Source: Bdellovibrionales bacterium
GTDB taxonomy: Bacteria; Bdellovibrionota; Bdellovibrionia; Bdellovibrionales; UBA1609
Reading direction: 5' to 3'
Assembly (NCBI GenBank): GCA_965116155.1
Contig: OZ220488.1
Span: 1,304,318-1,368,317, forward strand
Length of the DNA stretch: 64,000 nucleotides
Shown: piece after piece, positions 1 to 64,000 of the stretch
Layout of the letters: the number at the start of each line of letters is the position of its first letter
Numbering within the stretch: the first letter of the stretch is position 1
The notes under the pieces: generated by a model
The model's input: only the letters and a program-made list of their open reading frames with translations
Databases searched by the model: none
Told to the model about the DNA's origin: nothing
Program-made: the position numbers and the translations under genes

Positions 1-139
1 GCACCAGTGGGTGAACTTGGGGGGTGAGCACTTTGTGCCGAAAGAGCGAGCGGCTTCGAGTGCGAATAACCCTAAAAACCGCTGGTATTTTCGTAGTATG
101 TTGACGGGCTCTTTGGTGTTTTTGCTTTTTTAGGGGGTT

Positions 140-1114
140 GTGTTGCGCGTGCTCAAAAATATTTGGTTTGGCTTTTGTTTTAGTGCCTGTTTGGGCCTTA
201 TGGGCGGGCTTGCGCCTGTAGCTTTAGGGCAAGATGATAGTGCCGAGGCGCAGGATTTGGAGGATTTTTACAAACAGATCGATCCGCAAAATGCCTCTTC
301 CGCCGGCACTGCCGGTGCGGGTATCAGCAAAAAGGCGCGCGCCCATGGCTCTTTGGGTTTAAGCAGCCAAGGGGAGTCGGCCTTTGAGAACATTGCCATT
401 ATTCAGCGTCGGTTTTTGCCCAAAACCAAGCGTATGGAGCTTTCGGCACAGGGGGTTTTTAATGTAGATCAGCCGGTGTTTTACGAAATGGGCGTGGGTT
501 TAAAGCTTGCGGGATTTTTTTTAGAGGCCCACGGTATAGAGCTAAATGGGGCTTATATGTTCCCAGGGCCGCGCACGGGTGTGGGTAAGGCTATAAACGA
601 CATCCATGTGGCGCCCTCCGGTATGTATAAAAACGTATGGGAGGCAGGAGCGTCTTATAAGTGGCAGCCTTTTTATGGTAAAGCCGCTTGGATGGATCGC
701 AGTATATTGCCCTTTGATATCTACCTGACCTTAGGTTGGTTGATGATAAGCCGCAAACTGTACAAAGTGGGGCAGGCGGGTGATGAGGGGTCGGGTGTGG
801 CACTGCCCTCTAGCACCAAATACTGTAAAAGACCTGCAGCCAATACCCAAGGGGTGGAATGCAACTGGCCGGTTAGGGACCACTTTATTAACTTTGGTTT
901 TGGGCAAATTTTTGCTTTAAGTAAGTCTTTGGCTTTTAGGTGGGATGTTACCCATTACCGCATTTTGCATCAGGGAAAAAGGCCGGTGGAGTATTTGGCC
1001 ACATTGGAGCCAGCTGAGCAAAAAAAAGCCCAGCAGCAAAAGCGTTTTGGGCACGGGGGCTGGCGTTTGCATGCCGGGGTGAGTTTGTTTTTCCCCAAAG
1101 CCCGGTACCGTTAA
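140..1114 (+). CDS. Outer-membrane beta-barrel protein, myxobacterial GltA/GltB-like (first gene of gliding-type cluster)
   Basis: 324-aa ORF with GTG start and N-terminal signal peptide (..PVALG-QDD). Alternating beta-strand-like pattern and aromatic C-terminal strand (GVSLFF). Sits upstream of TPR/TonB-like/MotA-ExbD genes. Confidence 0.5.
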   Translation: MLRVLKNIWFGFCFSACLGLMGGLAPVALGQDDSAEAQDLEDFYKQIDPQNASSAGTAGAGISKKARAHGSLGLSSQGESAFENIAIIQRRFLPKTKRMELSAQGVFNVDQPVFYEMGVGLKLAGFFLEAHGIELNGAYMFPGPRTGVGKAINDIHVAPSGMYKNVWEAGASYKWQPFYGKAAWMDRSILPFDIYLTLGWLMISRKLYKVGQAGDEGSGVALPSSTKYCKRPAANTQGVECNWPVRDHFINFGFGQIFALSKSLAFRWDVTHYRILHQGKRPVEYLATLEPAEQKKAQQQKRFGHGGWRLHAGVSLFFPKARYR

Positions 1115-1144
1115 AGCCCGGTACCGTTAAAGCCCGGTACTGTA
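1097..1144. repeat. 16-bp tandem repeat AAAGCCCGGTACCGTT x3 (third copy degenerate) straddling the stop codon of the OMP gene
   Basis: Read directly: units at 1097-1112, 1113-1128, 1129-1144. The TAA stop at 1112-1114 lies on the unit 1/2 junction. Confidence 0.9.
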
Positions 1145-1208
1145 TAGGCCTGGTGCTGTGAGGGGCCCGGGGCTTTTAAGACAAGATACGAATTGGGGGA
1201 AAAAAATA

Positions 1209-2918
1209 ATGTCTTATGTGTTGTGTGCTAAAAACTTAAGGTGGCTTTTGTGTGTGGGGGTGCTGTTAGGTGCGACTGTTAGTGTGGCAGATGCAGCAGA
1301 GGTTGCTAAAGGTGCTGAGCAGAAGGTAGTGCCTGTCGCTGCGGCGGTGGTGACTGCGGCCTCAGCGGTTAAGGCGCCTAAGTTGGGCGACAAGGCAGGT
1401 TTGCTTGCGGAGTTGAAGCGCTTGGAAGGCATGCGTTTAGCTCAGCGTGGAGTGGGTGGGGGAGATTTAAAGCGCGCCATTCGCTTAGCCCGTGACAGGC
1501 GTTGGGAAGAGGCGTCGCAGCTTTTGTTTCCGCTAATATCTCGAGCGTCAGGCGCTAAGCGCAATCAGCTTAGGTACTTGTTGGGCTTGGCTTTGTATAA
1601 CTTAAAATTTTACCAGGCCTCGGCGTTTCAGTTTATGAGCGTGGTGCGGCATGGGCGTAACGAGTATGTAGCTAGGGGGCTAGAGAAATTATCGCTCGCA
1701 GCAGATGCCTTGGGTGATGACACCTTGCTCAATTATGCTATTGGCAAAATTAGGCTAAAAGAGTTTCCTCCGCAGCATGTGGGGATTTTGCGCTATAGGC
1801 TGGGGCAGTTTTATATGCGCAAAAAAGAGTTCAGTCAGGCGGCGCGCAGTTTTCGTCGTGTGCCTACGGATAGCCACTTGTACGGAAAGTCTAAATACCT
1901 AGAGGCGCTTTCTTTAGTGGAGCTGGGCCGTACAGGCCGTGCACTAGATGTGTTTAAGTCTTTGGTAGCTGCGCGTAGTGATATGCCGGTGACCGACGAC
2001 ATAAGGGTTGCGGCTCTGCTCGGCATGGGGCGTACGCACTATCAGCGCAAAGAGTACAAGCTGGCAGAGCAGGCCTATAAGCTTGTGCCGCGGGATAGCC
2101 CGTTTTGGCATGCTACGTTGCTAGAAATCAGCTGGACCATGGTGCGTCAGGAGCGTTTTCGTCGTGCGTTGGGGTATTTTCAGACCCTGCACTCGTCGTT
2201 TTACGAAGACTGGTACATGCCAGAGACCCTGCTAGTGCGCGCGCTGCTGTATTATTATATTTGTCAGTTTGGAGAGATGCGAAAATCTTTAGAGATTTTT
2301 CAAAAAATATACGAGCCTGAACACAGGCGTGTAACCCGGTATTTAAAAACCGTATCGCGTCCAGAAAAGTACTTTGAAGACATCGTTAGGGTCATTGAAG
2401 ACTACGATGACGGCAGCTATGTGAAAAAAAAGGCCTCATACCCGATACCTTTTTTGGTAGCGCGCGAGGTTCTGGGTAGGGGGAATTTTCAGGGCGTATA
2501 CGATTATGTGACCAAGCTGTTAGAGGAGTATCAAAGGCTTAAAAAAATGCCTTCTCGTTGGCAGAACTCTGGCGTAGGGCGCCATGTGTCTAAGGTATTA
2601 GCTAGGCGGCTTAAGAGCTCTAAGGTGCGTGCGGGGCGCATGGTGCGCAGGTACTTGCTAGAGGTGCGGCAGAACTTGGTGGACTTTTTTGCTCAAAAAG
2701 GTTTGCTATGGCTAGAGATGCTAGAGGGTGACAAACGCGTTTTAAGGCGCAAGATTGAGGAAAGCGCTCAAGGACAAGATGCTCGCAAAGAGAGCATTAA
2801 CCGCAGCAGGGGTTTTTATATACAAAACGGGTACCAGCTGTGGTCGTTTAGAGGCGAGTATTGGTTAGACGAGTTGGGTAACTATTTTTATGTGGGCCGG
2901 CAGAGTTGCCGTAACTAA
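1209..2918 (+). CDS. TPR-repeat periplasmic protein (GltE/AglT-like)
   Basis: ORF 1158..2918. The ATG at 1209 gives a signal-peptide-like N-terminus (MSYVLCAKNLRWLLCVGVLLGATVSVADA). Repeated A/Y/L-rich helical-hairpin (TPR-like) pattern. Gene context. Confidence 0.5.
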   Translation: MSYVLCAKNLRWLLCVGVLLGATVSVADAAEVAKGAEQKVVPVAAAVVTAASAVKAPKLGDKAGLLAELKRLEGMRLAQRGVGGGDLKRAIRLARDRRWEEASQLLFPLISRASGAKRNQLRYLLGLALYNLKFYQASAFQFMSVVRHGRNEYVARGLEKLSLAADALGDDTLLNYAIGKIRLKEFPPQHVGILRYRLGQFYMRKKEFSQAARSFRRVPTDSHLYGKSKYLEALSLVELGRTGRALDVFKSLVAARSDMPVTDDIRVAALLGMGRTHYQRKEYKLAEQAYKLVPRDSPFWHATLLEISWTMVRQERFRRALGYFQTLHSSFYEDWYMPETLLVRALLYYYICQFGEMRKSLEIFQKIYEPEHRRVTRYLKTVSRPEKYFEDIVRVIEDYDDGSYVKKKASYPIPFLVAREVLGRGNFQGVYDYVTKLLEEYQRLKKMPSRWQNSGVGRHVSKVLARRLKSSKVRAGRMVRRYLLEVRQNLVDFFAQKGLLWLEMLEGDKRVLRRKIEESAQGQDARKESINRSRGFYIQNGYQLWSFRGEYWLDELGNYFYVGRQSCRN

Positions 2919-2946
2919 GGTGTGTGTTTTGAGAGGAGATAAAGCC

Positions 2947-5900
2947 ATGTGGCGCTTGGGTTTGGTGCTGAGTATTTTAGTCTTGTGGCCGGTTGAGGCT
3001 TTGTTGGCTAATGAGGCAACGGTAGAAGACGTGCAGCGTCGGATCGAAAACCGTGCGCTAAACCTAAAGCGCAAATCCGCAGTGCTGTCGGACATAAAAG
3101 AGGCTCCTAAAAAAGACCTACGCGCTATACAGCCTGAGCGAAGGCCTCGGTTGTACCACCAAAAAAATTCCGACTGGGGGCGCTTGGAGTCTGTGGTGAA
3201 CGAGCAGATCCAGCGTGGAGTGGCGTTGGTAAAAAAGTTTGAAGGCACCTCCACCATAGGAGCTTTGTGGTTACGACTGGCAGATAGTTATTTAGAAAAA
3301 ACCCGTCTCGTGCAAGACCGGCTCGAAAGCGAATACGTAGCGGCGCTAGAGAAGGCTCAAAAAACAGGCCGCAGGCCCACGTTGAATTTGGCGCCTTCGT
3401 ATTCCTCTGCGCGCAAAGCCAACCAGCTTTATGTGTGGTTTATTAGGGATTTTCCAAGTCACAAAAGTGTGCCAAGGGCTTTGGCGCAGTTGGCAGCAAG
3501 TTATTTTTATTTGCAGCAGCATGACAAGGGCTTAGAGACCTATGCCAAGCTAGCAAAAGTAGCTCCTCGTAGTAAGTATATGCTAGAGGCAGACTTCAAC
3601 CGTGCGGAGCACTATTTTGCTGAAGAAAACTACGCCCATGCGTTAAAGTTTTATAACAGATTTATTAAAAAGGTTCCCAGCGGTGTAAAGGCTAAAAAAA
3701 GGCTCGCCTACCACCGTAGGGCTTGGTGTTATTACCGTTTGCGTAAGGTGCCCCCGGCTTTAAAAGACCTGGAGTGGGTGTTGCTTTCTGCACGTCAAGA
3801 CAAGCTGCCTGTAGCTTCGACCCAAGAAGTGGTGCGGGACTTGGTGTGGTTTTATGGTGAGCACCCTAATGGTCCCAGGGGAGCGAGGGCGTATTTTTCG
3901 CGGGTGCTGGGTGCGGATTACACTAAGCGTATTATGCCTCAAGTGGCGCGGCAGGCTTGGGACACAGGGCGCTATAATGATGCGATTTTTTTGTATCGGG
4001 ATCTCATCTCTAGAGCTCCTAAGGCGCGCGTAGCAGCCGAGTACCAGCGTAATATAGTGCGCATATACAAGGGCTCTAAAAGGCATGATAGAGAGTTTCG
4101 CCGTGAGCTTTTGTTGTGGGTGTCAAATTACAGCGCTAAAAGCCCTTGGGGCAAAGCCAACAGAGGCAGTGCTTTTGCTACAGAGGTGCAAAAGGCAACA
4201 GAGTTAGAGTTTCGTAAATACATTAAGCGGCAGCATAAAAGTTATATCACAACAGGCAAACAGAAAGGCGTTGGGGTGCTGGCGCTGTTTTACAAAAAGT
4301 ATTTTGAGCTGTTTCCTAAAAGTGAACACGCTTTAGAGTTGCGGTTTTTTTACGCCGAGCTGCTTTTTGATACTAAAAAGTACGCCAAGGCGGTTGAAAA
4401 CTACAGAAAAGTCATCGCCCAGGGTGGTGGTGAGTACGCGAAAATGGCACGGCACAATGTGCTATTGGCTTTAGAAAAGGCTTTGCCTTCTGATGCGGCG
4501 CTCAGCCGGCATTTAGGTAAGCGCAAAGAGCGCTTGGAGTTTCAGCCCAACATTGCTGCGTTCGTTAAAGAGGCTGAGCTTTTTGTAGAGCAAAACACTG
4601 GGTCCAAAGAGGCCGAGGCGGTTATTTACAAGGTGGCGTATTTTTACTACCTGCACAACCAGCATGAAAAAGCCATTGCAAACTATGTTAAGGCTATAAA
4701 AACCTACCCCAAGGCTGCGGCTATGCCGGTGGCGGTGACGGCGGTGTTAGACATATACACCCAAAAGAAAAGCCCGCAGTCTTTAAACGCGGTAATGCAA
4801 GAGCTTTTGGGTGTGCCAGAGGTTTTGCAAAATACCAAAGTTGTGGCACAGATTAAAAAAGTGCTTTCGGCTGTAGATTTTAATGTGGCGGCGAACTTAG
4901 AAAAATCCAAAGACTACCTGGCAAGTGCCAAGCAGTACGAGCGTATTGCAAAAGAAAGCAAAGACGCCAAAATCAGAGCCGACGCCTTAAACAACGCGGC
5001 GGTTAATTACGAACGAGCAAAAGCTTGGCCCAAGGCCGTGGAGCTTTACAGAAGGGTCGCGCGCAGCAATAGTCCGCATTTAGGAGATAAAAAGCAGGTG
5101 GCGCGTGAGGTGCTGGCGGCTTTTTATAAGCGTGTCGGCAGGTACGACAAGGCTGCTTATTGGTCGGAGCAGTGTGCGGCTAGCGCTAAAGGCCAAAAGC
5201 GGCTGGATTTTTTAAACGATGCGGCGGTGATTTATGGGGGGCTTAATAATTTTCAAGCAGCCGAGCGCAACTACGCAGCCTTGTTAAAGTACGTAACGGG
5301 TGCAGCAAAAGCTAAGGTAAATTACTCGCGGGCGCATATGTACCGTATGGCGGGCAATTATGAAAAAGCCATACCTTTAATGCAAGCGGTGGCGGATGAC
5401 CCTGGGGGGGTGCCTTTTCATAGGGTTGAAATGGCTTACCTGTTGGCGCAGGTGTTTAAGCAGCGTTCGGATAGGGCGAATTTAAAAAAGGCTTACCAAA
5501 AAGTGGTGCAAGTGCAAAAGGCCCTGGGAGCGCAGCACAGTGATGTGGGGGCAGTTTATGCGGCCGAGGCGAGGTTTGAGCTAAACTTGGCTACGTATAG
5601 GGAGTTTTCTGCTATACCCCTTAGGGCTTCAGACAAAGACCTGGCGGCTAAGTTAAAAAGGCGGGCAGAGCTTTTAAATAAACTGATTGCTGAGATGCGG
5701 CAGGTGGTGGCCTATGACAACGGCAGTTATGTGGCGGCGGCTTTAAGCCTTATGGCAGAGGCCGAGGCTAATATGGCGCAGGCTATTTTGGCATCGGGTG
5801 TGCCGAAGGTTTTAAAGGACAAAGAAAAAATTAAAGAATACCAACAAGGTTTGGCAAAGCAGGCGGAGCCGCATTCTCAGAAATCACAGGCCTTATATAA

Positions 5901-6798
5901 AGAGGCGGTGTCTAAGGGCTTTGACCTGGGTGCCCGTGGGCCTTGGTTTGTAAAGGCGGTGCGTAGGCTGAGTGCAATAGATAAATCTTCTACCTATGCT
6001 ACGGACTATGCGCCTAGTAGAGAGCTGTTTGTGTCAGAAACTCCCATTAAGCAAGAGACAGAAAATGCCGCAACAAGCAGCCGCAATACACTGACTTCGG
6101 CCTCAGGGGTTTTGGCGAATAAGCCCCGTGATTTAGCGGCTTTAAATAGCTTAGCGGTGTACCATCTGCAAAAACGGCAATACGCTTTGGGGGAGCTGGT
6201 TCTGTTTAGAGCTTTGCGGGACCATGCAGGAGCAGCGGAGCTATATAATAATCTGGCGTATATTTATGTTAAAACGGGTCGTCCGCAGCTAGCTTGGCAG
6301 CAATGGCAAAAGGCGTTGTCGCATAGTATTTCGCATGCGCCCTTGGCGGCTAATGTGAGTGCGGTGTTGTTAGATAATTTTTATTACGCAAAGTCTAAAG
6401 TGCTTTTGTCAAAAGCTTATACCAAAGATGTGGTTAAAGACTTGCAGGCTAAAAAGCCCATGGCTGTGGTTATAGCTAATAATTATGCGGTGGCTTTGGC
6501 AGGCCATGGCAAGGCGGCAAAGGCGCGCAAAATATACGAGCTTATGGTGGACACCCATGGGGTAGAGAGCTTTGAAAGCTTTTTTAACTACGCCTTGGTG
6601 TTAATGGAGAATGAGGCTAAAAAATCCCGTACTAAAATCGAGTCGCTCTTGGGGAGGCTGGAGTTTTTGGCGCGAGGTGGCGACAAAAGGGATAGGCTGA
6701 AAAAGCTAAAAAAACGGCGCGTGCCGGCGTCGCATGATGCAGAGTTTGACCCATCGCTTGGGGTGCTGCACTCAGAGGGAGCTGCGGACGGCATTTAA
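2947..6798 (+). CDS. Large TPR-repeat protein (GltD/AgmU-like gliding motility protein)
   Basis: ORF 2890..6798. The ATG at 2947 is preceded by GAGGAG and gives a signal peptide (MWRLGLVLSILVLWPVEALLA), which removes the overlap with the upstream gene. About 1280 aa of TPR-like repeats (..YYRLRK.., ..AEENYAHALKFYNRF.., ..NNLAYIYVKTGRPQLA..). Size and position match AgmU-type proteins. Confidence 0.55.
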   Translation: MWRLGLVLSILVLWPVEALLANEATVEDVQRRIENRALNLKRKSAVLSDIKEAPKKDLRAIQPERRPRLYHQKNSDWGRLESVVNEQIQRGVALVKKFEGTSTIGALWLRLADSYLEKTRLVQDRLESEYVAALEKAQKTGRRPTLNLAPSYSSARKANQLYVWFIRDFPSHKSVPRALAQLAASYFYLQQHDKGLETYAKLAKVAPRSKYMLEADFNRAEHYFAEENYAHALKFYNRFIKKVPSGVKAKKRLAYHRRAWCYYRLRKVPPALKDLEWVLLSARQDKLPVASTQEVVRDLVWFYGEHPNGPRGARAYFSRVLGADYTKRIMPQVARQAWDTGRYNDAIFLYRDLISRAPKARVAAEYQRNIVRIYKGSKRHDREFRRELLLWVSNYSAKSPWGKANRGSAFATEVQKATELEFRKYIKRQHKSYITTGKQKGVGVLALFYKKYFELFPKSEHALELRFFYAELLFDTKKYAKAVENYRKVIAQGGGEYAKMARHNVLLALEKALPSDAALSRHLGKRKERLEFQPNIAAFVKEAELFVEQNTGSKEAEAVIYKVAYFYYLHNQHEKAIANYVKAIKTYPKAAAMPVAVTAVLDIYTQKKSPQSLNAVMQELLGVPEVLQNTKVVAQIKKVLSAVDFNVAANLEKSKDYLASAKQYERIAKESKDAKIRADALNNAAVNYERAKAWPKAVELYRRVARSNSPHLGDKKQVAREVLAAFYKRVGRYDKAAYWSEQCAASAKGQKRLDFLNDAAVIYGGLNNFQAAERNYAALLKYVTGAAKAKVNYSRAHMYRMAGNYEKAIPLMQAVADDPGGVPFHRVEMAYLLAQVFKQRSDRANLKKAYQKVVQVQKALGAQHSDVGAVYAAEARFELNLATYREFSAIPLRASDKDLAAKLKRRAELLNKLIAEMRQVVAYDNGSYVAAALSLMAEAEANMAQAILASGVPKVLKDKEKIKEYQQGLAKQAEPHSQKSQALYKEAVSKGFDLGARGPWFVKAVRRLSAIDKSSTYATDYAPSRELFVSETPIKQETENAATSSRNTLTSASGVLANKPRDLAALNSLAVYHLQKRQYALGELVLFRALRDHAGAAELYNNLAYIYVKTGRPQLAWQQWQKALSHSISHAPLAANVSAVLLDNFYYAKSKVLLSKAYTKDVVKDLQAKKPMAVVIANNYAVALAGHGKAAKARKIYELMVDTHGVESFESFFNYALVLMENEAKKSRTKIESLLGRLEFLARGGDKRDRLKKLKKRRVPASHDAEFDPSLGVLHSEGAADGI

Positions 6799-6883
6799 GC
6801 CTGGCATGCTTTTTGCAAATGTAACTGTATAGAGTGATATGGCAAGGATTTGGAAGAGTTAAAAAACCGATTTTTTTTAAGAG

Positions 6884-7138
6884 GTGCATATGCGAGTGGT
6901 TAGGGCTTTAGTTGGGTTTATGATTTTAGGCAGTATGCTTGTGCCTGTGACGTGGGCGGAGCAAAAAACCACACGTGTGGATTTTGACGAAGAGCTTATT
7001 GAGGGTGAATTTAGGAAGTCGGATTTGCTTTCGATTCAAGAAGAAAGTGCTATCGAAGTGGATAGTTTAATGAGATTTAGAGAAAACTTTTTGCCAGAGC
7101 TCCGGCAAACCTCGTATCTTTTAAAGAGAGACAAATAA
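6884..7138 (+). CDS. Small secreted protein (occupies the GltF position in the cluster)
   Basis: 84-aa ORF with signal peptide (..VPVTWA-EQK) and GAGG upstream of the ATG. No family recognised. Confidence 0.4.
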   Translation: MHMRVVRALVGFMILGSMLVPVTWAEQKTTRVDFDEELIEGEFRKSDLLSIQEESAIEVDSLMRFRENFLPELRQTSYLLKRDK

Positions 7139-7194
7139 GCGGTTCCAGTGCGCCTTTTGCATGGGGCGTAGCCTAGCGGGGGGTTATTGGCCGA

Positions 7195-9051
7195 GTGAAT
7201 GTTGTATTAAAGGTGCATTTGCAGGGCTCCTTGTATAAGCAAGAGAGTTTCGATCAGGATCGAATAGTTATTGGTTCGGGCGAAAATGTTGATCTGCGTT
7301 TGAAGTCTGAGCAGTCTAAGCCTGTGTCTCCTATACATGCGGTAATTGAAAGGCGTGACGACGCGTACTTTTGTGCTGATATGGGCTCTGGTGTGGGCAC
7401 CTTTTGCAATGCCAAGCCGGTGAAAGATGTTCAAATTATGCCAGGCGATGTGCTTTCGGTGGGTGGGTACCAGTTGGAGTTTGAGCTCAAAAGGCCTGTG
7501 GACAGAACAGCGGGTTTAAACATAGCGGCATCAGATGACGACGAAACTTTAGTAACAGAGTTTGCAGAGCCCCCCAAAACCTCTAAGCCCAAGGGGCCTG
7601 CCAGAGCTAAAAGAGCTCCGGCTAAAAAAGCGCCACTTAAAAAGACCCGTGCAGGCGCCAAGGTGGCGCGTGGAACTTTTGCGCCTCCTAGTGCACGTAA
7701 AAATTTAGACACACTCATTAAGCCTAGTATGGGTTCTGCCGTGGATGTGTGGGTGTCGTGGCGGGAGCGCGTGGTGCAGGCGCGGCATTTTAAGGGCGAG
7801 CATGAGGTCAGTATAGGTGTAGATGCTGATAACGACATTGTGCTGCCTTTGGAGGCGCGGCGCACGCGTAAGCATAAGTTTTTAAAAACCGGTTCTTCGC
7901 AGGCCGTGGTTAATATGGGCTCTATGTTTGCGGGTGGTAGCTTGCAGACCAAGGGCGAGCCTACGCAGGTGGTGGCCGTGGGTAGTACTATTACCTTGTT
8001 GCCGGGCCAGTTGTTAAAGCTCAATTTGCATAATGAAAACCTGCATGTGTATGTGCGTTTTGTGGATGAGGCTCCTACTGTTGCAGCTTTGGGCGCGCAA
8101 GAGGGCAGCCGAGAGCTTGTGGCTATCGGCTTGGCCATGGTTTTGGTGGCTATGTTGGCTATGTATATGGCGTTTTATTCTACTTATGAGTTAGCAGATG
8201 AGGACTTAGAAGAAAAAGCCCGCAAAGTAACGATTGTGTTTAAACCGCCGGTGCGTCCTATAACAAAACCCAAGCCCAAAAAAGTGGTAAAAAAACCTAC
8301 GGTAAAACGCGTGCGGCAGGTTAAGGATCCTGGCAAGGGCCGGCGTTCGCGTACGCGCAAGGTTGTGAAAAAAGTAAAACCTTCTGGTGGAGTGAAGACG
8401 GCTCGCAAATCCGGTGCAGGGGCTAAAACGGTAAAGCCTAAGGTCGATGTAAATAAAGTGGGTTTGCTTTCGGCCTTTGGTGGTGGCGGGGTGCATGAGA
8501 CTTTGTCGACGGGTGCAGAAGGCTCGGGGGCTTTGCTGGGTGACGCTGCGCGGGCGAAAGGTCAAAGTGGTATAGGCGAAGATCGCAAAGGCGGCGCCTT
8601 GGGCTTGAGGGGTTCTGTGGGAAAAAGGGATACCGTGGCTGGTCAGGCGGTGAGTGTGGGAGGCAAGGGCTCGGGGGCTTTTGGTTCGGGCACTGGGGGC
8701 TTGGGTGTTAAGGGTGATGTGGATTTGAATTTGGATTCTGATGAGATCGAGGCGTCGAGCTCTATTGATCGGGATGCGATTTTGCGTATAGTGCGCCGTA
8801 ATAAACCTGGTATTAGAGCCTGTTACAACACGGAACTTAACAGAAAAAAGGGTTTAGGGGGTAAGATACTTATAGAGTGGGATATTGGTACCGGTGGGCG
8901 CGTGGTGAGAACCCGAGTGCTGTCTAATACGTTGCAGAGCGCTCGTGTTGCGACTTGTGTGCGTAGGTTGATATCGGGCTTGTTGTTTCCTGCGCCTGAA
9001 TCGGATGAAATTGCCAGGGTGGCTTTTCCGTTTACATTTCAGGCGCGGTAG
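7195..9051 (+). CDS. FHA-domain / proline-lysine-rich / AgmX-PglI C-terminal (TonB-C-like) protein (GltG/GltJ-like)
   Basis: N-terminal FHA signature (IVIGSGENVDLRL..VSPIHAVIE..DMGSGVGTFCNAKPV). Second FHA-like segment, one TM helix (LVAIGLAMVLVAMLAMYMAF), K/P-rich linker and Gly-rich segment. C-terminus IDRDAILRIVRRNKPGIRACYN..GGKILIEWDIGTGGRV.. is typical of the AgmX/PglI C-terminal domain. Confidence 0.6.
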   Translation: MNVVLKVHLQGSLYKQESFDQDRIVIGSGENVDLRLKSEQSKPVSPIHAVIERRDDAYFCADMGSGVGTFCNAKPVKDVQIMPGDVLSVGGYQLEFELKRPVDRTAGLNIAASDDDETLVTEFAEPPKTSKPKGPARAKRAPAKKAPLKKTRAGAKVARGTFAPPSARKNLDTLIKPSMGSAVDVWVSWRERVVQARHFKGEHEVSIGVDADNDIVLPLEARRTRKHKFLKTGSSQAVVNMGSMFAGGSLQTKGEPTQVVAVGSTITLLPGQLLKLNLHNENLHVYVRFVDEAPTVAALGAQEGSRELVAIGLAMVLVAMLAMYMAFYSTYELADEDLEEKARKVTIVFKPPVRPITKPKPKKVVKKPTVKRVRQVKDPGKGRRSRTRKVVKKVKPSGGVKTARKSGAGAKTVKPKVDVNKVGLLSAFGGGGVHETLSTGAEGSGALLGDAARAKGQSGIGEDRKGGALGLRGSVGKRDTVAGQAVSVGGKGSGAFGSGTGGLGVKGDVDLNLDSDEIEASSSIDRDAILRIVRRNKPGIRACYNTELNRKKGLGGKILIEWDIGTGGRVVRTRVLSNTLQSARVATCVRRLISGLLFPAPESDEIARVAFPFTFQAR

Positions 9052-9133
9052 TTTTTAAGAGGGTGTTTTTAGGTTTTTTTAATTTTTTTTGATTCTTTCG
9101 GACACGAGAGGGGTTTTTTAAAGGAGGCTTAAG

Positions 9134-9835
9134 GTGGAACAGGCTGCAAACGAGGTAGCACAAGGGGTTGTAGATAACCAGGGGTTTGGTTATTTTTTAG
9201 CGCGCGCTTTTTCTGCAGAGCATGGCGGCGGCTTTATGATGTGGGTCATCTTGCTCGTGGGGGTGATGCTGGTTTTTTTAATCATTGAGCGTGTTATGTC
9301 TATGCGAAAGATGCGTGTGGACTCGGTGAGCTTGAACGATGGTTTGTACAGAATGGTGGTGCGTGGGGATATTAACCAGGCGGTTTCGTTTTGTGACACG
9401 CGTCCTGCTCCGCTTACTAATACATTAAAAGAGGGCTTAATACAGGTCATTAATAAGCGCCCTGATGAAGAGGTGCAGGTGGCGATGGATGCGGCGGTGT
9501 TGCGTGAGACTCCTCGTGTGGAGGGCTGGACAGCTCTTTTGGCATTGGGGGGTAACGTTGCGGTGCTGTTAGGGCTACTGGGTACTGTGGGAGGTTTGAT
9601 TAAGTCTTTTAGTGGTGTGGCGGCTGCTGATGCTGCGACCAAGTCGATAGAGTTGTCTAAGGGTATTTCGGAGGCTTTGAACTGTACGGCTTTTGGTTTG
9701 GGTGTGGCTATTATAGCTTTGGTGGCTTATGGTTTTTTGCAAATACGCATCGAGCGCATTTTAACGGATATGCGTGAGGGTAGTATGCGGGTTATGAACC
9801 TTGTGGTGGCTAACCGTGATAAGATTAAGGTCTAG
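9134..9835 (+). CDS. MotA/TolQ/ExbB-family proton channel (AglR-like)
   Basis: 233 aa with three TM helices. C-terminal conserved TolQ/ExbB block (GLLGTVGGLIKSF..ISEALNCTAFGLGVAIIALVAY). Confidence 0.8.
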   Translation: MEQAANEVAQGVVDNQGFGYFLARAFSAEHGGGFMMWVILLVGVMLVFLIIERVMSMRKMRVDSVSLNDGLYRMVVRGDINQAVSFCDTRPAPLTNTLKEGLIQVINKRPDEEVQVAMDAAVLRETPRVEGWTALLALGGNVAVLLGLLGTVGGLIKSFSGVAAADAATKSIELSKGISEALNCTAFGLGVAIIALVAYGFLQIRIERILTDMREGSMRVMNLVVANRDKIKV

Positions 9836-9865
9836 GCTTAAGGTGCGGATTTTGGGAGTGTTGCT

Positions 9866-10339
9866 ATGGCCCATGTAGATACAGGCAAAGGCGGTGGGCG
9901 TGCGGCTAACGCGGACCTAAACATTGTGCCTTTTATAGACCTGATGAGTGTTTTGGTTATATTTTTGCTTATTACCGCGGTGTGGACACAGGTGACGATG
10001 ATTCAAATAGGCAGCTCTATTTACGGCAAAAAGTCAGACGACATGAAGCAACTCCCCAAGCCTGAGGTGCATATTCCGTTGAGGCTCGATGTGCGGCAGG
10101 GGGGGTTTTTTTTGATCATGGGTGATGAGCGCAAGAGTTTTCCAAAGCAGGGTGGTCAGTATAATGTGCCGGCTTTAGTGAAGGCGCTTAAGGATTTTAA
10201 GATGGTGCATCTGACTAAGGAGGATGCGGTGATTACCATTGAGGATCAGTTGAATTATGAGACTTTAATTTTGGGGATGGATGCCTTGTTAGAGGCGGAG
10301 TTTGGGCAGGTGTCTATTTCTACAGCGGCGGCTTTGTAG
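9866..10339 (+). CDS. ExbD/TolR-family protein (AglS/AglQ-like)
   Basis: 157 aa with the N-terminal ExbD signature (DLNIVPFIDLMSVLVIFLLIT). Directly follows the MotA/TolQ gene. Confidence 0.75.
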   Translation: MAHVDTGKGGGRAANADLNIVPFIDLMSVLVIFLLITAVWTQVTMIQIGSSIYGKKSDDMKQLPKPEVHIPLRLDVRQGGFFLIMGDERKSFPKQGGQYNVPALVKALKDFKMVHLTKEDAVITIEDQLNYETLILGMDALLEAEFGQVSISTAAAL

Positions 10340-10352
10340 GGGGTGTTAGGTC

Positions 10353-10946
10353 GTGCCAATATATGTGCCGGGTTATAGGGACCGCAAGGGCAGGGCTTCT
10401 GTTGTTAAGCGTAATGTGGTGGCGCTGTTATCTTTAACAGCCATGGTGGATCTGTTTACGGTTTTGGTGGTGTTTTTGTTGCAGAGCTATAATGTGACGG
10501 GCGAGGTAATAGACATTAGTGACGAGGTGCTGTTGCCGCAGGCTGTGCAGACAAAGGATCTCACCCCGGCCCATGTGGTGGTGCTGTCGCCAGATGAGTT
10601 GTTATTTAATGGTGAGCAGGTGGCTAATGTAAGCAGTTTGCGCGCGCAGCAGCATTGGATGATTGAAAGCTTGCTGGCTCAAACGCGCGGAGCTATTGAG
10701 GTGGGCGAAGCTAATGAAAAGAGCCTGTATGCAAAGATCAAAAGTGGTGTGCGGCAGGTTCGTAATGCTCCTGCAGATGAAAATGATGGTGTTGCTGCGG
10801 TGGTGCCGGAGTATCGAAAGGCCACAGTGCAGGCGGATAAGAGCATTCGATTTTTAACTCTTAAAAAGGTCTTGTACACGCTTACAGAGGCCGGCATCAT
10901 CGAAATCAATTTTGCAGTAATAAAAAGCCCCGAGTTAGAGCGCTAG
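10353..10946 (+). CDS. ExbD/TolR-family protein (second copy, AglQ/AglS-like)
   Basis: 197 aa with the ExbD signature (LSLTAMVDLFTVLVVFLL). The stop codon lies inside the TTAGAGCGCTAG motif (10935-10946). Confidence 0.7.
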   Translation: MPIYVPGYRDRKGRASVVKRNVVALLSLTAMVDLFTVLVVFLLQSYNVTGEVIDISDEVLLPQAVQTKDLTPAHVVVLSPDELLFNGEQVANVSSLRAQQHWMIESLLAQTRGAIEVGEANEKSLYAKIKSGVRQVRNAPADENDGVAAVVPEYRKATVQADKSIRFLTLKKVLYTLTEAGIIEINFAVIKSPELER

Positions 10947-10961
10947 TCCAAAATTCTGGGA

Positions 10962-11094
10962 TAGAGTGCGTAAGCATAAAAGTGTTAGTGAGGGCGCCTT
11001 GGCCAGAAAGCGCAGCCTGCTGACACACCTTTAGGTGTGCAAGGCAAGCGGTCTAAGCCAGGGTGCCCTCACGCGCTGGATAAAGCGGCGGCGC
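10962..11094. repeat. 133-bp hairpin element, copy a (TAGAGTGCGTAAGCATAAAAGTGTTAGTGAGGGCGCC...CCCTCACGCGCTGGATAAAGCGGCGGCGC)
   Basis: By manual alignment it differs from copy b (39949-40081) at 2 positions. Internal stems: GTGAGGGCGCC.TGG/CCAGGGTGCCCTCAC and CACACC-TTTA-GGTGTG. Confidence 0.9.
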
Positions 11095-11173
11095 AAGAGC
11101 AGCACCCAGTGCTTTTCAAGAGAGTTTGAACGCTTTGGGCCTATTGATCGCCCCAAGCTGTCGGCGCATTGAT

Positions 11174-11303
11174 AGCTGTCTAGCGCGCAAAAACACTTTG
11201 AATGGGGCCTCGCTTGCCACCTTGGCTGGCGCCCCTTGCAGGGGCTGCCAATGTGTCTACGCCTCTGATCAAAGTGTTTTTGCTGGCGCTTTTATCCTTA
11301 CGG
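11174..11303. repeat. Y-type hairpin element Y1 (AGCTGTCTAGCGCGC - arm - core - arm' - TGGCGCTTTTATCCTTACGG)
   Basis: Arms GCAAAAACACTTTGA / TCAAAGTGTTTTTGC. Core TTGGCTGGCGCCCCTTGCAGGGGCTGCCAA. An inverted near-identical copy lies at 39413-39543 (about 3 differences by eye). Confidence 0.9.
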
Positions 11304-11521
11304 AGCAAGCGTCCTACAGAGAATTTTGCGGCCTATAAGTGCGTAAGCATTTTTGCGCGCTAGACAGCTGGCGTAAGCATTAGAGTGCCAACAAAAAGGC
11401 GTGACCTGAGCTGCCAGATTTGCTTAAAGCTATGGAGCCTTGAGTCCATAGCGCCGTCTCCTTGATGCGCCTTTGGGCGGAAAGCCTTGAGCCTTAGGTT
11501 TGTCTTCGTCATACTATAAAT

Positions 11522-14086
11522 ATGCGTAAGCACTGGGTGGTTATTTGTTGTGTGGTGCTGTCTTGTGCTTTTATTGTGGTAGCTTGCTCCGATGATACTC
11601 CGGACCCTAAAGCGCCCACTCCTGATGCGAGCGCTGCAGACTTAAGGGCCGATGTACTAAAAGACCACGACACCCTGGTGGTGCCGCGTGATGGTGAGAC
11701 GCAGTACGATTTAAAACCTTTTTTTGCCACACTGCATGGGGTGGCAAAAAGCCAAATCCGCACCTCTAACACCAAAAGCCAAGTGGAGTTTGATACAGAT
11801 GACTGCTCGGAGGATGATGAGCTTTTTGAGCTGTCGTACCAAGTGTCAGGCAAAGACAAAGAGATAAATATAGAGTGTGCGGATTCTAGCACGGGCTTGC
11901 CCGATAGCGTGGATGAGGGGTTTTTATTTTTAGCTGGCAACAAAATCTATATGTATACGCTGGATGACAACGATGGCAAAAAGGACAAAGTGCCCATCAG
12001 TGCAGGGGAGTTGTTGTTTTTTTCTGCTGCGTCTAAAAATTTAAATGCTTCTAAAAAATTGCGCCGCCAAGAGATCACCTTTAAGGGCGATGACGATGAG
12101 ACAGAAGCTTCAGAGGTAGGAGCCGTATTAGCTTTTGGTGCTGCAGGTGACGTAAAGGTGGAGGACACCACTTTAGGCACTGCTGGTGCAGCTAAGGGCG
12201 ACGGGTTTTTATTTATAGCCGTGCACTGGGGCACAGATGATGGGGCGGATGATTTTTTTGGCCTAGGTCAGGACGAAGAAGACAATGTGCAAAAAGCCCA
12301 ACCAAGCTCTGGTAGTAACAATGATGATAACGACGATAGCGGTGGCGGCGACAGTGGCGGCAACAGTGGCGACGATGATGACAATGACGGCGACAGTGGT
12401 GACAGTAGCGGCGATGGCGATGGTGCAGGTGGAAGTAACGACGATGACAGTGGCAACAATAATGGTGACAGTGATAGTGACGATGATGATGACGTGGCAG
12501 GGGCGGCTAATTTGGTGGCGCCTTTTGCTGATGCAAAGGTGCAGGCTGGCACAAGTGCGGGGAGCTTAAATTTTAGCTGGGCCTGTAACACTGCAGCTGC
12601 GGATTCTATGTACCACTTAGCTAGTGCTGAGGGCGATTTAGACAGCTGTGCTGAGGTGAGTGTTGAGAGCACGCCTTTAGCAGATCGCACATTAGCGGGT
12701 GTGCATATTTTAAAAAAAACCGCATCAAGCAATTGGTCAAAGGCGGGCTATATTGCTGCAAGAGCTGTTACTAAAACAGGGTCGCGTTTTAAAGTGGTGC
12801 TAACTGACGTTGATACAGGTATTTATCAGTATGCTGTGGCGCCCGCTAAGGGAGAGAGTGATCTAGCGTGGGGGCGTGCTCCCTATCTAACACAGGCACA
12901 GCTGTTGGAAACAGGAGCAACGGGTACCACAAAGGTTAGTAGCTGCACTCACAATAACATGCCTGGGGCAAAAGAGTTTGCCGTGCTTGGCGTACCTGCT
13001 ACAAGCATACAGCTGTGTGTACCTCGCAACAAAAGGTGTGGGTTCAAACCGGTGCCAGGTAAGGCGGCGGGTGCGGATTGTGAGTGCCAGGCGTATGGGG
13101 GTCGTGCTTCGTCTGTGTCTGGTTTTGTGTGGGATGGCAAATGCGCCATGAATCCTATATTTAAGATGCTGCGTTACACCCAGCACAATACCAAAGGGCT
13201 CACGTTAGAGGAGCAAACAAGGTTAGCTAATCCCATAGGCCATGTTAAGTTTACGCCTATGTTTGGGTTTCCACCCTATGCCTCATGGGTCGCAGTGGAT
13301 CGGCGGTGGTTAAGGGCTTTCCGCCAGGAAATTGAAATCTGTGAAAAAACAAACAATGTAGGTGTGTGGCCTTCTGGCAATGTGCAAGGCGGCAGCTGGT
13401 GTAAGGGTCAAGGGGAGCTCAGGTCACCGTGGGTGTTTCCTGCGGAGCGCTTAGCTGTAGCGGCGAATGTGCGCCATTATTTTCGTATGCGCGCGTTGCA
13501 CCTTACTTTGAATTTGGGTGATGCAAATTACTGGCGAAGCCCTTGGGTTTTGATGCAAGCGGATTCGCACACAAGGTTTTGGGGTTTTTCAGACTCTACG
13601 GATGCTACTAAGCGCGATGTATTAGAAGCGCCTAGTGGAGCAAAGGTGTTATATGGTGGCAAAGGGAATGACTGGCTATCTGATACCACTCAAACGGCAA
13701 CGAATATGACTTTTTTGGTGGATTCTTTTTCTTGGGATTTAATTACCAATTTAGAACAAAGGTTCGCGCTTGGAGGAACTAGCCATACAACTCATATTAA
13801 GTGCTATAACGCGAGCCATACGCTTAAAATGGTGATTTTAGAGAGGCCGGATAATTTTTCTACCAGCAATTGGCAGACGCACTTTCAGGAGGCGACCCAT
13901 GCTTCAGACGCTCTGCCGCCAAGCGCATGCGCATTAGCAGATGCGGGCTTAAGGCATGCAAACTGCAAAGGCGTTCGTATTGTTATTAATTCTCAAGGAC
14001 ATTTTCATTTGTCTGGCACTTTTGGCGGCTCCTTAGGTGGCACCGCAGACGCCCCCAAGCGGCTACTGTATTTTAAGTGCAATTAG
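11522..14086 (+). CDS. Large lipoprotein with acidic D/S/G/N low-complexity linker and Cys-rich C-terminal region; function unknown
   Basis: 854 aa with a lipobox (..FIVVA-CSDD). Linker at about aa 255-330 (SGSNNDDNDDSGGGDSGGNSGDDDDNDGDSGDSSGDGDG..). One RTX-like nonapeptide (YGGKGNDWL). The stop TAG lies in the motif variant TTAGAGTGTTAG. Confidence 0.6.
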   Translation: MRKHWVVICCVVLSCAFIVVACSDDTPDPKAPTPDASAADLRADVLKDHDTLVVPRDGETQYDLKPFFATLHGVAKSQIRTSNTKSQVEFDTDDCSEDDELFELSYQVSGKDKEINIECADSSTGLPDSVDEGFLFLAGNKIYMYTLDDNDGKKDKVPISAGELLFFSAASKNLNASKKLRRQEITFKGDDDETEASEVGAVLAFGAAGDVKVEDTTLGTAGAAKGDGFLFIAVHWGTDDGADDFFGLGQDEEDNVQKAQPSSGSNNDDNDDSGGGDSGGNSGDDDDNDGDSGDSSGDGDGAGGSNDDDSGNNNGDSDSDDDDDVAGAANLVAPFADAKVQAGTSAGSLNFSWACNTAAADSMYHLASAEGDLDSCAEVSVESTPLADRTLAGVHILKKTASSNWSKAGYIAARAVTKTGSRFKVVLTDVDTGIYQYAVAPAKGESDLAWGRAPYLTQAQLLETGATGTTKVSSCTHNNMPGAKEFAVLGVPATSIQLCVPRNKRCGFKPVPGKAAGADCECQAYGGRASSVSGFVWDGKCAMNPIFKMLRYTQHNTKGLTLEEQTRLANPIGHVKFTPMFGFPPYASWVAVDRRWLRAFRQEIEICEKTNNVGVWPSGNVQGGSWCKGQGELRSPWVFPAERLAVAANVRHYFRMRALHLTLNLGDANYWRSPWVLMQADSHTRFWGFSDSTDATKRDVLEAPSGAKVLYGGKGNDWLSDTTQTATNMTFLVDSFSWDLITNLEQRFALGGTSHTTHIKCYNASHTLKMVILERPDNFSTSNWQTHFQEATHASDALPPSACALADAGLRHANCKGVRIVINSQGHFHLSGTFGGSLGGTADAPKRLLYFKCN

Positions 14087-14212
14087 AGTGTTAGCCCAAT
14101 ATTCTGGGCAAAGCGCAATCTCCAGTGTAGCCCCTGTTAAGGGGCTATCACGCTGGAGATAAGCGCCCCACAGAATATTGGGCGGGCCTATAAGGCATCT
14201 ATGAGCCTGTAG
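14083..14212. repeat. X-type hairpin element (TTAGAGTGTTAG - CCCAATATTCTGGG ... CCCACAGAATATTGGG - CGGGCCTATAAGGCATCTATGAGCCTGTAG)
   Basis: Read directly. Nested stems CTCCAGTG/CACGCTGGAG and TAGCCCCT-GTTA-AGGGGCTA. Termini match the family consensus. Confidence 0.85.
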
Positions 14213-14431
14213 CCTTGTGCGATTTTTAGGCACAAGGCAACCAGAGTTGCTTAAGGGAGTCTGGACGCTGCGTGCACCCTTTGGACTTTGCACAGTGCAC
14301 CATGCCTTTACACGTGCGTGCATATTGTGCATAGTACTTTGCGGGTTTGGATTAACAAAAATCTACGTGCCACTATTGGCTCTGGAGTTTTTGTTTTTTT
14401 TCGGCATAGCAAAAAGGATATGGAATAAATT

Positions 14432-15427
14432 ATGGCACCAGAAAGAAAAGCAAGTTTAAACACACACTACACCAACACGCATGATCGTTTCTTCCGGAGT
14501 TGTTTTAAGGATAAGGGTTATACGAGGGCGCTGCTAAAATTTTGGCTGCCTCAAAGCGTGCAGGAGGTGTTGGACATTAAAGGCCTGGTTAAGCAGGATG
14601 CCTCTTTGCCTACTATAGGCAAAGAGGCAGACTTGCTAGTACGAGGAACACTTAAAAACACCAGGCCAATTTATATTTTATTAGAGCACAAGCACCAACG
14701 GCAACCCAACAAAACATACAGACAAATGGCTGATTATGGAGTAGCAATAATGCATTTCGAGTTATCTAAGCCTCAAAAGGAGCGGCCTGTTATTGTGAAT
14801 TGCATTTTTTACCATGGCAAAGACCCGTGGCAGCAAGGGTGCGAGTCCGGACTTAATACTGTAATGCACGATATAGGAGCAGAAAGCATAGACTCCATCT
14901 TGCTGCAATTCCATGTGTTTGATCTTGGGCGCCTAGATCGGTCTTTGTGGCCTTCTAAGGGTGCACTGTATTCTATTCTGTATGCGCTTTTAAAGGTGCA
15001 ACAGTTTGGTGATATGGCAGGAAAAGAAAGGCGCGAATTTTTTAGGCAAATTTTCAGCCACCTGGATGACAATGACAGTACAAACCTGATGCAGCATGTG
15101 GTAACTTATGTTTCGAGTGTTTGTGGGATAGACCATGAGGAGGTGATGGGTATGTTAAAGTCAAGTGGTGCGGCAAGAAAGGAATATTTTGAAGCTTGGG
15201 AGCAAAATATGGGTAACCCATGGAAGGAGGCTGGTCGCAAGCAAGGCCAGGCAGAAGGGCGTGCAGAGGGCCTAGAAAAAGGCCTAGAAAAAGGCCTCAA
15301 GCGAGGCCGCGCAGAGGAGCGTGTGGCAGTGGCTGCGAATATGCTCAAAAAAGGCTTGAAGCTCTCTGTAATTTCAGAAGTTACAGGCCTCTCTCAAGAC
15401 GAAATCAAGGGGATTAAAAAGGGCTAG
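14432..15427 (+). CDS. Rpn-family recombination-promoting nuclease / putative transposase (PD-(D/E)XK, YhgA-like)
   Basis: 331 aa. N-terminus HDRFFRSCF.., ..EADLLVRG..YILLEHKHQ.. (the D..E-x-K type core used by this family). Repetitive charged C-terminal tail (EGRAEGLEKGLEKGLKRGRAEER) plus an HTH-like end, typical of Rpn/YhgA-like proteins. Visibly more AT-rich than neighbours. Confidence 0.7.
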   Translation: MAPERKASLNTHYTNTHDRFFRSCFKDKGYTRALLKFWLPQSVQEVLDIKGLVKQDASLPTIGKEADLLVRGTLKNTRPIYILLEHKHQRQPNKTYRQMADYGVAIMHFELSKPQKERPVIVNCIFYHGKDPWQQGCESGLNTVMHDIGAESIDSILLQFHVFDLGRLDRSLWPSKGALYSILYALLKVQQFGDMAGKERREFFRQIFSHLDDNDSTNLMQHVVTYVSSVCGIDHEEVMGMLKSSGAARKEYFEAWEQNMGNPWKEAGRKQGQAEGRAEGLEKGLEKGLKRGRAEERVAVAANMLKKGLKLSVISEVTGLSQDEIKGIKKG

Positions 15428-15563
15428 GGCGCTTTATCCTATTTTAAGTTGCAGACAGTTTTTATGAACAATTTGTATGGGCGCGGCGGTTCCCCCCTGA
15501 ATTAGTACATTTTTGATCTTTACATGGTGAAGGGTTTTAAATGTAAGAGTGTAGGTAGGAGGT

Positions 15564-15830
15564 GTGGGAATGAGGAAGGTGTATAGTGAGGAGCAGATTA
15601 TTAAGGTGCTGGATAGGTTGAGGTCTGGTGTTTCTGCGCAGGACGTGTGTCGAGAGATGGGTGTGAGCCGGCAGAGTTTGTATACGTGGAGGCGCAAGTT
15701 TGGTGGTCTTGGTCTGAGTGAGATGAAGAGGCTGAGGGTTTTGGAGAGAGAGAATGCGAATTTGAAGCGTCTGGTGGCGGATTTGAATTTGGATAATCAG
15801 ATACTAAAAGACAGTTTGCTAAAGTCCTAG
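15564..15830 (+). CDS. IS3-family transposase OrfA (HTH) of a truncated IS
   Basis: 88 aa with an HTH (VSAQDVCREMGVSRQSLYTWRRKF) followed by a leucine-zipper-like segment (LERENANLKRLVADLNL). Classic IS3 OrfA layout. Confidence 0.8.
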   Translation: MGMRKVYSEEQIIKVLDRLRSGVSAQDVCREMGVSRQSLYTWRRKFGGLGLSEMKRLRVLERENANLKRLVADLNLDNQILKDSLLKS

Positions 15831-15979
15831 GGCCTAAGGTGCGTCGGGGTCTTGTGGCTCCATTTATGAAAAAATACCGGGTATGTTTTGCTCGTGTTTG
15901 TCGTGTCTTAGGCCTGTCCCGCAGTATGGTGAGTTTGCGGCGGCTTGCTTGTGGGTTCTTTAAATACCAGAGATTTTAA
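15564..15979 (+). pseudogene. Truncated IS3-family element (OrfA plus about 48 codons of OrfB in the -1 frame; DDE domain missing)
   Basis: Frame -1 relative to OrfA, 15833-15979, reads ..FARVCRVLGLSRSMVSLRR.. (OrfB N-terminal HTH) and then stops. No catalytic domain follows; the composite repeat array starts at about 16001. Confidence 0.7.
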
Positions 15980-16000
15980 AGAATCCGCAGCATGGAGTTT

Positions 16001-16557
16001 ATTGTAGTCGACGCTGAAGTATTATCTAAACGACTGTAATTATTGTTAAATTTGTTGATATTGTGGGTTCTGTTTTTGCAGGGTTTATGGTGTTTTGAGT
16101 GAAGCTGTCTAGCGCGCAATATTACCTTGAAGCCTACGTTTGCCGTCTTGGCTAGCGCCCTGCGGGCTGCCAAGATGGCTGCACTCTAAGGTTCAAGGGT
16201 AATATTACTGGCGCTTTTATGCTTACGCCAAAAACCCTGCAAAACAAGAGGCTCTCTAGTGCACAAAATATTAACCTTGCAAAAGTTCTGCGTGTTAGCC
16301 CCTTGTGCTGAAGTATGTTCTCCGGCTGACTCTGGCTTAAGTTAGAGCGCTAGTAAAATTCTCTGAAGCAAAGCGGCGGCATCCTGACAGCCTCTGCAGG
16401 AGGCGACGATCAGGGTGCCAAGCGTCTTACAGAGAATTTTGCGACCTATAAGGGATCTGCGTGCCTGTAAGATACAGTATTAAAACCCTAATGTGGCACG
16501 AGTACGCGACAGCCGGAAGCCGGAGAACATACTTCAGTCACGACTATTGTAGCAAGC
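16001..16557. repeat. Composite palindromic repeat array, copy 1 (short form)
   Basis: Collinear with 39261-40376 by manual alignment. Terminal inverted repeats TAGTCGACGCTGAAG.. / ..CTTCAGTCACGACTA. Contains Y-type element 16103-16229 and X-type element 16342-16470. Confidence 0.85.
16103..16229. repeat. Y-type hairpin element Y3
   Basis: AGCTGTCTAGCGCGC, arms AATATTACCTTGAA / TTCAAGGGTAATATT, core CTTGGCTAGCGCCCTGCGGGCTGCCAAG, tail TGGCGCTTTTATGCTTACGCC. Confidence 0.85.
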
Positions 16558-16774
16558 ATGACAAGTATGGGTGGAGTTACCCCCCCCCTATCTTAAAATT
16601 AGGCCTAAAATTAGACCCAGGGTTAGGCGAAGGTTGAGGACTAAGGTGGGTACGGCGGCGGAGACTAGGCAAAAAAATAAAAAACGCCATAAAATTTTGC
16701 ACTTTCATACTAAAAACAGTGTGGGTATTTTTGCATAAACATTGGTAGTGTTATGCAATTTTTAAGCCCAAAGT

Positions 16775-16794
16775 TTAGAGCGCTAGCGCTCTAA
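16775..16794. repeat. Perfect 20-bp palindrome TTAGAGCGCTAGCGCTCTAA (two overlapping boundary motifs) on the scoB stop codon
   Basis: Read directly. The minus-strand reading CAA GTT AGA GCG CTA GCG CTC TAA gives the ScoB C-terminus ..QVRALAL*. Confidence 0.95.
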
Positions 16795-17434
16795 CTTGGG
16801 GGTGAATTTTGAGTGGAGCGCCAGTGGCTTGGGCTACTTGCTCAGGGCTAAGGTCTGCCGCATGTTCCATAAGTACCAGCCCCTCGCTGGGGTCGACCTT
16901 TATGTAGCCATAGTCCGAAACAATTATGTCCACACATTTTTTGCCTGTAAGCGGTAAGCGGCAAGCGGGTAAAATTTTAGGCTCACCCTTTTTATTAGTG
17001 TGGGTCATGGCCACAACAACCTTTTTGGCTCCTGCAACCAAATCCATAGCCCCACCCATGCCTTTAACCATTTTGTTAGGAATCATCCAATTAGCAATGT
17101 CTCCCTCGCAAGACACCTCCATGGCACCCAAAACCGTAATATCCACATGCCCCCCACGGATCATAGCAAAAGACTCTGCAGAAGAAAAAAACGACGCCCC
17201 CTTAACAGCTGTGACGGTTTGCTTACCAGCATTTATCAAATCAGGATCCACCTGCTCGGCAGTCGGAAAAGCCCCCATACCCAAAAGCCCGTTTTCGCTT
17301 TGTATTAAAACTTGCTTTTCGTCACCAATATAATTCGCCACCAAAGTGGGCATACCAATGCCCAAATTCACTACAGACCCAGGCTGCACAAAATCCGCTA
17401 TGCGCTCTGCAATACGCTCTCTAGATAAAGGCAC
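16775..17434 (-). CDS. scoB: 3-oxoacid CoA-transferase subunit B
   Basis: 219 aa. Conserved blocks LVNLGIGMPT, SENG, GGAMDL and KILPACRLPLTG are typical of CoA-transferase family I beta subunits. Follows the A subunit. Confidence 0.85.
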   Translation of the reverse strand: MPLSRERIAERIADFVQPGSVVNLGIGMPTLVANYIGDEKQVLIQSENGLLGMGAFPTAEQVDPDLINAGKQTVTAVKGASFFSSAESFAMIRGGHVDITVLGAMEVSCEGDIANWMIPNKMVKGMGGAMDLVAGAKKVVVAMTHTNKKGEPKILPACRLPLTGKKCVDIIVSDYGYIKVDPSEGLVLMEHAADLSPEQVAQATGAPLKIHPQVRALAL

Positions 17435-17454
17435 AGCCCATCACCTCGTAACCA

Positions 17455-18156
17455 CTAACCGCTAAGGGTTTTTTGCTCAATACGTTTTTCATAGTTTTGG
17501 CCTTGAAATATTTTTTGCACATACACCCCAGGTGTATGCACACACTCCGGGTCCAAACTGCCCACGGGCACCACTTCTTCAACCTCAGCTACAGTAACAC
17601 GTGCGCACATGGCCGCTAAAGGATTAAAGTTACGCGCCGTTTTGGCATACACCAAGTTCCCCAGTGCGTCGCCCTTTTGAGCCTTTACTAAAGCGTAGTC
17701 CGCCGTTATGGCTTGCTCTAAAACACACTCGTAGTCTTTGCCGTCTCGCGTAAATACACGGGTCTCCTTAGCCTCTGCCACCTTAGTGCCTGCACCAGTG
17801 GGAGTAAAAAAAGCCCTAATCCCAGCTCCGCCTGCCCGCATGCGTTCTGCCAAAGTGCCCTGAGGGCAAAACTCCACCTCTAGCTCTTTTTGCAAAAATT
17901 GTTTTTCAAACAACGCATTCTCCCCCACATAGCTTGAAACCATTTTGGCAATTTGGCGATTTTGCAACAGCAAACCCAAGCCAAAGTCATCCACCCCCGC
18001 GTTATTCGATACACACACCAGATTACGCACGCCCATTTTGACCAAAGCCGCAATACCGTTCTCGGGTATGCCACACAAGCCAAAGCCTCCAACGGCCAGC
18101 ACGGCTCCATCTTGCACTCCACTTAAGGCCTCTAAGGCATTTTGAACCAACTTCAT
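17455..18156 (-). CDS. scoA: 3-oxoacid CoA-transferase subunit A
   Basis: ORF 17455..18243. The internal ATG at 18156 (MKLVQNALEALSGVQDGAVLAVGGFGLCGIPE..) matches the family N-terminus and removes the overlap with the thiolase gene. Confidence 0.85.
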   Translation of the reverse strand: MKLVQNALEALSGVQDGAVLAVGGFGLCGIPENGIAALVKMGVRNLVCVSNNAGVDDFGLGLLLQNRQIAKMVSSYVGENALFEKQFLQKELEVEFCPQGTLAERMRAGGAGIRAFFTPTGAGTKVAEAKETRVFTRDGKDYECVLEQAITADYALVKAQKGDALGNLVYAKTARNFNPLAAMCARVTVAEVEEVVPVGSLDPECVHTPGVYVQKIFQGQNYEKRIEQKTLSG

Positions 18157-18169
18157 GCTATATAGCCCT

Positions 18170-19357
18170 CTACACCAAACTCTCCACCGCCAAGGCCACC
18201 GCCTCGCCTCCCCCAAGGCACAAGCTGCACACTCCACGCCCATTGGGTTTTTGGGTTTTTAAAATGTGCAACAAAGTCACCAAAAGCCGTGCTCCACTGG
18301 CTCCGATAGGATGCCCCAAAGCCACAGCCCCTCCGCGCATATTAACTTTTGCAGGATCGAGCTCTAGATCTTTAATTGCCGCCATGGCTACAGCACTAAA
18401 GGCCTCGTTTATTTCCCAAAAGTCCACATCTTTAGCTTGCCAACCCACAGCGTGGAGCAGTTTTTTCACCGCGCCGACCGGGGCCGTAGTAAACCACTTG
18501 GGCGCCTGAGCATGCGTTGCATAACCCACCACGCGCGCCAAAGGCTGACTGCCCCAGCTTTTGAGCCGCTCTTGAGTGGCCAGCACCACAGCCGCAGCGC
18601 CGTCGTTGATTTTAGAGGCGTTGGCAGCCGTGATGGTGCCGGCTTTATCAAACGCCGGCCTCAGGGCGGGCATTTTATCAAAGCGCGCCCTCTTGGGCTC
18701 TTCGTCCTCTTTAAGCTCTGCGGCTCTTTTAGGAGGCTCCACCAAAGCAAGCTCCTCATCAAATGCACCGCTATTTTGCGCCTTTTGCGCCCGCTCGTAA
18801 CTCGTACGCGCAAAAACGTCCTGTGCCTCACGCGTGAAGGCGTATTTTTGTACGCACAGCTCAGCCGCTTGGCCCATGTGCCAATTGTGGTAAGGATCCC
18901 ACAAGCCGTCTAACAACATGGAGTCCGGCGCCTCTACTGAGCCCATCTTGTAACCTGCTCGCGAGCGTGGCAATAGGTGCGGCGCAAGGCTCATGTTCTC
19001 TTGCCCGCCAGCAACAGCAGCCCCCTTGTACAGGCGCAAAAAATCACAGGCCATCATAACGGCCTTCAGCCCCGACCCGCAGACCTTATTAACCGTGGTG
19101 CATGCAGTGGTATCAGGCAAACCCGCTCCCAGGGCCGCCTGCCTCGCCGGTGCCTGTCCAACCCCCGCGCTCAACACTTGCCCCATAGTGCAGTCGTCTA
19201 TTGTTGCAGGGTCAGCTCCGGCGCTCTTTATAGCGGCTTTAATCGCAGCAGAACCTAGCTTTGTAGAGCTCACCTGAGATAACCCTCCGTTAAAGCTCCC
19301 TATAGGGGTGCGTTTTGCCCCAACGATAAACAGCGGAGTGTCAGGTGTGTTTGTCAT
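18170..19357 (-). CDS. Acetyl-CoA C-acetyltransferase (thiolase II)
   Basis: 395 aa. Active-site blocks VNKVCGSGLKAV, NEAFS, GGAVALGHPIGASGARL and CLGGGEAVAL. Confidence 0.9.
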   Translation of the reverse strand: MTNTPDTPLFIVGAKRTPIGSFNGGLSQVSSTKLGSAAIKAAIKSAGADPATIDDCTMGQVLSAGVGQAPARQAALGAGLPDTTACTTVNKVCGSGLKAVMMACDFLRLYKGAAVAGGQENMSLAPHLLPRSRAGYKMGSVEAPDSMLLDGLWDPYHNWHMGQAAELCVQKYAFTREAQDVFARTSYERAQKAQNSGAFDEELALVEPPKRAAELKEDEEPKRARFDKMPALRPAFDKAGTITAANASKINDGAAAVVLATQERLKSWGSQPLARVVGYATHAQAPKWFTTAPVGAVKKLLHAVGWQAKDVDFWEINEAFSAVAMAAIKDLELDPAKVNMRGGAVALGHPIGASGARLLVTLLHILKTQKPNGRGVCSLCLGGGEAVALAVESLV

Positions 19358-19463
19358 AGACAGGCCGAAACTTTACCCCTCCCTGAGCCACCATTCAAGC
19401 TATATCGCAGAGGGCCATAGAGTCCTTGAGCTGTCTAGCGCTCTAAGTTAATCTGTTGGGGCT

Positions 19464-20255
19464 ATGCCAAAAAAGAAAGCCTCCAAGCGCACAGCTGCAA
19501 AGCCAGCCCCCAAAAAAACAGCCAGCAAAACAGCCGGCAAGGCAGCTGCTAAAAAGGCTGCAAAACCTGTTCCCAAAAAAACAGCCAGCAGAACAGCTAA
19601 AAAGCCCACTAAAAAACCTAAAACTACGACATCCTCAAAGCCGGCATCCCCCAAGAAGACCTCCAAAAAGGTGGCCGCAAAAACAGTAAAAACCAAAACC
19701 CGCGCTGCAGCGCGTAAAAAGTCCTCCCCAGCTAAAAAGCGCAAAGCCTCAACTGCCAAGGCGTCAGCATCTAAGGCGCAGCATAAGAAAAAAATCGCCC
19801 TGCCTCCCGGGCTTAAGAAAAAGCTTATCGTCAAAAAGCGATCTCGCAAAAAGCTAAAAAAGCTTGCACCTAAGGCTCCGCCAAAGCCTGCCAAGCGGGC
19901 GAATATATTTTTTAGCCAAGAGATTCAAATGGAAGAGGAGGTTGTACTAACCGATGCCGATGGGCGCAGGTACTGCCGTGTGCCCGACTGCGACAGGTCG
20001 GCGGAGGTGGGAGAGTACTGTAGGTTTCATTATTTGTCTTTGTGGGACAGAATTCAGACCAAAAAACAAATCATCGAAGGCGGGCATTTGGATCAATACA
20101 TTGAAAAACTCACTCTCAACTATCCGCTAAAAAGCATGGTGTCCTTGTTAAAAGACCTACGCAGCACTAAGGAGTTTAACAGCTTGGTGCATGATATGGG
20201 AATTGTGCGGGCATCGGATGAACGGTCCGAGAGCATGGGGCGAGAGGATGAGTAA
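19464..20255 (+). CDS. Lysine/alanine/proline-rich histone-H1-like basic protein with Cys/His C-terminal domain
   Basis: 263 aa. The first ~150 aa are KK(T/A)A(S/K)K-type repeats. The C-terminal ~100 aa are globular with C-x5-C ... C-x2-H (YCRVPDCDRSAEVGEYCRFHY). Confidence 0.55.
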   Translation: MPKKKASKRTAAKPAPKKTASKTAGKAAAKKAAKPVPKKTASRTAKKPTKKPKTTTSSKPASPKKTSKKVAAKTVKTKTRAAARKKSSPAKKRKASTAKASASKAQHKKKIALPPGLKKKLIVKKRSRKKLKKLAPKAPPKPAKRANIFFSQEIQMEEEVVLTDADGRRYCRVPDCDRSAEVGEYCRFHYLSLWDRIQTKKQIIEGGHLDQYIEKLTLNYPLKSMVSLLKDLRSTKEFNSLVHDMGIVRASDERSESMGREDE

Positions 20256-21195
20256 GCCTGAAAACCTTGTTATTTTAGGTTCTGGCCCTGCGGGTTTGAC
20301 GGCGGCTATTTACGCGGCAAGAGCGAACCTTGCGCCCTTGTTGTATGAGGGCGAAGAGCCTGGGGGGCAGCTCACTACGACTACTGATGTAGAAAATTAC
20401 CCCGCCTTTCCGCAAGGAGTGCAGGGCCCTGAGATGATGCGGCTTATGCGGGAGCAGGCCGAGAGGTTTGAGACACGTTTTCGTACGGTTAATATTAGCA
20501 AGGTGGATTTAAGCCAAAGGCCTTTTCGGTTGTGGGAGGAGGGTGGCAAGGAGCCTGTGCAAACCAAGAGCCTTGTGATCTGCACGGGAGCTAGTGCCAA
20601 GTACTTAGGCTTGGCTAACGAAAAACGCCTGCTGGGGCGTGGGGTGTCGTCTTGTGCCACATGCGATGGTGCGTTTTTTAAAAACCAAAAAGTCTGCGTA
20701 GTGGGAGGTGGAGACACGGCCATGGAGGAGGCTTTGTTTTTAACGCGCTTTGCAAGTGAGGTGGTGCTAGTGCACCGTCGGGGGGAGTTTAGGGCCTCTA
20801 AAATTATGAGCGATCGTGTAAAGCAAAGCTCTAAAATTAAAATTCTATGGCACACACAGGTGGTGGATGTTTTGGGCGAAAAAGAGGTAGAAGCCGTGTG
20901 CGTTAAAAACTCTGACAAGAACGAAGACCACACCCTAAAGGTGCAGGGAGTGTTTATTGCTATTGGGCATTCGCCCAATACGGCAATTTTTAAAGATCAG
21001 CTCAAGGCGAATGCTCAGGGGTATTTAATAACGCAGCCTAAAAGTACGCACACTTCGGTCGAGGGTGTGTTTGCAGCGGGGGATGTACAGGATCCTACAT
21101 ACCGGCAGGCCATAACGGCTGCGGGCTCGGGCTGTATGGCGGCGATGGATGCCGAGCGTTGGCTTGAGTCGCACTCTTGTGCACCAGTTGGGTAA
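20248..21195 (+). CDS. trxB: Thioredoxin-disulfide reductase
   Basis: ORF 20191..21195. The ATG at 20248 gives MSKPENLVILGSGPAGLTAAIYAAR (FAD GxGxxG). Redox-active CATCDG. NADPH site VVGGGDTAMEEA. Confidence 0.9.
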   Translation: MSKPENLVILGSGPAGLTAAIYAARANLAPLLYEGEEPGGQLTTTTDVENYPAFPQGVQGPEMMRLMREQAERFETRFRTVNISKVDLSQRPFRLWEEGGKEPVQTKSLVICTGASAKYLGLANEKRLLGRGVSSCATCDGAFFKNQKVCVVGGGDTAMEEALFLTRFASEVVLVHRRGEFRASKIMSDRVKQSSKIKILWHTQVVDVLGEKEVEAVCVKNSDKNEDHTLKVQGVFIAIGHSPNTAIFKDQLKANAQGYLITQPKSTHTSVEGVFAAGDVQDPTYRQAITAAGSGCMAAMDAERWLESHSCAPVG

Positions 21196-21201
21196 GTAAG
21201 A

Positions 21202-23988
21202 GTGCTCAAGCTTGTCGAGTGTTCAAGCCACGCTGCACGTGAGGAGCTCTTTTTACATACTATTAACAGTGGTGGCGTTTGGTTGGTGCCTGACCTGGCG
21301 TCGAAGCTTTTGCTACAAGAGCGTGCGCTATCTAGCCGCACTTTGCTGCCGGATTGCAAGGTGCCCAGGGCCTCGGATTTTTGGCGCTATTTGTTGTTAC
21401 AAGTTATGCCAGGCGTGCATAGCTTAGAAAAACCCCTAATGCTTGCTTTGATAGAGTCATGGTTACGTGCGCGCCATGGCACTCTGGAACCCATTAGTGC
21501 GCGCCACGTGTTTGATTTTATGGGGGAGTTTTTGCCTTTGCTCGCGACGCCGCGCGCGGTTCGATTAGCAAGAGAGTGGCTTAGCGACCCCGCCCATGCC
21601 AAATCTTATGCTCGATGGGGCAGTCATTTTGAGCTATGTGTAGAGCTGTGGAAGTACTTGCAGAGCAAAAATTCTATCGCCTGCGATTGGGTTTCGTCTT
21701 TGCTGGTGCATGAGGCTATTGATTTGTCAAAAGTGCGTTTGGGGGGTGCAAGTTTATGTGTAGACATGGCATCTGAGCTGCACTCTGTAGAGGCAGAGGT
21801 TTTGTTAAAGTTATCGCAGCACCACGATATTAAGATAATCTGCCCATCTAGCGCCAAGCGCCACACTTTATGGGCGTATCAAAGCTTGCACGAGCATGCC
21901 TGTACGGAGCAAGTGGGTGCGCTGCCTGCAGCAAAGCAGATGGAAAAAGTAAAAATCAAAACCCTTAAGATGGGTAATTATTTGGCAGAATGCAAATACG
22001 CTATAGAGCGTGCGCAGTTTTTGGTGCAAACAAAAAATCTGCCTCTTAGCACAATAGGTTTTGCAGCGCCTCGCATAGGGGTGTATGCCCCTTGTTTGGT
22101 AGAGCATGCAAAGCTAGAGGGCTTGCGTTTAAATTGGGAGCATAAATCTAGTTGGCACGAAAACTACAACATTATGCGGTGGCTGGCTTGCTTGAGAGCT
22201 AGTATTAGAGCGGGAGACTACCATGATTTTGAAATGGCTTTTTTTGGAGGGCAGAAGGCTTTAGGAAGTGCTTTGGAGTTTAAAAAAATCTTTCGCAACA
22301 GGTGGGAGTTTCAGTCTGGTTTTAAAAACTTACCAAACTCACACTTCAAGACACTGCTTGCTAAAGGCGCCACACGTGACCCCATTAATGGGGAGCAATT
22401 TTTAAGTTGGGCGGTGAATTTTTTTGATGGTGACCCGCTCTTTTTAAAGCCCGTTCTAGAAGGGTTTTTAAACAATCTCAGTCACGGCTTAAAACTTTCG
22501 TCCGATATATGGCTGATGTATTTAGAAAACCTGTGCCTGATTAGTGATTTTAAAACGGAAACCCAACAAGACAAAGCGGGCATATTTTGCACTAATATAG
22601 CAAACCTTAAGTGGGCGCCTGCCTCTTTGCGCCATGTGTTTGTGTTGGGTTTGGTAGACTCCCAAATGCGTTCCTTGCAGGAGTCTGCCTTGGGAGTGCC
22701 TGATGTTTTAAAAATCCAGCAAGACTTGGGGTTTAGTTTAAATCCTAGGGTTAGTTCGATGCATGAGCACGAGCTGCTATATTTGTTAAAGCACTTGCCC
22801 TGCGATTGGGATTTGCTTTGTGCTCATCAGTCTTTTGTTGCTGAAGAAGAAACCCCCAACCGCGTGTGGCTAGAGGAATTTATAAAAAACGGTGGCCAAA
22901 AGCCTGACATACAAGACCCTCCTTTGTGTGCTTGGGATAAGCTGCAAGATTCCAATTGCGAAATACGATCTAAAGCACGGGGCCTCTCTATAAAAAGCGC
23001 AAAACGTTTGTACTTGTCTTTGCAGCAAGACTCTCAAGGTTGGCAGAGCGCAGGCTGGGGGCTTATGCCCTGGGGCTTAAGGCCGCGACTTAGTGCCTCG
23101 GCCTTAGAGAGTTTTCAAAAATGCCCGTATAAATTTTTGGCCTCTAAAATTTGGGGATTAAAAGATGAGCCTGCAGACGACTTGGGTCCAAGCTATTTGA
23201 GTGAGGGGAATTTTTTGCATGCCTTGCTAAGGCGACTTTTGGGAAAAACCTCCCTCACCAAGGGCGCAAGCTATAAAGACAAAGAGCAACTAATAGAGCA
23301 AAGCTTGTGCGCTGCCATTAAAGAATCCCCTCTGGGGTTTTTAGATGAGTCCTTGTGGCCGCATTACAAGGCGATTTATGCTCAATTTGCCAAAAATTTT
23401 TTGCAAGCAGAGTCTGATCTAAGAGCCACGGCTCCCCATATGAAGCCCTTGGCTTTTGAGCTAGAGCTTAGTGCTTTTATAGACCCGAGTGTTCAAGACC
23501 TGTGGTCAGAGGAGGGGTTTAAATTTAAAGCCCATATAGACCGTGTGGATTATGATGCAAAAAATGCTTCTTATAGGATTTTTGATTATAAACGCTCTTT
23601 AAGCAAGCACACTAATTGGGGCAGTTGGTTAAAATCGAGTGGCGAGAGCCAGTACCAGCTTTTGCTTTATCTGCTAGTGATGGAGCAAGCCTTACCCAAG
23701 CATTTGCCGCACGGCTGCGTTAAAGAGACACTCTACTATGGCTTAAAAGATTTTAACTGCAACAAAGGCCTTCGTATTGCGGAACAAACAGCGGCACAAA
23801 CAAAAGCTACTAGAGGCGCCACGTGCAGTAAAGAGAATTTACACAAACTTAAGCAAAGTTTTTTTGAAACCCTTAGATCGCATATGCAAAATATTCTAAA
23901 AGGCGCCATGCACCCTAAGCCTTGCGACAAAAGCATTTGTAAACAGTGCGAATGGAGGGCCCAGTGCCGAGCCACGCACCTTATGTAA
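21202..23988 (+). CDS. addB: AddB-like PD-(D/E)XK nuclease subunit of helicase-nuclease complex (Fe-S staple cysteines)
   Basis: 928 aa. C-terminal nuclease motif (HIDRVDYD..YRIFDYKRS). One upstream Cys (FQKCPYKF) plus C-x4-C-x2-C-x5-C at the end (PCDKSICKQCEWRAQC), as in AddB Fe-S nuclease domains. Precedes a UvrD-type helicase. Confidence 0.65.
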   Translation: MLKLVECSSHAAREELFLHTINSGGVWLVPDLASKLLLQERALSSRTLLPDCKVPRASDFWRYLLLQVMPGVHSLEKPLMLALIESWLRARHGTLEPISARHVFDFMGEFLPLLATPRAVRLAREWLSDPAHAKSYARWGSHFELCVELWKYLQSKNSIACDWVSSLLVHEAIDLSKVRLGGASLCVDMASELHSVEAEVLLKLSQHHDIKIICPSSAKRHTLWAYQSLHEHACTEQVGALPAAKQMEKVKIKTLKMGNYLAECKYAIERAQFLVQTKNLPLSTIGFAAPRIGVYAPCLVEHAKLEGLRLNWEHKSSWHENYNIMRWLACLRASIRAGDYHDFEMAFFGGQKALGSALEFKKIFRNRWEFQSGFKNLPNSHFKTLLAKGATRDPINGEQFLSWAVNFFDGDPLFLKPVLEGFLNNLSHGLKLSSDIWLMYLENLCLISDFKTETQQDKAGIFCTNIANLKWAPASLRHVFVLGLVDSQMRSLQESALGVPDVLKIQQDLGFSLNPRVSSMHEHELLYLLKHLPCDWDLLCAHQSFVAEEETPNRVWLEEFIKNGGQKPDIQDPPLCAWDKLQDSNCEIRSKARGLSIKSAKRLYLSLQQDSQGWQSAGWGLMPWGLRPRLSASALESFQKCPYKFLASKIWGLKDEPADDLGPSYLSEGNFLHALLRRLLGKTSLTKGASYKDKEQLIEQSLCAAIKESPLGFLDESLWPHYKAIYAQFAKNFLQAESDLRATAPHMKPLAFELELSAFIDPSVQDLWSEEGFKFKAHIDRVDYDAKNASYRIFDYKRSLSKHTNWGSWLKSSGESQYQLLLYLLVMEQALPKHLPHGCVKETLYYGLKDFNCNKGLRIAEQTAAQTKATRGATCSKENLHKLKQSFFETLRSHMQNILKGAMHPKPCDKSICKQCEWRAQCRATHLM

Positions 23989-26900
23989 ACAGAAAAATCG
24001 TCTGGGCTGGAGCAGGAGCAGGCAAAACCACAGGCTTGGTTAAAGAGGTCTTAGATAGGGCTGAAGATTTTTACAAAAACTCAGACCCAGACCCCAAAAA
24101 AAAGCGCTGGCCTCGCGTGGTGCTGACAACCTTTACGCGCATGGCGACACAAGAGCTGCGTGAGCGGGTGTTGCTGGAGGCTTTGCGCAGGCCTTCTATC
24201 GATACACAAGATACAGGTTTAGTAGACTTTGCGAGCTCTTCGTATTATTTGCGCATTAGCACTATGCATGCGCTGCTTTCGCAGTTTATGTCGCAAAATG
24301 CTAAGGTGTTTAATTTAGATCCACAGTTTCGTGTGCTGCAAGAGTCCTCAGAGCTAGAGCGCCTTAAGAGGCGCGTGTTTCTAAAATTGATAAAGGCGCA
24401 CCCCGATGCTTCGCTTCTACTGGACGCCTATGATATTAAGACATGGCTAAAATTTTTGTCCGAGTATTATCGTAATAGTTTTTTGCACCCTGATGCTAAG
24501 CCTCAAAGCATGCGCAGCATGTTAGAGGGTTTTAGGGATTGGCAAATTAAGCGCGAGCGAGAGTTTAAAGATCTTTGTCACGAGCATAGTGCAGTGTTAC
24601 AAAACGACAGGTGGCTCAAGTGGAAAAGACCATTAGAGAGCTTTTGGGATTGGGGGGAGACGCTTTTAAAAAAAAGCACCACCCACAATTTTGAACCCTT
24701 GGCAAAAGAGTGTGCAGATGGTGCCAAGCAGGCATTTAAATCCTATGTGCCTAGTGGCAAGCTTAAGGTAAAAGAGATTAGCGAGTGGTCTAAAGATACT
24801 GGGGGAGAGTTTTTAAGTTTTTCTTTAGAAAACTTTTTAAAGCAAGAGCAGCACAATGCCTTGCTTAAAAGTATAGGCGACTCTTTTGTAAAAGAGTTTT
24901 ATAAAGAAAAAACCGCCCTGCAAATTTTAGAAACAGACGATTTAGAAAATTTTGTTTCATTTGCTAAAAACACAGGCGCTTTAGAGGCAAACAAATTAGA
25001 CCTAGGGGCAGATTATGTTTTTATAGACGAATACCAAGATACATCACCCGTACAGGTGAGTATTGTGGAGTCTTTGTTTCGATCTGGTAAAGGGATATAC
25101 TATGTAGGTGACCCGCAGCAGTCGATTTATTTGTTTCGCGGTGCGGATGCTAGTCTGTTTAAAAAAACTTACGACAAGATAAAATCTAACAAGGGTCAGG
25201 TTGAGCGAAAAAGCATAAATTACCGCTCCTCAGCTAGCGTGTTAGAGTTTGTGAATGATTTTTTTTCAAAGCTCAACCAAGATGTAAAAAACTCTAACTT
25301 CGTTCGTATGGAGCCACATAAGGAGCAGTTAGTTCCGGACGCTATGGCAGGGGTTAGGCTGTTTTGTGTGGAGCAGGCTGATGACACAAAGGGCTCCGAG
25401 CTCTCTTTGGCGCCTGTGGCGTCTTTAGTGCAGGATTTAATTAGTAAAGGGGTTAGGGAGCGCGATATTTGTGTTTTGGCTCGTCAAAATGATTCCTTAC
25501 TAAATGTTGCACAGGCTTTAAGGTCTTGTGGCCATGGGGTTCAGCTATACGCTGCAGGAAGCTTATTTCAAAAGCGTGAGGTGCAAGATGCACTGTTTGT
25601 TTTAAGGTTTTTGCTAAGCCCTTATGATAACACCAACCTTGTAGCGCTTTTAAGGACTCCTTATTTTAAGGTTTTAGACAAAACCTTGGGCGACTGGCTG
25701 TTTAACATTAAGGCCAAACACTTTTGGGATATTGTGCAACATAAAAACCACGAGCCCGTAGAGGCTTTGTGTAGGTATTTAGAACTTAAAAACGAGATGC
25801 CTTTTGCGGATTTGTTTTTAAAAATTTTATGCGACAGGGGTTTTTTAGATTTTTTAGATTTTGATCCCACGAGGAGAACAGAGTCTAATTTATGGAACCT
25901 CTATATGCGTGTGAGAGAGGTTTTTACAAGCGCATCGCCACAGCCTTTGGATCTATTTAATAAAATTGAAAGCGAGAACTCTTGCCAAGAGGGATTAGCT
26001 GCTAGAGGTACTGGATGCGTAAAGCTTATGACCGTGCATAAATCTAAGGGCTTAGAGTTTGAGCATGTGATTTTAGTAGATGCCCATAAAAAATCACGTG
26101 CTTCTATAAGGGGGTTTATGTTTTTAGATGAAGACACCTTGTTATGGAACGCTAAAATGCAAAAAGGCTGGCGCGAGTCAGGTGCCAATTTAGATAAAGT
26201 ATCAGGAAAAAATGCCGACACAAACAGCAGCTTTTTTATAAAGCAACAAAACGACAAACTAAAAGCCCGTGAAGAAGCCGAAAGCCAAAGGCTTTTGTAT
26301 GTGGCTATGACCCGTGCCAAAAAGAGCCTTAGCATTTTTTGGCAAAGAGCAAAATCAGCGCCCTCCCAAACGGCAGCAAAAAAAACCAGTGCCTCCTGGG
26401 CAGACTTATTAGAAGAGTTTTGCCCTGATAAAGTAGAGCGGGTTTTAGAGGAGAGGGGTGATGGTGGTCATGTTGCACATGCTAAAAGCAGCTCTGTGTC
26501 TGAGGAGGTGCGGGGTGATGCCTTGGAGAGTGAGAGCGATTGCAATAAAACGCGCTCCGCGCCCGCGGCTACAGCAGCTCATAATATACAAGGCTTTTTG
26601 GCAAGGTCCAACAGTCAGGCTGTGGGTGTGCAGGTGCATGCGGCTTTTGAAAGATTGCAGCATTGGAGCGCTAAAGAGTGCGCTGTGTGGCTAAGGGATT
26701 TAGCAGGCATAAGTGTGGCTAACCAGTGGCTTGGTTGTGTGGAGAGTTTGTTTAAGCGCAAGGATTTTCCGTACAGTAAGCTTTTAAAGCAAGGCTTTGC
26801 GGAGTGGGGATTTTTGCACAAAAAATACGGAGCCGGACGTATAGATTTATGGGGCGAGGTGGATGGGTGCTTGTGGGTGGTGGATTATAAAACGGGTCAC

Positions 26901-27065
26901 GCCTTACAAACACACGCACAAAAACACTTAGTAAAACACATAAACCAGCTTAAAACCTATGCCCTGGCTTTGCGTGGTTGTGGTGACCAGTATGTGGCCT
27001 CTCAAAAAACCCGACTCGCACTGGTTTATATGGAGGCCTCCAGGTTGCATACTGAAGAAATGTAA
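23946..27065 (+). CDS. addA: AddA/UvrD-family ATP-dependent helicase with C-terminal PD-(D/E)XK nuclease
   Basis: 1039 aa. Walker A (AGAGAGKTTGL), DEYQDT, YVGDPQQSIYLFRGA, NYRS, TVHKSKGLEF, YVAMTRAK. C-terminal GRIDLWGEVDG..WVVDYKTG. Start uncertain (GTG 23946, ATG 23952 or GTG 23967). Confidence 0.8.
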   Translation: MRMEGPVPSHAPYVNRKIVWAGAGAGKTTGLVKEVLDRAEDFYKNSDPDPKKKRWPRVVLTTFTRMATQELRERVLLEALRRPSIDTQDTGLVDFASSSYYLRISTMHALLSQFMSQNAKVFNLDPQFRVLQESSELERLKRRVFLKLIKAHPDASLLLDAYDIKTWLKFLSEYYRNSFLHPDAKPQSMRSMLEGFRDWQIKREREFKDLCHEHSAVLQNDRWLKWKRPLESFWDWGETLLKKSTTHNFEPLAKECADGAKQAFKSYVPSGKLKVKEISEWSKDTGGEFLSFSLENFLKQEQHNALLKSIGDSFVKEFYKEKTALQILETDDLENFVSFAKNTGALEANKLDLGADYVFIDEYQDTSPVQVSIVESLFRSGKGIYYVGDPQQSIYLFRGADASLFKKTYDKIKSNKGQVERKSINYRSSASVLEFVNDFFSKLNQDVKNSNFVRMEPHKEQLVPDAMAGVRLFCVEQADDTKGSELSLAPVASLVQDLISKGVRERDICVLARQNDSLLNVAQALRSCGHGVQLYAAGSLFQKREVQDALFVLRFLLSPYDNTNLVALLRTPYFKVLDKTLGDWLFNIKAKHFWDIVQHKNHEPVEALCRYLELKNEMPFADLFLKILCDRGFLDFLDFDPTRRTESNLWNLYMRVREVFTSASPQPLDLFNKIESENSCQEGLAARGTGCVKLMTVHKSKGLEFEHVILVDAHKKSRASIRGFMFLDEDTLLWNAKMQKGWRESGANLDKVSGKNADTNSSFFIKQQNDKLKAREEAESQRLLYVAMTRAKKSLSIFWQRAKSAPSQTAAKKTSASWADLLEEFCPDKVERVLEERGDGGHVAHAKSSSVSEEVRGDALESESDCNKTRSAPAATAAHNIQGFLARSNSQAVGVQVHAAFERLQHWSAKECAVWLRDLAGISVANQWLGCVESLFKRKDFPYSKLLKQGFAEWGFLHKKYGAGRIDLWGEVDGCLWVVDYKTGHALQTHAQKHLVKHINQLKTYALALRGCGDQYVASQKTRLALVYMEASRLHTEEM

Positions 27066-27206
27066 ACGCATTGGCTTGTAAAAAATCAAATCTTCCATAC
27101 GATTATCTTGCGGCCCCAAAGGCTTGATGTTTAATACTTGTTTCTGTCACAAGCAGAGGACCGGTGTTAAGAGACTGTGTAACTTGATAAAAAGAGAGGC
27201 CTAGCT

Positions 27207-27479
27207 ATGTTGCAGAAAAACCTTTTTGTTTTTTTAGTTGGGGCATGTGTTTTGGTGTTTGTGCCGAAGGTTGAGGCGCATCATCATATGTGGGACGGGG
27301 GCGCGCCGGTTTCTAGGTTTAGAGAAATGCAAAAAATCTCTAAAAGAGCTTTGCGTCGTCACAAAAAACAGCAAAAAAAGAGACAAAAACGCACCCACGC
27401 GAAGGAATTAAAAGAGGGCAATCCAGGCGGTGTGTCGGATGAGCTCTTGGAGCTCTACTGCAAGCGTTACAAGAATTGA
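27207..27479 (+). CDS. Small secreted highly basic protein, unknown function
   Basis: 90 aa with signal peptide (..VPKVEA-HHH) and a K/R/Q-rich centre. No family recognised. Confidence 0.35.
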   Translation: MLQKNLFVFLVGACVLVFVPKVEAHHHMWDGGAPVSRFREMQKISKRALRRHKKQQKKRQKRTHAKELKEGNPGGVSDELLELYCKRYKN

Positions 27480-27636
27480 TGTATATACAGAGAGGTTTTG
27501 TGCGCGGCATGAGGGGCTCGTGTCGAAAATAACGCGCTCTACTAAATAACGCGTAGCAATAACATCTGCTGCACGGCCCCTTAGGTGGCTTAATTCGCTT
27601 GCGAGGGTGCTTTTGGTGCTTGTAATCTCATAATGT

Positions 27637-28446
27637 ATGCTGATGCCTGATAGTCCATGCCGGGTGGCGGTTTGCATTAAGCAAGTGCCGGATACCGAGA
27701 GCAAAATACGCCTCACCCCTCAGGCAGAGCCTGATCTAGCGCAGGTGCGTTGGGTTAATAATCCTTATGATGAGTTCGCCATAGAAGAGGCGCTAAAGCT
27801 AAAACCTCACAGCGTGTCGGAGGTGGTGGTGTTTAGTGTGGGCCCTAAACGTGCAGAGGCCGCTTTGCGCACGGCTTTAGCAATGGGTTGCGATGCTGCG
27901 TGGCGCATTGAGCCACCCCAGCCATATGTGGACCCTTTTAACACTGCACGTGCTTTAGCGGGGGCGCTTAAGCAAAAGGGAGGGTTTAGTTGGGTTTTTA
28001 TGGGGCAACAGGCTGTGGATACCAATGATGCCTGTGTGCCTCAGCAGGCAGCAGAGCTTTTGGGAGTGGGTCACGCAACAAGGCTGGTGCAGTTTAAATG
28101 GCAAAAAGGTGATGCTGTCGCCCAAGTGCTGCGCGAGGTGGAGCAGGGCAGGCAAGAGCTGCTAGAGGTGCGCGCAGGTGGCGCAGTGCTGGGGCTTAAC
28201 AAAGGCATCAATACTCCGCGTAGGCCCAGCTTGCCTGGCATTATGAAGGCTAAAAAAAAGCCCCTTGGCCTTATAACATGGCACGAGGCTGTGGGTGAAG
28301 AGGGCTTTAAAACTCCTATGCACTTTACTGGGTACACTCTGCCGGCCGTGCGTGGAGCAGTGCAAATGCTACAAGGCGAGCCCCAGGAGCAGGCGCGGCT
28401 TTTGGTGGAGAGTTTGAAGCATAAAGAAAAGGTGCTAAGCGGATGA
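27637..28446 (+). CDS. etfB: Electron transfer flavoprotein beta subunit
   Basis: 269 aa with N-terminus VAVCIKQVPDTESKIRL. Typical EtfB blocks. Followed by etfA with a 4-nt overlap. Confidence 0.9.
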   Translation: MLMPDSPCRVAVCIKQVPDTESKIRLTPQAEPDLAQVRWVNNPYDEFAIEEALKLKPHSVSEVVVFSVGPKRAEAALRTALAMGCDAAWRIEPPQPYVDPFNTARALAGALKQKGGFSWVFMGQQAVDTNDACVPQQAAELLGVGHATRLVQFKWQKGDAVAQVLREVEQGRQELLEVRAGGAVLGLNKGINTPRRPSLPGIMKAKKKPLGLITWHEAVGEEGFKTPMHFTGYTLPAVRGAVQMLQGEPQEQARLLVESLKHKEKVLSG

Positions 28447-29435
28447 TTTTAATATTTGTGGAGCATGAAAAAGGCGAACCCAAAAAAACAGCCCGCGAGC
28501 TTTTGGCCTGGGCTTTGCGCGGGGGGGCGGATTCTGTAGCTAATATCGCTCTTGTGGCCTTGGGCCCTGGATCTCGGAAAGCCCTAGAGGCTTTAGCTTG
28601 TTCTGGAGTAAAGCAATGCTGGTTGGATGAGGGTGAGTCTTGGGAGCAGTATTCGCTTTACGCCTATTTGCAGGTGTGGGAGGTGCTGATTAAAAGCTTG
28701 CAGCCGCAGGTGATTTTGGCTGCATCTAGCCTGATGGCGCAGGATTTTATGCCGCGTCTAGCGGCGCGTTTTGGAGCGCATTATACGAGTGATATTACCC
28801 ATATTGAGACCCAAGCCGGCCGGGTGCACAAGCTGCAAAAGCCTCTTTATGCAGGCAAGTGCTCAGCGGAGGTGCAGTGCGAGCCGTCAGCAAATATGCG
28901 CCTTGTGCTGATGAGGCCTAATCAGATAGAGCCCTATAAATTGCAGGGTGCGGCCGATGTGCCGGTGCGGCCTATAACAGATCTGGGTGAATACGCAGCT
29001 GTAGAGCAAGGCTCGGCGGCTGTGACTTTGGCAAAGGTGTTAAAAGGGCAGAGCCAGCGGGCGGATCTAACAGAGGCTAGTGTTGTGGTGTCAGGTGGCC
29101 GGGGCATGGTGAAGGCGGAGAACTTTAAGCTCTTAGAAGACCTTGCGCAGGCTTTGGGTGGAGCGACTGTGGGGGCGACCCGCGCGGTGTGCGATGCGGG
29201 CTGGGTGCCTCATGCGATGCAGGTGGGGCAGACGGGTAAAACCGTAGCGCCGCAGCTGTATATTGCATGTGGAATTTCGGGAGCCGTGCAGCACTTGGCG
29301 GGCATGGGAGGATCGCGCGTCGTGGTGGCGATTAATAGCGACCCTGAGGCGCCTATTTTTAAACATGCTACTTACGGTATTGTGGGCGATGCTCTTAAAC
29401 TAGTGCCCTTGATTACAGAGGTTTTAAAGAATTAG
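28443..29435 (+). CDS. etfA: Electron transfer flavoprotein alpha subunit
   Basis: 330 aa. C-terminal FAD-binding blocks [41 protein letters not shown] and [10 protein letters not shown]. Confidence 0.9.
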
Positions 29436-29502
29436 CGCGCGTGGTATCAAAGTGCGAGGCTTTGGCGATAATGTGTTCGCTGCGGGCCCTGCAGGCCCTT
29501 CG

Positions 29503-29636
29503 CAGGCTCGTAGATGCCTTATAGGTCGCAAAATTCTCTGTAAGACGCTTGGCACCCTGATGGCCGCCCCGTTGGGGCTATCAGGATGCCGCCGCTCTTC
29601 TTCAGAGAATTTCGCTAGCACTCTAATGCTTACGCA
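29503..29636. repeat. X-type hairpin element (CAGGCTCGTAGATGCCTTATAGGTCGC - AAAATTCTCTG ... CAGAGAATTT - CGCTAGCACTCTAA - TGCTTACGCA)
   Basis: Read directly. Inner stem CACCCTGAT/ATCAGGATG, core GCCGCCCCGTTGGGGC. A near-identical element lies at 51904-52027. Confidence 0.85.
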
Positions 29637-29659
29637 TAGCGCTTTAATGGAGATTAGAC

Positions 29660-30526
29660 ATGGCAGACAAAATTAGCAGCGTACTGGTTGTGGGGGCAGG
29701 TCAGATGGGGCGCGGCATTGCTCAGGTGGCGATGCTAAAAGGTTGCCAGGTGCAGCTTTGCGACACCCAGCCGCAGCAGTTGGAGCAAGCTAAGCAGTTT
29801 ATAACCAAGCAGTTGGATCGCGCGGTGTTAAAAAACAAAATCACCAAAGCGGCTCAAGAGCAGGCTTTGGGTAGGTTGAAGCTTTTGCCTCAGCTAAAGT
29901 CTTTAAAAGAGGTGCAGCTAGTGGTAGAGGCAGCAACGGAGCGCCTGGATGTTAAGTGGAGCATCTTGCGTGAGCTAGAGCCTTTGTTGGGTAAGGATGT
30001 TACGGTGGCCTCTAATACTTCTTCTATTTCTATTACGCATTTGGCTTCGGTGTTGCAGCATCCTCAGCGCATGCTGGGCGTGCACTTTATGAACCCGGTG
30101 CCGGTTATGCCTTTGGTGGAGGGCATTAGTGCTTTGCAAACCGGATCGGAGCATGTCACTAAGGCCCGCAAGTGGGTGGAGGAGGTATTAGGCAAAACCT
30201 GGGTACTTTCAAAGGATGTGTCGGGCTTTGTAGTAAACCGTATACTGATGCCTATGATTAACGAGGCGGTGTATGCATTGCATGAGAGGGTGGCGCCTAG
30301 GGAGAGCATCGACACCGCCATGAAGCTGGGCACGCGGCACCCTATGGGGCCTTTGGAGCTTGCGGATTTTATAGGTTTAGATACTTGTTTGTTTATTTTA
30401 GAGGTGTTGCACCAAAATTTGGGTGAGGATAAATACCGCCCCTGCCCTTTGTTGCGTCAGTATGTGCAGGCGGGTTGGTTAGGCAAAAAGTCTGGCCGGG
30501 GGTTTTATACCTATGATGGTTCTTAA
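29660..30526 (+). CDS. hbd: 3-hydroxybutyryl-CoA / 3-hydroxyacyl-CoA dehydrogenase (NAD-dependent)
   Basis: 288 aa. Rossmann motif VLVVGAGQMGRGIAQV. SNTSS. C-terminal PMGPLELADFIGLD. Confidence 0.85.
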   Translation: MADKISSVLVVGAGQMGRGIAQVAMLKGCQVQLCDTQPQQLEQAKQFITKQLDRAVLKNKITKAAQEQALGRLKLLPQLKSLKEVQLVVEAATERLDVKWSILRELEPLLGKDVTVASNTSSISITHLASVLQHPQRMLGVHFMNPVPVMPLVEGISALQTGSEHVTKARKWVEEVLGKTWVLSKDVSGFVVNRILMPMINEAVYALHERVAPRESIDTAMKLGTRHPMGPLELADFIGLDTCLFILEVLHQNLGEDKYRPCPLLRQYVQAGWLGKKSGRGFYTYDGS

Positions 30527-33500
30527 GTGAGTAAGTGTCGCATTTTAACTGCTACTAGTTTGTTCGATGGGCATGACGCGAGCATCAATATCGTGCGGCG
30601 CGTGTTGCAGGATTTGGGTGCTGAGGTTGTGCATATGGGGCACAACCGCAGCGCTTTTGAGGTGGTGCAAGCGGCTTTGCAGGAGGGGTGCCATGGCATT
30701 GCTATAAGCTCTTATCAGGGCGGGCATATGGAGTATTTTAGCTATATGCGGGAGCTGTTAAATGATGCAGGGGCTGAGTATGTGAAAATTTTTGGCGGTG
30801 GTGGTGGGGTGATTAGTTTAAACGAAAAACACACTCTAGAAAGCCGCGGTATTGTGCAAAAGGTGTTTCATCCTTCTGATGGTCAGGCACTGGGTTTAGA
30901 GGGTATGGTGCGCAGTATTTTAGATGCCTGTACATTTGAGCTAGAGCCTTATGCCAAGGGGCTAGGTGGAGGTAAGCATAAAGACTTAGAGCATCATAGA
31001 GCGTTGGGCTTGTTGGTGCATTTGTTGGAGCAGGGGCACAATGTGCCACCAGAGCTTGAGAGCTTTTGCCAAATGCAACAAAAGTCCTGCGACATTTTGG
31101 GTATTACGGGTTCTGGAGGCAGTGGAAAATCCAGTCTGACAGATGAGCTGATTTTAAGGTTTTTAAACTTGCGGCCTGGCATAAGGCTTGGGGTTTTTTG
31201 TGTGGACCCTACCAAGCAAAAAACAGGCGGTGCCCTTTTGGGTGACCGTATGCGTATGAACGCCTTGGGGGGCAGGACTTTTATGCGCTCTATGGCTTCA
31301 CGGGATTCGGGCACGGAAATCGCAGGTGCTTTGCCTCGGGTGCTAGAGCAGTTTAAGGTTTTGGGGTTTGACTTGCTGTTGGTTGAAACCACTGGCACGG
31401 GACAATCGGGTAGTTATGTTTTAAAGGTGTGCGACCGTAGTATTTATGTGATGACGGCAGAGTTTGGGGCGCAGTCGCAGTTAGAAAAAATCGACATGAT
31501 TGATTTTGCGGATTTTGTGGTGGTCAATAAAGCGGACCGCCGTGGTGCAAAGGATGCTTGCCATGATGTGAGCAAGCAATTTAGAAGATCGCGCAAGTTG
31601 TTTGATCCTAACATTAAGTTGCCGGTGTTTTTAACCCAGGCGTCGCGCTTTAACGACCATGGTGTGGGGGAGGTGTTTGTATCCTTATGCGAGAGCTTGG
31701 AAGGGTTTAGAAAAGAGGCAGCCTTGCTTAAGGGGCAAAAAACGCGTGCTGGTGAGTCAGCGACTTTGCCTCCTGAAAAGCAAAACTATTTGGCTAATGT
31801 TGTGCACGGTATGCGCAGTTATAGGCAGCATGTTAAAGAAACAGCAGAAAAATTACGCGCCTGGGAGGCTGTAAAAGGAGCGGCAGAAAGCCTGCAAGAT
31901 GCAGACACTGCAGTGCTTGCGGCCTTAGAACAAAAAGCCCAAAAACTGCGCGCTGGTGTGGATGATGAGGCTTGGCACTTAATTGAGCGCTATCATCAGC
32001 TGCGCAAACTTTATGCGGATGAAGATCTAGTGTATAGAGTGCGGGGTCGCGATATTAAGGTGCCTTTGCGGATAGAGAGCTTAAGCGGGCTGAGCATTCC
32101 TAAGGTGTTGGTGCCTGATATAAAAAACGCGCACGGTATTTATACGTATATGGCTTTAGAGGGTGTGCCGGGGGAGTTTCCATTTACTGCTGGTGTGTAT
32201 CCGCTTAAGCGTTCCGAGGAGGATCCGACGCGCATGTTTGCTGGCGGTGGGACGCCAGAGAATACCAACAAGAGGTTTCATTTTTTATCAAAAGATTTTA
32301 AAGCCAAGCGGTTATCGACAGCTTTTGATTCTGTAACTTTGTACGGTGAGGACCCAAACAAGCGGCCGGATATTTTTGGCAAAGTCGGCGAGAGCGGCGT
32401 GAGCATTGCGACCTTAGAGGATATGAAGCGGCTTTATAAGGGATTTGATCTTTGTGATCCTGCAACAAGTGTTAGCATGACCATTAACGGCCCAGCGCCT
32501 ATGGTGCTGGCGTTTTTTATGTTAACGGCTATTGATCAAGAGGTGGAGAAAAAGCGTGAGAGGGTGGGTAGAGAGCTAAGTGATCAAGAGTACGCCGAGG
32601 TTAAGGCGCGTTGTTTGCAGCAGGTGCGAGGTACGGTGCAGGCAGATATTTTAAAAGAGGACCAAGGGCAGAATACTTGTATTTTTTCAATAGACTTGGC
32701 TCTTAAGATGATGGGCGATGTGCAGGAATATTTTATTCAACATGGTGTGCGCAATTTTTACTCTGTAAGTGTATCGGGTTATCACATAGCCGAGGCGGGT
32801 GCGAACCCGATTACGCAGTTGGCGTTTACTTTGGCTAATGCGTTTACTTTTGTAGAGTATTATTTAAGCCGTGGTTTTAAGGTGGATGACTTTGCGCCGA
32901 GTTTGTCGTTTTTTTTCAGCAATGGCTTAGATCCTGAGTATACGGTTATGGGGCGTGTTGCGCGGCGTTTGTGGGCGGTTGTGCTTAAGCGGATGTATGG
33001 CGCTAGCGCGCGGGCTCAAAAATTAAAGTACCATATTCAAACAAGTGGGCGCTCTCTGCATGCGCAAGAGATGCATTTTAATGACATCCGCACCACACTG
33101 CAGGCGCTGCTTGCGGTGGGTGACAATTGCAACTCATTGCATACTAATGCATATGATGAGGCTTTAACTACGCCCACTCAGCAGTCGGTGCGGCAGGCGC
33201 AGGCTATACAGATGATTATCAATAAGGAGTTTGGCTTGAGCAAAAACGAGCATCCTTTTCAGGGGAGTTATTTTTGTGAGTGGTTAACGGAGCGTGTGGA
33301 GCGCGCGGTGCTAGAGGAGTTTTTAAGCATTAACGAGCGGGGCGGTGTGTTGGGTGCAATGGAGCGCCAGTACCAAAGGAGCAAAATCCAGCAAGAAAGC
33401 CTGCACTATGAGCACTTAAAGCACTCGGGGCTTTTTAGCATTGTGGGTGTGAATTGCTTTGAGCACCAGACTGGTGAGAGTTCTGAGGATAAGGATAAAA

Positions 33501-33754
33501 GCGCTAAAGAGGGCAATCCAGTGGAGCTTTCGCGGGCGAGTTACGATGATAAAAATTTGTGCTTAGTGCGGCTAGAAGATTTTAAAAAGCGCCATAAGGC
33601 GCAAGCGGAGCAGGCCTTAAAAAGGCTTAAAGAGAGGGCTTTGGGTGGGGAGAACATTTTTGCAGCCCTTATGGATACGGCTCCTGTGTGTAGTTTAGGT
33701 CAAATGACCCATGCCCTCTACCAAGTTGGCGGTAAGTACCGCCGTAACATCTAG
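30527..33754 (+). CDS. icmF: Fused isobutyryl-CoA mutase (B12-binding domain + MeaB-like G-protein + mutase catalytic domain)
   Basis: 1075 aa. N-terminal B12 motif (DGHDASINIV). P-loop GITGSGGSGKSSL with NKAD. C-terminal acyl-CoA mutase TIM-barrel blocks (TAGVYP.., RMFAGGGTPE.., TINGPAP.., HTNAYDEALT). Domain order as in IcmF. Confidence 0.85.
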   Translation: MSKCRILTATSLFDGHDASINIVRRVLQDLGAEVVHMGHNRSAFEVVQAALQEGCHGIAISSYQGGHMEYFSYMRELLNDAGAEYVKIFGGGGGVISLNEKHTLESRGIVQKVFHPSDGQALGLEGMVRSILDACTFELEPYAKGLGGGKHKDLEHHRALGLLVHLLEQGHNVPPELESFCQMQQKSCDILGITGSGGSGKSSLTDELILRFLNLRPGIRLGVFCVDPTKQKTGGALLGDRMRMNALGGRTFMRSMASRDSGTEIAGALPRVLEQFKVLGFDLLLVETTGTGQSGSYVLKVCDRSIYVMTAEFGAQSQLEKIDMIDFADFVVVNKADRRGAKDACHDVSKQFRRSRKLFDPNIKLPVFLTQASRFNDHGVGEVFVSLCESLEGFRKEAALLKGQKTRAGESATLPPEKQNYLANVVHGMRSYRQHVKETAEKLRAWEAVKGAAESLQDADTAVLAALEQKAQKLRAGVDDEAWHLIERYHQLRKLYADEDLVYRVRGRDIKVPLRIESLSGLSIPKVLVPDIKNAHGIYTYMALEGVPGEFPFTAGVYPLKRSEEDPTRMFAGGGTPENTNKRFHFLSKDFKAKRLSTAFDSVTLYGEDPNKRPDIFGKVGESGVSIATLEDMKRLYKGFDLCDPATSVSMTINGPAPMVLAFFMLTAIDQEVEKKRERVGRELSDQEYAEVKARCLQQVRGTVQADILKEDQGQNTCIFSIDLALKMMGDVQEYFIQHGVRNFYSVSVSGYHIAEAGANPITQLAFTLANAFTFVEYYLSRGFKVDDFAPSLSFFFSNGLDPEYTVMGRVARRLWAVVLKRMYGASARAQKLKYHIQTSGRSLHAQEMHFNDIRTTLQALLAVGDNCNSLHTNAYDEALTTPTQQSVRQAQAIQMIINKEFGLSKNEHPFQGSYFCEWLTERVERAVLEEFLSINERGGVLGAMERQYQRSKIQQESLHYEHLKHSGLFSIVGVNCFEHQTGESSEDKDKSAKEGNPVELSRASYDDKNLCLVRLEDFKKRHKAQAEQALKRLKERALGGENIFAALMDTAPVCSLGQMTHALYQVGGKYRRNI

Positions 33755-33859
33755 GCGTTACTGAAGAGTATATATTTTACACGGCAGGTTTTTTAGTGGC
33801 CCCTTTTACCTTATTCTATAACCTTAAGAAGAAGGTTTTAGTTTTTGTAAAAAAGCGGG

Positions 33860-34549
33860 GTGATTTGTATGAGACGTTTGTTTTTGTTCATGGTGGTATT
33901 TTTTTATGCCCTAACTTCTGTAGCTGAGGAAAGCAGCACAAGTGGTGCGCAAGAAAGCGCTCCTAAGAGCCAAAGCCTTGAGCCTCCCCAAATAGATCAT
34001 CCTTTGGTTCAGCACGGTGCAGATCCGGTGTTAAAACTTTTGGAACAAGTCAATCCAATAAAAAAACCCACGCCCCTCCTCCCTAATGCCAAGCCAGATG
34101 TAGCAACAGCTTCAAATCCTATTTTGAATATGCATAAGCAACGCGGCAATACAAAAATCGCCAAAACACTTAATGCTTGCATGGGTTTAAATGTGGGGGT
34201 TTTGTCTGCCGTTACCCTTGCAGTAAATATTTTTAAAATGGTGCATGCACGCAGTTTGCACCCTTTTTTGAACCTTCCAGAAGCTCTTGCATTTGGCTTT
34301 TTTGCTGCAGGAGGGGCGTTTTTTGTAGAGTATGTTATGGGAGTGCCGTCTCTTGAAACATGTGAAAAAATAAGGCAGCAACTAACATCCTGGCTCCATA
34401 TAGAAAACGGGCAAGTAAGCGCCACCTTTGCAGACCCTCATACGGGTGAAACTATAAAAGTGCGTTGTCTGGCTGAGTCTGACCCCTCTAACACCACAAC
34501 CGGCATAAAAGTTTTAGAAAAAACCTGTACCATCATAGACTCCAGATAG
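33860..34549 (+). CDS. Secreted/two-TM membrane protein, unknown function
   Basis: 229 aa with a signal peptide (..LTSVAEE), two Gly/Ala-rich TM helices and a Cys-containing C-terminal domain. The last 9 codons lie in the 30-bp direct repeat DR-L. Confidence 0.5.
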   Translation: MICMRRLFLFMVVFFYALTSVAEESSTSGAQESAPKSQSLEPPQIDHPLVQHGADPVLKLLEQVNPIKKPTPLLPNAKPDVATASNPILNMHKQRGNTKIAKTLNACMGLNVGVLSAVTLAVNIFKMVHARSLHPFLNLPEALAFGFFAAGGAFFVEYVMGVPSLETCEKIRQQLTSWLHIENGQVSATFADPHTGETIKVRCLAESDPSNTTTGIKVLEKTCTIIDSR

Positions 34550-34552
34550 GCC
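34523..34552. repeat. 30-bp direct repeat DR-L (ACCTGTACCATCATAGACTCCAGATAGGCC) flanking the AbiE cassette
   Basis: Matches 36448-36477 at 28 of 30 positions (read directly). Overlaps the stop codon of 33860..34549. Confidence 0.9.
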
Positions 34553-34735
34553 TGTATGCTTACGCCCAATTAAAGTGCTAGTAAAAACTCTTTAAGCAGC
34601 AAGTGCAGTCCCAAGAGCAGCTTCTTAAGCTGCTCTTGGGACTGCACTTACTGGCCAAGTTCGTTTTACTAGCACTCTGATGCTTACGCACTTTATCTCA
34701 GAATATTGGACTGGCGCTCTAATCTTGTGCAAGTA
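34553..34735. repeat. Hairpin repeat array R7 including a perfect 23-bp-stem palindrome (34601-34649)
   Basis: ATGCTTACGC, TTAAAGTGCTAGTAAAAACTCTTTAAGC. Palindrome AAGTGCAGTCCCAAGAGCAGCTT-ctt-AAGCTGCTCTTGGGACTGCACTT. CTAGCACTCTGATGCTTACGCA. CAGAATATTGGACTGGCGCTCTAA. Confidence 0.9.
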
Positions 34736-34818
34736 CTTGAAATTATGTGGTTTTTTCAACAAATTGCATGAATTTTTAATAAAAATATTGACTTTTGCGC
34801 CGCCATCGACGATACTAA

Positions 34819-35439
34819 ATGTACGAAGGTGTAGGTATGAGGGCGCAAGCAGGCCTAGATAAAATGAAGCAATTCTTGACCTCTGGAAAGGTCTACAGAA
34901 GGTCCGATTTTTTAGGCATGACTTCTAGTGTGGATAGAAGCCTAAAGGCCTTAGTTGGGGCGGGTTTTTTAAAAAAGCTGCAACATGGCCTATATTTAGC
35001 GCCTAAGCAGACTATCTTTGGAGAAGCTATGCCTGATGAAGAGGAGCTTTTAAAAAAGTTTTTAAATGATGATCACTTTGTTGTTTATGGACCTAGTAGG
35101 TTCAATGCTTTAGGCCTTGGAACGACACAGCTCTACAATAAAAGAGTGGTATTTAATCGCAAGCGCCATGGGGCAATGAGGCTTGGTGATAGAAGTTATG
35201 ATTTTTATCGTTGGCGAGAGGCTCCTAAGGTTTTATCGAAAGAATTTCTTCTGGTTGAAATGTTTAATAAGTTTAGTGAATTGGCAGAGGATTATGATGC
35301 AGTTGTTAATAACCTTAAAGCCAAGCTCAGTGAATTTAATTCAGCTAAGCTGCATAATGCTCTTAATAGGTTTGGTACGAGATCGGCACAGAAAAAATTA
35401 AGGCCTCTGCTAGAAGAAAATAAAAATGTACCTGCATAA
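34819..35439 (+). CDS. AbiEi-like antitoxin (type IV TA, DUF6088-like winged-helix protein)
   Basis: 206 aa. N-terminal wHTH-like segment (GKVYRRSDFLGMTSSVDRSLKALVGAGFLKKLQHGLYLAP) resembles AbiEi-type antitoxins. Overlaps the downstream AbiEii gene by 14 nt. Start uncertain (ATG 34819, 34837 or 34864). Confidence 0.6.
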   Translation: MYEGVGMRAQAGLDKMKQFLTSGKVYRRSDFLGMTSSVDRSLKALVGAGFLKKLQHGLYLAPKQTIFGEAMPDEEELLKKFLNDDHFVVYGPSRFNALGLGTTQLYNKRVVFNRKRHGAMRLGDRSYDFYRWREAPKVLSKEFLLVEMFNKFSELAEDYDAVVNNLKAKLSEFNSAKLHNALNRFGTRSAQKKLRPLLEENKNVPA

Positions 35440-36394
35440 TCATGAGAACTTTAAGGAATTAGTCGAACTAGTTGCTAAAGAGCAGGAGATTAATGACCCT
35501 TCTTTTGTTGAGAAGGACTACTGGATTATGCATTACCTGTATGGGTTGTCACACTTTGGGCTCGATATGGCTCTTAAGGGAGGAACCTCTATTTCAAAAG
35601 CCTTTAATATCATTCATCGTTTTTCAGAAGATATTGATATAAAGATTATTCCCAATAATGAGAGGGTGGGTTTTTGTGTTTATACGGACAAGAACCACAA
35701 TAAACCTAAGCATCGAGAAAGTAGGAAAAAATACTTTGACTGGCTAGCCAAAGAGTTAAAATGCAGCATTGATGGCATTTTCGATGTTACTAGAGACGGG
35801 GCTTTTGATGATGAAAAATATAGAAATGGTGGCATTCGTTTAATCTATGAAACAATGTTTGCGCCAAACCAAGCGTTGAAAGAGGGCATCCTTTTAGAGG
35901 TGGGTTTTGATAAAACCACTCCCAATATGGAAAAAGATATTTCCTCATGGGCCTATGACAAGGGCGTTAGTATTCTAGCAGACAAAGGCTTAAAAGATAA
36001 TAGGGCAAAAGGTGTGATTTGCTATGATCCACGATATACTTTTGTTGAAAAGCTTCAGGCCATTGTGACTAAGTATGCGCTTTATAAGAAAGGCAAAAAT
36101 CATGGCAAATGGCCGGTTAATTTTTTAAGGCACTACTATGATATTTACTGCCTTTTAGACTGCAAAGAAGTCCAGGGCTTTATTGGGACTGATGATTATG
36201 AAGAGTATAAAAAAGCAAGATTTCGTAAATACGATACAGTGATTAAAAATTGCGAAGGATTTGCGCTATCCGACGAAGAGGAACGAAAAATTTTTGAGGA
36301 TCATTATCTAAAATCCTCTGCACTTTACTACAAAGGTCAAATACCTTTTGAAGACATTTTAAACCGCATACAATCGTATCTTGAAAGGCTTTAG
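35426..36394 (+). CDS. AbiEii/AbiGii-family nucleotidyltransferase toxin (type IV TA)
   Basis: 322 aa. Family signature LKGGTSISKAF..HRFSEDIDI (NTase G[GS] ... DxD). C-terminal helical domain. AT-rich. Confidence 0.75.
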   Translation: MYLHNHENFKELVELVAKEQEINDPSFVEKDYWIMHYLYGLSHFGLDMALKGGTSISKAFNIIHRFSEDIDIKIIPNNERVGFCVYTDKNHNKPKHRESRKKYFDWLAKELKCSIDGIFDVTRDGAFDDEKYRNGGIRLIYETMFAPNQALKEGILLEVGFDKTTPNMEKDISSWAYDKGVSILADKGLKDNRAKGVICYDPRYTFVEKLQAIVTKYALYKKGKNHGKWPVNFLRHYYDIYCLLDCKEVQGFIGTDDYEEYKKARFRKYDTVIKNCEGFALSDEEERKIFEDHYLKSSALYYKGQIPFEDILNRIQSYLERL

Positions 36395-36447
36395 TTTCGG
36401 TTTCTATGACAGTGCAACCTCACTCCCTTAGACGATATGGACCCTTT

Positions 36448-36477
36448 ACCTGCACCATCATAGACTCCAGATAAGCC
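36448..36477. repeat. 30-bp direct repeat DR-R (ACCTGCACCATCATAGACTCCAGATAAGCC)
   Basis: Matches DR-L at 28 of 30 positions. Followed by ..CAGAATATTGGGCTAGCGCTCTAA, which carries the stop of the convergent gene. Confidence 0.9.
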
Positions 36478-36495
36478 GCCCCGCAGAATATTGGG

Positions 36496-37320
36496 CTAGC
36501 GCTCTAATTGTATTGGGATGCCTCTTTTTTTGCAAAATGCCTTGGTATCTTCAAGGTTTTCAGTACGGTACTCAGATTCCGGTTTGCTGCTCTCAAAGGC
36601 AAAATACTTGGGGCAAATAAGGCGGTGGGTGAGCTCTCTTACATGCTCTACACACTGTTCGTGGTTATAAAATTTGTCGTTTTTTTCTCTTAAAGTAAAG
36701 CTTGTAAAGCTAAAACCTCTATGGGCAAAGAACTCTCTAGCATATGCAGGAGATGCGAGATCGGGGCTAGGCACCAAATCTAAGAGCTTGTACCTGAAAA
36801 ACTTTGCTGTGTTGTCCTGCATTAGAAAGAAAAAATTAATAACAGAATTAAGGGATTTTGAGGCACAAACATCACCGCTTAAAAATAAAAATCTCGAAAA
36901 CTCATGGTACGAACCAAGGCTTGTGTGTATCAAAAAACTCATGTGCTGTCGCAAGTTAGAATAAAAGCTCTTTGACTCAGGCGCATTAGGATTTTGCATG
37001 TATTGCCTATAGCTTTCTGATAAATGGGACTCCATAAAATTTACGGCAGCAGCTCCCCCCTCTTTAGAAAACACACTCAGAAAATCCAAAGCCAATGCGT
37101 TTTGAGGCCACTTATTGGCATAGTCTAGCAGCGCCCTAGTAGCACGTTTTTTGTAGATGCCTTGCATGTTTGAAATAGTTTTGAAAACAGTCTTAGCGCG
37201 CGGGTTGCTTCGCCAAGCCTTTTTGGCGGCTTTTTTGTTGAGTATAATATCACTGGCATTAGCACTTGCCACCGTACCCGATCCCAAAACTAATAGCAAA
37301 ATTAAACCTAATGCTCGCAT
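36496..37320 (-). CDS. Secreted protein, unknown function (divergent from metzincin 1)
   Basis: ORF 36496..37419. The ATG at 37320 gives a signal peptide (MRALGLILLLVLGSGTVASA). AT-rich. The stop TAG lies inside CTAGCGCTCTAA (36496-36507). Confidence 0.5.
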   Translation of the reverse strand: MRALGLILLLVLGSGTVASANASDIILNKKAAKKAWRSNPRAKTVFKTISNMQGIYKKRATRALLDYANKWPQNALALDFLSVFSKEGGAAAVNFMESHLSESYRQYMQNPNAPESKSFYSNLRQHMSFLIHTSLGSYHEFSRFLFLSGDVCASKSLNSVINFFFLMQDNTAKFFRYKLLDLVPSPDLASPAYAREFFAHRGFSFTSFTLREKNDKFYNHEQCVEHVRELTHRLICPKYFAFESSKPESEYRTENLEDTKAFCKKRGIPIQLER

Positions 37321-37491
37321 CTTTGATCCCTCCCTATTTTGTTGTCGTTGTGACTTTGTATTTAAAAAAACATCAAACTGCATGCTGCATCGTCCCATCC
37401 TGCTGAGGGCTCCCCGCATTGCGTCAACAAGGCCTAAAAAAAGCTTAAAAAGCTGCTATTTTTTGGTGCTGTCTTTTAAAAGTAAAGTTCC

Positions 37492-38274
37492 ATGCTAAAA
37501 AAATACCGTCTTGTACTTATGGCAGTGGCAGTGCTTTTTGTAGAAGCCGTGCAGGCGAAAGAGCCATACTGCGCATCGCCGGATATCACGCCTACGTTTT
37601 ATGGCGGCACCCATGCAGTGGCCCGATATGTAAAACTCATAGGGGGTATCGTTTTTTATGTGAGTCCTACTTTAGACAAGCGTTTTCATGAAGACATAAA
37701 AGCAGCAGCTAAAACCTGGAATGAGCACCTGCCTCAAGGCGCCCAAATTGCTCTTACTTTTTCACAAGCTAAATGGCGCAGTAAAATAAAAACACAAAGC
37801 GGCAAAGCAATGGCGATCATCCTAGAGCATGCTGGCGGCGTACTGCAACGCTTGCTGCGCACAGACTCACCTAATCTGCTAGAGGATCATAGTGACTTCT
37901 TGCCTGGTGGTACCATAGGCTCTGTAGAGATAGACCCTGCGCCCCCGTTGTTGCGCAAAAATCTTGAAGATATTCTCGCATACGCGATACCTTTTTTATC
38001 GCAGATTTTTATTAACAATGTTGATCATCAGTTTTATGTAATGCAAAAAATAGACGCATTCCAAGACAAGCAGCCCTTTTACGGAACCATACTCCATGAA
38101 ATGGGGCATACCCTAGGCCTAGACCACAATGACCACGACCCTAACAGCGTAATGTCTCGGCAAACATCAAGGCTGGCGCGCTTGAGTGACTCTGACATTA
38201 GGGCGATCCGCTGTGCTTATGGCATGGGCCCTCCTCGACCCTCTTTAAAGTCTTTTGCGGTGCCTGCCCCATAA
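37492..38274 (+). CDS. Secreted metzincin zinc metalloprotease (matrixin/M10-like), paralog 1
   Basis: 260 aa with a signal peptide. HEMGHTLGLDHNDHDPNSVMS (HExxHxxGxxH plus Met-turn). Conserved N-terminal KEPYCASPDITP and C-terminal SDIRAIRCAYG are shared with the two paralogs. Confidence 0.8.
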   Translation: MLKKYRLVLMAVAVLFVEAVQAKEPYCASPDITPTFYGGTHAVARYVKLIGGIVFYVSPTLDKRFHEDIKAAAKTWNEHLPQGAQIALTFSQAKWRSKIKTQSGKAMAIILEHAGGVLQRLLRTDSPNLLEDHSDFLPGGTIGSVEIDPAPPLLRKNLEDILAYAIPFLSQIFINNVDHQFYVMQKIDAFQDKQPFYGTILHEMGHTLGLDHNDHDPNSVMSRQTSRLARLSDSDIRAIRCAYGMGPPRPSLKSFAVPAP

Positions 38275-38374
38275 ACAACTCCTTAAACACATAAACAATA
38301 GGATTTGACATAGGTTTATGTGGTGCTCTACAAGAGTTGGTTAGAAAACACTTTTCTAGCAAGGAGCCAAGATT

Positions 38375-39016
38375 ATGCAGATTGGGCGCAAACTTTTAAC
38401 ACACGGCGTTTTGGTGCTGGTTTTTGGCGTAGCGGGGTTAAGCCCAGCAGCACAGGCTGAGCCTGTTGAGGGTTTGAGCAAGCACGCTGTAGCCTACGCA
38501 TATATGCAGCGCGTGCTTGAGCAATGCGCTGAAGATGCAGCTGTAGACTTGGAGCAAGCGCGCAAGAATGTGGGCGCGCTCACATCTTTAGGAGGCTTTT
38601 ACGGTGCTGCGGTGGCCTTGCTGATCTCTGGGTTTGTGACAGATTTTAAGCCCTTCGTGTGGGGTGTGCCCGTGAGTGCTGCGGTGGGGTTTGTTGGAGG
38701 TGGTTTTGCGGCATATTTTCTCTTTAGGGGGCAAGTTGATAAGCATGCAGCCTCAAGTGTCTTGGGGGAGCAGGCTCAGGCCTACCCAAGGTGCCATGGG
38801 CTTTTTGAAGTGACTTTAGAAAGTGGCAGTGTGTTTTTACAAGAGCGCGGAGGACCTTTTGGTATGCGGTGCCTTTTGGATTTGGATGTTGAGATGGATC
38901 TTTCCAGCTTGCCTGATAATACAGGTTTATTGAAGCAAAATGTTTCTTCTGTAGGCAGCTTAGAAAACACCATACTCCCACTGCCCATCCAGTACGAAAC
39001 CTGCGAGTTAATTTAA
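38375..39016 (+). CDS. 213-aa signal-peptide + two-TM protein with Cys-containing C-terminal domain (metzincin-associated partner, copy 1)
   Basis: Signal peptide (..SPAAQA-EP) and two Gly-rich TM helices. C-terminus ..CHGLFEVTLESGSVFLQE..MRCLLDLD..LPLPIQYETCELI. Paralog of 49952..50593, which has the same length. Confidence 0.6.
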   Translation: MQIGRKLLTHGVLVLVFGVAGLSPAAQAEPVEGLSKHAVAYAYMQRVLEQCAEDAAVDLEQARKNVGALTSLGGFYGAAVALLISGFVTDFKPFVWGVPVSAAVGFVGGGFAAYFLFRGQVDKHAASSVLGEQAQAYPRCHGLFEVTLESGSVFLQERGGPFGMRCLLDLDVEMDLSSLPDNTGLLKQNVSSVGSLENTILPLPIQYETCELI

Positions 39017-39369
39017 AAAGTGCGTAAGCTGTATAGGTCGTAAAAACTCTTTAAGGCTTACGTTTCGCCCCCTTACATGACACCCACTACGGGGGCCAAG
39101 GGGGCTTCACTTACTGCTTAAAGAGTTTTTACTAGCGCTTTAATTGGGCGTAAGCATCAGAGTGCTAGTAAAACAAACTTGGCCAGTAAGTGCAGTCCCA
39201 AGGCGACCATACTCCCGTCAAAGCCCCGTGCATTGAGTAAACTCAAGTTAGAGCGCTGTGGCTTGCTATTCTAGTCGACGCTGAAGCACTGTCTAAACAC
39301 CTGTAATTGTTGTTAATTTTGTTGATATTTGGGGTTCTGTTTTTGCAGGGTTTTGTGTGTTTTAGGTGA

Positions 39370-39810
39370 AGCTGTCTAGTGCACAAAAATGCCTCAGGCA
39401 GGCCCACTTGTCCCGTAAGGATAAAAGCGCCAGCAAAAACACTTTGATCAGAGACGCAGACACATTGGCAGCCCCTGCAAGGGGCGCCAGCCAAGGTGGC
39501 AAGCGAGGCTCCCATTCAAAGTGTTTTTGCGCGCTAGACAGCTATCAACGCGCCGGTAGCTTTGGACGATCTGTAGGTCCAAAGCGTACACACTCTCGTA
39601 GATGGCCCGCGCCCAAGGTGCGTAAGCATAAAAGTGGCCCCTTGAAATCTTGGGCGGATAGCGAAGCCACCTGCGCCCCTTTATGGGGTGCTAAGCAGGT
39701 GGTAAGCGGAGAGCCCCAAAATTTCAAGGGAAAACTAGATAGCTACCGGCGCTATCAGATAGACTGCGTAGGGCTGAAGTCATTTTTGTTGGCACTTTTA
39801 TGCTTACGCC
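39370..39810. repeat. Y-type element carrying two nested insertions (filled form of the 128-bp element at 55053-55180)
   Basis: Same termini and arms as 55053-55180 (AGCTGTCTAGTGCACAAAAATGC.TCAGG ... GCTGAAG.CATTTTTGTTGGCACTTTTATGCTTACGC) but 441 bp long. Confidence 0.8.
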
Positions 39811-39948
39811 AAAAACCTGCAAAATAAGCGGCCCTCTAGTGCACGGAATATTAACCTTGCAGAGGTTTTGCGTGTTAGCCCCTTGTGCTGAAGTATGTTC
39901 TCCGGCTGACTCTGGTGTAAGTTAGAGCGCTAGTAAAATTCTCTGAGG

Positions 39949-40081
39949 TAGAGTGCGTAAGCATAAAAGTGTTAGTGAGGGCGCCCTGGCCAGAGAGCGC
40001 AGCCTGCTGACACACCTTTAGGTGTGCAAGGCAAGCGGTCTAAGCCAGGGTGCCCTCACGCGCTGGATAAAGCGGCGGCGC
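39949..40081. repeat. 133-bp hairpin element, copy b
   Basis: 2 mismatches to 10962-11094. Absent from the corresponding position of composite copy 1 (about 16368). Confidence 0.9.
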
Positions 40082-40215
40082 GCTGATAGCCCCAACGGGG
40101 CGACGATCAGGGTGCCAAGCGTCTTACAGAGAATTTTGCGACCTATAAGGGATCTGCGTGCCTGTAAGATACAGTATTAAAACCCTAATGTGGCATGAAT
40201 ACGCGACAGCCGGAA

Positions 40216-40340
40216 GTGCGTAAGCATAAAAGTGTTAGTGAGGGCGCCCTGGCCAGAGAGCGCAGCCTGCTGACACACCTTTAGGTGTGCAAGGCAAGCG
40301 GCCTAAGCTAGGGCACCCTCACGTGCTGGATAGCTTTTCC
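40216..40340. repeat. 133-bp-family hairpin element, copy c (about 6 differences, different 3' tail)
   Basis: GTGCGTAAGCATAAAAGTGTTAGTGAGGGCGCCCTGG...CTAGGGCACCCTCACGTGCTGGATAG. Interrupts CAGCCGGAA^GCCGGAGAACAT, which is intact in copy 1 at 16511-16530. Confidence 0.85.
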
Positions 40341-40364
40341 CCGAAGAACATACTTCAGTCACGA

Positions 40365-41279
40365 CTATTTTAGTACTCGCACGATTTTAACAGGGCCATG
40401 GGTTGGGATTTCAAGAAGGGCCAGCACCTTTGTGCTAGTGCCATTTATAACTTGCACCATAATACTTTTTTTTGCCCTATGGGCCTCTCGTTGCAAGGGT
40501 ACTAAGCGTTTTTCTAAACCCACCGGCAACTGCCCATGGGCTAACAAGCGTGCATCTAAACCCGCAACGCAAAATTCACGAAAACCCGGCCTCAAAGCCA
40601 CCCGCAAATCTACAAAGCCCCTTCCTGCCAGAGCTTTGGGCGACTCTTCCAGCTCCTCTAAAGACAAAGCTTCCTCCACCCTCCAGGGCCCCACGCGCGT
40701 GCGCCTTAAGTTGCTGAGCACCGCACCCACACCCAAGCGTTGTCCCAAGCTATGCGCCCACGATCTAACATAAGAGCCACTGCTACAACTGAAGCTCCAC
40801 GTAGCCTGAGGCCACGCAGAAGCCGCAAGCCGTTTTATGCCCTTAAAACACATAGGCCTCACAATGCGGGGCACATCCATCCCCTTGCGTGCCTTTTTAT
40901 ACAAAGCCTCACCACCAGACTTGACGGCCGAAAAAGCCGGCACCTCTAGCTCTACAGTGCCCGACAAGTGTTTTTGCACCACTGTATCTACATGCTCCCA
41001 ACCTGGGCTAGGAGCCTTTGCTTGCTCTAACACTCGGCCCGAAATATCCCAAGTGTCTGTTACTAAGCCAAACTGCACCTTGGCCACATAGCTTTTGTCT
41101 TGCGCCAACATATAGCGCGCCACTTTAGTGGCAGGGCCCAAAAGTACCAGCATTAAGCCTGTGGCCAAAGGATCTAAAGTGCCGCTGTGCCCTACTTGCT
41201 GAATAGACAAAGCCTTACGCACACGGGCCACCACTTTGTGACTGGTGATGCCAGCCGGCTTATCAATTAACAAAAGCAT
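40365..41279 (-). CDS. truB: tRNA pseudouridine(55) synthase
   Basis: 304 aa. LLLIDKPAGITSHKVV, catalytic GHSGTLDPLATGLMLVLLG. The stop codon lies inside the terminal TAGTCG.. of the composite repeat. Confidence 0.9.
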   Translation of the reverse strand: MLLLIDKPAGITSHKVVARVRKALSIQQVGHSGTLDPLATGLMLVLLGPATKVARYMLAQDKSYVAKVQFGLVTDTWDISGRVLEQAKAPSPGWEHVDTVVQKHLSGTVELEVPAFSAVKSGGEALYKKARKGMDVPRIVRPMCFKGIKRLAASAWPQATWSFSCSSGSYVRSWAHSLGQRLGVGAVLSNLRRTRVGPWRVEEALSLEELEESPKALAGRGFVDLRVALRPGFREFCVAGLDARLLAHGQLPVGLEKRLVPLQREAHRAKKSIMVQVINGTSTKVLALLEIPTHGPVKIVRVLK

Positions 41280-41800
41280 TAATTGCCTACAACGATCTCT
41301 ATAGGCGAGGGTCGGGCTTTGGCAAACTCCATATTTTTATCTTCTTGATGAGGGTTTTGTACTACGGCATAAAAGCTCGCCCCCAACTCCATAAGCTTGT
41401 GGGCCTTGTCGCTAGGACTTAACACCCCATAATGACCCGGGCTCTTGGGGCTGCGCACAATGCGCGCCCTTTTGATACTTGCTTGTCCCTCTGGCTTGCC
41501 TGCATCCAAGGCATATAAATCCACCACTCCATAAGCCCCTAAGACTGAGTCTATGCTTTTAAAATTCACCAACTCCACAGGCACTAGCACATGCCCTTTA
41601 GGAATAAAAGTCGCAATCGGCTTATCGGGCTCTGCTTTTGGAGCGCTATCTTCAGCAGAACCTAAGTCGTAAATCAAAGCTAAAGCAAACACTCCCCCCA
41701 CTAAAGCCGCAATAATCCCCTTAGCTTTGGTGGTTTGTGTTTCGCCCACCATGCCATCTAAAAAGGCTGTAATCATTTTTTGCAATTTTTTGTAAAGCAT
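41279..41800 (-). CDS. Membrane-anchored protein, unknown function
   Basis: 173 aa with one N-terminal TM (GIIAALVGGVFALALIY). TAATG overlap with the truB start. No family recognised with confidence. Confidence 0.45.
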   Translation of the reverse strand: MLYKKLQKMITAFLDGMVGETQTTKAKGIIAALVGGVFALALIYDLGSAEDSAPKAEPDKPIATFIPKGHVLVPVELVNFKSIDSVLGAYGVVDLYALDAGKPEGQASIKRARIVRSPKSPGHYGVLSPSDKAHKLMELGASFYAVVQNPHQEDKNMEFAKARPSPIEIVVGN

Positions 41801-41803
41801 GTG

Positions 41804-42010
41804 TTAACTCACAGTCTTAAACAGGTGCTGTTTTTGTAACTCTAAAAAAATCACCTCCCCCACGCCCCAAATGGCAAAACAAAAAACCATCAGCGAGCAA
41901 AATACCACTAAAAACTCCCACACCACAACGCCTTTGTCACAAATCCCTAAAATGCTTGGTGCTCGCAGGCTGGGTGTATTTTTAGTATTAGCAGGCTTTT
42001 TTTGTGTCAT
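41804..42010 (-). CDS. Possible small membrane protein
   Basis: ORF 41804..42052. The ATG at 42010 gives 68 aa with one long hydrophobic segment. Overlaps the fadD 3' end by 23 nt. Weak support. Confidence 0.3.
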   Translation of the reverse strand: MTQKKPANTKNTPSLRAPSILGICDKGVVVWEFLVVFCSLMVFCFAIWGVGEVIFLELQKQHLFKTVS

Positions 42011-43742
42011 TGTTTTTTGTCTCCAGAAGTTTACGCCGCAGTACTTTGCCAATAGGGCTCTTAGGCAGTTCTGATTTGATCTCTAAGCCTCTAGGAGTTT
42101 TATAAGCCACCAGTTTGTCGCGGCAAAATTTTTGCAAATCCGGCAAATCCAGCGACGCGCCTTGTTTTAACACGGCAAACACCTTTACGCTTTCTCCCGT
42201 TTTAGGGTGTGGCACACCTACGGCTGCAATCTCCGCCACAGCAGGGTGCTGCATGCAGATATCCTCAACCTCGTTAGGGTACACATTAAAGCCCGATACC
42301 AAAATCATGTCCTTTTTACGGTCCACTAATTTTACATAACCATCATCCGCTACTGATGCTACATCCCCCGTACGTAACCAGGACTCTTGCAAAACTTTGG
42401 CGGTTTCTTCAGGGCGCTCCCAATAGCCCTGCATCACCTGCGGGCCCTTTACCCAGAGCTCGCCAGGCTCTGTACCTTTGACATCCTCCCCCTTGTCGTT
42501 AACTACACGAACCTGTGTCGAGGGCACTGGCAAGCCTACAGTGCTAAGGCGGTTTTTTGCTGGATCAAAAGGGTTCACGCAAACAACAGGCGAAGCCTCA
42601 GTCAGGCCATAGCCTTCTACAATGTACTGGCCAGTGATTTGCTTCCAATGCTCTTGCACCTGCGACTGCACCGCGGCGCCACCCCCTACAGAGATTTTGA
42701 GCTTTGAGAAATCTAAAAGCCTAAATTCCTCCCTGTTACACAAAGCCGCAAACAGAGTGTTGACACCCGTAAAAACCGTAAAAGGAGTTTTGCTTAAAAC
42801 CTTTGTAAAAGCCTCCATGTCCCTGGGATTAGGAATCAAAACACTCTTTGCTCCCTGGCGCAACATGCACAGCCCATTCACCACGAGAGCAAAAATATGG
42901 TACAGAGGCAAAGCCGTAATCACCACCTCTTTGCCGGGCTCTAATATTTTGTCTAAACCCCAATGGTGCACTTGCAGCATATTGGCGCAAACATTACGGT
43001 GCGACAGCATCGCCCCCTTAGACACACCCGTTGTGCCACCCGTGTATTGCAAAAAAGCCAAATCCTCAGACAGTATGTGGGGCTTTTTTAGCGGGCGGTA
43101 GGCGCCTGCCTTTAAGGCCTGCGGCAAGTTATAGCTTTGGGGCAAGTTATAAGCAGGGACCATTTTTTTAACTTTGCGCACCGCCCAGTTTGTGAGCATT
43201 CCCTTGGGCCAAGGCATTAAGTCTCCCACCTGCGCTGTTACTGCATGCTGCAAAGGAGTTTGGTCCCATATGTTTTGCAGTTTGTGCGCAAAGTTTTCAA
43301 AGATCACAATAGCCTTGGCGCCAGAGTCTTTTAGCTGATGCTGCATCTCGCGCTCGGTGTACAGAGGGTTAACATTTACCACAACCAAGCCCGCACGCAA
43401 GGCGCCTATTAGAGCCACAGAGTAGCTGAGTATATTGGGTAGTTGCAGGGCTATGCGATCGCCTTTTTCAAGGCGCAGGACATTTTGCAAAAACCCCGCA
43501 AACTGCAAAGATTTTGCATCGAGCTCTTTGTAACTCAGCTGCGCCCCCATGCACTCTAGAGCCGGTGCACTGGCAAAGCGCTTAAAGGCGGTTTCAATCT
43601 CCTGCACTAAGTTAATGTCTTGAGGCAGTTCGATATTATGAGGCACTCCCTCAGAGTAACTTTTAAGCCATTGTTTTGCTTCTATCATCACCCATGTCTC
43701 CCCTTTTTTGTTTTTTGCGCGGTCTTTAACTCTTTTATGCAA
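41988..43742 (-). CDS. fadD: Long-chain-fatty-acid--CoA ligase (AMP-binding family)
   Basis: 584 aa. AMP-binding motif YTGGTTGVSKGAMLSHRN, then GYGLTE, TGD and K at the C-terminal motif (GKVLRR). Confidence 0.85.
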   Translation of the reverse strand: MHKRVKDRAKNKKGETWVMIEAKQWLKSYSEGVPHNIELPQDINLVQEIETAFKRFASAPALECMGAQLSYKELDAKSLQFAGFLQNVLRLEKGDRIALQLPNILSYSVALIGALRAGLVVVNVNPLYTEREMQHQLKDSGAKAIVIFENFAHKLQNIWDQTPLQHAVTAQVGDLMPWPKGMLTNWAVRKVKKMVPAYNLPQSYNLPQALKAGAYRPLKKPHILSEDLAFLQYTGGTTGVSKGAMLSHRNVCANMLQVHHWGLDKILEPGKEVVITALPLYHIFALVVNGLCMLRQGAKSVLIPNPRDMEAFTKVLSKTPFTVFTGVNTLFAALCNREEFRLLDFSKLKISVGGGAAVQSQVQEHWKQITGQYIVEGYGLTEASPVVCVNPFDPAKNRLSTVGLPVPSTQVRVVNDKGEDVKGTEPGELWVKGPQVMQGYWERPEETAKVLQESWLRTGDVASVADDGYVKLVDRKKDMILVSGFNVYPNEVEDICMQHPAVAEIAAVGVPHPKTGESVKVFAVLKQGASLDLPDLQKFCRDKLVAYKTPRGLEIKSELPKSPIGKVLRRKLLETKNNDTKKAC

Positions 43743-43943
43743 GTGTGTGGTTTGGGGCGCCAGTAGTACTGTCTCTCATCCATACCAGACCTACATGGAC
43801 ACAGTATAAGCTGCACTAGTAAAAAACAGCTACGCCGCACAGCGTAAAAGCTATGCGCAAGAACGCCAGTCTTTCGTTTCACTATGCCTGCCTGGCAGGG
43901 CCCGAAGGGTCCGGATACCAGGCGGGCCAATAACAACTGGGAA

Positions 43944-43991
43944 CCATAAAAGCACATCTCACACTATTAGGTGTGAGATGTGCTTTTATGG
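43944..43991 (-). terminator. Perfect 21-bp-stem hairpin overlapping the last codons and stop of the LolC/E-like gene
   Basis: CCATAAAAGCACATCTCACAC-tattag-GTGTGAGATGTGCTTTTATGG. The stop (43967-43969) is in the loop. The arm sequence is related to the hairpin at 48606-48655 and to the ..GCATAAAAG.. repeat terminus. Confidence 0.55.
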
Positions 43992-45154
43992 TCACGCCTT
44001 AGAATCCAGGCTAAGAGTAGGCATAGGCTTCCTACGCCCAAAAAAATGCCTGAGCTCGGCTCAGAGGGCAGGGTGGTGTCGTAGTAAATATCGGGCAGTA
44101 TGTCTAAGGGCCACCATTTTAAATAAAACGCTACTCCCGCGCCCCAAAAAATGCCCGCTACTGCACTAAGGGCAAAAAGCCAAAAGCTGATATTAGCAAA
44201 AATCAGGCCCAGTTGTTTTTGCGGCACCCCTAGAGCGTGCAGGATTTTAATGTCTTGTTTTTTTTGCGTTAAAAGCAAAGCCTTTAAGCCAAATACAGAA
44301 AAAGAAGTAATCAAAACACTTAGCACCAAGAACAGCGCGATGAGTATTTTTTCGATCCTTAAGGCATAAAACAGCAGCCGGTTGCGCTCGGCCCAGCTTT
44401 TAATGCTAAATTCCGCCCCCTGCATGGATAGGCTTTTGCTCCACATGGTTTTCAAGCGCTCTGCCTTGTGGGGGTTTGTAAGCCACAGCTCAACGCCATG
44501 CATTTTAGTACTGCCCCAGCGGAAGTTAAAATGCTTCGACCCCATGGGGTAAAATACAAAGCCTTGAGGCTGCTCGCTAGAGTCCTCTAAAACCCGAGCC
44601 ACTTGAACTGCGTTAAAATTCAACCCATCCCCTATGGGTAGCAGTAGGTTTTCGCTGGGTGCTATAAGCAGCTCTTCGCCGACAAAGCTTATCAAGCGCT
44701 GGGCTAAAAAAGATCCCAACACCACCTGCTTGGGGGTGAGCTTTGCGCTCGTGCCATTACCTGCGTCATTATCTGTGCCATTATTGGGGTAGAGCTTTTG
44801 CAAATCCTCTTGCGGCAAGGCCTTAGCGATGGCTCCGCTAAACAGCCCCTCGTGATTTAAAACTATAATATCTTGCTCTGCAAAAGGGCGTGCGTAAGAG
44901 TAGTGCGGCAGAGCTTTGGCTGTGGCTAAAGCTTTATCGGCACGGGCCTTGCTGGAGCTTTGCAGCACCAAGTGCGCTTCGCGCTTTAGTAGTTTTTTTT
45001 GCAAGCTCTGATTAAAACCATTTACCACGCTTAAGCACAGCACCAAGGCGCCCACCGCTATGCACACCGAGGCTCCACTAAGGCGCATAAGGGTTTTTAT
45101 GACCGAGTGCGCGCGGGGCGAAAAAGCATAACGCAAAAAAAGCTCTAAACTCAT
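43967..45154 (-). CDS. LolC/LolE-type (FtsX/MacB-like) ABC transporter permease
   Basis: ORF 43967..45268. The ATG at 45154 (MSLELFLRYAFSPRAHSVIKTL..) matches the family N-terminus and removes the overlap with the divergent gene. Four TMs, a large periplasmic loop and an FtsX-type C-terminal 3-TM bundle. Confidence 0.75.
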   Translation of the reverse strand: MSLELFLRYAFSPRAHSVIKTLMRLSGASVCIAVGALVLCLSVVNGFNQSLQKKLLKREAHLVLQSSSKARADKALATAKALPHYSYARPFAEQDIIVLNHEGLFSGAIAKALPQEDLQKLYPNNGTDNDAGNGTSAKLTPKQVVLGSFLAQRLISFVGEELLIAPSENLLLPIGDGLNFNAVQVARVLEDSSEQPQGFVFYPMGSKHFNFRWGSTKMHGVELWLTNPHKAERLKTMWSKSLSMQGAEFSIKSWAERNRLLFYALRIEKILIALFLVLSVLITSFSVFGLKALLLTQKKQDIKILHALGVPQKQLGLIFANISFWLFALSAVAGIFWGAGVAFYLKWWPLDILPDIYYDTTLPSEPSSGIFLGVGSLCLLLAWILRRDHKSTSHT

Positions 45155-45250
45155 TAGGGCGCTGGGGTTATTTGACAGCTTGTTTGACAGCTTGGTGTCT
45201 TTGGTGTTTGCTGTGGCGGTATGGGGTAACTCTGGCGGCATATAAAGTTT

Positions 45251-45961
45251 ATGGACAAGTTTACGCAAAAATTCACCCCCACTGTACAGGTTTTCACCCG
45301 CAACTCACAAGGCCTGCCTGTGGTGGGTTTTGCTTTTTCAAAAACTCCACGCGTCTCATCTAAAGTGCTGGGGCCCAAGGTGCTGGTGTTGGGGGGAGTG
45401 CATGGGGACGAGCCTGAGGGCATAGCAGCTGCTTGGGGCTTAATTGATAGCTGTTATGGCAGTATGCCTGATGTGGAGCTTTTGATTATGCCCGTATTTA
45501 ATCCTTATGGAGCCATGCATGCGCGCCGGCAAAACGCGGCCGGGGTGGATCTTAACCGCAATCTGCCTTCGCAAGACTGGAGCCCTCAGCCCACTAAGCC
45601 CAAATACCAACCGGGCCCCAAGCCTGCAAGCGAGCCCGAAACCCAAGCCCTGGTGCAGCACTTGGCTCAGGCGCAGACACGGCCGGATATTATTATCTCT
45701 CTACACTCTTGGCATCCTATGCTAAACACCAACGGAGACTGCAGCCCCGTAGTGGAGCGCATTGCAGAGGTAACGGGGTATAAAATCACGCCCGACATCG
45801 GTTACCCTACGCCGGGTAGTTTGGGCGCTTATTGTCAGGAGCTGGGGGTGCCTTGCTTGACTTACGAGATCGAGCGCGGCTTAGCATTAGAGCGGGTTAT
45901 TTTGCAGCATGTGCCTGCTTTGCAAGAGGGTTTAAAGGCCATGGCAAAAGGCCGCACTTAG
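45251..45961 (+). CDS. M14-family zinc carboxypeptidase / murein peptide amidase (MpaA-like)
   Basis: 236 aa. GGVHGDEPEG (HxxE zinc site), NPYG, GVDLNRN, LHSW. Confidence 0.7.
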   Translation: MDKFTQKFTPTVQVFTRNSQGLPVVGFAFSKTPRVSSKVLGPKVLVLGGVHGDEPEGIAAAWGLIDSCYGSMPDVELLIMPVFNPYGAMHARRQNAAGVDLNRNLPSQDWSPQPTKPKYQPGPKPASEPETQALVQHLAQAQTRPDIIISLHSWHPMLNTNGDCSPVVERIAEVTGYKITPDIGYPTPGSLGAYCQELGVPCLTYEIERGLALERVILQHVPALQEGLKAMAKGRT

Positions 45962-45979
45962 CAACTAAGAGGAGCGCAG

Positions 45980-46789
45980 ATGAACTTAGAAGACCGCATT
46001 CAAAGCGTGGCGCAAAAGGGCGCAAGCTGGCAGCCCACTGCAGACGAGGCCAAGTGGGTGCAGGAGGCTATTGCGCTTTTAGATAGCGGCGCCAAAAGGG
46101 TGTGTGAGGTTTTGCCGGATTCTTCTTTGCGCGTGCACAAGTGGTTGCAGCAGGCAATTTTGCTGTATTTTAAAATTCAACCTATGCAAAAAACTAAGGC
46201 TGGCGATTTGCATTTTTACGATAAAGTCCCACTCAAGCGCCCCGCCCCCGGGGTGCGGGTGGTGCCTCCTGCAACGGTGCGCTACGGGGCTTTTGTAGAA
46301 TCCGGCGCTGTGCTGATGCCTTGTTATATTAACATTGGCGCGCGTGTGGGTGCGGGCACCATGGTAGACACCTGGGCCACTGTGGGCTCGTCAGCTCAAG
46401 TGGGGCGCCGGGTGCATCTTTCGGGTGGTGTAGGCTTAGGCGGAGTGTTGGAGCCCCTAGGGGCGCAGCCTGTTGTCATAGAGGATGATGTTTTTTTAGG
46501 TTCGCGTGCTGTTGTGGTGGAGGGAGTGCGGGTCCGCAAAGGCGCCGTTATAGGCGCAGGTGTTGTGCTGACGGCTTCTACCCCGATTATTGATGTGAGC
46601 GGGGGTGTAGAAAAAACCTACAAAGGCGAAGTGCCCGAAAACACCGTGGTCGTGCCTGGGCAAAGGCCTAAGACCTTTGCTTCTGGCAGCACGTATTCCG
46701 TGCCCTGCGCCCTTATTATTGGCAAGCGTCACAAGGGTACAGACCAAAAAACCGCCCTCAACGAAGCCTTGCGGAGCCACTCGCCATAA
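45980..46789 (+). CDS. dapD: 2,3,4,5-tetrahydropyridine-2,6-dicarboxylate N-succinyltransferase
   Basis: 269 aa. N-terminal helical domain followed by left-handed beta-helix hexapeptide repeats (INIGARVGAGTMVDTWATVGSSAQVG..IEDDVFLGSRAVVVEGV). Length and layout match DapD. Confidence 0.8.
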   Translation: MNLEDRIQSVAQKGASWQPTADEAKWVQEAIALLDSGAKRVCEVLPDSSLRVHKWLQQAILLYFKIQPMQKTKAGDLHFYDKVPLKRPAPGVRVVPPATVRYGAFVESGAVLMPCYINIGARVGAGTMVDTWATVGSSAQVGRRVHLSGGVGLGGVLEPLGAQPVVIEDDVFLGSRAVVVEGVRVRKGAVIGAGVVLTASTPIIDVSGGVEKTYKGEVPENTVVVPGQRPKTFASGSTYSVPCALIIGKRHKGTDQKTALNEALRSHSP

Positions 46790-46836
46790 ACCCCAAGCTA
46801 GTGTATGCTGGCTGTTGGGATTATCTGGAGGAATGC

Positions 46837-47163
46837 ATGATCAAGCTCAGTGCCAAGGCATGCGCGCGCATTAACAACCTGCGTCAAGAAGAGGGTGCGG
46901 GTGCGGAGGATTATTTGCGTATAGAGGTCAAGCGGGGTGGGTGTAGTGGTTTTTCTTACAAAATGTCTTTTGACAAAAACAGAGCTCCGCACGACCATGT
47001 GTTTGCTCAGCAGGATGTGCAGATTGCGGTGTCTAAGGAGCACATTTTGTATCTAGCGGGTTTAGAGCTCGATTATCAAGGGGGCCTTAATGGGCAGGGG
47101 TTTGTTTTTGACAACCCCAATGCTTCTAAAAACTGCGGCTGTGGCACATCGTTTGCCGTTTAG
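46837..47163 (+). CDS. Iron-sulfur cluster insertion protein (HesB/IscA/ErpA family)
   Basis: ORF 46801..47163. The ATG at 46837 is preceded by GGAGG. VKRGGCSGFSY and the C-terminal CGCGTSF signature. Confidence 0.85.
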   Translation: MIKLSAKACARINNLRQEEGAGAEDYLRIEVKRGGCSGFSYKMSFDKNRAPHDHVFAQQDVQIAVSKEHILYLAGLELDYQGGLNGQGFVFDNPNASKNCGCGTSFAV

Positions 47164-47175
47164 GGGGTTTGGCCA

Positions 47176-48633
47176 ATGAGTAATATGCATTTTATTGCTG
47201 GGGGTGGGGGCAAAGGGCCGGGCAATACGCCGTTGCGTGGTGCTATGGTGCCGCCGCCGTATAGGATTAAGAGCGTGGAGCCTATACGGTTGCTGAGTTT
47301 TAAGGAGCGGCAGGAGCATATCCGTGCGGCTCAGTTAAATGTGTTTGCTTTGCCGGCGCATAGTGTTTATGTGGACCTGCTTACAGACTCTGGCACAGGG
47401 GCGATGAGCCATAACCAGTGGGCGGCTATTATGCGTGGCGATGAGTCTTATGCTGGCAGTCGTAGTTTTGAGCGCTTAAGACAGAGCGTGCAAGACCTAT
47501 GGGGGCATGGGGTGGTGTTGCCGGCCCATCAAGGGCGGGGCGCGGAGCATGTGTTGTTTTCTTGTGTGCTATCTGGGGGGGGGAAGTTTTTTGTTCCCAA
47601 TAATACGCACTTTGATACTACGCGCGCTAATGTTGAGCAGCTAGGTGGCACGGCTGTGGATTTGCCTTGTAAGCAGAGTACCGATTTGCGCAGCGAGTAT
47701 CCGTTTAAGGGCAATATGGACTGCGAGGCTTTGGAGAATCTGCTAAAGCGTTACGGTTCGCAGGGTGTGCCGGTTGTGATGATGACTTTAACTAACAACA
47801 GCTGTGGTGGGCACCCGGCGAGTTTGGAAAATCTGCGTCAGGTGCGGCGCATAGTGGACTCTTACGGGGCGATGTTATTTTTGGATGCATGCCGGGTTTC
47901 GGAGAATGCGTTTTTTATTAAAAAGTACGAGCCGGGTTTTGCGCAAGTGGGTGTGCGGGAGATTTTGCGTCAAATTTTAAGCCTGGCTGATGGTTGCACG
48001 ATGTCAGCTAAAAAGGACGCCATTGTAAACGTGGGGGGTTTTATTAGTTTAAAGACTAATAAAAACCCTTTGTACGAGGCTTTGTGTGAAAAACTTATTT
48101 TGTACGAGGGCTTTAAGACCTACGGTGGTTTGGCGGGGCGCGATTTAGAAGCCATTGCGGTGGGTTTGCAAGAGGGTGCAGACGAGGCTTATTTGGAACA
48201 CCGTATAGAGCAGGTGGCTTTGCTCGCGCGTTTGTTAGAGGCTGCGGATATTAAGACGGTGCGGCCGACGGGGGGGCATGCGGTGTATGTGGATGCGGCG
48301 CACTTTTTGCCGCACTTAAAGCCAGAGGAGTTTCCTGGGCAGGCTTTGGCGGTGGCTTTATATGTAGAGGGTGGTGTGCGTGCTGTAGAGGTGGGATCGT
48401 TGATGTTTGATAAGAGTGCGGCGCATGAGATGCTGCGCTTAGCGGTGCCGCGTCGTGTTTATACCAATGAGCATATTTTGTACGTAGCAGAGTGTTTTAA
48501 AAGGCTTTACAAAAAGCGCTCTAGTATTAGGGGTGTGCGTTTGGTTAAAGAGCCTAAGTGTTTGCGGCATTTCACCGCCCAAATGGAGTGGGTCGCAGCT
48601 GAGAGGCATAAAAGCCAACTCTCACGCCTTTAG
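47176..48633 (+). CDS. Beta-eliminating lyase (tryptophanase / tyrosine phenol-lyase family, PLP-dependent)
   Basis: 485 aa. PPYRIKSVEPIRLLS.. N-terminal block, DLLTDSGT, PLP-lysine block MSAKKDAIVNVGGF. The last 8 codons (HKSQLSRL*) are encoded by the left arm of a repeat-family hairpin. Confidence 0.8.
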   Translation: MSNMHFIAGGGGKGPGNTPLRGAMVPPPYRIKSVEPIRLLSFKERQEHIRAAQLNVFALPAHSVYVDLLTDSGTGAMSHNQWAAIMRGDESYAGSRSFERLRQSVQDLWGHGVVLPAHQGRGAEHVLFSCVLSGGGKFFVPNNTHFDTTRANVEQLGGTAVDLPCKQSTDLRSEYPFKGNMDCEALENLLKRYGSQGVPVVMMTLTNNSCGGHPASLENLRQVRRIVDSYGAMLFLDACRVSENAFFIKKYEPGFAQVGVREILRQILSLADGCTMSAKKDAIVNVGGFISLKTNKNPLYEALCEKLILYEGFKTYGGLAGRDLEAIAVGLQEGADEAYLEHRIEQVALLARLLEAADIKTVRPTGGHAVYVDAAHFLPHLKPEEFPGQALAVALYVEGGVRAVEVGSLMFDKSAAHEMLRLAVPRRVYTNEHILYVAECFKRLYKKRSSIRGVRLVKEPKCLRHFTAQMEWVAAERHKSQLSRL

Positions 48634-48655
48634 GCGTGAGAGTTGGCTTTTATGC
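48606..48655 (+). terminator. Perfect 24-nt-arm palindrome overlapping the 3' end of the lyase gene
   Basis: GCATAAAAGCCAACTCTCACGCCT-tt-AGGCGTGAGAGTTGGCTTTTATGC. The right arm plus TACGC is repeated at 48749-48777. Confidence 0.6.
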
Positions 48656-48780
48656 TACGCGCTGCTATTTGGCTCGCCTGGGGACCGGCGCCGGTGGCGC
48701 CTGCCAGGCAAGCATGGTGATACGACAGTTTGGCAGTTGTGCCTTTAAGGCGTGAGAGTTGGCTTTTATGCTACGCACTA

Positions 48781-48909
48781 CAGGCTCATAGATCCCTTAT
48801 AGGCCGCAAAATAACCTTGAGGCTGCCGTTTGTCCTCTTGGCTAACGTCTCTTGCAGAGGCTGCCAAGGGACTGCTTTTGAGCTCAAGGTTATTTTGCTA
48901 GCGCTCTAA
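48781..48909. repeat. X-type hairpin element (CAGGCTCATAGATCCCTTATAGGCCGC - AAAATAACCTTGAG ... CTCAAGGTTATTTT - GCTAGCGCTCTAA)
   Basis: Read directly. Core CTTGGCTAACGTCTCTTGCAGAGGCTGCCAAGG. Ends 1 nt before the stop of the minus-strand metzincin 2. Confidence 0.9.
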
Positions 48910-48910
48910 C

Positions 48911-49690
48911 TTATGAAGGTTCCAAGGCAGTGCCGTATGCACAACGAATGGCCGCAATGTCAGAATCTCCTATGCGCTGCAAGTGCCTTGAAACTTTGGG
49001 GTTCATTATACTTTTAGGGTCTTTCGTATTGTGATTCAGGCCTAGTATATGCCCCATTTCATGAAGCATTAGATTAAGAAAGGAGTATTGTTTCCAAACC
49101 TTAGATTTGTCTTGAGTAGCATAAAACTGGAAGTCGCGATCGTTGACCCATATTTGCGACCACAACCCGGCCCGCGCATACCCAACGGCTTCGCCTTTTG
49201 CATAAGTGAAAGTAGAAGCTACAAGAGGGTCCTCCCATATAGAACCTATGCGGCCATATCCTAGCTGTACGTTGGGGCGAGCTTGGCCAAATGGATCGTG
49301 TGTTTGATCATATGGCTCCTCACGAAGGGGCTGCATTGATAAAAAAGCAGGCACCTGTGAAAAAGAGGCCACCAGCTCTAGCAGTTGGAGCATTTTGCTG
49401 GTCTTTATTTTGCTGCGCCACTCGTCGTGTGAAAAAGCGATCTCAATTTGAATGTCTGCAGGCAAGTGCTCATTCCATGCATTAGCGGCTGCTTGTATGT
49501 CTTTGTGAAAACGCTTGTCTATAGAGGGGCTCACATAAAAGACTAAGCTCTTTGTGATTTTGACATATTGAACCACTGCACCACCCCAAAAAACAGGTGT
49601 GATGTCAGGCGACGCGCAGTGTGGCTCTTTCGCCCAGATGATTTTCCCACACAGCACTGTAGCGATAAACAACAGACCAAGCTGTTTCAT
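48911..49690 (-). CDS. Secreted metzincin zinc metalloprotease, paralog 2
   Basis: 259 aa with a signal peptide. KEPHCASPDITP, HEMGHILGLNHNTKDPKSIMN, SDIAAIRCAYG. Confidence 0.8.
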   Translation of the reverse strand: MKQLGLLFIATVLCGKIIWAKEPHCASPDITPVFWGGAVVQYVKITKSLVFYVSPSIDKRFHKDIQAAANAWNEHLPADIQIEIAFSHDEWRSKIKTSKMLQLLELVASFSQVPAFLSMQPLREEPYDQTHDPFGQARPNVQLGYGRIGSIWEDPLVASTFTYAKGEAVGYARAGLWSQIWVNDRDFQFYATQDKSKVWKQYSFLNLMLHEMGHILGLNHNTKDPKSIMNPKVSRHLQRIGDSDIAAIRCAYGTALEPS

Positions 49691-49951
49691 CTTTATCTCC
49701 CATTTTTGTCACCCAATTTAAGAGCGTGGCAAAAATCGTGCCAATTGTTAAGGCTAATGAGTATGTATGGAGTGGGTTTGGCGTTTTTGTGCCCGGTGGT
49801 TAATTGCTTCCTGGCTGTCTTTTAGATCACACACAGCTGAAGCTCCAGTGGCAGGCCTCCCGCGTAAAACTTTAAAAAGTCAGCAAGGGCAAAAAGTTGC
49901 AGCTCGTTGCACTTGCCTTAGGACGAACGCAAAATTAGTACAGCGAATAAT

Positions 49952-50593
49952 TTAAATTAATTCGCACGTCTCGTACCGGATAGGTAGTGGGAGGATGGTT
50001 TGTTCTAAGCTGTCTACAGAAGAAACACTTTGCTGGAATGGGCTTGTACCTTTTGGCAAGCCGGCAAGATCAATCTCCATATCTAAAAGGCACCGAATCC
50101 CAAAAGAGCTGTCTTGCTCTTGCAATAACACTTTGCCATTTTCTACAGTCACTTGAAATAACCCATGGCACTCCGAGTAGGCCTTAGATGGCTCACCCGA
50201 TACACTCGATACGTCAAAAGTATCAATCGCAGTATCATCAGTATAAAAATATGTCGCAATACCAGTACCTACAAAAGCTATCGGTATGCTCCATCCGATC
50301 GATCTTGACCTAAAAAATTTCGTAAAAAGTCCGCCAACACCTATGCTAGCGGCAGTCAGAGTGGCAAAAAATAGGCCTACCACAAAAGGAGCCTGCCCCT
50401 TGGTCTCGCGCACTAATTCTAACTTTGCGGCTGCATCTTGGGAGCACCGCTCAAGCGTTTGCTGCATATACGCGTAGGCTATAGCCTGTTTATCCGGGCT
50501 CTTTGCAGGTGCCGCCTGTACCGAGCCAATTCCGCCAAACCCCAAAATAAAAGCCAACACACATCGATTAAAAGCTTTGCACCCACGCTTCAT
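49952..50593 (-). CDS. 213-aa signal-peptide + two-TM partner protein, copy 2
   Basis: Same length and architecture as 38375..39016. C-terminus ..CHGLFQVTVENGKVLLQE..IRCLLDMEIDL..LPLPIRYETCELI. Confidence 0.6.
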   Translation of the reverse strand: MKRGCKAFNRCVLAFILGFGGIGSVQAAPAKSPDKQAIAYAYMQQTLERCSQDAAAKLELVRETKGQAPFVVGLFFATLTAASIGVGGLFTKFFRSRSIGWSIPIAFVGTGIATYFYTDDTAIDTFDVSSVSGEPSKAYSECHGLFQVTVENGKVLLQEQDSSFGIRCLLDMEIDLAGLPKGTSPFQQSVSSVDSLEQTILPLPIRYETCELI

Positions 50594-50841
50594 AACAACA
50601 CCGCTCCTTTATTTTCATACACAAGTCTCTCTCTTACTACAGGTACGGAGGGGATGGAAGGGGTTTTTATTTTAACGCGGTGCGCGGGCCTTTGACAGCA
50701 GTGTGATTTCTAAAGACCTTAAGTGATGACTCTGCCAGGGGTCGATCTGTTGTGATTGGCACGTATTTTGCTAAGTGTTTGGTGCTTTAGTTACAATGGA
50801 GCCACTTTTGGGCACTACATGTGTTGCAAAAACTTTAAAAA

Positions 50842-51807
50842 ATGGAAGTCCAGATGAGCCTTATGAAAAATTACGCCCTTGCCTTAATATGTACAGCGAC
50901 CATGCTGCTTTGCAAAAGCCTATGGGCGAACGAACCTTATTGCGCATCGCCTGATATCACGCCCACAATGTATGACGGTGCTGTAGCTCAATATGTCACG
51001 TTTTTAGGGGGGCTAGTATTTTATGTCACTCCTGAGGTAGATGCCCGTTTTCATGCAGACATAAAGGAGGCAGCCAAAGTGTGGAACCAGCACTTGCCTC
51101 AAGGTGCTCAAATTGAAATCACCTTTTCAAAAGACGAATGGCGTAGAAAAACAAACGTAAAAAGCGGCAAAGTGATTGCGCTCATCCTAGAGCATGCCAG
51201 CCATTTGGTGGGTTTCCTAGCTCGTACTCTACGAGATCGTACAGGCCCGACTAATCAGGATCATAATAGATTCGTGCCTAGTGGTACCATAGGCCCTACG
51301 GGAATAGACCCTTTGCTTTACTGGTCGAACAGGGGCATTGAACACGATACCGCCGCATACGCAAAACCTTTTTTTTCACAAATTTTTATCAACAACCGTG
51401 ACCACCATTTGGTAAATCAAATAACAGGTACATCCCATGAGGAAGTGTTTTTTTATGAAATCATACTGCATGAAATGGGGCATACCCTAGGCCTGGATCA
51501 CAATGACCAAGATCCTAGCAGCATAATGACTAGGTACAGCGATAAGCCTACAAAAGCGCTTGCACGCTTAAGTGGGTCTGATGTTAGGGCCATTCGCTGT
51601 GCCTATGGCATGGCTCCTTTGGAGCATTTCGAGACGCCAAAGCTAGAGAGCGCTCCTGAAGATCCTTTATTAAATGATGTGGCACCTCCTAAAGGAGACC
51701 TTCCTTTGATTAGTTACAATAGAGATAAGGTGCTAAAAATTTTAGAGCAAATCGCAGCGCTAGAGTCCGAGGCTTTTAACCATCTAGGTGAATCTGAAGC
51801 ACTCTAA
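50842..51807 (+). CDS. Secreted metzincin zinc metalloprotease, paralog 3 (with about 60-aa C-terminal extension)
   Basis: 321 aa. NEPYCASPDITP, HEMGHTLGLDHNDQDPSSIMT, SDVRAIRCAYG. Start may be ATG 50854. Confidence 0.8.
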   Translation: MEVQMSLMKNYALALICTATMLLCKSLWANEPYCASPDITPTMYDGAVAQYVTFLGGLVFYVTPEVDARFHADIKEAAKVWNQHLPQGAQIEITFSKDEWRRKTNVKSGKVIALILEHASHLVGFLARTLRDRTGPTNQDHNRFVPSGTIGPTGIDPLLYWSNRGIEHDTAAYAKPFFSQIFINNRDHHLVNQITGTSHEEVFFYEIILHEMGHTLGLDHNDQDPSSIMTRYSDKPTKALARLSGSDVRAIRCAYGMAPLEHFETPKLESAPEDPLLNDVAPPKGDLPLISYNRDKVLKILEQIAALESEAFNHLGESEAL

Positions 51808-51903
51808 TTTGTATTTACTAGAAACACGAGACTTTAACGGGAATATCGCGGCTACGGGCCTTTGACGGGAGTGTGGTCGCTTCGGGCCTTTGGCCCTTCG
51901 CTA

Positions 51904-52027
51904 TAGGCTTGTAGATGCTTCATAGGTCGCAAAATTCTCTGTAAGACGCTTGGCACCCTGATGGCCGCCCCGTTGGGGCTATCAGTATGCCGTCGCTTAA
52001 CTTCAGAGAATTTTACTAGCGCTCTAA
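51904..52027. repeat. X-type hairpin element (near-duplicate of 29503-29636) whose terminal CTAGCGCTCTAA carries the pseudopilin stop codon
   Basis: ..GTAGATGCTTCATAGGTCGCAAAATTCTCTGTAAGACGCTTGGCACCCTGATGGCCGCCCCGTTGGGGCTATCAGTATGCCG..CAGAGAATTTTACTAGCGCTCTAA. Confidence 0.9.
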
Positions 52028-52680
52028 CCTTGCTCTTCTTCGCTAAAATCTTGCCAAGCTTTGAGACCACTTAAAATTTTGATGCGCCCTGTCAGAGGGT
52101 GTACGCCTAGGCTCCAGTAGTTAGGGGGATCGGCATTGCCCTGACGGAGCACTATTACAGCTTCTTCTACCAGCCCCTCAGGCAAGTAATGTATGTAGAC
52201 GATGCCTTTGTCTGCGCGCGCTTTGCTGCCAAACAGAATATGATCAAGCTCTAGCAGTGCAAACTCCCGTGGCTCTTTCATAATTTCAGTATCTTGCTGA
52301 AACTCTTTGCCCGTAGATAAGGGTTGAATGCCTTTTGTGTCCCCAGAGCTTAAAATGGCATTAGGCCCCGACTCCACCCAGTAGGCGCTTTTAATTTCTT
52401 CACCCCCTGCGCCGGAGGCCAAGCGATCGGAGGCAAAGCGAAAAGCTATGCGGTACGTGCGATCACTGAGCTTGGCCTTTTGCCTCAACTGGCGGCTTAA
52501 AACCACAATCCGCCGCAACGAGGCCCTTAGCTCGCTGTTGTTTTTGTTTAGCCGCGGGTAGGCGAGCGCTATAAGCCCCCCCATAATAGCTAAAACCAAC
52601 ATCAGCTCCATCAAGCTAAAACCAGCCGAGCTAAAACCAGCTGTCATTGGGCGCGGATCTTTGTTCCCCATACCTCTCAT
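52024..52680 (-). CDS. Prepilin-type N-terminal cleavage/methylation domain protein (GspH/FimT-like minor pseudopilin)
   Basis: G-FSLMELMLVLAIMGGLIALAYP (Gly at -1, Glu at +5). About 200 aa. Alternative start at ATG 52647. Confidence 0.7.
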   Translation of the reverse strand: MRGMGNKDPRPMTAGFSSAGFSLMELMLVLAIMGGLIALAYPRLNKNNSELRASLRRIVVLSRQLRQKAKLSDRTYRIAFRFASDRLASGAGGEEIKSAYWVESGPNAILSSGDTKGIQPLSTGKEFQQDTEIMKEPREFALLELDHILFGSKARADKGIVYIHYLPEGLVEEAVIVLRQGNADPPNYWSLGVHPLTGRIKILSGLKAWQDFSEEEQG

Positions 52681-52824
52681 ACTAACACGCGCAAGCGGCT
52701 TTGGCGCGTGCTGTCATTGACACAAAGTCTCTTATGTGGGTTTTATTGAGGCTCGTTGAGGGGCGCTAAAAAACTCCCCTCAAAAAACAACACAACCTTA
52801 CCAAGGAGATGGAAGGAGGCGGGT

Positions 52825-53103
52825 ATGTTAAAGCGATCTAAAAACAAACAAAGGGGTCAGGCTTTGGTGGAGTATTTGATCTTGATAGCCCTTATGGCTG
52901 TAGCGAGTTTGGGTATGTTGAGATTGCTGCAGCATACTGTGGGAGCCAAGTTTGCGGAGATTACTTTTTCTTTGCAGGGTAAAAAGAGATCCGTAGTAAA
53001 AGAAAGCCCCGAAGAGAGTGATTACAGCAAAAAAGATATGGGCACTTTTTTAAACGGGTCAGCCAGTCCGGACAAAGCAGCTAGTACGAACAAGGCAAAG
53101 TAG
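52825..53103 (+). CDS. flp: Flp/Fap-family type IVb pilin
   Basis: ORF 52756..53103. The ATG at 52825 is preceded by GGAAGGAGG. Flp motif GQALVEYLILIALMAVASLG. 92 aa with a polar C-terminal extension. Confidence 0.7.
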   Translation: MLKRSKNKQRGQALVEYLILIALMAVASLGMLRLLQHTVGAKFAEITFSLQGKKRSVVKESPEESDYSKKDMGTFLNGSASPDKAASTNKAK

Positions 53104-53104
53104 T

Positions 53105-53521
53105 TTGAAACAAAGCGGCCAAGCTTTGGTGGAGTTTGTGGTTTTTTGTCCTGTGGGGTTGGTCTTATTTGCGGGTGTGTTTTTTATTAGCTACATCTCA
53201 TGGGCTAGGGTGTGGTTGTCGCATCAGGCATCCCAGGGGCATTATTGTTTGTTAGAAAAAAACGACCCCCAATTTTGTGAGGCGGATTTTTTAAAACAAA
53301 TAAACACCGGCCTGCCTGCAGGACGGGTGAAGATTAAAAAATTCACCCTAGAGCAAAAGTTTAAAAAAACCCTAATGGATTGGCGTTGGAGTTTTTTGGG
53401 TGTGCACATTAGGCACAAAGCATCGATGAGTTTATTTAATCTTATGCATAAAGCCAGGCGTTTAAATTTTGTAAAACGTAGTGACAAACTCATAGATACA
53501 TCTAGGTGGGTGCTTTTTTGA
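53105..53521 (+). CDS. TadE-like pilus assembly protein
   Basis: 138 aa with a TTG start. N-terminus SGQALVEFVVFCPVGLVLFAG is typical of TadE/TadF pseudopilins. Confidence 0.55.
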   Translation: MKQSGQALVEFVVFCPVGLVLFAGVFFISYISWARVWLSHQASQGHYCLLEKNDPQFCEADFLKQINTGLPAGRVKIKKFTLEQKFKKTLMDWRWSFLGVHIRHKASMSLFNLMHKARRLNFVKRSDKLIDTSRWVLF

Positions 53522-54150
53522 GCGATGCGTTAAAAACCTTGAGGGTGAGCCCTGGCGTGGTGATGCTGCAGTTTTTGATTTTGACCCCCTTTTTTGTGGC
53601 GCTATTTTTGGGCTTGGGTGCTGTGGGGGTGCGACTTGTGGCTGTGGGCCAGGTGTCGCGTGCATGCCGTTTGTTAGAGCTGCATTATCAGGATCTTTTA
53701 AGCGTAGAGCTGAATCGGCTTTTAAAAAACGACAGAAAAATCAAACGCCTAAAAAGGCTTAAAAAAGCAACAAACATAATAAAAACAGGCATAATATTAA
53801 AAGCTCTTACAATAAAAGCCCTTAAGCGCTTAACACGCGAGCAGAAGAGGATATTTTTAAGGGTGCAGCATTTAGATGTGCAAAAAAAGCGCAAATCCCT
53901 GGAAGTTAGCAAGCAGATTGGGCGCGGTTTAACAATGCGCTCCTCGCCCTTGGCTTTGGGTGTGTATAGGCTTGCGGGTACGGGGCCGTATTTTGAATAT
54001 GCGTTAAAAAAAAATTTTATACACCAGCAAAAAACCCAAAGCTGGTGGGACTTGGATAAATGGGCCCTTAAGGGAGAGTGTGCGTCTAGTTTGTGGCGCC
54101 CTGAGAACCAAAAAAGCAAAGACTACAGGGCGGTGCTGTTTAATCCCTAA
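53506..54150 (+). CDS. Possible TadE/TadG-like protein
   Basis: 214 aa. N-terminal hydrophobic segment (VVMLQFLILTPFFVALFLGLGAVG) resembles the TadE-like motif. The remainder is K/R-rich and unassigned. Confidence 0.35.
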   Translation: MGAFLSDALKTLRVSPGVVMLQFLILTPFFVALFLGLGAVGVRLVAVGQVSRACRLLELHYQDLLSVELNRLLKNDRKIKRLKRLKKATNIIKTGIILKALTIKALKRLTREQKRIFLRVQHLDVQKKRKSLEVSKQIGRGLTMRSSPLALGVYRLAGTGPYFEYALKKNFIHQQKTQSWWDLDKWALKGECASSLWRPENQKSKDYRAVLFNP

Positions 54151-54247
54151 CCGTTTTGGTTAACAGTGCTGGTGCGGTTGACTTGGTTGAGGGTTTTAGT
54201 GAAGGTGGTTTTTTCCATAGGAGGCTGGTTATGAGAGGTATCTGGTT

Positions 54248-54859
54248 ATGAGAGGTATTTTATTAAAAGGCTTCTGTTTGGTGGGGCTTGGTATTGGGAT
54301 GAGCGCGCCCTCTTGGGCTGTGAGCGCTTTTTACGAGCAGTTTGCACGGGCGCAACAGGCTTTTGAAGAAGGGCAAGCGCAAAAGGCGCAGCACGAGTTT
54401 GAGTGGCTGGTAAAGAGCGCCTATAGCGAGCAGCTCTCGCCCGTGCAGAGGCAGAGCTTTTTTCACAGTTATTTAAGGTTGGCGCAGCTGTCTAAGGATG
54501 GGTTTCAGAAAAAACTCTGGCTCCTTAAGGCTATGGAAACCATGCCCCGTGTAGACCCTGATCCGGAGCTTTTTCCGCCACCCTTGTTGGCTTTGTATAG
54601 GGAGCTAAAAGCGCAGCGTCAGGGTCTGGAAACGGACACGGCTGATCAGGAGAGCCTACGCACGCGCTCCGCAACAGGTGCGCGCAAGTTAGCGCTTAAA
54701 AATACCGCCCCTAAAGCCATTAAGGCTGGGGGCAAGGGGCCTTGGGTAGCGGTGGGAGCTGTGCTGCTAGGAGGCGTGGCTTTGGGTGTTGCGCAGCATT
54801 ATGCGCGCGCGTCTTCTAACGCGCCCACTGCGCCCATGCCCAGAACCACTAGGTTTTAA
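54248..54859 (+). CDS. Secreted/C-terminally anchored protein, unknown function
   Basis: 203 aa with a signal peptide (..APSWA-VSA), a helical region and a C-terminal TM (WVAVGAVLLGGVALGVA). Confidence 0.45.
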   Translation: MRGILLKGFCLVGLGIGMSAPSWAVSAFYEQFARAQQAFEEGQAQKAQHEFEWLVKSAYSEQLSPVQRQSFFHSYLRLAQLSKDGFQKKLWLLKAMETMPRVDPDPELFPPPLLALYRELKAQRQGLETDTADQESLRTRSATGARKLALKNTAPKAIKAGGKGPWVAVGAVLLGGVALGVAQHYARASSNAPTAPMPRTTRF

Positions 54860-54860
54860 T

Positions 54861-55235
54861 GCGTAAGCATCAGAGCGCTAGCAAGACCACTGGTATGCGG
54901 CGCAGCCCCATTGGCAGCGCCTTCAGGCGCGTTAGCCAAGGAGGCAAGCAAAGCCCCCAGTGGTCTTGCGACCTATGAAGCTACAGGGCCATAGATCCCT
55001 TATAGGCCGCAGAATTTTCTGTGGGACGCTTGCTTCTGTCGTGGCCGCCTTTAGCTGTCTAGTGCACAAAAATGCTTCAGGCAGGACCACTTGTCCATCT
55101 GATGGCCCGCACCTAAAGGTGCTATCAGCTGGACTGCGTAGGGCTGAAGCCATTTTTGTTGGCACTTTTATGCTTACGCACGGAGGCTGCGCCAGGAGCG
55201 CCGCTTTATCCCAGAAAATTCTACTAGCGCTCTAA
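54861..55235. repeat. Hairpin repeat array R12 (X-type 54861-54988 inverted; X-type 54984-55235 containing nested Y-type 55053-55180)
   Basis: GCGTAAGCATCAGAGCGCTAG-CAAGACCACTGG...CCAGTGGTCTTG-CGACCTATGAAG. Then CAGGGCCATAGATCCCTTATAGGCCGC-AGAATTTTCTGTGGG...CCCAGAAAATTCT-ACTAGCGCTCTAA. Confidence 0.9.
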
Positions 55236-55241
55236 ACACAA

Positions 55242-55796
55242 TTGCAGTACCCTGCTGGGGTTGTGGGAGCAAAAGTTTTGGGTCCGGCGATTTTGGTTTG
55301 TGTGGCCGTTTTTTTGGGCTTTGGCATTTGGGCCCTTTCGACCAACCGTGTGGTGGTGGGGTACAACCAAAACTATGCCCCCGATCAGCCGATTGCGTTT
55401 TCGCACCAAAGGCATGCTGGGGAGCTGCAGATTGACTGCCGCTATTGTCACACTGCGGTGGATGTTTCGCGCGCAGCCAGTGTGCCCAGTTTAGATATTT
55501 GTATGAACTGCCACGCTCTTGTAAAAAAAGACTCCCCAGCTCTAAGCATGCTAAAGCAGCACTACGCGGATGGTGTGCCCGTGGGCTGGCAAAAGGTGCA
55601 CCTGTTGCCAGACCATGTAAAGTTCAACCACGCAGCCCATACGCGCGCGGGCAAAAGTTGTGCAGAGTGCCATGGGCCGGTGGAGAGCATGGAGGTTGTG
55701 GAGCAATTTAGCAGCCTTTCTATGGGGTTTTGTGTTAACTGTCACCGTCAGCCGGAGAATAACGCTCCTATAAACTGCGCCACTTGCCACTATTGA
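55242..55796 (+). CDS. actA: Alternative complex III subunit ActA (pentaheme cytochrome c)
   Basis: 184 aa with an N-terminal TM. Five CxxCH motifs (CRYCH, CMNCH, CAECH, CVNCH, CATCH). Start uncertain (TTG 55242 or GTG 55263). Confidence 0.85.
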   Translation: MQYPAGVVGAKVLGPAILVCVAVFLGFGIWALSTNRVVVGYNQNYAPDQPIAFSHQRHAGELQIDCRYCHTAVDVSRAASVPSLDICMNCHALVKKDSPALSMLKQHYADGVPVGWQKVHLLPDHVKFNHAAHTRAGKSCAECHGPVESMEVVEQFSSLSMGFCVNCHRQPENNAPINCATCHY

Positions 55797-55854
55797 GGTT
55801 GAGCAAGAGGTTGGGCAAATGGACGCAGCGGGACGGGAAGCAACCTAAGGTGGT

Positions 55855-58800
55855 TTGAGAGTGTCGTCTGATAAAAACAATGTAAAGCAGGTTTCGAGCG
55901 AAGAGGTGCACCCTGCGCCCTACTGGCTCAGCCTTGGGGAGGCCTCGCTGGAGGCCGAAGTGTCGTCGCAAAATAACCCCCATAAAAATGCAGCAGCTAA
56001 AAATGCAGCAGTAAGCAAAACGTCAACGGAGTTTATTAGCTCTCCCCTTAAAGAGGGCGCCACCGATGGCCCTGGCAGGCGGGAGTTTTTAAAGCTCATG
56101 GGTGCGAGCCTTGCCTTGGGGAGCGCGGGCTGTTTGAGGCGACCAGCGCAGAAGATTGTACCCTATGTGGAGCGCCCTGCAGAGGTGGTGCAGGGTGTGA
56201 ACAATTACTATGCCTCTAGTTATTTTGATGGCGCTGAGGGCTTTAACCTAGTGGTAACGACCCGTGAGGGGCGGCCTATAAAGCTAGACGCCAATGCCGA
56301 TGCCAATAGGTTAAGCTTTGGCGTAAGGGGCGGAATGTCGGCCCGTGCGCATGCACACTTGCTAAGCCTGTACGACCCGGATCGTTTAAAGGCTCCTTTG
56401 GGGCGGGTGTTTAATAAGGGGCGCACCAACTCGGACACTGTGCAGCCCAAGTGGCAAGCTCTAGATCAAGGCGTATTGGAGCTTTTGCAAAAAGCCCGCA
56501 GTTCTCTGGGGCTGGTGGTGGGTCCTACGGCTTCACCCACTGAGAGGCATTTGGTGGAAGAGTTTGCAAAGCACTTTGGTGCACGCTTGTATGTGCATGA
56601 CCCTTTAGGTGATGGAGCGGAGCGCTTTTATGAAGAGTGCTACGGGAGCGCGGTACGGCCGGTTTATAGGCCGGAGCTTGCGAAGATGGTGCTGTCGTTG
56701 GGGGGGGATTTTTTAGGCGCATCGGGCCCAGCGGTGCGCAGTACGGCGCTGTTTGCAAAGGCTAGAAAAAACCTTAACTCCATGAACGAGCTGGTGGTGT
56801 TTGAGTCTTTAATGAGCCTTACGGGCACCAATGCGGATACGCGCTATATGCTGCGGGCGTCGGATTGGCACCTGGTGGCTTGGGCTTTGGTGCGCGAGCT
56901 GGGGCAGGCGGGTTTGGTTGCGCTAAACTCTGCAGCAAAGGAGATTGTGCAGTCTCTTGCGGGTCGTATGGAGCACCTACAGGTGGAGCGTGGAGTGATT
57001 AAAAACCTGTCTCGGCGTTTGTGGCAGCACCGTGGGGAGTGTTTGGTTTTGGCAGGAGGTTTGGCGGGAGCGACGGCTAATAGGCGTAGTTTGCATACGG
57101 GGGTGAACTACTTAAACCATCTGTTGGGTAATAACGAAAACACTTTAAGTTTTGCTATGGCGCCGCGGAGCTTATGGCGCACTAGTGCGGATTTGGGCAA
57201 TTTAGAGCAAGACGTAACCGCGGGGCGTGTTAACACTGTGTTGGCCTATGGCACGAACTGGGTGTATTCGGCGGGGGCACTTGGCAGGTCGGTGCTGCCG
57301 CGTTTAAAGGCTATGGTTTATGTGGGTGGGGCGGATGACGAGACCGCTTTACATTCGGACTGGGTAGCTGCAGCAGACCACCCTTTAGAGAGCTGGGGCG
57401 ACAACGAGTTTGTAAGGGGTGTGTATAGTATTCAGCAGCCTACGATTAGGCCTTTGTACGGTACGCGCGCGAGGCAAGAGTCGCTGTTGTCATGGATGCA
57501 GGCGAGCAAAAATTCCAAAACCTCTTCAAAGCCTTCTAATGGTGCAGCAAACTTGGCAGAAAAATCTTTGTGGCATGCGTATTTGCAAAATTACTGGCGC
57601 CGCAATTTTAAATCGGCAAAGGGTGCTCCACAGGGAGGCTTTGAGGCCTTTTGGCAGGAGTGGTTATCTAAAGGGGTCGTGGGCCAAAGAGCTAAAGGGC
57701 AAGGCAGTGAGGGGGTGCGTTTTCGCGCTGAAGCTTTTAAGCCTTTGCTGGCTGAGGTGGGGCGATTGGCGCGTCGCCCGGAGTCGGATTTAGAGTTAGT
57801 GCTTTATGAGAGCGTGGGTTTGGGTTCGGGCGATATGGCAAATGTGGCATGGCTGCAGGAGTTTCCGGACCCTGTGTCTAAAATCTGTTGGGACAACTAC
57901 TTGAGCGTTGCACCGCGCGTTGCGCGCGCGCGCGGGTGGGTTGAGGGTGACATGTTGGAGCTGGATTTAGGCACAGGGCGCCGCACAGTATTGCCTTTGC
58001 ATGTGCAGCCGGGCCAGCAGGCTAATACTTTGGGCGTGGCGGTGGGCTATGGGCGCACGCGTGCGGGGCGTGTGGGCACTTTAGTGGGAGTGAATGCTTT
58101 TGATCTTACGGCCTGGGCACACGGCAGCAGGGTGAGTGCGGGCTTGATGGTGTTGGGGGTTAGAAAAAAGGAATTGTACGCGCGTTATGCTCTGGCAAAT
58201 GTGCAAGGGCATCACAGCATTGATAAAGGTTTTCATACGCAGCATGGGCGCCAGATTGTGGTAGAGCAGACTTGGCGCCAGTATAAGGACGACCCGAGCT
58301 CGGGCATTCATAGGCACAAGGTGTTTTCGCTTTGGGGCGAGCATGAGTACAAGGGGCACAAGTGGGGCATGGGTGTGGATTTGAACTCTTGCACGGGCTG
58401 TGGGGCTTGTATTGTGGCTTGTCAGTCTGAGAACAACGTGCCCGTTGTGGGTAAGGAGTATGTGCTTCAGGGGCGCGAGATGCATTGGATGCGGGTGGAT
58501 CGTTACTTTACCGGTGAGCCCGATGATCCTGGGGTGGTGCATATGCCGGTTATGTGCCAGCATTGCGATAATGCGCCTTGTGAGACGGTGTGTCCTGTAG
58601 CGGCCACCGTGCATGGGCCTGAGGGTACAAACGACATGATCTACAACCGCTGCGTGGGCACGAGGTACTGCGCAAACAACTGCCCGTACAAGGTGCGTAG
58701 GTTTAATTGGTTTGATTACTCTAAAGTAACAAGCCCTTTGCATATGGCCTTGAACCCTGAGGTAACGCACCGCTCGCGTGGGGTGATGGAGAAGTGCACG

Positions 58801-59079
58801 TTCTGCATACATAAGGTTACTTATGCCAAGCACACAGCACGCGTGCGTGGAGAGGAGTTTAAGGCAGATGATGTGCAAACGGCCTGTCAGGTAGCTTGCC
58901 CTGCAGAGGCTATTAGTTTTGGAGATTTGAACGACCCTAACTCGCAAGTGAGCCGCAAGCTGCAAGAGCCTCGGTCGTACACTTTGTTAGAGGAGCTTAA
59001 CAACAAGCCGGCGGTGCACTACCAGACCAAGGTGCGCAACGCGCCTGAGCTTAAAGGCAAACACAGCGATGGACACTAA
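55855..59079 (+). CDS. actB: Alternative complex III subunit ActB (molybdopterin-oxidoreductase-like + 4Fe-4S ferredoxin domains)
   Basis: 1074 aa. Tat signal (GRREFLKLMGASLALGSAG). C-terminal cluster motifs CTGCGACIVAC, CQHCDNAPC, CVGTRYCANNCP, CTFC. Confidence 0.9.
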   Translation: MRVSSDKNNVKQVSSEEVHPAPYWLSLGEASLEAEVSSQNNPHKNAAAKNAAVSKTSTEFISSPLKEGATDGPGRREFLKLMGASLALGSAGCLRRPAQKIVPYVERPAEVVQGVNNYYASSYFDGAEGFNLVVTTREGRPIKLDANADANRLSFGVRGGMSARAHAHLLSLYDPDRLKAPLGRVFNKGRTNSDTVQPKWQALDQGVLELLQKARSSLGLVVGPTASPTERHLVEEFAKHFGARLYVHDPLGDGAERFYEECYGSAVRPVYRPELAKMVLSLGGDFLGASGPAVRSTALFAKARKNLNSMNELVVFESLMSLTGTNADTRYMLRASDWHLVAWALVRELGQAGLVALNSAAKEIVQSLAGRMEHLQVERGVIKNLSRRLWQHRGECLVLAGGLAGATANRRSLHTGVNYLNHLLGNNENTLSFAMAPRSLWRTSADLGNLEQDVTAGRVNTVLAYGTNWVYSAGALGRSVLPRLKAMVYVGGADDETALHSDWVAAADHPLESWGDNEFVRGVYSIQQPTIRPLYGTRARQESLLSWMQASKNSKTSSKPSNGAANLAEKSLWHAYLQNYWRRNFKSAKGAPQGGFEAFWQEWLSKGVVGQRAKGQGSEGVRFRAEAFKPLLAEVGRLARRPESDLELVLYESVGLGSGDMANVAWLQEFPDPVSKICWDNYLSVAPRVARARGWVEGDMLELDLGTGRRTVLPLHVQPGQQANTLGVAVGYGRTRAGRVGTLVGVNAFDLTAWAHGSRVSAGLMVLGVRKKELYARYALANVQGHHSIDKGFHTQHGRQIVVEQTWRQYKDDPSSGIHRHKVFSLWGEHEYKGHKWGMGVDLNSCTGCGACIVACQSENNVPVVGKEYVLQGREMHWMRVDRYFTGEPDDPGVVHMPVMCQHCDNAPCETVCPVAATVHGPEGTNDMIYNRCVGTRYCANNCPYKVRRFNWFDYSKVTSPLHMALNPEVTHRSRGVMEKCTFCIHKVTYAKHTARVRGEEFKADDVQTACQVACPAEAISFGDLNDPNSQVSRKLQEPRSYTLLEELNNKPAVHYQTKVRNAPELKGKHSDGH

Positions 59080-59160
59080 AGCGGGGAGTGAAGTGAGTGA
59101 CAGTGCCGCTACCGGTGGTGGCAAGTTGTGTATTGGTAGTGGGGATGCGGAGGGAGTGAA

Positions 59161-60573
59161 GTGAGCGATAGCACCGCGCCTCTGAATGAGGCCAATGCGG
59201 TACGCAAAGCGCCCGGCATAAGGCCGCGTATGTTTGCGCGCCCTAAGACGTACAAGCAGATTAGTGACGATGTGGCTTCGTTAACTGAGACCTGGCCGGG
59301 TTGGAAGTACCTGGCTATGTTAGGTGGGGCGAAGAGTTTGTTTGTGCTGTATGTGTTTTGTATGGGGATGATCGTGGCGTATGGGATGGGCCTTATGGGG
59401 GTGAACCATCCTGTGGGTTGGGGAACGGATATTATTACTTTTGTTTTTTGGATTGGGATTGGGCATGCGGGGACGTTAATTTCGGCGATTTTGTATTTGT
59501 TTAGGCAAAAGTGGCGCATTGCGATTGCGCGCAGTGCGGAGGCGATGACGGTGTTTGCGGTGATGGTGGCGGGGACGTTTCCGGTACTGCATACGGGGCG
59601 GCCATGGCTTGCGTATTGGTTGTTGCCGTACCCGAATCAGCGGGGCCCTTTGTGGGTGAACTTTCGCTCTCCCTTGGTGTGGGATGTGTTTGCGGTGAGC
59701 ACTTATGCGACGGTGTCGTTGGTGTTTTGGTACATTGGCATGGTGCCGGATTTGGCAACCTTAAGGGACCGCAGTAAAAACCCTTGGCGCAAGAGGGTGT
59801 ATGGTATTTTGAGTTTGGGTTGGCGTGGCACGGCTCGTAATTGGAACCACTATGAGATTGTGTATATGTTGCTGGCTGGGCTGGCGACGCCTTTGGTTTT
59901 GTCGGTGCACTCTATAGTGTCGTTTGATTTTGCGGTGGCGCAGCTGCCGGGCTGGCATACTACGATTTTTCCGCCTTATTTTGTGGCGGGGGCGATTTTT
60001 TCTGGCTTTGGTATGGTGGTGACTTTAATGGTGCTGGTGCGCGCGCTGGTGCCTTGGTTTAAGGATTATGTCACTTTGTCGCATATGGAGAGCATGAACA
60101 AAATCATTATGGCAACGGGCTTAATGGTAGGCTATGCCTATGCGAGTGAGATGTTTATTGCGTGGTACTCGGCTTCGCCTTACGAGGGGTTTGTGTTTTT
60201 CAACCGGGCCTTTGGGGCTTATGGTTGGTCGTATTGGATTATGGTGAGTTGTAATGTTTTGATACCGCAGCTGTTTTGGTTTAAGTTTTTTCGCACCAAT
60301 ATTGTGAGTATGTTTGTGATTTCGTTGTTTGTAAATTTGGGCATGTGGTTTGAGAGGTACGTGATTGTTGTTACGAGTTTGCATGCGGACTTTTTGCCGG
60401 TGAATTGGGGCATTTTTGATATGACCTTTTGGGACCAAGGCGCGCTGGTGGGGAGTTTTGGGATGTTTTTGTTTTTGTTTTTGCTTTACATACGGGTTTT
60501 GCCGGCAATTTCTATTGCAGAGCTAAAGCCCTTGCTGGGCGGGCGTGGGCATAAGCCTACAGATGGGAGCTAG
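59161..60573 (+). CDS. actC: Alternative complex III subunit ActC (NrfD/PsrC-like quinol-interacting membrane subunit)
   Basis: 470 aa polytopic membrane protein with NrfD-like blocks ([25 protein letters not shown]). GTG start overlaps the stop of a 23-codon uORF. Confidence 0.9.
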
Positions 60574-61146
60574 GTGGTGCTAAGTAAGTTAAGTAAATGT
60601 GTGGATTATATTGAGCAGAAACTGAGCTCCAAGACCATCCCTGGGCGTGTGGCCTTGTGGGAGGAAGAGGGAGCCTTTTTGCGTGCGGCGGCGCGGGTGC
60701 GGGAGCTTGTGGGGTCGGAGGGTTTTGAGGCGATTTCGCCCTATCCGGTGCATGGCATCGAAAGCGCCTGTGGTTTAAAGCGGTCGTTTATTCCGTATGC
60801 TACGTTTGTGTTTGCGTTTTTGGGTTTTGGTTTTGGTGTGTGGTTTACTTGGTGGACTTCGGCTTCGGACTGGCCGCTAGTGATCGGGGGTAAGCCTATG
60901 TGGAGTTTGCCGGCTTTTATTCCGGTGATTTTTGAGTGCACCATATTATTTGCGGCTTTGGGCAGTGTGCTGACTATGCTGGTGGTGCAGGCTTTGCCTA
61001 AGGTGGCGCCTCCTGTGCTGGATGAGTCCTTAAGCTGCCATAGGTTTGGTATTTTTGTGCCGCACTCAGCGGGTGTGGGTACGGAGCAGCTGGACGCAAT
61101 TTTTAAAGACTGTGCGGCCATTGATATTAAGGCAGCTGTATTTTAA
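60574..61146 (+). CDS. actD: Alternative complex III subunit ActD (DUF3341-type)
   Basis: 190 aa. Soluble N-domain plus two TMs. Position between actC and the monoheme subunit. Confidence 0.8.
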   Translation: MVLSKLSKCVDYIEQKLSSKTIPGRVALWEEEGAFLRAAARVRELVGSEGFEAISPYPVHGIESACGLKRSFIPYATFVFAFLGFGFGVWFTWWTSASDWPLVIGGKPMWSLPAFIPVIFECTILFAALGSVLTMLVVQALPKVAPPVLDESLSCHRFGIFVPHSAGVGTEQLDAIFKDCAAIDIKAAVF

Positions 61147-61151
61147 GGCGT

Positions 61152-61748
61152 GTGTGTATGCTTAGTGTTTTAAAATTTGGTATGCGGCTTTGGGGGGCAG
61201 GTGCTTTTGGGGCACTGATTTGGGTACTGGTTTGTGCACTGATTTGCTGGGGGCTTTTGGGATGCAATGGGGGCAAGAACCGCACTAATATTGAGCTTAT
61301 TCGTGGCATGATGGATCAAAGATCTTTAAAGGCCCAAGACTGGGACGGCGCGCGGGGCAAGCCTGCTGCCATGTTGCCTCCTCGGGGCACTTTACCTATG
61401 GGGCATGAGCCCTACAAGCACAGCTTTGAAAGCTCCGCCGCGCTTGAAGCGCCTGCGGAGTGGCAGGCACTAAGTTTGGAGCAGTTGCAGCAGGCAAAAG
61501 AGCTGTATCGGGTTTACTGCGCCGTATGCCATGGCGCGGGTGGTAGGGGCAAAGGGACGGTGGGGGAGTTTTTAACCCTGCAGCCTCCCGACTTGCTTGC
61601 GGCGCAGGTCAAGGCTTATGCGGCGGGGCAGCTTTACCATATAATCACCCAAGGCTATGGGCAGATGAGATCGTATAAAAATTTAGTGCGCGAGCCTTGG
61701 CAAAGGTGGGCCATTGTGGGTTATGTGCGGCACTTGCAGGGCCAATAA
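61152..61748 (+). CDS. actE: Alternative complex III subunit ActE (monoheme cytochrome c)
   Basis: 198 aa with an N-terminal TM/lipoprotein-like segment. A single CAVCHG heme motif. Confidence 0.8.
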   Translation: MCMLSVLKFGMRLWGAGAFGALIWVLVCALICWGLLGCNGGKNRTNIELIRGMMDQRSLKAQDWDGARGKPAAMLPPRGTLPMGHEPYKHSFESSAALEAPAEWQALSLEQLQQAKELYRVYCAVCHGAGGRGKGTVGEFLTLQPPDLLAAQVKAYAAGQLYHIITQGYGQMRSYKNLVREPWQRWAIVGYVRHLQGQ

Positions 61749-61790
61749 CAGAGCAAATGGCAGAGCAAAACAAAAGGACCGGGCAGTAGT

Positions 61791-62969
61791 GTGAGTAATA
61801 GTAGCGGTAAGTTTTTGGCAAATTATAAGTCTTGGTTAATGGGTTTTTTTGCTTTGGGGGCGGTGTGTTTTTTTGTGGGTTTGAGGCTTGATCCGCAAAG
61901 GGCGTGGTTGGCTTATTTGGTGGGATTTTTTTATGTCACCAGCCTTAGTTTGGGGGGCTTGTTTTTTGTGGCTTTGCAGTATGTGGTTAAAGCGGGTTGG
62001 AGCGTAAATTTGCGCAGGTTTGCCGAAGCTTTTGCAAGTTTTGTGCCTTGGGGCTTGGTATTGGGGGTGGTGCTGCTTTTGGGTGTGGATGAGATTTACT
62101 CGTGGGCCAATGAGGCTTATGTGGCAAAGGATCCTGTGCTGCAGCATAAGGCTGCGTATTTGAACAAGGGCTTTTTTGCTGTAAGGCTGGTGGTGTTTTT
62201 TGGTTTGTGGGTGCTTTTTGCTAGGGTGCTGACGTTTTTGGATCTGCGGCAGGAGCGCTTAAAGCAAAGCGAGTGGCCGCGCTTGGTGCGTTGGGGTGTT
62301 GCGGGGGTGTTGGTGTTTGCTTTGAGCTACACGCTGTTTAGTATGGATCTGCTTATGAGTTTGGAGCCGCATTGGTTTAGTACGATTTTTGGGGTGTACT
62401 GTTTTGCGGGTTTGTTTCAGAGCACTATGGCGGCTTTGGTGCTGGGGGTGTTTTGTGCTTATAGGTGTGGGGTTTTGGATAGGTCTTTAGTGAGTGATGA
62501 GCATTTGCATGATCTGGGTAAGTTTATGTTCGCGTTTACGGTTTTTTGGGCGTATATCGCTTTTTCGCAATATATGCTGATCTGGTACGCCAACTTGCCT
62601 GAGGAGACGATTTTTTATGTACCGCGGTCGCAGGCCTCGTGGGCGTGGGTGAGTTTGGGCTTGTTGGTGTTTAGGTTTGTGGTGCCTTTTTTGGTGCTGC
62701 TGCCAAGGGGTAGCAAAAGGTGCCCTTTGACCTTGGGCGCAATGAGTGTGCTGGTTTTGGTGATGCAGTATGTGGACCTTTATTGGTTGGCGTACCCTTC
62801 GGTTAAGGCTTTTCAAAAAGGTGCGGTTTTTGGTGTGTACGAGGTGGGGGTGGCTTTGGGTTTTGTGGCTGTGTTTTTGTTTGCGGTGGTGGGTTTTTTA
62901 AAGCGCCATGCCTTGACTCCGCAGTGGGATCCTTTGCTTCAGGAGTCTAGCACCCACCATGTGGTTTAA
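61791..62969 (+). CDS. actF: Alternative complex III subunit ActF (ActC-related membrane subunit)
   Basis: 392 aa polytopic membrane protein. Last gene of the act cluster. Confidence 0.8.
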   Translation: MSNSSGKFLANYKSWLMGFFALGAVCFFVGLRLDPQRAWLAYLVGFFYVTSLSLGGLFFVALQYVVKAGWSVNLRRFAEAFASFVPWGLVLGVVLLLGVDEIYSWANEAYVAKDPVLQHKAAYLNKGFFAVRLVVFFGLWVLFARVLTFLDLRQERLKQSEWPRLVRWGVAGVLVFALSYTLFSMDLLMSLEPHWFSTIFGVYCFAGLFQSTMAALVLGVFCAYRCGVLDRSLVSDEHLHDLGKFMFAFTVFWAYIAFSQYMLIWYANLPEETIFYVPRSQASWAWVSLGLLVFRFVVPFLVLLPRGSKRCPLTLGAMSVLVLVMQYVDLYWLAYPSVKAFQKGAVFGVYEVGVALGFVAVFLFAVVGFLKRHALTPQWDPLLQESSTHHVV

Positions 62970-62995
62970 GCGCAGCATTTAGAAGTGGTGGTGGT

Positions 62996-63436
62996 GTGGT
63001 TTTGCGGCTGTTTTTAAGTTGTGGAGGCTTGGGCTTTAGCCCTTATGCTCCTGGTACACTTGGCACATTGGCGGGTGTGCCTTTGGTGTATGCGGTGTCT
63101 TTGTGGGGTGGAGTGTTTTGGCATGGCGTGCTGGTGCTGGTGCTGTTTGCTTTAGGTGTGGGAGCGGTTGGCGTGTACGAAAAAGCTTGCGCGCGCCATG
63201 ACCCGTCTGAGGTGGTGCTGGACGAGGTGCTGGGTTATGGGGTGAGCATGTTGGGGGTGCCGCTGTCGTTTACCAATATGCTTTTGGGGTTTGTGGTGTT
63301 TAGGTTGCTGGATATTTTTAAACCCTGGCCTATCTCGTGGATAGACCGGCAAAAGTCTCCTGCTAGTGTCATGGCCGACGACGTAGCCGCCGGGCTCGCG
63401 ACGAATTTGATTATTCAGTTGCTGCTAGCGCTCTAA
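62996..63436 (+). CDS. pgpA: Phosphatidylglycerophosphatase A
   Basis: 146 aa. GFSPYAPGTLGTLAGVPL, DEVLG, FRLLDIFKPWPI, DDVAAG. The stop TAA is the end of CTAGCGCTCTAA. Confidence 0.85.
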   Translation: MVLRLFLSCGGLGFSPYAPGTLGTLAGVPLVYAVSLWGGVFWHGVLVLVLFALGVGAVGVYEKACARHDPSEVVLDEVLGYGVSMLGVPLSFTNMLLGFVVFRLLDIFKPWPISWIDRQKSPASVMADDVAAGLATNLIIQLLLAL

Positions 63437-64000
63437 CTTAATTCTAACTTTGCAATAGTGCTCAGTTGCATATTACTGGTGCCTTCGTAGATTTGGCCTA
63501 TTTTGGCATCGCGGTAGAATTTTTCTACCGGGTACTCTTTCGAAAACCCATTGCCGCCAAACAAATCCACTGCCTGCGAACAAATGCGCTCCGCCGCGCG
63601 CGAAGCATACAGTTTCGCCATAGCGGCCTCTTTAGTAAACACCTTGCCGCTGTCTTTAACGCGTGCCGCATTGTACACCAGCAATCTCGCCGCCTCTAAA
63701 TCGGTACGCATATCGGCCAGCTGAAACTGCACTCCCTGAAACGAGGCAATGCTCCTGCCAAATTGCTCTCGCTCTTTTACATAATCTAAGGACGCCTCAT
63801 AAGCCCCTTGGGCAATGCCCAGCATCTGCGCTCCTATGCCAATGCGCCCTTCGTTTAAGGTCTCAATCGCCACTTTGTATCCTTTGCCTATACCTCCTAA
63901 CACGGCAGACTCTGGCACAAAGCAATCCTTAAACAGCAACTCGCAAGTCGAGCTAGAGCGTATGCCGAGCTTGTCTTCCTTTTTGCCCACTGTAAAGCCC
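63433..64000 (-). CDS. Acyl-CoA dehydrogenase, C-terminal part (gene continues beyond the window end)
   Basis: ..GKKEDKLGIRSSSTCELLF.., ..YEGTSNMQLSTIAK. The reading frame stays open to position 64000. The stop TAG (63433-63435) lies inside the pgpA-terminal motif, giving a 4-nt convergent overlap. Confidence 0.85.
   Translation of the reverse strand, partial: GFTVGKKEDKLGIRSSSTCELLFKDCFVPESAVLGGIGKGYKVAIETLNEGRIGIGAQMLGIAQGAYEASLDYVKEREQFGRSIASFQGVQFQLADMRTDLEAARLLVYNAARVKDSGKVFTKEAAMAKLYASRAAERICSQAVDLFGGNGFSKEYPVEKFYRDAKIGQIYEGTSNMQLSTIAKLELS

What the first reader, a model, noticed from the sequence alone, without database searches (positions are those of the whole stretch)
16001..40376. 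Two paralogous repeat arrays show filled versus empty sites: elements insert inside the hairpins of other elements
Array 16001-16557 (557 bp) is collinear with 39261-40376 (about 1116 bp). They share the same terminal inverted repeats (..TAGTCGACGCTGAAG.. / ..CTTCAGTCACGACTA..), the same internal X-type element and the same ..GTGCTGAAGTATGTTCTCCGGCTGAC.. stem. The long copy has extra blocks at discrete points. (i) After CTCTGA(A/G)G at 39948 there is a 133-bp element (39949-40081); the short copy reads straight through (16360-16375). (ii) At CAGCCGGAA^GCCGGAGAACAT (16511-16530) the long copy carries the about 125-bp element 40216-40340. (iii) The simple Y-type unit of the short copy (16103-16229) corresponds to a 441-bp Y-type unit that itself contains nested elements (39370-39810). 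Insertions fall in or next to the loops and stems of pre-existing hairpins. This implies an active or recently active mobilisation mechanism that targets hairpin DNA of its own family.
Basis: seen in the sequence. Interest (0 to 1): 0.7.

Follow-up and report, generated by a model that had tools for sequence, protein, structure and literature searches.

The report
Nested mobile hairpin repeats between genes
Two intergenic repeat arrays in a Bdellovibrio-like bacterium differ by four cleanly inserted hairpin units of one lineage-specific repeat family; this is a nested mosaic of the REP/BIME or MITE kind, and the enzyme that moves the units was not found in the window.

Summary
Array B (16000-16553) and array C (39267-40373) are collinear. 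Removing four blocks from C (39414-39597, 39619-39749, 39949-40067, 40217-40340) leaves 549 bp that align end to end with the 554 bp of B, and the host sequence is intact at three of the four junctions.

Each block is a member of one repeat family. The family has 16 full-length copies in the 64 kb. A unit is about 125 nt: a 5' tag GCGTAAGCAT (a GC-GTAA-GC mini-hairpin), then NARAGYGYYAG, then a hairpin of about 90 nt whose outer stem covaries, then one of two 3' modules.

- Block (i) is 119 bp, not 133 bp.
- The short Y unit belongs to a different subfamily. The true empty allele of the long Y unit is at 55053-55179.

Insertion, not deletion, is supported. The Z unit sits at the same site in two X hosts: the Z copies are 98% identical, while the host arms are 68% identical.

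There is no consistent target-site duplication, the ends are not inverted repeats, and no target motif is conserved. The best guess is that units move in trans as single-stranded hairpins, REP/RAYT-like. That step is inferred; no such enzyme was found.

Self-targeting is not statistically shown, and no sister genomes were reachable. This is a new family of a known kind.

The parts
16000..16553 (.). Array B, the short copy. It is a composite of the S and Q hairpins holding X_B and Y_B, and is flanked by the 8-bp direct repeat TATTGTAG (16000-16007 and 16546-16553).
39267..40373 (.). Array C, the long copy. It has the same backbone as B plus four inserted blocks, and is flanked by TATTCTAG and TATTTTAG.
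39949..40067 (+). Z_C1, a 119-bp Z unit inserted in the 5' arm of X_C at CTCTGAGG(TA)^AAGCGG. The boundary is ambiguous by 2 nt (TA).
   Evidence: (81 bits)
40217..40340 (+). Z_C2, a 124-bp Z unit inserted in the 3' arm of the S palindrome, inside the second AGCCGGA repeat. There is no target duplication.
   Evidence: (85.5 bits)
39370..39811 (-). Y_C, a Y-type shell (39370-39413, 39598-39618 and 39750-39811) carrying two nested blocks. It sits in the loop of the Q hairpin.
39414..39597 (+). The Y2_C unit (39411-39543 by the covariance model) plus the W module (39544-39597). The block is 93% identical to the reverse complement of 11120-11303.
   Evidence: (104 bits)
39619..39749 (+). V_C, a 131-bp unit nested in the apical stem of Y_C. 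The junction is ambiguous by 3-5 nt (GGTGC/GGCGC).
   Evidence: (80 bits)
16103..16230 (-). Y_B, an un-nested Y unit at the same site of Q as Y_C but from a different subfamily (67% identical).
   Evidence: (99.9 bits)
16333..16453 (+). X_B, an empty X-type unit (TTAGAGCGCTAG + hairpin + GCGACCTATAAGG) lying in the loop of the S palindrome.
   Evidence: 89.5 bits
39913..40150 (+). X_C, an X-type host unit interrupted by Z_C1.
16308..16327 (.). 5' arm of the S palindrome in B (partner 16518-16537, 20/20 complementary). The equivalent arm in C is at about 39889-39908.
16511..16537 (.). 3' arm of the S palindrome, including the tandem repeat AGCCGGA AGCCGGA (16511-16524). This is the empty site for Z_C2.
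16069..16093 (.). 5' arm of the Q hairpin (partner 16225-16249). Y_B sits in its loop.
55053..55181 (-). Y_D, the true empty allele of the Y_C shell. It is itself nested in the apical loop of X_D.
   Evidence: (93.6 bits)
54981..55235 (-). X_D, an X-type host (54981-55052 plus 55180-55235) holding Y_D. Its GGGATA^AAGCGG is the empty site for Z_A.
54859..54982 (+). T_D unit. It starts 1 nt after the stop codon of gene 54248-54859.
   Evidence: 107.5 bits
10935..11412 (.). Array A. It is an X_A shell (10935-10963, 11083-11094, 11304-11339) holding Z_A, W_A and Y2_A, followed by a hairpin-less unit (11339-11369) and a 5' fragment (11369-11412).
10964..11082 (+). Z_A. It is 98.3% identical to Z_C1 and sits at the same position of a diverged X host.
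   Evidence: (80.7 bits)
11120..11305 (-). W_A plus Y2_A, the same composite block as 39414-39597.
   Evidence: (111.8 bits)
14075..14197 (+). X_14 unit. Its 5' module supplies the stop codon of gene 11522-14086.
   Evidence: 75.8 bits
29515..29637 (-). X_29, an X-type unit with a full GCGTAAGCAT tag and no Z at the Z site.
   Evidence: 103.3 bits
34556..34691 (-). H_34, a near-perfect palindromic unit flanked on both sides by the 10-mer in direct orientation.
   Evidence: 70.8 bits
39027..39157 (-). H2_39, a full unit directly after gene 38375-39016. It is followed by a half unit at 39146-39225.
   Evidence: 64.5 bits
48795..48918 (-). X_48 unit, 1 nt from the stop codon of gene 48911-49690.
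   Evidence: 85.6 bits
48605..48662 (-). P_48, a short perfect hairpin with the tag variant GCGTAGCAT. Gene 47176-48633 ends inside its loop.
51916..52037 (-). X_51 unit, with no Z at the Z site. Its 5' module supplies the stop codon of gene 52024-52680.
   Evidence: 79.3 bits

Best explanation
The window comes from a Bdellovibrionales-like chromosome. Its intergenic spacers are colonised by one lineage-specific superfamily of non-coding hairpin units of about 125 nt.

A unit has four parts:
1. A 5' tag (T/G)GCGTAAGCAT, which can form a GC-GTAA-GC mini-hairpin.
2. The module NARAGYGYYAG. The frequent TTAGAGCGCTAG is a variant of this module.
3. An imperfect hairpin of about 90 nt. Its outer stem differs between subfamilies but stays complementary. 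Its inner part keeps AGCG on both arms.
4. One of two 3' modules: GCGCGCTAGACAGCT or GCGRCCTATAAGG...CCTGTAG.

Units have been copied into new places as discrete blocks of 119-185 bp. Many of these places lie inside resident units, which produced mosaics three to four levels deep. Array C is array B's backbone plus four such insertions.

Insertions do not remove host bases. They make no consistent target duplication, and unit ends are asymmetric and vary by a few nucleotides. From this I infer that a trans-acting enzyme encoded outside the window mobilises the units by recognising the folded single strand. An HUH/Y1 transposase of the RAYT or IS200/IS605 type is the most likely candidate. Patchy gene conversion between the conserved end modules also reshuffles the hairpins.

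Shown: the family, its architecture, the covariation, the clean filled and empty sites, and site re-use. Inferred: single-strand mobilisation and the enzyme class.
For: Family and architecture:
- Motif counts are far above chance.
- Each unit folds as predicted.
- In the alignment of 14 units, all 12 outer-stem pairs show compensatory changes. 91% of cells are paired against 69% in shuffles (0 of 500 shuffles reach this), and 34-47% when partners are slid.
- The mini-hairpin keeps pairing in the variant CCGTAAGG.
- The covariance model finds 16 full-length units with E no worse than 8e-14, plus fragments.

Insertion rather than deletion:
- De-nested C aligns with B without junction gaps.
- De-nested Y_C aligns with Y_D.
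- X_A without Z aligns across the site with X_D, with 17 consecutive matches TTCTGGGATAAAGCGGC.
- X_B, X_29, X_51, X_14 and X_48 all lack Z.
- Z_A and Z_C1 are 98.3% identical, while the host arms next to them are 68% identical.

Style of mechanism:
- Junction microhomology is only 0-5 nt, with no constant duplication.
- The 5' and 3' ends are not inverted repeats.
- The 14-nt left flanks differ between copies.
- A conserved 5' tag plus conserved stem irregularities parallels what TnpA(REP) needs on REPs: the GTAG tetranucleotide and a stem mismatch. TnpA(REP) also has variable cleavage points in linkers (PMC3333891).
- Composites are copied together with their flanks, as reported for REPIN clusters (PMC3116915).
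- G.T (30) and A.C (36) mismatches in stems are balanced. This argues for constraint at the DNA level rather than on one RNA strand.
Against: - No Y1/HUH transposase or any other classical transposase is in the 64 kb. The only candidate is an Rpn/YhgA-like PD-(D/E)XK protein at 14432-15427.
- The rest of the genome could not be fetched.
- Units are three to four times longer than REPs and lack GTAG.
- No fixed target sequence abuts the 5' end, unlike IS200/IS605 elements.
- The Y2+W junction is rough: 2 mismatches and 1 gap within 5 nt.
- The same site in Q holds two different Y subfamilies, and the X apex is patchy. Recombination explains both as well as transposition does.
- No presence/absence polymorphism could be examined. 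No relative carrying the family was found.
Confidence: 0.5

Rival explanations
1. No dedicated transposase is involved. The mosaics are built by recombination among dispersed palindromes: gene conversion or template switching during replication or repair. The conserved end modules (the 10-mer plus AAAAG; CTAGACAGCT; AAGCGG) serve as short homologies, and hairpin 'cassettes' are pasted from one locus into another.
For: - Y_B and Y_C occupy exactly the same junctions in Q but are only 67% identical.
- The apex of X_C resembles X_29 on one side and X_B on the other.
- Composite blocks are copied with extra flank: Z plus AAGCGGCGGCGC, and Y2 plus W.
- Block ends shift by 5-8 nt between Z_C1 and Z_C2.
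- Junction microhomologies of 2-5 nt occur at Z_A, Z_C1 and V.
- A hairpin-less unit at 11339-11369 and the fused modules at 19429-19446 look like products of palindrome deletion.
Against: - Z_C2 went into a site with no homology to its ends (0 nt microhomology) and no resident unit module.
- The strict conservation of a 5' tag, the inner irregularities and the compensatory stem changes across subfamilies suggest that a protein reads the structure.
- Sixteen full-length units in 64 kb is a very high copy number for passive recombination alone.
Confidence: 0.25
2. The units are classical MITEs moved by a DDE transposase, for example IS630/Tc1-like with a TA duplication.
For: Z_A and Z_C1 can be read as flanked by TA on both sides: GG TA [GAGTGCG...GCTGGA] TA AAGCGG.
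Against: - The 5' end (GCGTAAGCAT...) and the 3' end (...CTAGACAGCT or ...CCTATAAGG) are not inverted repeats.
- The outer stems differ between subfamilies, so there is no common terminal inverted repeat.
- Z_C2, the Y units in X_D and Q, and V have no TA or any other duplication.
- No DDE transposase is in the window.
Confidence: 0.07
3. The long copy is ancestral and the short copy arose by deletions. This is the refuting scenario the first reader named.
For: Palindrome-stimulated deletion does appear to occur in this family. Examples are the hairpin-less unit at 11339-11369, the truncated unit at 36460-36507 and the half unit at 39146-39225.
Against: - Each missing block is a complete family unit with canonical ends.
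- The host reads through without loss.
- Five independent X units and Y_D are all 'empty'.
- The 5' arm of the S palindrome has no counterpart of Z.
- The Z copies are younger (98%) than their hosts (68-92%).
Confidence: 0.04
4. The units are primarily functional RNA or DNA structures kept by selection: 3'-end stabilisers, terminators or translation-termination modulators. On this view, nesting is a by-product of duplication at gene ends.
For: - At least 8-10 units begin within 6 nt of, or overlap, a stop codon in the sense orientation. About 1.6 are expected (P < 3e-4).
- The 5' module carries stop codons in two frames.
- REPs are known as mRNA 3'-end stabilisers (own knowledge).
Against: - Half of the units are antisense to, or far from, the nearest gene end.
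- There is no G.U versus A.C asymmetry.
- No Rfam family matches.
- The simple terminator scan shows no enrichment.
- This reading does not explain insertion inside other units.
Confidence: 0.12

Closest known systems
REP / BIME elements with RAYT (TnpA-REP) of Enterobacteria and Pseudomonas (PMC3333891, PMC2817692)
   Same: - Abundant intergenic imperfect palindromes.
- A short conserved tag 5' of the hairpin, and conserved stem irregularities.
- Subfamilies that keep complementarity through compensatory changes.
- Clustering into mosaic arrays with linkers.
- Location at gene 3' ends.
- No target duplication and variable block ends.
   Different: - Units are about 125 nt with a hairpin of about 90 nt, against 30-40 nt for REPs.
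- The tag is a 10-mer mini-hairpin placed 11 nt upstream of the stem, not GTAG at the stem foot.
- There are two alternative 3' modules.
- The arrays are nested rather than alternating tandem REP/iREP pairs.
- No RAYT was seen.
REPINs (PMC3116915)
   Same: - Long hairpins of about 100 nt that behave as the replicating unit.
- Clusters in which units are copied together with their flanks.
- Persistence as diverged within-genome populations.
   Different: A REPIN is two inverted REPs, so its ends are symmetric. Here the ends are asymmetric, with the tag at one end only, except in the H-type units.
IS elements that target REP hairpins (IS1397, ISKpn1, ISPpu9/10; PMC1525189, PMC12288879)
   Same: Palindromic repeats serve as landing sites for other mobile DNA.
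   Different: In those cases the inserted element is an autonomous IS with a transposase gene. Here the guests are non-coding members of the same family.
Neisserial intergenic mosaic elements (dRS3/RS arrays) and Correia/ERIC-type MITEs (own knowledge, not tested here)
   Same: - A short conserved dyad-symmetric linker bounds variable segments in intergenic mosaics. Here the 10-mer flanks H_34 and H2_39 on both sides.
- Units of 100-150 bp that sit close to genes.
   Different: - There is no sequence similarity.
- Correia and ERIC elements have terminal inverted repeats and a TA duplication, which these units lack.

Membership tests
REP/BIME (RAYT-associated) | Imperfect palindrome of 30-40 nt | tested here: not met
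   Units are 118-133 nt with a hairpin of about 90 nt.
REP/BIME (RAYT-associated) | Conserved GTAG tetranucleotide at the 5' foot of the hairpin (PMC3333891) | tested here: not met
   The conserved 5' element is (T/G)GCGTAAGCAT followed by NARAGYGYYAG. There is no GTAG at the stem foot.
REP/BIME (RAYT-associated) | A Y1/HUH RAYT gene flanked by the repeats (a REPtron) | not testable with these tools
   None occurs in the 64 kb. The 1.6-Mb contig that holds this window could not be fetched.
REPIN | Two REPs in inverted orientation around a spacer, giving symmetric ends | tested here: not met
   The tag is at one end only and the 3' module is unrelated to its reverse complement. Only H_34 scores on both strands, at 70.8 and 37.1 bits.
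MITE of a DDE transposon | Terminal inverted repeats shared by the family | tested here: not met
   The ends GCGTAAGCAT... and ...CTAGACAGCT or ...CCTATAAGG are not complementary. The stems differ between subfamilies.
MITE of a DDE transposon | Target-site duplication of constant length | tested here: not met
   Z_C2 has 0 nt, Z_C1 has 2 nt (TA), Z_A has up to 5 nt, V has 3-5 nt imperfect, and Y in X_D and in Q have none.
IS200/IS605-derived non-autonomous elements | A fixed 4-5-nt target sequence abutting the left end | tested here: not met
   The 14-nt left flanks of 19 tagged units share no motif beyond a T or G directly before the tag.
IS200/IS605-derived non-autonomous elements | No target duplication, asymmetric ends and structured ends | tested here: met
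Any Rfam RNA family | Covariance-model match at the gathering threshold | tested here: not met
   There were no hits in the whole window. On array C the only hit at E <= 1 was a chance microRNA match at E = 0.73.

The most novel reading that the evidence does not exclude
The units are a previously undescribed class of structure-defined mobile DNA in Bdellovibrionota. A GNRA-like mini-hairpin tag plus a long hairpin with a conserved tandem G.A internal loop is read by an unknown enzyme, not necessarily a RAYT. That enzyme integrates units site-specifically into defined positions of other units and at stop codons. The family would then both build nested arrays and supply gene ends.
Probability: 0.2. 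Interest if true: 0.65.

Novelty: new member of a known kind. Interest (0 to 1): 0.4.

Why it matters
If the inference holds, this is an abundant REP/REPIN-like system in a predatory-bacteria lineage where none has been described. About 38% of the intergenic DNA in this window is made of these units. The unit architecture differs from REPs, and the filled and empty pairs are clean enough to derive insertion rules once the whole genome is in hand. The tight coupling of unit 5' ends to stop codons suggests that the elements shape gene 3' ends and possibly mRNA fate. The finding does not overturn a concept: nested or mosaic palindromic repeats, and hairpins used as landing pads, are already known.

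Tried and rejected
1. Genome-wide catalogue. It returned only single chance hits in unrelated taxa. Loci L001-L108 are junk.
2. Fetching the source genome. The exact TruB protein is in the protein collection, on a 1.6-Mb contig, but it has no retrievable DNA.
3. Sister strains. The next TruB homologue is 46% identical. The loci of relatives (L109-L113, L117-L121) contain none of the motifs and give no covariance-model hit.
4. Other collections. A longer pattern gave 3 chance hits in metagenomes and 0 in viral contigs. BLAST of array C against plasmids and phages found nothing.
5. Literature. A search for the motif strings found only primer coincidences.
6. An apparent excision footprint. The 7-bp tandem AGCCGGA repeat in the short copy looked like one, but the long copy has the same repeat with Z inside it, so I rejected this.
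7. Insertions limited to unpaired loops. Folding the de-nested hosts places the sites in a mix of loop, loop edge and stem, so I rejected this.
8. A structured RNA gene. There is no Rfam hit and no G.U/A.C asymmetry.
9. The simple terminator scan cannot model hairpins this long and was uninformative.

Full report
**Context.** The window is a bacterial chromosome segment. It has no tRNA genes and no Rfam hits at the gathering threshold. Its genes include TolQ/ExbD, AddAB-like nucleases, ETF, IcmF and an alternative-complex-III operon. The ActC protein is 80-83% identical to proteins named Bdellovibrionales or Pseudobdellovibrionaceae. The exact TruB is on record on a 1.6-Mb contig, but its DNA could not be fetched, and the next TruB homologue is only 46% identical. 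All conclusions therefore rest on the 64 kb itself.

**Check of the observation.** Arrays B (16000-16553) and C (39267-40373) are collinear. BLAST segments are 86.8-98% identical.
- I removed four blocks from C: 39414-39597, 39619-39749, 39949-40067 and 40217-40340.
- This leaves 549 bp that align end to end with the 554 bp of B.
- No gap occurs at the Z and V junctions. Identity outside the Y unit is 86-92%.
- The shared end motifs and the 20/20 complementary S stem are real.

Three details need correction.
- Block (i) is 119 bp, not 133 bp. 40068-40081 is host sequence.
- Block (ii) is 124 bp and sits inside the second copy of a 7-bp tandem repeat, AGCCGGA AGCCGGA, that both arrays carry. 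That repeat is therefore not an excision footprint.
- The short Y unit (16103-16230) is only 67% identical to the shell of the long one. It is a different subfamily at exactly the same junctions. The true empty allele of the long Y unit is 55053-55181 in a fourth array.

**What the blocks are.** All inserted blocks and most of the hosts belong to one superfamily. Written in unit orientation, a unit has four parts.
- A tag (T/G)GCGTAAGCAT. It occurs 15 times against 0.14 expected.
- The module NARAGYGYYAG. The frequent 12-mer TTAGAGCGCTAG (15 times against 0.44 expected) is this module preceded by a degenerate tag.
- An imperfect hairpin of about 90 nt.
- Either GCGCGCTAGACAGCT (types Y, Y2, V and Z) or GCGRCCTATAAGG...CCTGTAG (types X and T).

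The structure is supported as follows.
- In an alignment of 14 de-nested units, RNAalifold predicts a 12-bp outer stem in which every pair shows compensatory changes.
- 91% of cells pair, against 69% in shuffles (0 of 500 shuffles reach this) and 34-47% when partners are slid.
- The tag can fold as GC-GTAA-GC. The Y2 subfamily has CCGTAAGG, which is changed on both sides and still pairs. P_48 has GCGTAGC.
- The inner part of most hairpins carries AGCG on both arms. That gives a 2-bp GC helix flanked by A.G and G.A oppositions (read).
- A covariance model built from the alignment finds 16 full-length units (64-112 bits, E no worse than 8e-14) and about eight fragments in the window.
- The model finds none in the 127 kb of relatives' loci searched.
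- Units and fragments make up about 3.65 kb of the 9.66 kb of intergenic DNA.

**Nesting.**
- Array C reads: S palindrome > X_C > Z_C1; S 3' arm > Z_C2; Q hairpin > Y_C > (Y2+W, V).
- Array A (10935-11412) is an X shell holding Z_A and W+Y2_A.
- Array D (54859-55235) is T_D next to an X shell, X_D, with Y_D in its apical loop.

**Insertion or deletion.** Several results favour insertion.
- Each extra block is a complete unit by the covariance model.
- Host sequence is continuous across the junctions. One example is the run of 17 consecutive matches TTCTGGGATAAAGCGGC between X_A without Z and X_D.
- X_B, X_29, X_51, X_14 and X_48 all lack Z.
- The uninterrupted 5' arm of S shows the original state of the 3' arm.
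- Z_A and Z_C1 are 98.3% identical, while the X arms directly beside them are 68% identical and the B/C backbone is 86-92% identical. Z therefore arrived after the hosts diverged, twice at the same position.

The Y2+W junction is the only rough one, with 2 mismatches and 1 gap within 5 nt. Deletion also happens in this family. Examples are the hairpin-less unit at 11339-11369, the fused modules at 19429-19446 and the truncated units at 36460-36507 and 39146-39225. It does not explain the B/C differences.

**Mechanism.** Shown:
- There is no constant target duplication. Junction ambiguity is 0, 2, 3-5 or 5 nt.
- The ends are not inverted repeats.
- Left flanks share nothing but a T or G before the tag.
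- Block ends shift by 5-8 nt between Z_C1 and Z_C2.
- Composites (Z plus 12 nt of flank; Y2 plus W) are copied as blocks.
- Stem mismatches are balanced between G.T (30) and A.C (36). This gives no sign of selection on one RNA strand.

Inferred: a conserved tag, conserved stem irregularities, freely covarying stems, asymmetric ends and no duplication match how HUH/Y1 enzymes read folded single strands. TnpA(REP) needs GTAG and a stem mismatch and cuts at variable linker sites (PMC3333891). REPIN clusters are copied with their flanks (PMC3116915). I therefore favour trans-mobilisation by such an enzyme, with gene conversion between the shared end modules as a second process. Conversion would explain Y_B versus Y_C at one site and the patchy X apex. 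The enzyme class carries perhaps 35% confidence, and nested insertion as such about 85%. No transposase is in the window apart from an Rpn/YhgA-like protein at 14432-15427.

**Self-targeting and recency.**
- Eight to ten nested events out of about 25 is not significantly above the 26% of intergenic DNA offered by resident units (P = 0.09-0.32).
- Insertion points are a mix of apical loop, loop edge and stem.
- Re-use of one X site by Z and of one Q site by two Y subfamilies hints at site preference but does not prove it.
- Copies are 93-98% identical and none are identical, so activity is not demonstrably current.
- No related genome with this family exists in the collections I could search. 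The one genome-contig scan was wasted on a pattern that was too short.

**Comparison and verdict.** The system works like REP/BIME/REPIN populations and like nested MITEs, but it fails the defining features of each.
- REP/BIME: the units do not meet the size or the GTAG tag.
- REPIN: the ends are not symmetric.
- MITE: there are no terminal inverted repeats and no constant target duplication.
- IS200/IS605 derivatives: no fixed target sequence abuts the left end.

It is best filed as a new, lineage-specific family of a known kind. Interest is moderate. Full-genome data and an enzyme are still needed before anything categorically new can be claimed.

Noticed in passing
window 10935-10946, 14083-14094, 16775-16794, 36496-36507, 48898-48913, 52016-52027, 54857-54870, 63425-63436, 48606-48633, 34547-34565: The 5' module of the units (TTAGAGCGCTAG or GCGTAAGCAT) overlaps, or lies within 6 nt of, the stop codon of at least 8-10 genes in sense orientation. 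It often encodes the last residues (for example ...LER*). About 1.6 such cases are expected by chance (P < 3e-4).
   Followed up: partly
window 16000-16007 / 16546-16553 and 39267-39274 / 40366-40373: Both arrays are bounded by 8-bp direct repeats: TATTGTAG/TATTGTAG in B and TATTCTAG/TATTTTAG in C. The roughly 550-bp backbone may itself be a composite element with a duplication or terminal direct repeats.
   Followed up: no
window 16511-16524 and 40208-40216 + 40341-40345: A perfect 7-bp tandem repeat, AGCCGGA AGCCGGA, bulges the 3' arm of the S palindrome in both arrays. Z_C2 sits inside its second copy.
   Followed up: yes
window 34523-36477: A low-GC segment of about 1.9 kb (0.40-0.42 GC against about 0.49 elsewhere) carries a DUF6088/AbiEii toxin-antitoxin pair. 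It is flanked by a 30-bp direct repeat (34523-34552 and 36448-36477, 93% identical) that duplicates the 3' end of gene 33860-34549, and by family units on both sides. It looks like an inserted island.
   Followed up: no
window 14432-15427: An Rpn/YhgA-like putative transposase or recombination-promoting nuclease (PF04754, E = 1.6e-18) lies between unit X_14 and array B. It is the only transposase-like gene in the window, and no link to the repeats was shown.
   Followed up: partly
window 19429-19446 and 11339-11369: Hairpin-less 'minimal' units occur: the 5' and 3' modules fused directly (TTAGAGCGCTAGACAGCT), and the 10-mer followed by the last 19 nt of a Y2 unit. These are probably products of palindrome deletion.
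   Followed up: no
window 39019-39225 and 34556-34691: H-type units are flanked on both sides by the 10-mer in direct orientation. At 39101-39202 the order is right arm, then 10-mer, then left arm, so the 10-mer sits in the loop of an alternative hairpin. This is unexplained.
   Followed up: partly
window 37492-39016, 48911-50593, 50842-51807: There are three paralogous copies of a matrixin-like peptidase gene and two of an adjacent 213-aa gene, at 74-79% nucleotide identity. Array C begins right after one paralogue's stop codon, whereas the other paralogue has unrelated downstream DNA.
   Followed up: partly
L117:12404-12617 versus L118:12404-12457: Two assemblies of a relative are about 99% identical here (their ActC is 83% identical to the window's). 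In L117 the spacer after actD carries a near-perfect hairpin block of about 140 nt that L118 lacks. It belongs to a different repeat family, but it shows presence/absence of long hairpins in this clade.
   Followed up: partly
window 1097-1159: Three and a half tandem copies of a 16-bp unit (AAAGCCCGGTACCGTT) lie between the first two genes.
   Followed up: no

Follow-up and report, generated by a model that had tools for sequence, protein, structure and literature searches.

The analysed stretch of DNA (64,000 nucleotides, hereafter the window) carries a two-gene AbiE operon between two converging genes for hypothetical proteins, and the operon is bracketed by two nearly identical 30-bp direct repeats. 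The features of the locus are the following.

33869-34549, plus strand: gene1 (ORF from 33860), hypothetical signal-peptide/membrane protein of 226 aa counted from the ATG; the proposed target gene, whose 3′ end is duplicated
34523-34552, plus strand: left repeat copy A, comprising the last 8 codons of gene1 (TCTIIDSR), its TAG stop and GCC
34553-34698, no strand assigned: hairpin element of a dispersed mosaic repeat family, with arms at 34569-34623 and 34627-34681 and flanking ATGCTTACGC motifs
34699-34723, plus strand: left copy of the B module, CAGAATATTGGACTGGCGCTCTAAT; the same linker-plus-B layout is found at 10935-11015
34766-34836, plus strand: promoter region of the cassette, kept between lineages in the alignment with loci L081, L084, L085 and L086
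34837-35439, plus strand: abiEi, putative antitoxin/regulator of 200 aa, with the start set by alignment with 200-aa relatives
35426-36394, plus strand: abiEii, putative nucleotidyltransferase toxin of 322 aa, overlapping abiEi by 14 nt
36395-36447, plus strand: insert tail of 53 nt, ending in the weak motif CCCTTTAC, which is common to locus L173
36448-36477, plus strand: right repeat copy A′, a relic of the gene1 end, contiguous with the probable ancestral junction
36484-36508, plus strand: B′ module, whose minus strand encodes the last codons (..LER) and stop of gene2
36496-37419, minus strand: gene2, converging ORF for a hypothetical protein with no family match in Pfam or NCBIfam

Judging from profile matches and conserved residues, the two ORFs inside the bracket form an intact AbiEi/AbiEii pair. 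In this family, AbiEii acts as a GTP-binding nucleotidyltransferase toxin, and its antitoxin and autorepressor is AbiEi. The upstream ORF matches PADLOC PDLC02234 over its full length (2.4e-67) and has relatives that are 64-81 % identical; in Pfam it hits DUF6088 only (2.2e-6), and the scan gave no match to a canonical AbiEi family. The downstream ORF matches Pfam PF08843 (3.8e-26, over 38-313) and PADLOC AbiEii (3.2e-61). It has 7297 relatives, the best of them at 81 % identity, and keeps every column that is invariant among 32 relatives, including GGTS and SEDID. A promoter scan predicted a −35 box TTGACT (34788-34793) and a −10 box GATACT (34811-34816) in front of abiEi. The conserved promoter also contains a perfect 7-bp palindrome, ATTTTTA-A-TAAAAAT (34772-34786), which could be the AbiEi operator.

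The cassette is a foreign insertion. The G+C content is 36-38 % over abiEi and abiEii and 38.3 % over the whole interval, compared with 46-47 % in the 3 kb on each side, though the immediately adjoining hypothetical genes themselves reach only 39-44 %. At the DNA level, the cassette is 69-79 % identical to cassettes on contigs of 32-36 % G+C, and this homology spans exactly 34764-36393, from the promoter to the toxin stop, with none beyond. No close relative was found among 50,697 phage records, and plasmid-borne members of the family reach about 51 % identity at most. The insert between the repeats is 1895 bp long, its sole real ORFs are the two AbiE genes and it holds no mobility gene. No recombinase was recognised between the repeats, nor in the surrounding ORFs that were checked (23946-45268, reaching about 10.5 kb upstream and 8.8 kb downstream), which are housekeeping genes or have no family match. 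The initial annotation, which had described AbiEi-like and AbiEii ORFs and a hairpin between the repeat copies, a higher AT content than in the surroundings and the lack of an integrase, was thus right about the content of the interval.

The duplication itself exists and is specific to the end of gene1. The pattern ACCTGYACCATCATAGACTCCAGATARGCC matches solely at 34523-34552 and 36448-36477 in the window, with none expected from 100 shuffles, and the two copies agree at 28/30 positions, as originally reported. The longest perfect identity between them is 20 bp. Both mismatches (TGT/TGC and TAG/TAA) are silent in the frame of gene1. The first 21 nt of the 30-mer belong to the gene1 reading frame, in line with the original view that the repeat duplicates the 3′ end of the upstream gene, and they have no third copy in the window even when three mismatches are allowed. 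The earlier count of nine codons plus the stop needs a small correction: the stop is included, but the repeat holds eight codons (TCTIIDSR) and three further nucleotides, and the preceding lysine lies outside it. The last 9 nt behave differently from the coding part. Together with GCCCCG and the start of B′, the last 9 nt of A′ match 14157-14183 at 26/28 positions.

The hairpin between A and B folds as DNA with −46.8 kcal/mol (z = −9.1). Its nearest copy in the window lies at 39101-39202 (93-98 % identity), and others are found at 10935-11015, 39922-40002 and 40214-40265. A second collinear repeat, B (34699-34723 and 36484-36508, 23/25 positions), had been overlooked in the first reading of the sequence. 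B is one module of a dispersed repeat family; further copies of it lie at 10934-10958 and 14082-14106, and the similarity between B and B′ does not exceed their similarity to the other copies. The left B either closes the hairpin unit as its terminal module or is what remains of a larger, 61-bp target duplication. Recurrence at several intergenic sites is thus true of the hairpin (34553-34698) and of the B modules and false for the 21 coding nucleotides, so that the suspicion, voiced at the outset, that the 30-mer might be a common member of the hairpin family applies to its last 9 nt and to B, and not to its coding part.

Regarding the site before the insertion, A′ followed by B′ is most likely the ancestral junction of the two converging genes, as had been supposed for the second copy and the repeat terminus that caps gene2. 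The end of gene2 is only 21 nt from the relic gene1 stop. Since no tRNA, tmRNA or known RNA is present in the window, such genes are ruled out as the insertion target. Gene1 had no match in Pfam or NCBIfam, and in a search of 5.8 billion proteins its sole match was gene1 itself, on record in NCBI/ENA on a 1.61 Mb contig; no relatives were found among 185,579 species-representative genomes either. An empty site for the window could therefore not be found. For IcmF, the product of a large conserved gene upstream, the best relatives (from Bdellovibrionales MAGs) do not exceed 61 % identity, and therefore no syntenic relative was available.

The same bracketed architecture recurs around homologous AbiE cassettes. 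Repeats of 30-92 bp scoring at least 40 bits bracketed 5 of 69 homologous AbiE loci, compared with 6 of 710 control positions (shifted or unrelated; Fisher p = 0.0014). Four loci examined in addition gave a sixth case, L173, whose repeat is 107 bp long. In the close clade, defined by a toxin identity of 66 % or more, repeats bracket 3 of the 9 distinct loci. Of the six cases, two are ambiguous, namely L089/L094 (grouped with L090), where the repeat is multi-copy and, in L094, group I introns lie alongside, and L107, where the repeat is palindromic and terminator-like. This leaves four clean cases (the window, L085, L162 and L173).

The repeats at the homologous cassettes other than the window measure 48-107 bp, are host-specific and are mutually unrelated; those of the clean cases sit at gene ends. 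Pairwise comparison found no core common to the four clean cases; only the pair of L085 and L173 reached a low value (p = 0.013), and this loses significance over six comparisons. In L162, from Omnitrophota, the repeat lies on the last 16 codons of secA, and in L173 it covers the final 27 codons of a biotin/lipoate-ligase gene that converges on the cassette. The strict 85-nt repeat of L085 begins 18 nt past a tmRNA gene; in a looser, gapped alignment it begins at the base after the tmRNA 3′ end, and in neither does it start inside the gene. The distance from the toxin stop to the right repeat is 48-53 nt in three close-clade cases, and the tail motif CCCTTTAC is weak and tentative (pairwise p ~0.03-0.04). 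The left insert ends show no similarity between loci. At its left end, the L162 insert also carries a short ORF with the motif HHITQRGN..RQ, which does not occur in the window. We take this motif to resemble IS200/RAYT transposases; Pfam gave no match for the ORF at E ≤ 0.01.

L162 is the locus for which an empty site was recovered. In a relative (SecA 87 % identical), secA overlaps the next gene and the repeat is present as a single copy. Compared with this site, the left copy of L162 continues the upstream flank and the right copy continues the downstream flank. At this locus the target has simply been duplicated.

We consider insertion with long target duplication (ILTD) to be the best explanation, with a probability of roughly 60 %: the cassette would have entered without a transposase or integrase and without defined ends, and the repeat would have been set by the target. 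ILTD was described for restriction-modification genes, with variable repeats of more than 30 bp and without mobility genes (Furuta, Abe and Kobayashi 2010, PMC2853133). The repeats often cover start or stop codons, and because of this the target gene stays intact (PMC2853133). Furuta et al. asked for a complete system in an insert below 20 kb, no mobility gene and a flanking repeat above 30 bp that is single at a related empty site and is not a multi-copy element (PMC2853133). Set against this description, the insert of 1895 bp with its complete AbiE pair and no mobility gene agrees. The repeat, at exactly 30 bp (28/30), is at the lower limit, or has 61 bp if the dispersed B is counted. The 30-mer has two copies in 64 kb, although its last 9 nt resemble a family module. 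The empty site is that of the homologous cassette L162. We found no report of ILTD for toxin-antitoxin or Abi cassettes in the literature.

Under ILTD, a horizontally acquired unit of about 1.65 kb, comprising abiEi and abiEii with their own promoter, would have entered the very short spacer between the converging host genes and duplicated at least 30 bp of the target. Possibly 61 bp were duplicated (A, GCCCCG and B), the hairpin entering the left copy afterwards. The left copy would now complete gene1, while the right copy would have stayed on the old junction with the end of gene2, and because of this arrangement neither host gene is damaged. The predicted junction of an empty site or an excision scar would read ..CCAGATA(A/G)GCC joined to GCCCCGCAGAATATTGGG. 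The joining would be host-driven illegitimate recombination, either by capture of a foreign fragment at a staggered break with fill-in, or by a replication template switch to foreign DNA with a return 30-100 nt upstream, and selection for intact neighbours would filter the survivors. Later, the cassette could be excised or amplified through the flanking repeats and could enter sister strains anew by homologous recombination. The AbiE pair may then have been retained by toxin-antitoxin addiction, by abortive-infection defence or by both.

The initial annotation had interpreted the repeats as attL/attR of a site-specifically integrated mini-cassette. On such a reading, the integrase would have been lost or would act in trans (a cis-mobilisable or Xer-dependent element). 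Repeats that duplicate a gene 3′ end are indeed typical of integrase-borne islands, L085 adjoins a tmRNA gene, and the spacing of 48-53 nt together with the weak tail motif hints at a defined right end. However, the element and the surrounding ORFs that were checked contain no recombinase, the host-specific repeats of the clean cases share no core, and the L085 repeat begins outside the tmRNA gene. None of the 89 related cassette loci contains the 30-mer, and therefore no attP-like copy exists there. The ends of the L162 insert look arbitrary and its empty site displays target duplication, so we abandon the original interpretation as the leading one and regard it as improbable. Inspected by eye, the 30-mer has no dif-like two-arm symmetry, and we rejected an Xer/dif site on this inspection. 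An integron gene cassette was also rejected: the 30-mer is not palindromic and has no RYYYAAC/GTTRRRY core sites, and no integrase was present among the ORFs checked. Another way to obtain the bracket would be for the cassette to have inserted by chance where a dispersed repeat already stood on both sides, with nothing duplicated. The window is full of mosaic hairpin repeats, one of which is B, and the 26/28 match of the last 9 nt, spacer and B′ to another family copy points the same way. Yet within the 64 kb the first 21 nt are confined to the two copies, and they are gene1 coding sequence, and the parallel cases duplicate unique coding sequence (secA and the ligase gene), which makes such a coincidence distinctly improbable. 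An assembly artefact, in which a low-GC contig of another organism was joined through a short shared word, would fit the G+C contrast and a genome that is likely of metagenome type with no close relative among the 185,579 species representatives. However, the promoter is contiguous with host-family repeats on the left and the cassette with A′, B′ and gene2 on the right, the longest exact shared word is 20 nt, and genomes of other organisms, assembled independently from several samples, show the same architecture; we regard an artefact as very improbable indeed.

The most serious alternative concerns this locus only. Circular or linear DNA of a sister strain carrying the cassette and the gene1 end could have been joined by homologous recombination, either by a single crossover (Campbell type) or by one-sided homology with illegitimate joining. 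The two repeat copies would then be the donor and recipient alleles, and ILTD would still be required for the cassette to have first entered the lineage. The differences between repeat copies are silent in about 7 of 8 instances (2/2 in the window, 2/2 in L162, 3/4 in L173), against some 40 % expected under free decay (rough binomial p ~0.01, from tiny numbers). Such mostly silent differences fit two functional alleles better than the neutral decay of a fresh duplication. In L162, however, both differences arose in the relic copy alone relative to the outgroup, so later mutation fits too. Counting against ILTD, the last 9 nt of the 30-mer and B belong to the dispersed repeat family. The hairpin inside the left repeat is of the host family and therefore was not carried by a foreign fragment; it calls either for a second event or for a same-lineage donor, the latter being what a sister strain would supply. 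A cycle of excision and re-entry through flanking repeats has been proposed for restriction-modification units (PMC2853133), but a perfect identity of 20 bp is short for RecA-dependent exchange. On balance we judge spread within the species to be unlikely, though credible, and retain ILTD as the preferred explanation.

It is an old question by what route small defence and toxin-antitoxin modules that have no mobile-element genes come to occupy ordinary chromosomal positions. ILTD has been tentatively tied to DNA cutting by restriction-modification systems (PMC2853133). The recurring AbiE footprint in unrelated hosts indicates that an ILTD footprint needs no restriction enzyme. To our knowledge, the process has never been reproduced mechanistically. 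The AbiE family supplies many natural junctions for comparison and one locus for which both the empty and the filled site are confirmed, and the small two-gene unit is usable for laboratory tests of insertion, excision and amplification. As a long shot, the AbiE cassettes of this clade might be mobile units with a defined 3′ end some 50 nt downstream of the toxin stop, which enter gene ends independently of recombinases, duplicate 30-110 bp and leave or amplify through the repeats. The cassette proteins, a polymerase-beta-type nucleotidyltransferase and its DNA-binding partner, may possibly help the joining step. If true, ILTD would serve small addictive or defence gene pairs in general and would not be a by-product of restriction enzymes. 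For the host, which has a small genome (1.61 Mb) and belongs to a poorly sampled lineage related to Bdellovibrionota, the analysis marks the AbiE operon as recently acquired from a foreign source.

The locus resembles several known systems in part. Like REP/BIME-like or MITE-like repeats, the hairpin and the B modules are mosaic, intergenic and overlap gene stops, but here they are passengers or neighbours and the 21 coding nucleotides of the bracket lie outside the family. As in integrase-borne islets and their cis-mobilisable derivatives, direct repeats restore the end of the target gene, and L085 sits beside a tmRNA gene; the differences are the missing integrase and conserved core and a repeat that differs in length and sequence from host to host. 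Modules that host Xer recombinases mobilise (IMEX, and the pdif modules of Acinetobacter plasmids, often with toxin-antitoxin pairs) are likewise small recombinase-less cargo with sites of about 28-30 bp, whereas our 30-mer has no dif-like structure and lies in a coding end, and the parallel repeats are unrelated and 48-107 bp long. The pdif sites bracket their modules in inverted orientation. The operon shares with the AbiE type IV toxin-antitoxin/Abi systems (Dy et al. 2014, PMC3985639) its bicistronic layout, overlapping genes and DUF1814/PF08843 toxin, an upstream antitoxin gene scored as AbiEi by PADLOC, and a promoter palindrome as candidate operator. It differs in an antitoxin that matches Pfam DUF6088 and in standing by itself between core genes, whereas the characterised systems are on plasmids or conjugative elements. 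Compared with the ILTD of restriction-modification complexes (Nobusato et al. 2000, Gene 259:99; PMC2853133), the cargo here is a toxin-antitoxin/abortive-infection pair and not a restriction enzyme, and therefore DNA breakage by the cargo, the driver suggested by those authors, cannot apply. The likeness lies in a small selfish pair without a mobility gene, in long and variable direct repeats of target sequence, often over a start or stop codon, and in a related genome with a single-copy empty site, here that of L162.

The degenerate 30-mer has only two sites in the window, A (34523-34552) and A' (36448-36477). They match at 28/30 positions and bracket the abiEi-abiEii cassette, as the initial annotation had proposed, and 100 shuffled windows gave 0 matches. 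The left copy indeed forms the end of the upstream ORF in frame through its TAG stop, but it covers eight codons and not nine. Both mismatches between the copies are silent in this frame (TGT/TGC and TAG/TAA). Among 5.8 billion proteins, the upstream gene had no homologue besides its own record (1.61 Mb contig). The features of the region are the following.

34523-34552, left copy of the 30-mer (A), in frame with ORF 33860/33869-34549 (+): eight terminal codons (TCTIIDSR), TAG stop and three bases
34569-34623 and 34627-34681, arms of a long hairpin between A and the promoter; DNA fold -46.8 kcal/mol, z = -9.1
34699-34723 and 36484-36508, second repeat (B and B'), CAGAATATTGGRCTRGCGCTCTAAT, collinear with A/A' and missed at first
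between the hairpin and the 200-aa gene, promoter, CATGAAATTTTAATAAAAATATTGACTTTTG in all five loci aligned
34837-35439, abiEi, 200 aa; PADLOC AbiEi 2.4e-67, Pfam DUF6088
35426-36394, abiEii nucleotidyltransferase, 322 aa; Pfam PF08843 3.8e-26, PADLOC 3.2e-61

These profile matches agree with the AbiEi-like antitoxin and AbiEii toxin recognised initially; the two genes overlap by 14 nt. Their G+C content is 36-38 %, and the whole interval (38.3 %) is AT-richer than the 3 kb on each side (46-47 %); the adjoining hypothetical genes are themselves low in G+C (39-44 %). Relatives of the toxin number in the thousands, the top three at 81, 76 and 70 % identity. DNA homology to the loci of these relatives spans 34764-36393 at 69-79 %, from the promoter through the toxin stop codon. 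The contigs bearing these loci have 32-36 % G+C, and the cassettes there adjoin type I restriction genes, other toxins or helicase-type defence genes. Family members at ~51 % identity are found on rhizobial and other plasmids, while the search in phages found no close cassette relative. The cassette is foreign.

The neighbourhood is of housekeeping character (electron-transfer flavoprotein, 3-hydroxyacyl-CoA dehydrogenase, fused methylmalonyl-CoA mutase, TruB, acyl-CoA ligase and AddA-type helicase), and the best relatives of the mutase come from Bdellovibrionales MAGs (61 %). The cassette lies within a lower-G+C stretch (33860-38274, 39-47 %), itself between core metabolic genes. Its proteins are lineage-specific, have signal-peptide-like N-termini and gave 0 family matches; a matrixin-like zinc peptidase (37492-38274, Pfam PF00413, 5.8e-7) is encoded there too.

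Regarding the second repeat, B' starts 6 nt after A', and its minus strand encodes the final codons of the converging hypothetical gene (36496-37419) together with the stop. On the left side, 146 nt separate A from B and this stretch is the hairpin. Further copies of B in the window, at 10934-10958 (-) and 14082-14106 (-), overlap ORF stop codons, and B and B' show no greater similarity to each other than to these copies. The segment 14157-14183 agrees at 26/28 positions with the final 9 nt of A' followed by the GCCCCG spacer and the beginning of B'. A'-GCCCCG-B' therefore has the appearance of the tight junction at which the two converging genes originally met, as suggested earlier, placed on a half-element of a dispersed family. 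Membership of the 30-mer in the hairpin-repeat family, raised as a possible objection, applies to these last 9 nt. The first 21 nt, which are coding, have no further copy within the window even at three mismatches, and they alone appear to be specific to the pair. The duplication certainly extends over 30 bp. A 61-bp duplication (A, 6 nt and B), with the hairpin entering the left copy afterwards, is possible and indistinguishable from B having been brought with the hairpin.

The hairpin is part of a dispersed mosaic family, with its nearest copy at 39101-39202 (93-98 %) and others at 10935-11015, 39922-40002 and 40214-40265; left B and its linker are arranged as in the copy at 10935-11015. Since copies are 93-98 % identical, the family may have been active recently. 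That the hairpin directly beside the left repeat belongs to the host's own family complicates the insertion scenario: either it entered later or the cassette came from a donor of the host's lineage. Three unrelated ORFs (10353-10946, 11522-14086 and 36496-37419) take their stop codon from the B module (TTAGAGCGCTAG.. in gene sense; copies at 10934-10958 (-), 14082-14106 (-) and 36484-36508 (+)), and two of them end in the tripeptide -LER. The dispersed family seems to be preferentially located on gene 3' ends. Mosaic hairpin modules also form intergenic arrays (38990-40400, 10960-11400, 14110-14190, 16200-16800, 29600-29640 and 54860-55240), in which they are linked by the motif ATGCTTACGC / GCGTAAGCAT in alternating orientation and resemble REP/BIME elements. 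Rfam gave 0 matches for these modules and no IS200/RAYT-type motif was found within the window.

In 69 AbiE loci whose flanks were long enough, we compared the sequence upstream of the antitoxin gene with that downstream of the toxin gene in search of shared repeats. At the threshold of at least 40 bits, five loci were recovered (L085 85 nt, L089 92 nt, L162 48 nt, L107 40 nt and the window 30 nt), and the remaining loci had 23 nt or less. Controls of the same geometry gave 1/141 when the positions were shifted within these loci, 5/569 in unrelated loci (all five being one homologous site in Sporosarcina relatives) and 0/87 across the window; against the first two pooled, the excess is significant (Fisher p = 0.0014). 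Two of the bracketed loci, the second from four more close relatives examined, have the following repeats.

L085, toxin 70 % identical, 1.29 Mb contig: 85-nt direct repeat, 96 %, copies 1917 nt apart around the cassette
L173: 107-nt repeat, 94 %, copies 1958 nt apart

With gaps allowed, the L085 repeat extends to 102 nt and its first base directly follows a tmRNA gene. In L173, a converging biotin/lipoate-ligase gene ends within the right copy, which contains its final 27 codons and stop together with a hairpin common to both converging genes. Among distinct loci with a toxin at least 66 % identical to that of the window, 3/9 are bracketed. The brackets of L089 and L107 are ambiguous: the former repeat also occurs in L090 and L094, within a larger multi-copy structure that in L094 has two group I introns, and the latter is palindromic and may be a terminator or dispersed element. 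The pattern recurs at gene ends with host-specific repeats.

Several details of these loci deserve mention. L085 (5083-5184) and L173 (572-678) have a short alike stretch, ACCAG.CTCTT.ATC (local alignment p = 0.013, uncorrected for six comparisons), which could reflect chance or related hosts. In L094, a freshwater-type metagenome contig, a ~680-nt composite repeat occurs twice (2131-2804 and 5952-6611; also 9327-9398 and 10227-10309). It holds a group I intron (Rfam RF00028, 54.6 and 50.2 bits), adjoining tRNA-3'-end-like sequence for which ARAGORN makes no call, and its copies flank a 3.8 kb segment with a 430-aa gene and an AbiE cassette, the latter present also in L089 (97 % identical) in a different context. 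In L137, a ~2.4 kb segment adjoining the AbiE cassette lies between 6396-6490 and 8864-8952, a gapped direct repeat (18 nt 94 % and 25 nt perfect), and could represent another such insertion or else a local repeat.

For L162, whose host is an Omnitrophota bacterium according to its SecA relatives, an empty counterpart was found. The left repeat is the secA end (..DPCPCGSGKKYKKCCG), the right copy includes the start of the next gene, and the filled site is present also on three contigs of other samples. A relative with 87 % identical SecA (L169, L170) keeps the order prfB, secA, membrane-protein gene, lnt but lacks the cassette, and its secA end overlaps the start of the following gene. In the three-way alignment, the empty site has one copy of the repeat. 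At the left copy the upstream flank continues and divergence begins after ..TGCTGCGGA; the right copy is divergent before GACCCC.. and carries on the downstream flank, the original CAATAG end included. L162 is a plain 48-nt target duplication around a ~2 kb insert, and one empty/filled site pair exists. The left end of this insert (4085-4245, equal to 6625-6784 of locus L166) has a short ORF with the motif HHITQRGNYRQNVF, which we take to resemble the N-terminus of IS200/RAYT tyrosine transposases; Pfam gave 0 matches for it at E <= 0.01.

How the repeats arose can be read in several ways. A chance bracket is unlikely given the 21 coding nt without a third copy in the window, and the duplication itself appears specific. 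The attL/attR reading of the initial annotation, site-specific integration, is not supported: no recombinase was found among the neighbouring ORFs checked, the 30-mer is absent from every other locus searched, and the four clean cases have repeats without sequence relationship to one another. Because shared ends or core sites are lacking and repeat length is variable, we infer that the joining step is a host-driven illegitimate event. A DNA fragment could be captured at a staggered break followed by fill-in, or template switching during replication could return 30-110 nt upstream; selection would then retain only events sparing both neighbouring genes. This picture is complicated by the differences between repeat copies in their coding parts, which are mostly silent (window 2/2, L162 2/2, L173 3/4). 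They suggest that at least some copies are alleles of two genomes, in which case the cassette would have passed secondarily from one sister strain to another, recombining through the repeat; against this, it is the relic copy of L162 that differs from the outgroup at both positions. The distance from toxin stop to right repeat is similar in three loci (53 nt in the window, 50 nt in L085 and 48 nt in L173), and with a weak common motif near that end it provides a tentative lead.

The pattern has a precedent. The name 'insertion with long target duplication' was introduced by Kobayashi's group for restriction-modification gene complexes, where an insert below 20 kb carries a complete system without a mobility gene, between variable repeats above 30 bp, with an empty site in a related genome (PMC2853133). 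The repeats frequently span a start or stop codon, so the target gene remains intact; the authors suggested that the process relies on something restriction systems share, for instance double-strand breakage, and further proposed that units insert, amplify via the repeats and are released in a cycle (PMC2853133). A later review gives this route for restriction-modification systems only and treats toxin-antitoxin systems alongside (PMC3874152). In the literature searched we found no report of long target duplication for toxin-antitoxin or Abi cassettes, although such absence is no proof. The AbiE cassettes show the matching pattern with a different cargo. They do not constitute a new kind of element; a known, unexplained insertion mode here recurs with a cargo that is new for it. 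The finding is real, and more interesting than a lone 30-bp repeat would suggest.

Follow-up and report, generated by a model that had tools for sequence, protein, structure and literature searches.

Exported matrixin-type proteases and a putative membrane partner: two lineage-restricted gene families apparently duplicated together in a Bdellovibrionales bacterium

What role might a small exported protein play when its gene recurs beside genes for secreted metzincins? The question is raised by a 64,000-nucleotide stretch of contig OZ220488.1 (assembly GCA_965116155.1) from a Bdellovibrionales bacterium, hereafter the window. A preliminary description proposed that this partner serves the proteases as an inhibitor, anchor or immunity protein, a role that we take up as a hypothesis. 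The genes form two patches (Table 1) whose order is as described: partner 1 follows protease 1, partner 2 precedes protease 2 with 261 nt between them, and protease 3 diverges from partner 2 across 248 nt. The pairing of protease and partner genes is real.

Table 1. Features of the two protease-partner patches and their surroundings (coordinates of the window)
Feature	Position	Strand	Details
Partner-like ORF	33869..34549	+	226 aa; signal peptide, long N region, two hydrophobic segments, C-domain
AT-rich orphan ORF	36496..37320	-	274 aa from internal Met; signal-like N-terminus
Protease 1	37492..38274	+	260 aa; predicted exported matrixin-type zinc endopeptidase; PF00413 E 5.8e-7, 30 bits
Partner 1 (P0001)	38375..39016	+	213 aa; start 100 nt 3' of protease 1
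Non-coding palindromic repeat stretch	39017..40364		1.35 kb, 3' of partner 1
Palindromic repeat array	48606..48812		3' of protease 2; 24-bp perfect hairpin x2, z -10.65
Protease 2	48911..49690	-	259-aa paralog; PF00413 E 7e-9
Sigma-54-type -24/-12 element TGGCACGATTTTTGC	49729..49743	-	38 nt upstream of protease 2 ATG
Partner 2 (P0002)	49952..50593	-	213 aa; 48% identity to partner 1
Sigma-54-type -24/-12 element TGGCACGTATTTTGC	50757..50771	+	70-82 nt upstream of protease 3 start
Protease 3	50842..51807	+	likely start 50854, 317 aa; nearest to protease 1 (58%)
Repeat array	51854..52028		3' of protease 3; kin to 39194-39229, 39921-39949, 40070-40166

The three metzincin ORFs were recovered at the positions and on the strands first reported, share 47-58% pairwise identity, and carry the motifs by which they had been grouped: (K/N)EP(Y/H)CASPDITP, HEMGH(T/I)LGL(D/N)HN..DP.S(V/I)M and SD(I/V)(R/A)AIRCAYG. 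They possess the full HExxHxxGxxH motif and a Met-turn, score 30-39 bits against PF00413 (curated Pfam cut-off 24), match MMP-12/13 catalytic domains in a profile search, and find their best Foldseek matches in MMP-13, karilysin and snapalysin. By sequence and modelled structure they are matrixin-type metzincins, predicted to be Sec-exported zinc endopeptidases. In protease 1 the signal peptide ends in VQA, before KEPYC, and is followed by the zinc site HEMGHTLGLDHN, the Met-turn SVM and the invariant Cys27 and Cys241. Of the three, protease 2 has diverged most (dS 1.4-2.0 against the other two). For protease 3 a start at 50854 is more probable, with a GGAAG ribosome-binding site 6 nt 5' of that position and in agreement with the public gene call P0009; the protein ends in a C-terminal tail of ~65 aa bearing the motif APPKGDLPLISYNRDKVLKILEQ, and its gene sits between direct repeat copies at 50685-50720 and 51855-51890. 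The proteases lack a long prodomain, with ~28 residues before the first core strand, and residues 18-42 of the AF2 model are of poor quality.

Both partners have the length and the C-domain motifs originally noted. Members of the partner family (211-219 aa) begin with a signal peptide and a helix, continue with a hydrophobic hairpin rich in Gly and Ala that bends at a basic turn, and end in an alpha/beta domain; four Cys are invariant. The signal peptide of partner 1 ends in AQA, before EP; a ~35-aa helix containing Cys51 comes next, then two Gly/Ala-rich hydrophobic segments flanking a short basic turn, then a C-domain with Cys140, Cys166 and Cys210. An AAGGAG ribosome-binding site precedes each of the two partner genes. 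Hydropathy bears out the signal-like N-terminus and, in most paralogs, a hydrophobic centre of one or two Gly/Ala-rich segments, but a single peak exceeds the threshold in partner 2 and in P0006, and no central 19-mer does so in P0004; the claimed transmembrane (TM) hairpin is therefore likely without being certain. In the AF2 model, residues 36-87 and 98-129 form the two helices of a hairpin, after which comes a three-strand sheet; confidence is low (pLDDT 56.7 overall, ~70-77 in the C-domain). Hydropathy, the invariant Cys and the model make it plausible that both termini lie outside (N-out/C-out) and that the four Cys are all exported, placing the soluble parts on the protease's side of the membrane, as had been suggested. 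The impression that the family is unfamiliar also held: the partner matched nothing in Pfam (E <= 1), NCBIfam, PADLOC or PDB, and no solved fold resembles it.

How the arrangement arose can be read in part from divergence. A tblastn comparison of partner 1 with partner 2 gives an E-value of 3e-53, dN/dS among paralogs is 0.22-0.47, and the paralogy indicated by these sequences lies well past chance expectation. Because dS between the partners (0.82) matches that between proteases 1 and 3 (0.93), one ancestral unit of protease plus partner appears to have been duplicated as a whole, the adjacency having been kept although one copy is inverted relative to the other; since both adjacencies probably descend from this unit, they are not independent evidence. 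Searching 1.84 billion representatives exhaustively with HMMER added only three partner members, and neither family was found in other sequenced organisms (for the partner, by this search); the nearest sequenced relative is far off (ActB, 51% identity). All five partners and all four subfamily proteases lie on one 1.61-Mb contig. Outside the window are one protease (P0010) and three partners (P0003, P0004 and P0006), so at least two partners lack an adjacent subfamily protease. By sequence comparison, the region appears to hold two lineage-restricted paralogous families, duplicated together.

The window holds three exact TGGCAC-N5-TTGC sites, where 0.43 would be expected. The sigma-54-type sites of proteases 2 and 3 are identical at 20 of 22 core nt, with the remaining spacer unrelated, and no near-consensus sigma-54 element was found before protease 1 or either partner. 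The element of protease 2 falls within the 261-nt spacer that separates it from partner 2; with a sigma-54-type promoter of its own for protease 2, the locus 2 pair is not a simple operon.

Hairpin arrays do bound both patches, as reported (34556-34723, 39040-39230, 39611-40340, 48606-48812 and 51854-52028): this palindromic repeat family has eight core copies in the window against 0 expected, with folding z-scores of -6.5 to -10.7. Within 39017..40364, where no Rfam family matched, a 118-nt unit occurs twice at 96% identity (39952-40069 and 40215-40332). The AT-rich orphan gene is likewise present, divergent from protease 1 and matching no protein family; GC at 35-37 kb is 0.38-0.39, and that of both patches is 0.38-0.47 vs 0.51-0.55 in flanking housekeeping genes. 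Pseudopilin and TadE-like genes directly adjoin locus 2. The partner-like ORF at 33869..34549, without an adjacent protease of the subfamily, carries the C-domain motifs ..VRCL.. and ..EKTCTII and aligns to the partner profile at E 0.25 (hhalign). The tails of protease 3 and P0010 share with the N region of this ORF a ~30-aa motif that proteases 1 and 2 lack (E 9e-6 in a leave-one-out HMM, the next best E being 1.7).

Several known systems invite comparison. Karilysin of Tannerella forsythia, a matrixin-like enzyme, has its guard in potempin A, which the adjoining gene encodes; potempins are outer-membrane lipoproteins of 98-132 residues with OB or 8-stranded beta-barrel folds, and their genes overlap the peptidase gene or end <=5 bp before it and are co-transcribed (PMC9890683). 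Like the KLIKK-peptidase/potempin systems, the present genes would set a near-prodomainless matrixin-type protease beside a small, lineage-restricted, membrane-anchored exported protein without homologs elsewhere, with several paralogous or analogous pairs per genome. The partner is unlike potempins in its 213 aa, SPase-I-type signal, two-segment hydrophobic hairpin and predicted alpha/beta C-domain, and the loci differ in their gaps of 100-261 nt, variable order and sigma-54-type promoter of protease 2. Foldseek of the partner against PDB, including PotA-karilysin (8b2q), gave no match, and the genes here are not a potempin system. The serralysin-Inh pair (AprA/AprI; MEROPS M10B, I38), the analogy initially drawn, likewise has beside its metzincin gene one for an exported protein, which in that system protects the periplasm, but the analogy fails on every membership feature. 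Serralysins have RTX repeats, type I secretion and no signal peptide, whereas signal peptides are present in the proteases here, whose scores against the serralysin model are 16-18 bits (cut-off 500); Inh is a soluble beta-barrel, whereas the partner is predicted to be membrane-anchored and has no Inh family match (no Pfam hit at E <= 1). Eukaryotic TIMP-MMP pairs resemble the present case in the possible inhibition of a matrixin catalytic domain by a disulfide-rich protein. TIMPs, however, chelate zinc through N-terminal Cys1, and the mature N-termini of the partners are unconserved and without Cys, making TIMP- or Inh-like N-terminal zinc chelation unlikely. In Bdellovibrio, the ankyrin protein Bd3460 guards DD-endopeptidases; there too the idea is that a neighbouring immunity gene shields the producer from its own exported hydrolase, but enzyme class and protein fold differ. 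Small bacterial matrixin-family proteins (such as P0011-P0013, ~200 aa, PF00413) share the zinc site, Met-turn and C-terminal helix of the window proteases, but are lipoproteins (QAC lipobox) without the ~70-aa variable insert, and their 24-26% identity refers to the zinc-site region only (18-28% of the query).

The genes may be mere neighbours, the partner being an independent fast-evolving envelope protein and the segment having been duplicated in repeat-rich, low-GC plastic islands where adjacency is kept by inertia. We regard this as a serious contender, nearly as likely as our preferred reading. The dS values point to a single duplication and effectively one adjacency, five partners stand against four proteases on the contig, the partner-like ORF has no protease neighbour, promoter signals are separate, palindromic repeats bracket both low-GC patches, and in 51 other genomes no partner-like gene adjoins the distant matrixin-like genes. 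Mere neighbourhood sits less easily with the restriction of both families to one lineage in which they expanded together, with the predicted export of both products into the same compartment, with an adjacency that outlasted inversion and a dS of ~0.9, and with the 30-aa motif common to protease tails and the partner-like protein.

Were the genes coupled, the partner might still be no inhibitor. It might instead help the protease to dock at the membrane, to fold or to be retained: as a dedicated foldase or anchor it would present or mature the enzyme on the inner-membrane surface, or pass it to an export machine, and the tail motif (PPxxDxPL...DxVLxxLEQ) could be a docking element. The common compartment, the tail motif, the pseudopilin and TadE-like genes immediately beside locus 2, and a two-TM hairpin anchor atypical of known protease inhibitors would suit such a factor, which we nonetheless consider improbable, as proteases 1 and 2 lack the motif and the partner resembles no known foldase or chaperone. 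It is also rather unlikely, in our view, that the protease is self-latent and needs no inhibitor, its PYCASPD segment after the signal peptide acting as a minimal cysteine-switch-like latency peptide. The P-x-C-x-x-P-D spacing equals that of the MMP cysteine-switch motif (PRCGxPD), the C27-P34 stretch is identical in all four paralogs, and core strand I has ~28 residues before it. A profragment of only 14 residues gives latency in karilysin (PMC4404884). A second invariant Cys, however, lies in the C-terminal helix (AIRCAYG), and the Cys count is even in every mature protease and every mature partner. Moreover, P0012 has the same N- and C-terminal Cys pair and P0011 and P0013 have neither, a paired presence or absence that favours the disulfide proposed earlier and lends it some support.

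The reading that we prefer, tentatively and at somewhat less than an even chance, is a lineage-specific cassette in which the protease, once exported, would be bound or held in check by the partner at the inner membrane. That protease and partner are functionally coupled in some manner is about evenly balanced; the confinement of both families to one contig at similar copy number and the motif linking protease tails to the partner-like ORF argue for it. An inhibitor or guard mode in particular is more doubtful. The adjacent-gene precedent of karilysin and potempin A would favour the preferred reading by analogy, as would the occurrence of near-consensus sigma-54 elements only before proteases 2 and 3. 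The unequal copy numbers, the probable descent of both adjacencies from one and the 51 genomes count against it; the partner has no likeness to known inhibitors in sequence or predicted fold; and spacers of 100 and 261 nt together with the separate promoter, set beside <=5 bp for potempins, argue against a cognate pair with tight co-translation.

Under the preferred reading of a restraining partner, its soluble parts would both face the periplasm, joined by two disulfides, and the protein would sit in the inner membrane and bind the protease just after export. As the protease lacks a prodomain, it would most likely depend on the partner to keep it inactive or retained until release, the partner thus acting as a guard of the immunity or inhibitor kind. 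Induction of proteases 2 and 3 would be separate, through sigma-54 promoters and an enhancer-binding activator, and the partners would be transcribed independently of them, a division that would fit a logic in which the guard is made first and the protease on demand.

At two loci in the window, exported enzymes of the matrixin type that lack a long prodomain adjoin members of a novel family of cysteine-containing membrane proteins, and protease and partner have been duplicated together and are separately promoted. Locus 1 comprises protease 1 and partner 1, and locus 2 comprises protease 2, partner 2 and protease 3 (see table); all five open reading frames lie where the preliminary description had placed them. 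What that description reported is confirmed, and its interpretation is supported in part. For protease 3 the public gene call starts at 50854 (317 aa), a start that the GGAAG ribosome-binding site fits.

Features of the two protease-partner loci and of the surrounding sequence
Feature	Position	Strand	Remark
Protease 1	37492..38274	plus	locus 1
Partner 1 (P0001)	38375..39016	plus	locus 1
Protease 2	48911..49690	minus	locus 2
Partner 2 (P0002)	49952..50593	minus	locus 2
Protease 3	50842..51807	plus	locus 2
Partner-like ORF	33869..34549	plus	226 aa
Last 85 codons, partner 1	38760-39016	plus
Last 85 codons, partner 2	49952-50210	minus
Sigma-54-type element TTGGCACGATTTTTGCC	49729-49743	minus	38 nt upstream of protease 2
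Sigma-54-type element TTGGCACGTATTTTGCT	50757-50771	plus	70-82 nt upstream of protease 3
Third exact TGGCAC-N5-TTGC	47142-47156	plus	within end of IscA-like ORF
Beta-eliminating lyase (tryptophanase-like) gene	47176..48633		20 nt downstream of third exact site
36-nt repeat, direct copy	50685-50720
36-nt repeat, direct copy	51855-51890
36-nt repeat, inverted copy	39194-39229
Palindromic repeat site	11371-11396
Palindromic repeat site	16203-16228
Palindromic repeat site	29610-29635
Palindromic repeat site	34556-34723
Palindromic repeat site	39040-40340
Palindromic repeat site	48606-48812
Palindromic repeat site	51854-52028
Palindromic repeat site	54861-54886
Palindromic repeat site	55154-55179
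Repeat stretch, partner 1 to truB	39017-40364		1.35 kb
118-nt unit, copies	39952-40069; 40215-40332		96% identity
Low-GC island	34556-39230		GC 0.38-0.45
Island inverted repeat pair	34635-34689/39148-39202
Island inverted repeat pair	34556-34612/39101-39157
Type IV toxin-antitoxin pair	34819..35439; 35426..36394		DUF6088/AbiEii
Orphan gene	36496..37320
Intergenic repeat resembling P0004 end	16491-16550	minus
Pseudopilin and TadE-like genes	52024-54150		adjoin locus 2
ACIII operon	55242-62969

The proposal that the three proteases are metzincins is borne out, each scoring above the curated cut-off of Pfam PF00413 (Peptidase_M10, matrixin; 30, 36.2 and 38.7 bits against a gathering threshold of 24) in a match limited to positions 102-159 of the 159-position profile. 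The motifs originally quoted are all present: (K/N)EP(Y/H)CASPDITP, HEMGH(T/I)LGL(D/N)HN, the Met-turn and SD(I/V).AIRCAYG. Pairwise identity among the three is 47-58%, and the HExxHxxGxxH zinc motif, here HEMGH(T/I/A)LGL(D/N/G)H, is unchanged in all four paralogs, the fourth being P0010, encoded outside the window. In matrixins the third His should be followed by a Met-turn, and the C-terminal helix should be of the DDixgIqxlYG type; the protease strings DP.S(V/I)M and SD(I/V).AIRCAYG align with DPKAVM and ADDIRGIQSLYG of MMP-12. A three-protease profile matches the catalytic domains of MMP-12, MMP-13 and MMP-2 with zinc site, Met-turn and C-terminal helix aligned, and NCBIfam models, those of serralysins among them, score far under their cut-offs. 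As to the complete catalytic-domain fold of a matrixin, a five-stranded sheet with three helices, the AF2 model is of low confidence (mean pLDDT 54, with a poorly modelled variable middle in which residues 103-193 fall below 50); its best Foldseek matches are MMP-13, karilysin and snapalysin (probability 0.99-1.0, E 6e-3 to 4e-2, TM-scores 0.34-0.37). The N-termini are signal-like, with an A-x-A cleavage site and without a lipobox. Within the matrixin family the proteases are new and divergent.

Animal MMPs have a prodomain of roughly 80 aa with a PRCGxPD cysteine switch. No prodomain of this type was found in the proteases; they do possess a PxCxxPD-like string. Directly after the signal peptide comes KEPYCASPDITP, and the distance from the predicted cleavage site to the first core strand (strand I) is about 28 residues. 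One reading of PYCASPD is a minimal latency peptide resembling a cysteine switch: it has the P-x-C-x-x-P-D spacing of PRCGxPD, and a 14-residue profragment suffices to confer latency on karilysin (PMC4404884). We rate this reading lower than the disulfide between the two ends of the protease that had been suggested from the sequence. Of the two invariant cysteines, one lies in the N-terminal segment and the other in the C-terminal helix, the Cys count is even in every mature paralog, and among the distant small matrixins the pair is jointly present (P0012) or jointly absent (P0011, P0013), all of which supports the disulfide.

Partners 1 and 2 are both 213 aa, as first described, and are 48% identical, with almost identical final 14 residues and a tblastn E of 3e-53 that places their paralogy far beyond chance. 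The family went unrecognised in the preliminary description and has stayed so: neither partner matches a Pfam family at E <= 1, and there is no NCBIfam family, PADLOC family or PDB sequence match. A defence-system reading was rejected on the PADLOC result. A word-index search returned the query itself and nothing else, and when 1.84 billion cluster representatives were searched exhaustively with an HMMER profile, only three more relatives emerged, 211-219 aa long (P0003, P0004 and P0006, all encoded outside the window); a further candidate from that search, P0005, proved to be a spurious repeat protein. Each of the five proteins begins with a signal-like N-terminus and a helix in which one Cys is invariant; one or two hydrophobic segments rich in Gly and Ala then lie around a basic turn that contains an invariant Trp, and in the C-domain three more cysteines (C..GLF,.RCLL, YETC) are invariant. 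A lipobox Cys at +1 is absent. AF2 on the five-sequence alignment gives a long hairpin of helices that leads into a small sheet and a helix, with moderate confidence reached by the N helix and C-domain only, and Foldseek with this low-confidence model found nothing similar in PDB or BFVD. The most economical topology would be N-out/C-out, with both soluble parts periplasmic and two disulfides. Purifying selection acts on both families (dN/dS 0.47 for the partner pair, 0.22-0.34 among the proteases), and the partners constitute a new family.

Synonymous divergence indicates how the loci are related. Partners 1 and 2 have a dS of 0.82 and proteases 1 and 3 one of 0.93, compared with 1.4-2.0 when protease 2 is set against either other protease. 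The simplest history that such values would accommodate is a single duplication of a unit made up of the protease 1/3 ancestor and a partner, followed by inversion of one gene, with protease 2 as an older paralog next door. Because one unit duplication would account for both, the two protease-partner adjacencies are not independent evidence of linkage. Within the partner genes dS is uneven (0.44 over the last 85 codons, 1.2 over the first 120), and the low C-domain value suggests either gene conversion between partner paralogs or constraint at the nucleotide level. Protease 3 and its sigma-54-type promoter are bracketed by direct copies of a 36-nt repeat (75%), also found inverted downstream of partner 1, which hints that protease 3 was inserted or moved through recombination at the repeats.

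Candidate sigma-54 promoters were defined by YTGGCACGrNNNTTGCW, with GG at -24 and GC at -12, oriented upstream of a gene. Exact TGGCAC-N5-TTGC cores occur three times in the window against 0.43 expected, and the longer TGGCACG-N4-TTGC only twice, before proteases 2 and 3; these two sites have 20 of 22 core nucleotides in common in the midst of unrelated spacers. Protease 1 and the partners have no such site upstream, and each partner has its own strong AAGGAG ribosome-binding site; together with the predicted site at protease 2, this would place the two genes of the locus 2 pair under separate control. Generic promoter and terminator scans gave counts equal to chance. The third exact core, ahead of the beta-eliminating lyase gene, could mark a further sigma-54 promoter or have arisen by chance.

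The hairpin arrays noted earlier around both patches belong to a palindromic repeat family (core GCGTAAGCATnAnAGYGCTAGTAAAA) that is intergenic and genome-wide; the core occurs eight times in the window, where 0 are expected. The repeats fold into long hairpins with almost perfect pairing (z -6.5 to -10.7), their non-coding stretches match no Rfam family and no tRNA, and they look like REP/MITE-type elements. Both patches are lower in GC than the surrounding housekeeping genes. The interval between partner 1 and truB holds repeat elements and no convincing ORF, including a duplicated 118-nt unit that folds to an extended hairpin of roughly 85 nt (-71.7 kcal/mol, z -7.2). Protease 1 and partner 1 lie, with the toxin-antitoxin pair and an orphan gene, in a low-GC island with inverted repeats of 55-57 nt at both ends (93-98% complementary), and this island may be a mobile or recombination-prone cassette. 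The final 20 residues of P0004 are 85% identical to a translated intergenic repeat of the window, so that its gene apparently runs into a copy of a repeat element. Locus 2 directly adjoins a TadE-like gene and the gene of a GspH-like pseudopilin that bears a prepilin N-methylation motif.

The distribution of both families is limited to one genome. All five partners and all four subfamily proteases are singletons on a single contig of 1,611,223 bp: a profile word search with the partners returned same-contig members only, and the protease subfamily search found four members, none off that contig. Neither GTDB species-representative genomes nor JGI metagenomes yielded a relative of either family when scanned, protease matches there being at the level of the zinc motif or none. 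Housekeeping proteins of the window, taken as a control, are likewise singletons at 90% identity. The closest relative fetched (two ENA assemblies with an identical locus, ERZ25067936 and ERZ25068270, L052/L053, contig_1 of each) shares the operon for alternative complex III (ACIII) at amino acid identities of 65% (ActA), 51% (ActB), 82% (ActC) and 61% (ActD); its ACIII locus has no upstream synteny with the window, and neither protease nor partner genes lie within 10 kb of it. Upstream of ACIII the relative has ribonucleotide reductase and T2SS/secretin genes in place of the Tad-like/pseudopilin/protease patch. Since housekeeping proteins are singletons and the closest relative stands at 51-82% identity without upstream synteny, the lineage is poorly sampled, and the one-genome restriction may reflect fast evolution combined with sparse sampling rather than recent origin.

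An extra link between the families, albeit indirect, may be provided by the partner-like ORF. Its product has a partner-like layout of signal peptide, two hydrophobic segments and C-domain, and carries the strings ..G.V..F....G..I.VRCL.. and ..TC.II; aligned with the partner profile it falls short of significance (hhalign E 0.25), and hmmsearch found no match to the partner family at E <= 10. Protease 3 and P0010 have in their C-terminal tails a motif of roughly 30 aa, PPxIDxPL...DPVLKLLEQ, that recurs in the N region of the partner-like ORF, and a leave-one-out HMM of the tail motif retrieves this ORF at E 9e-6, with the next best at 1.7.

Among known systems, karilysin/potempin A of Tannerella forsythia is the closest in logic, in that a matrixin with a 14-residue profragment is accompanied by a guard that is lineage-restricted, membrane-anchored and the product of an adjacent gene (PMC9890683). 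Potempin ORFs overlap the peptidase gene or lie <=5 bp upstream of it and are co-transcribed, and their products have a lipoprotein signal peptide and a beta-barrel of 98-132 residues, OB or eight-stranded (PMC9890683). In contrast, partner 1 follows protease 1 after a gap of 100 nt, partner 2 precedes protease 2 by 261 nt with a sigma-54-type promoter in the spacer, and protease 3 is divergent; the partners are not lipoproteins and have 213 aa of predicted helices and a small sheet (at low confidence), and Foldseek of the partner model matched no potempin entries. Membership in the KLIKK-peptidase/potempin group was rejected on every testable point. The analogy with serralysin-Inh pairs also fails, on both sides: serralysins (M10B) are recognised by their family model, RTX repeats and lack of a signal peptide, whereas the proteases reach 16-18 bits with NF035945 (cut-off 500) and have signal-like N-termini; for the partner, which would have to belong to the Inh/AprI (I38) family, neither a Pfam family at E <= 1 nor a PDB sequence or fold match was obtained.

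Functional coupling of protease and partner, of whatever kind, has in our estimate an even chance, and if real would be a variant of the known theme of a protease with an adjacent guard. The partner would be an inner-membrane protein whose disulfide-bonded domain lies in the periplasm, would bind the protease as it emerges there, and would most likely hold it inactive or retain it until release. As a specific mode of coupling, such a guard or inhibitor function is tentative. Partner and protease copy numbers are unequal, with three partners and one protease (P0010) outside the window, so that at least two partners have no adjacent protease of the subfamily, by a count from a word-index search that more divergent proteases could have escaped. 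The gaps of 100-261 nt and the separate promoters also stand against a guard, as do the partner's lack of resemblance to any known inhibitor and the 51 loci of distant matrixin-like genes in other genomes, none with a partner-like neighbour. A neighbourhood without functional coupling is nearly as likely as coupling itself, and a docking or maturation role for the partner is improbable. A TIMP- or Inh-like mechanism is unlikely because the mature partner N-terminus is unconserved, a further point against the guard proposal. A bolder form of the guard proposal, which we regard as doubtful, is that the partners represent a new class of inhibitor or guard of matrixin-type metalloproteases, a disulfide-stitched periplasmic domain that is tethered to the inner membrane and has a fold unlike those of TIMPs, Inh, potempins or SSI-type inhibitors, and that they would shield the producer from secreted proteases that lack a prodomain and are induced through sigma-54, with PPxxDxPL...VLxxLEQ as a docking element between the families.

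The scope of these findings is narrow: just one genome, in a lineage that is poorly sampled, is known to carry the two families. Given the predicted sigma-54 elements, proteases 2 and 3 can be tested as inducible factors, for example during feeding or predation. Should the partner bind and restrain the protease, a new fold and anchoring by an inner-membrane hairpin would be added to the few bacterial inhibitors of matrixin-type enzymes, which matter because MMPs are medically important, and the pair would show how bacteria handle exported metalloproteases that lack a prodomain.
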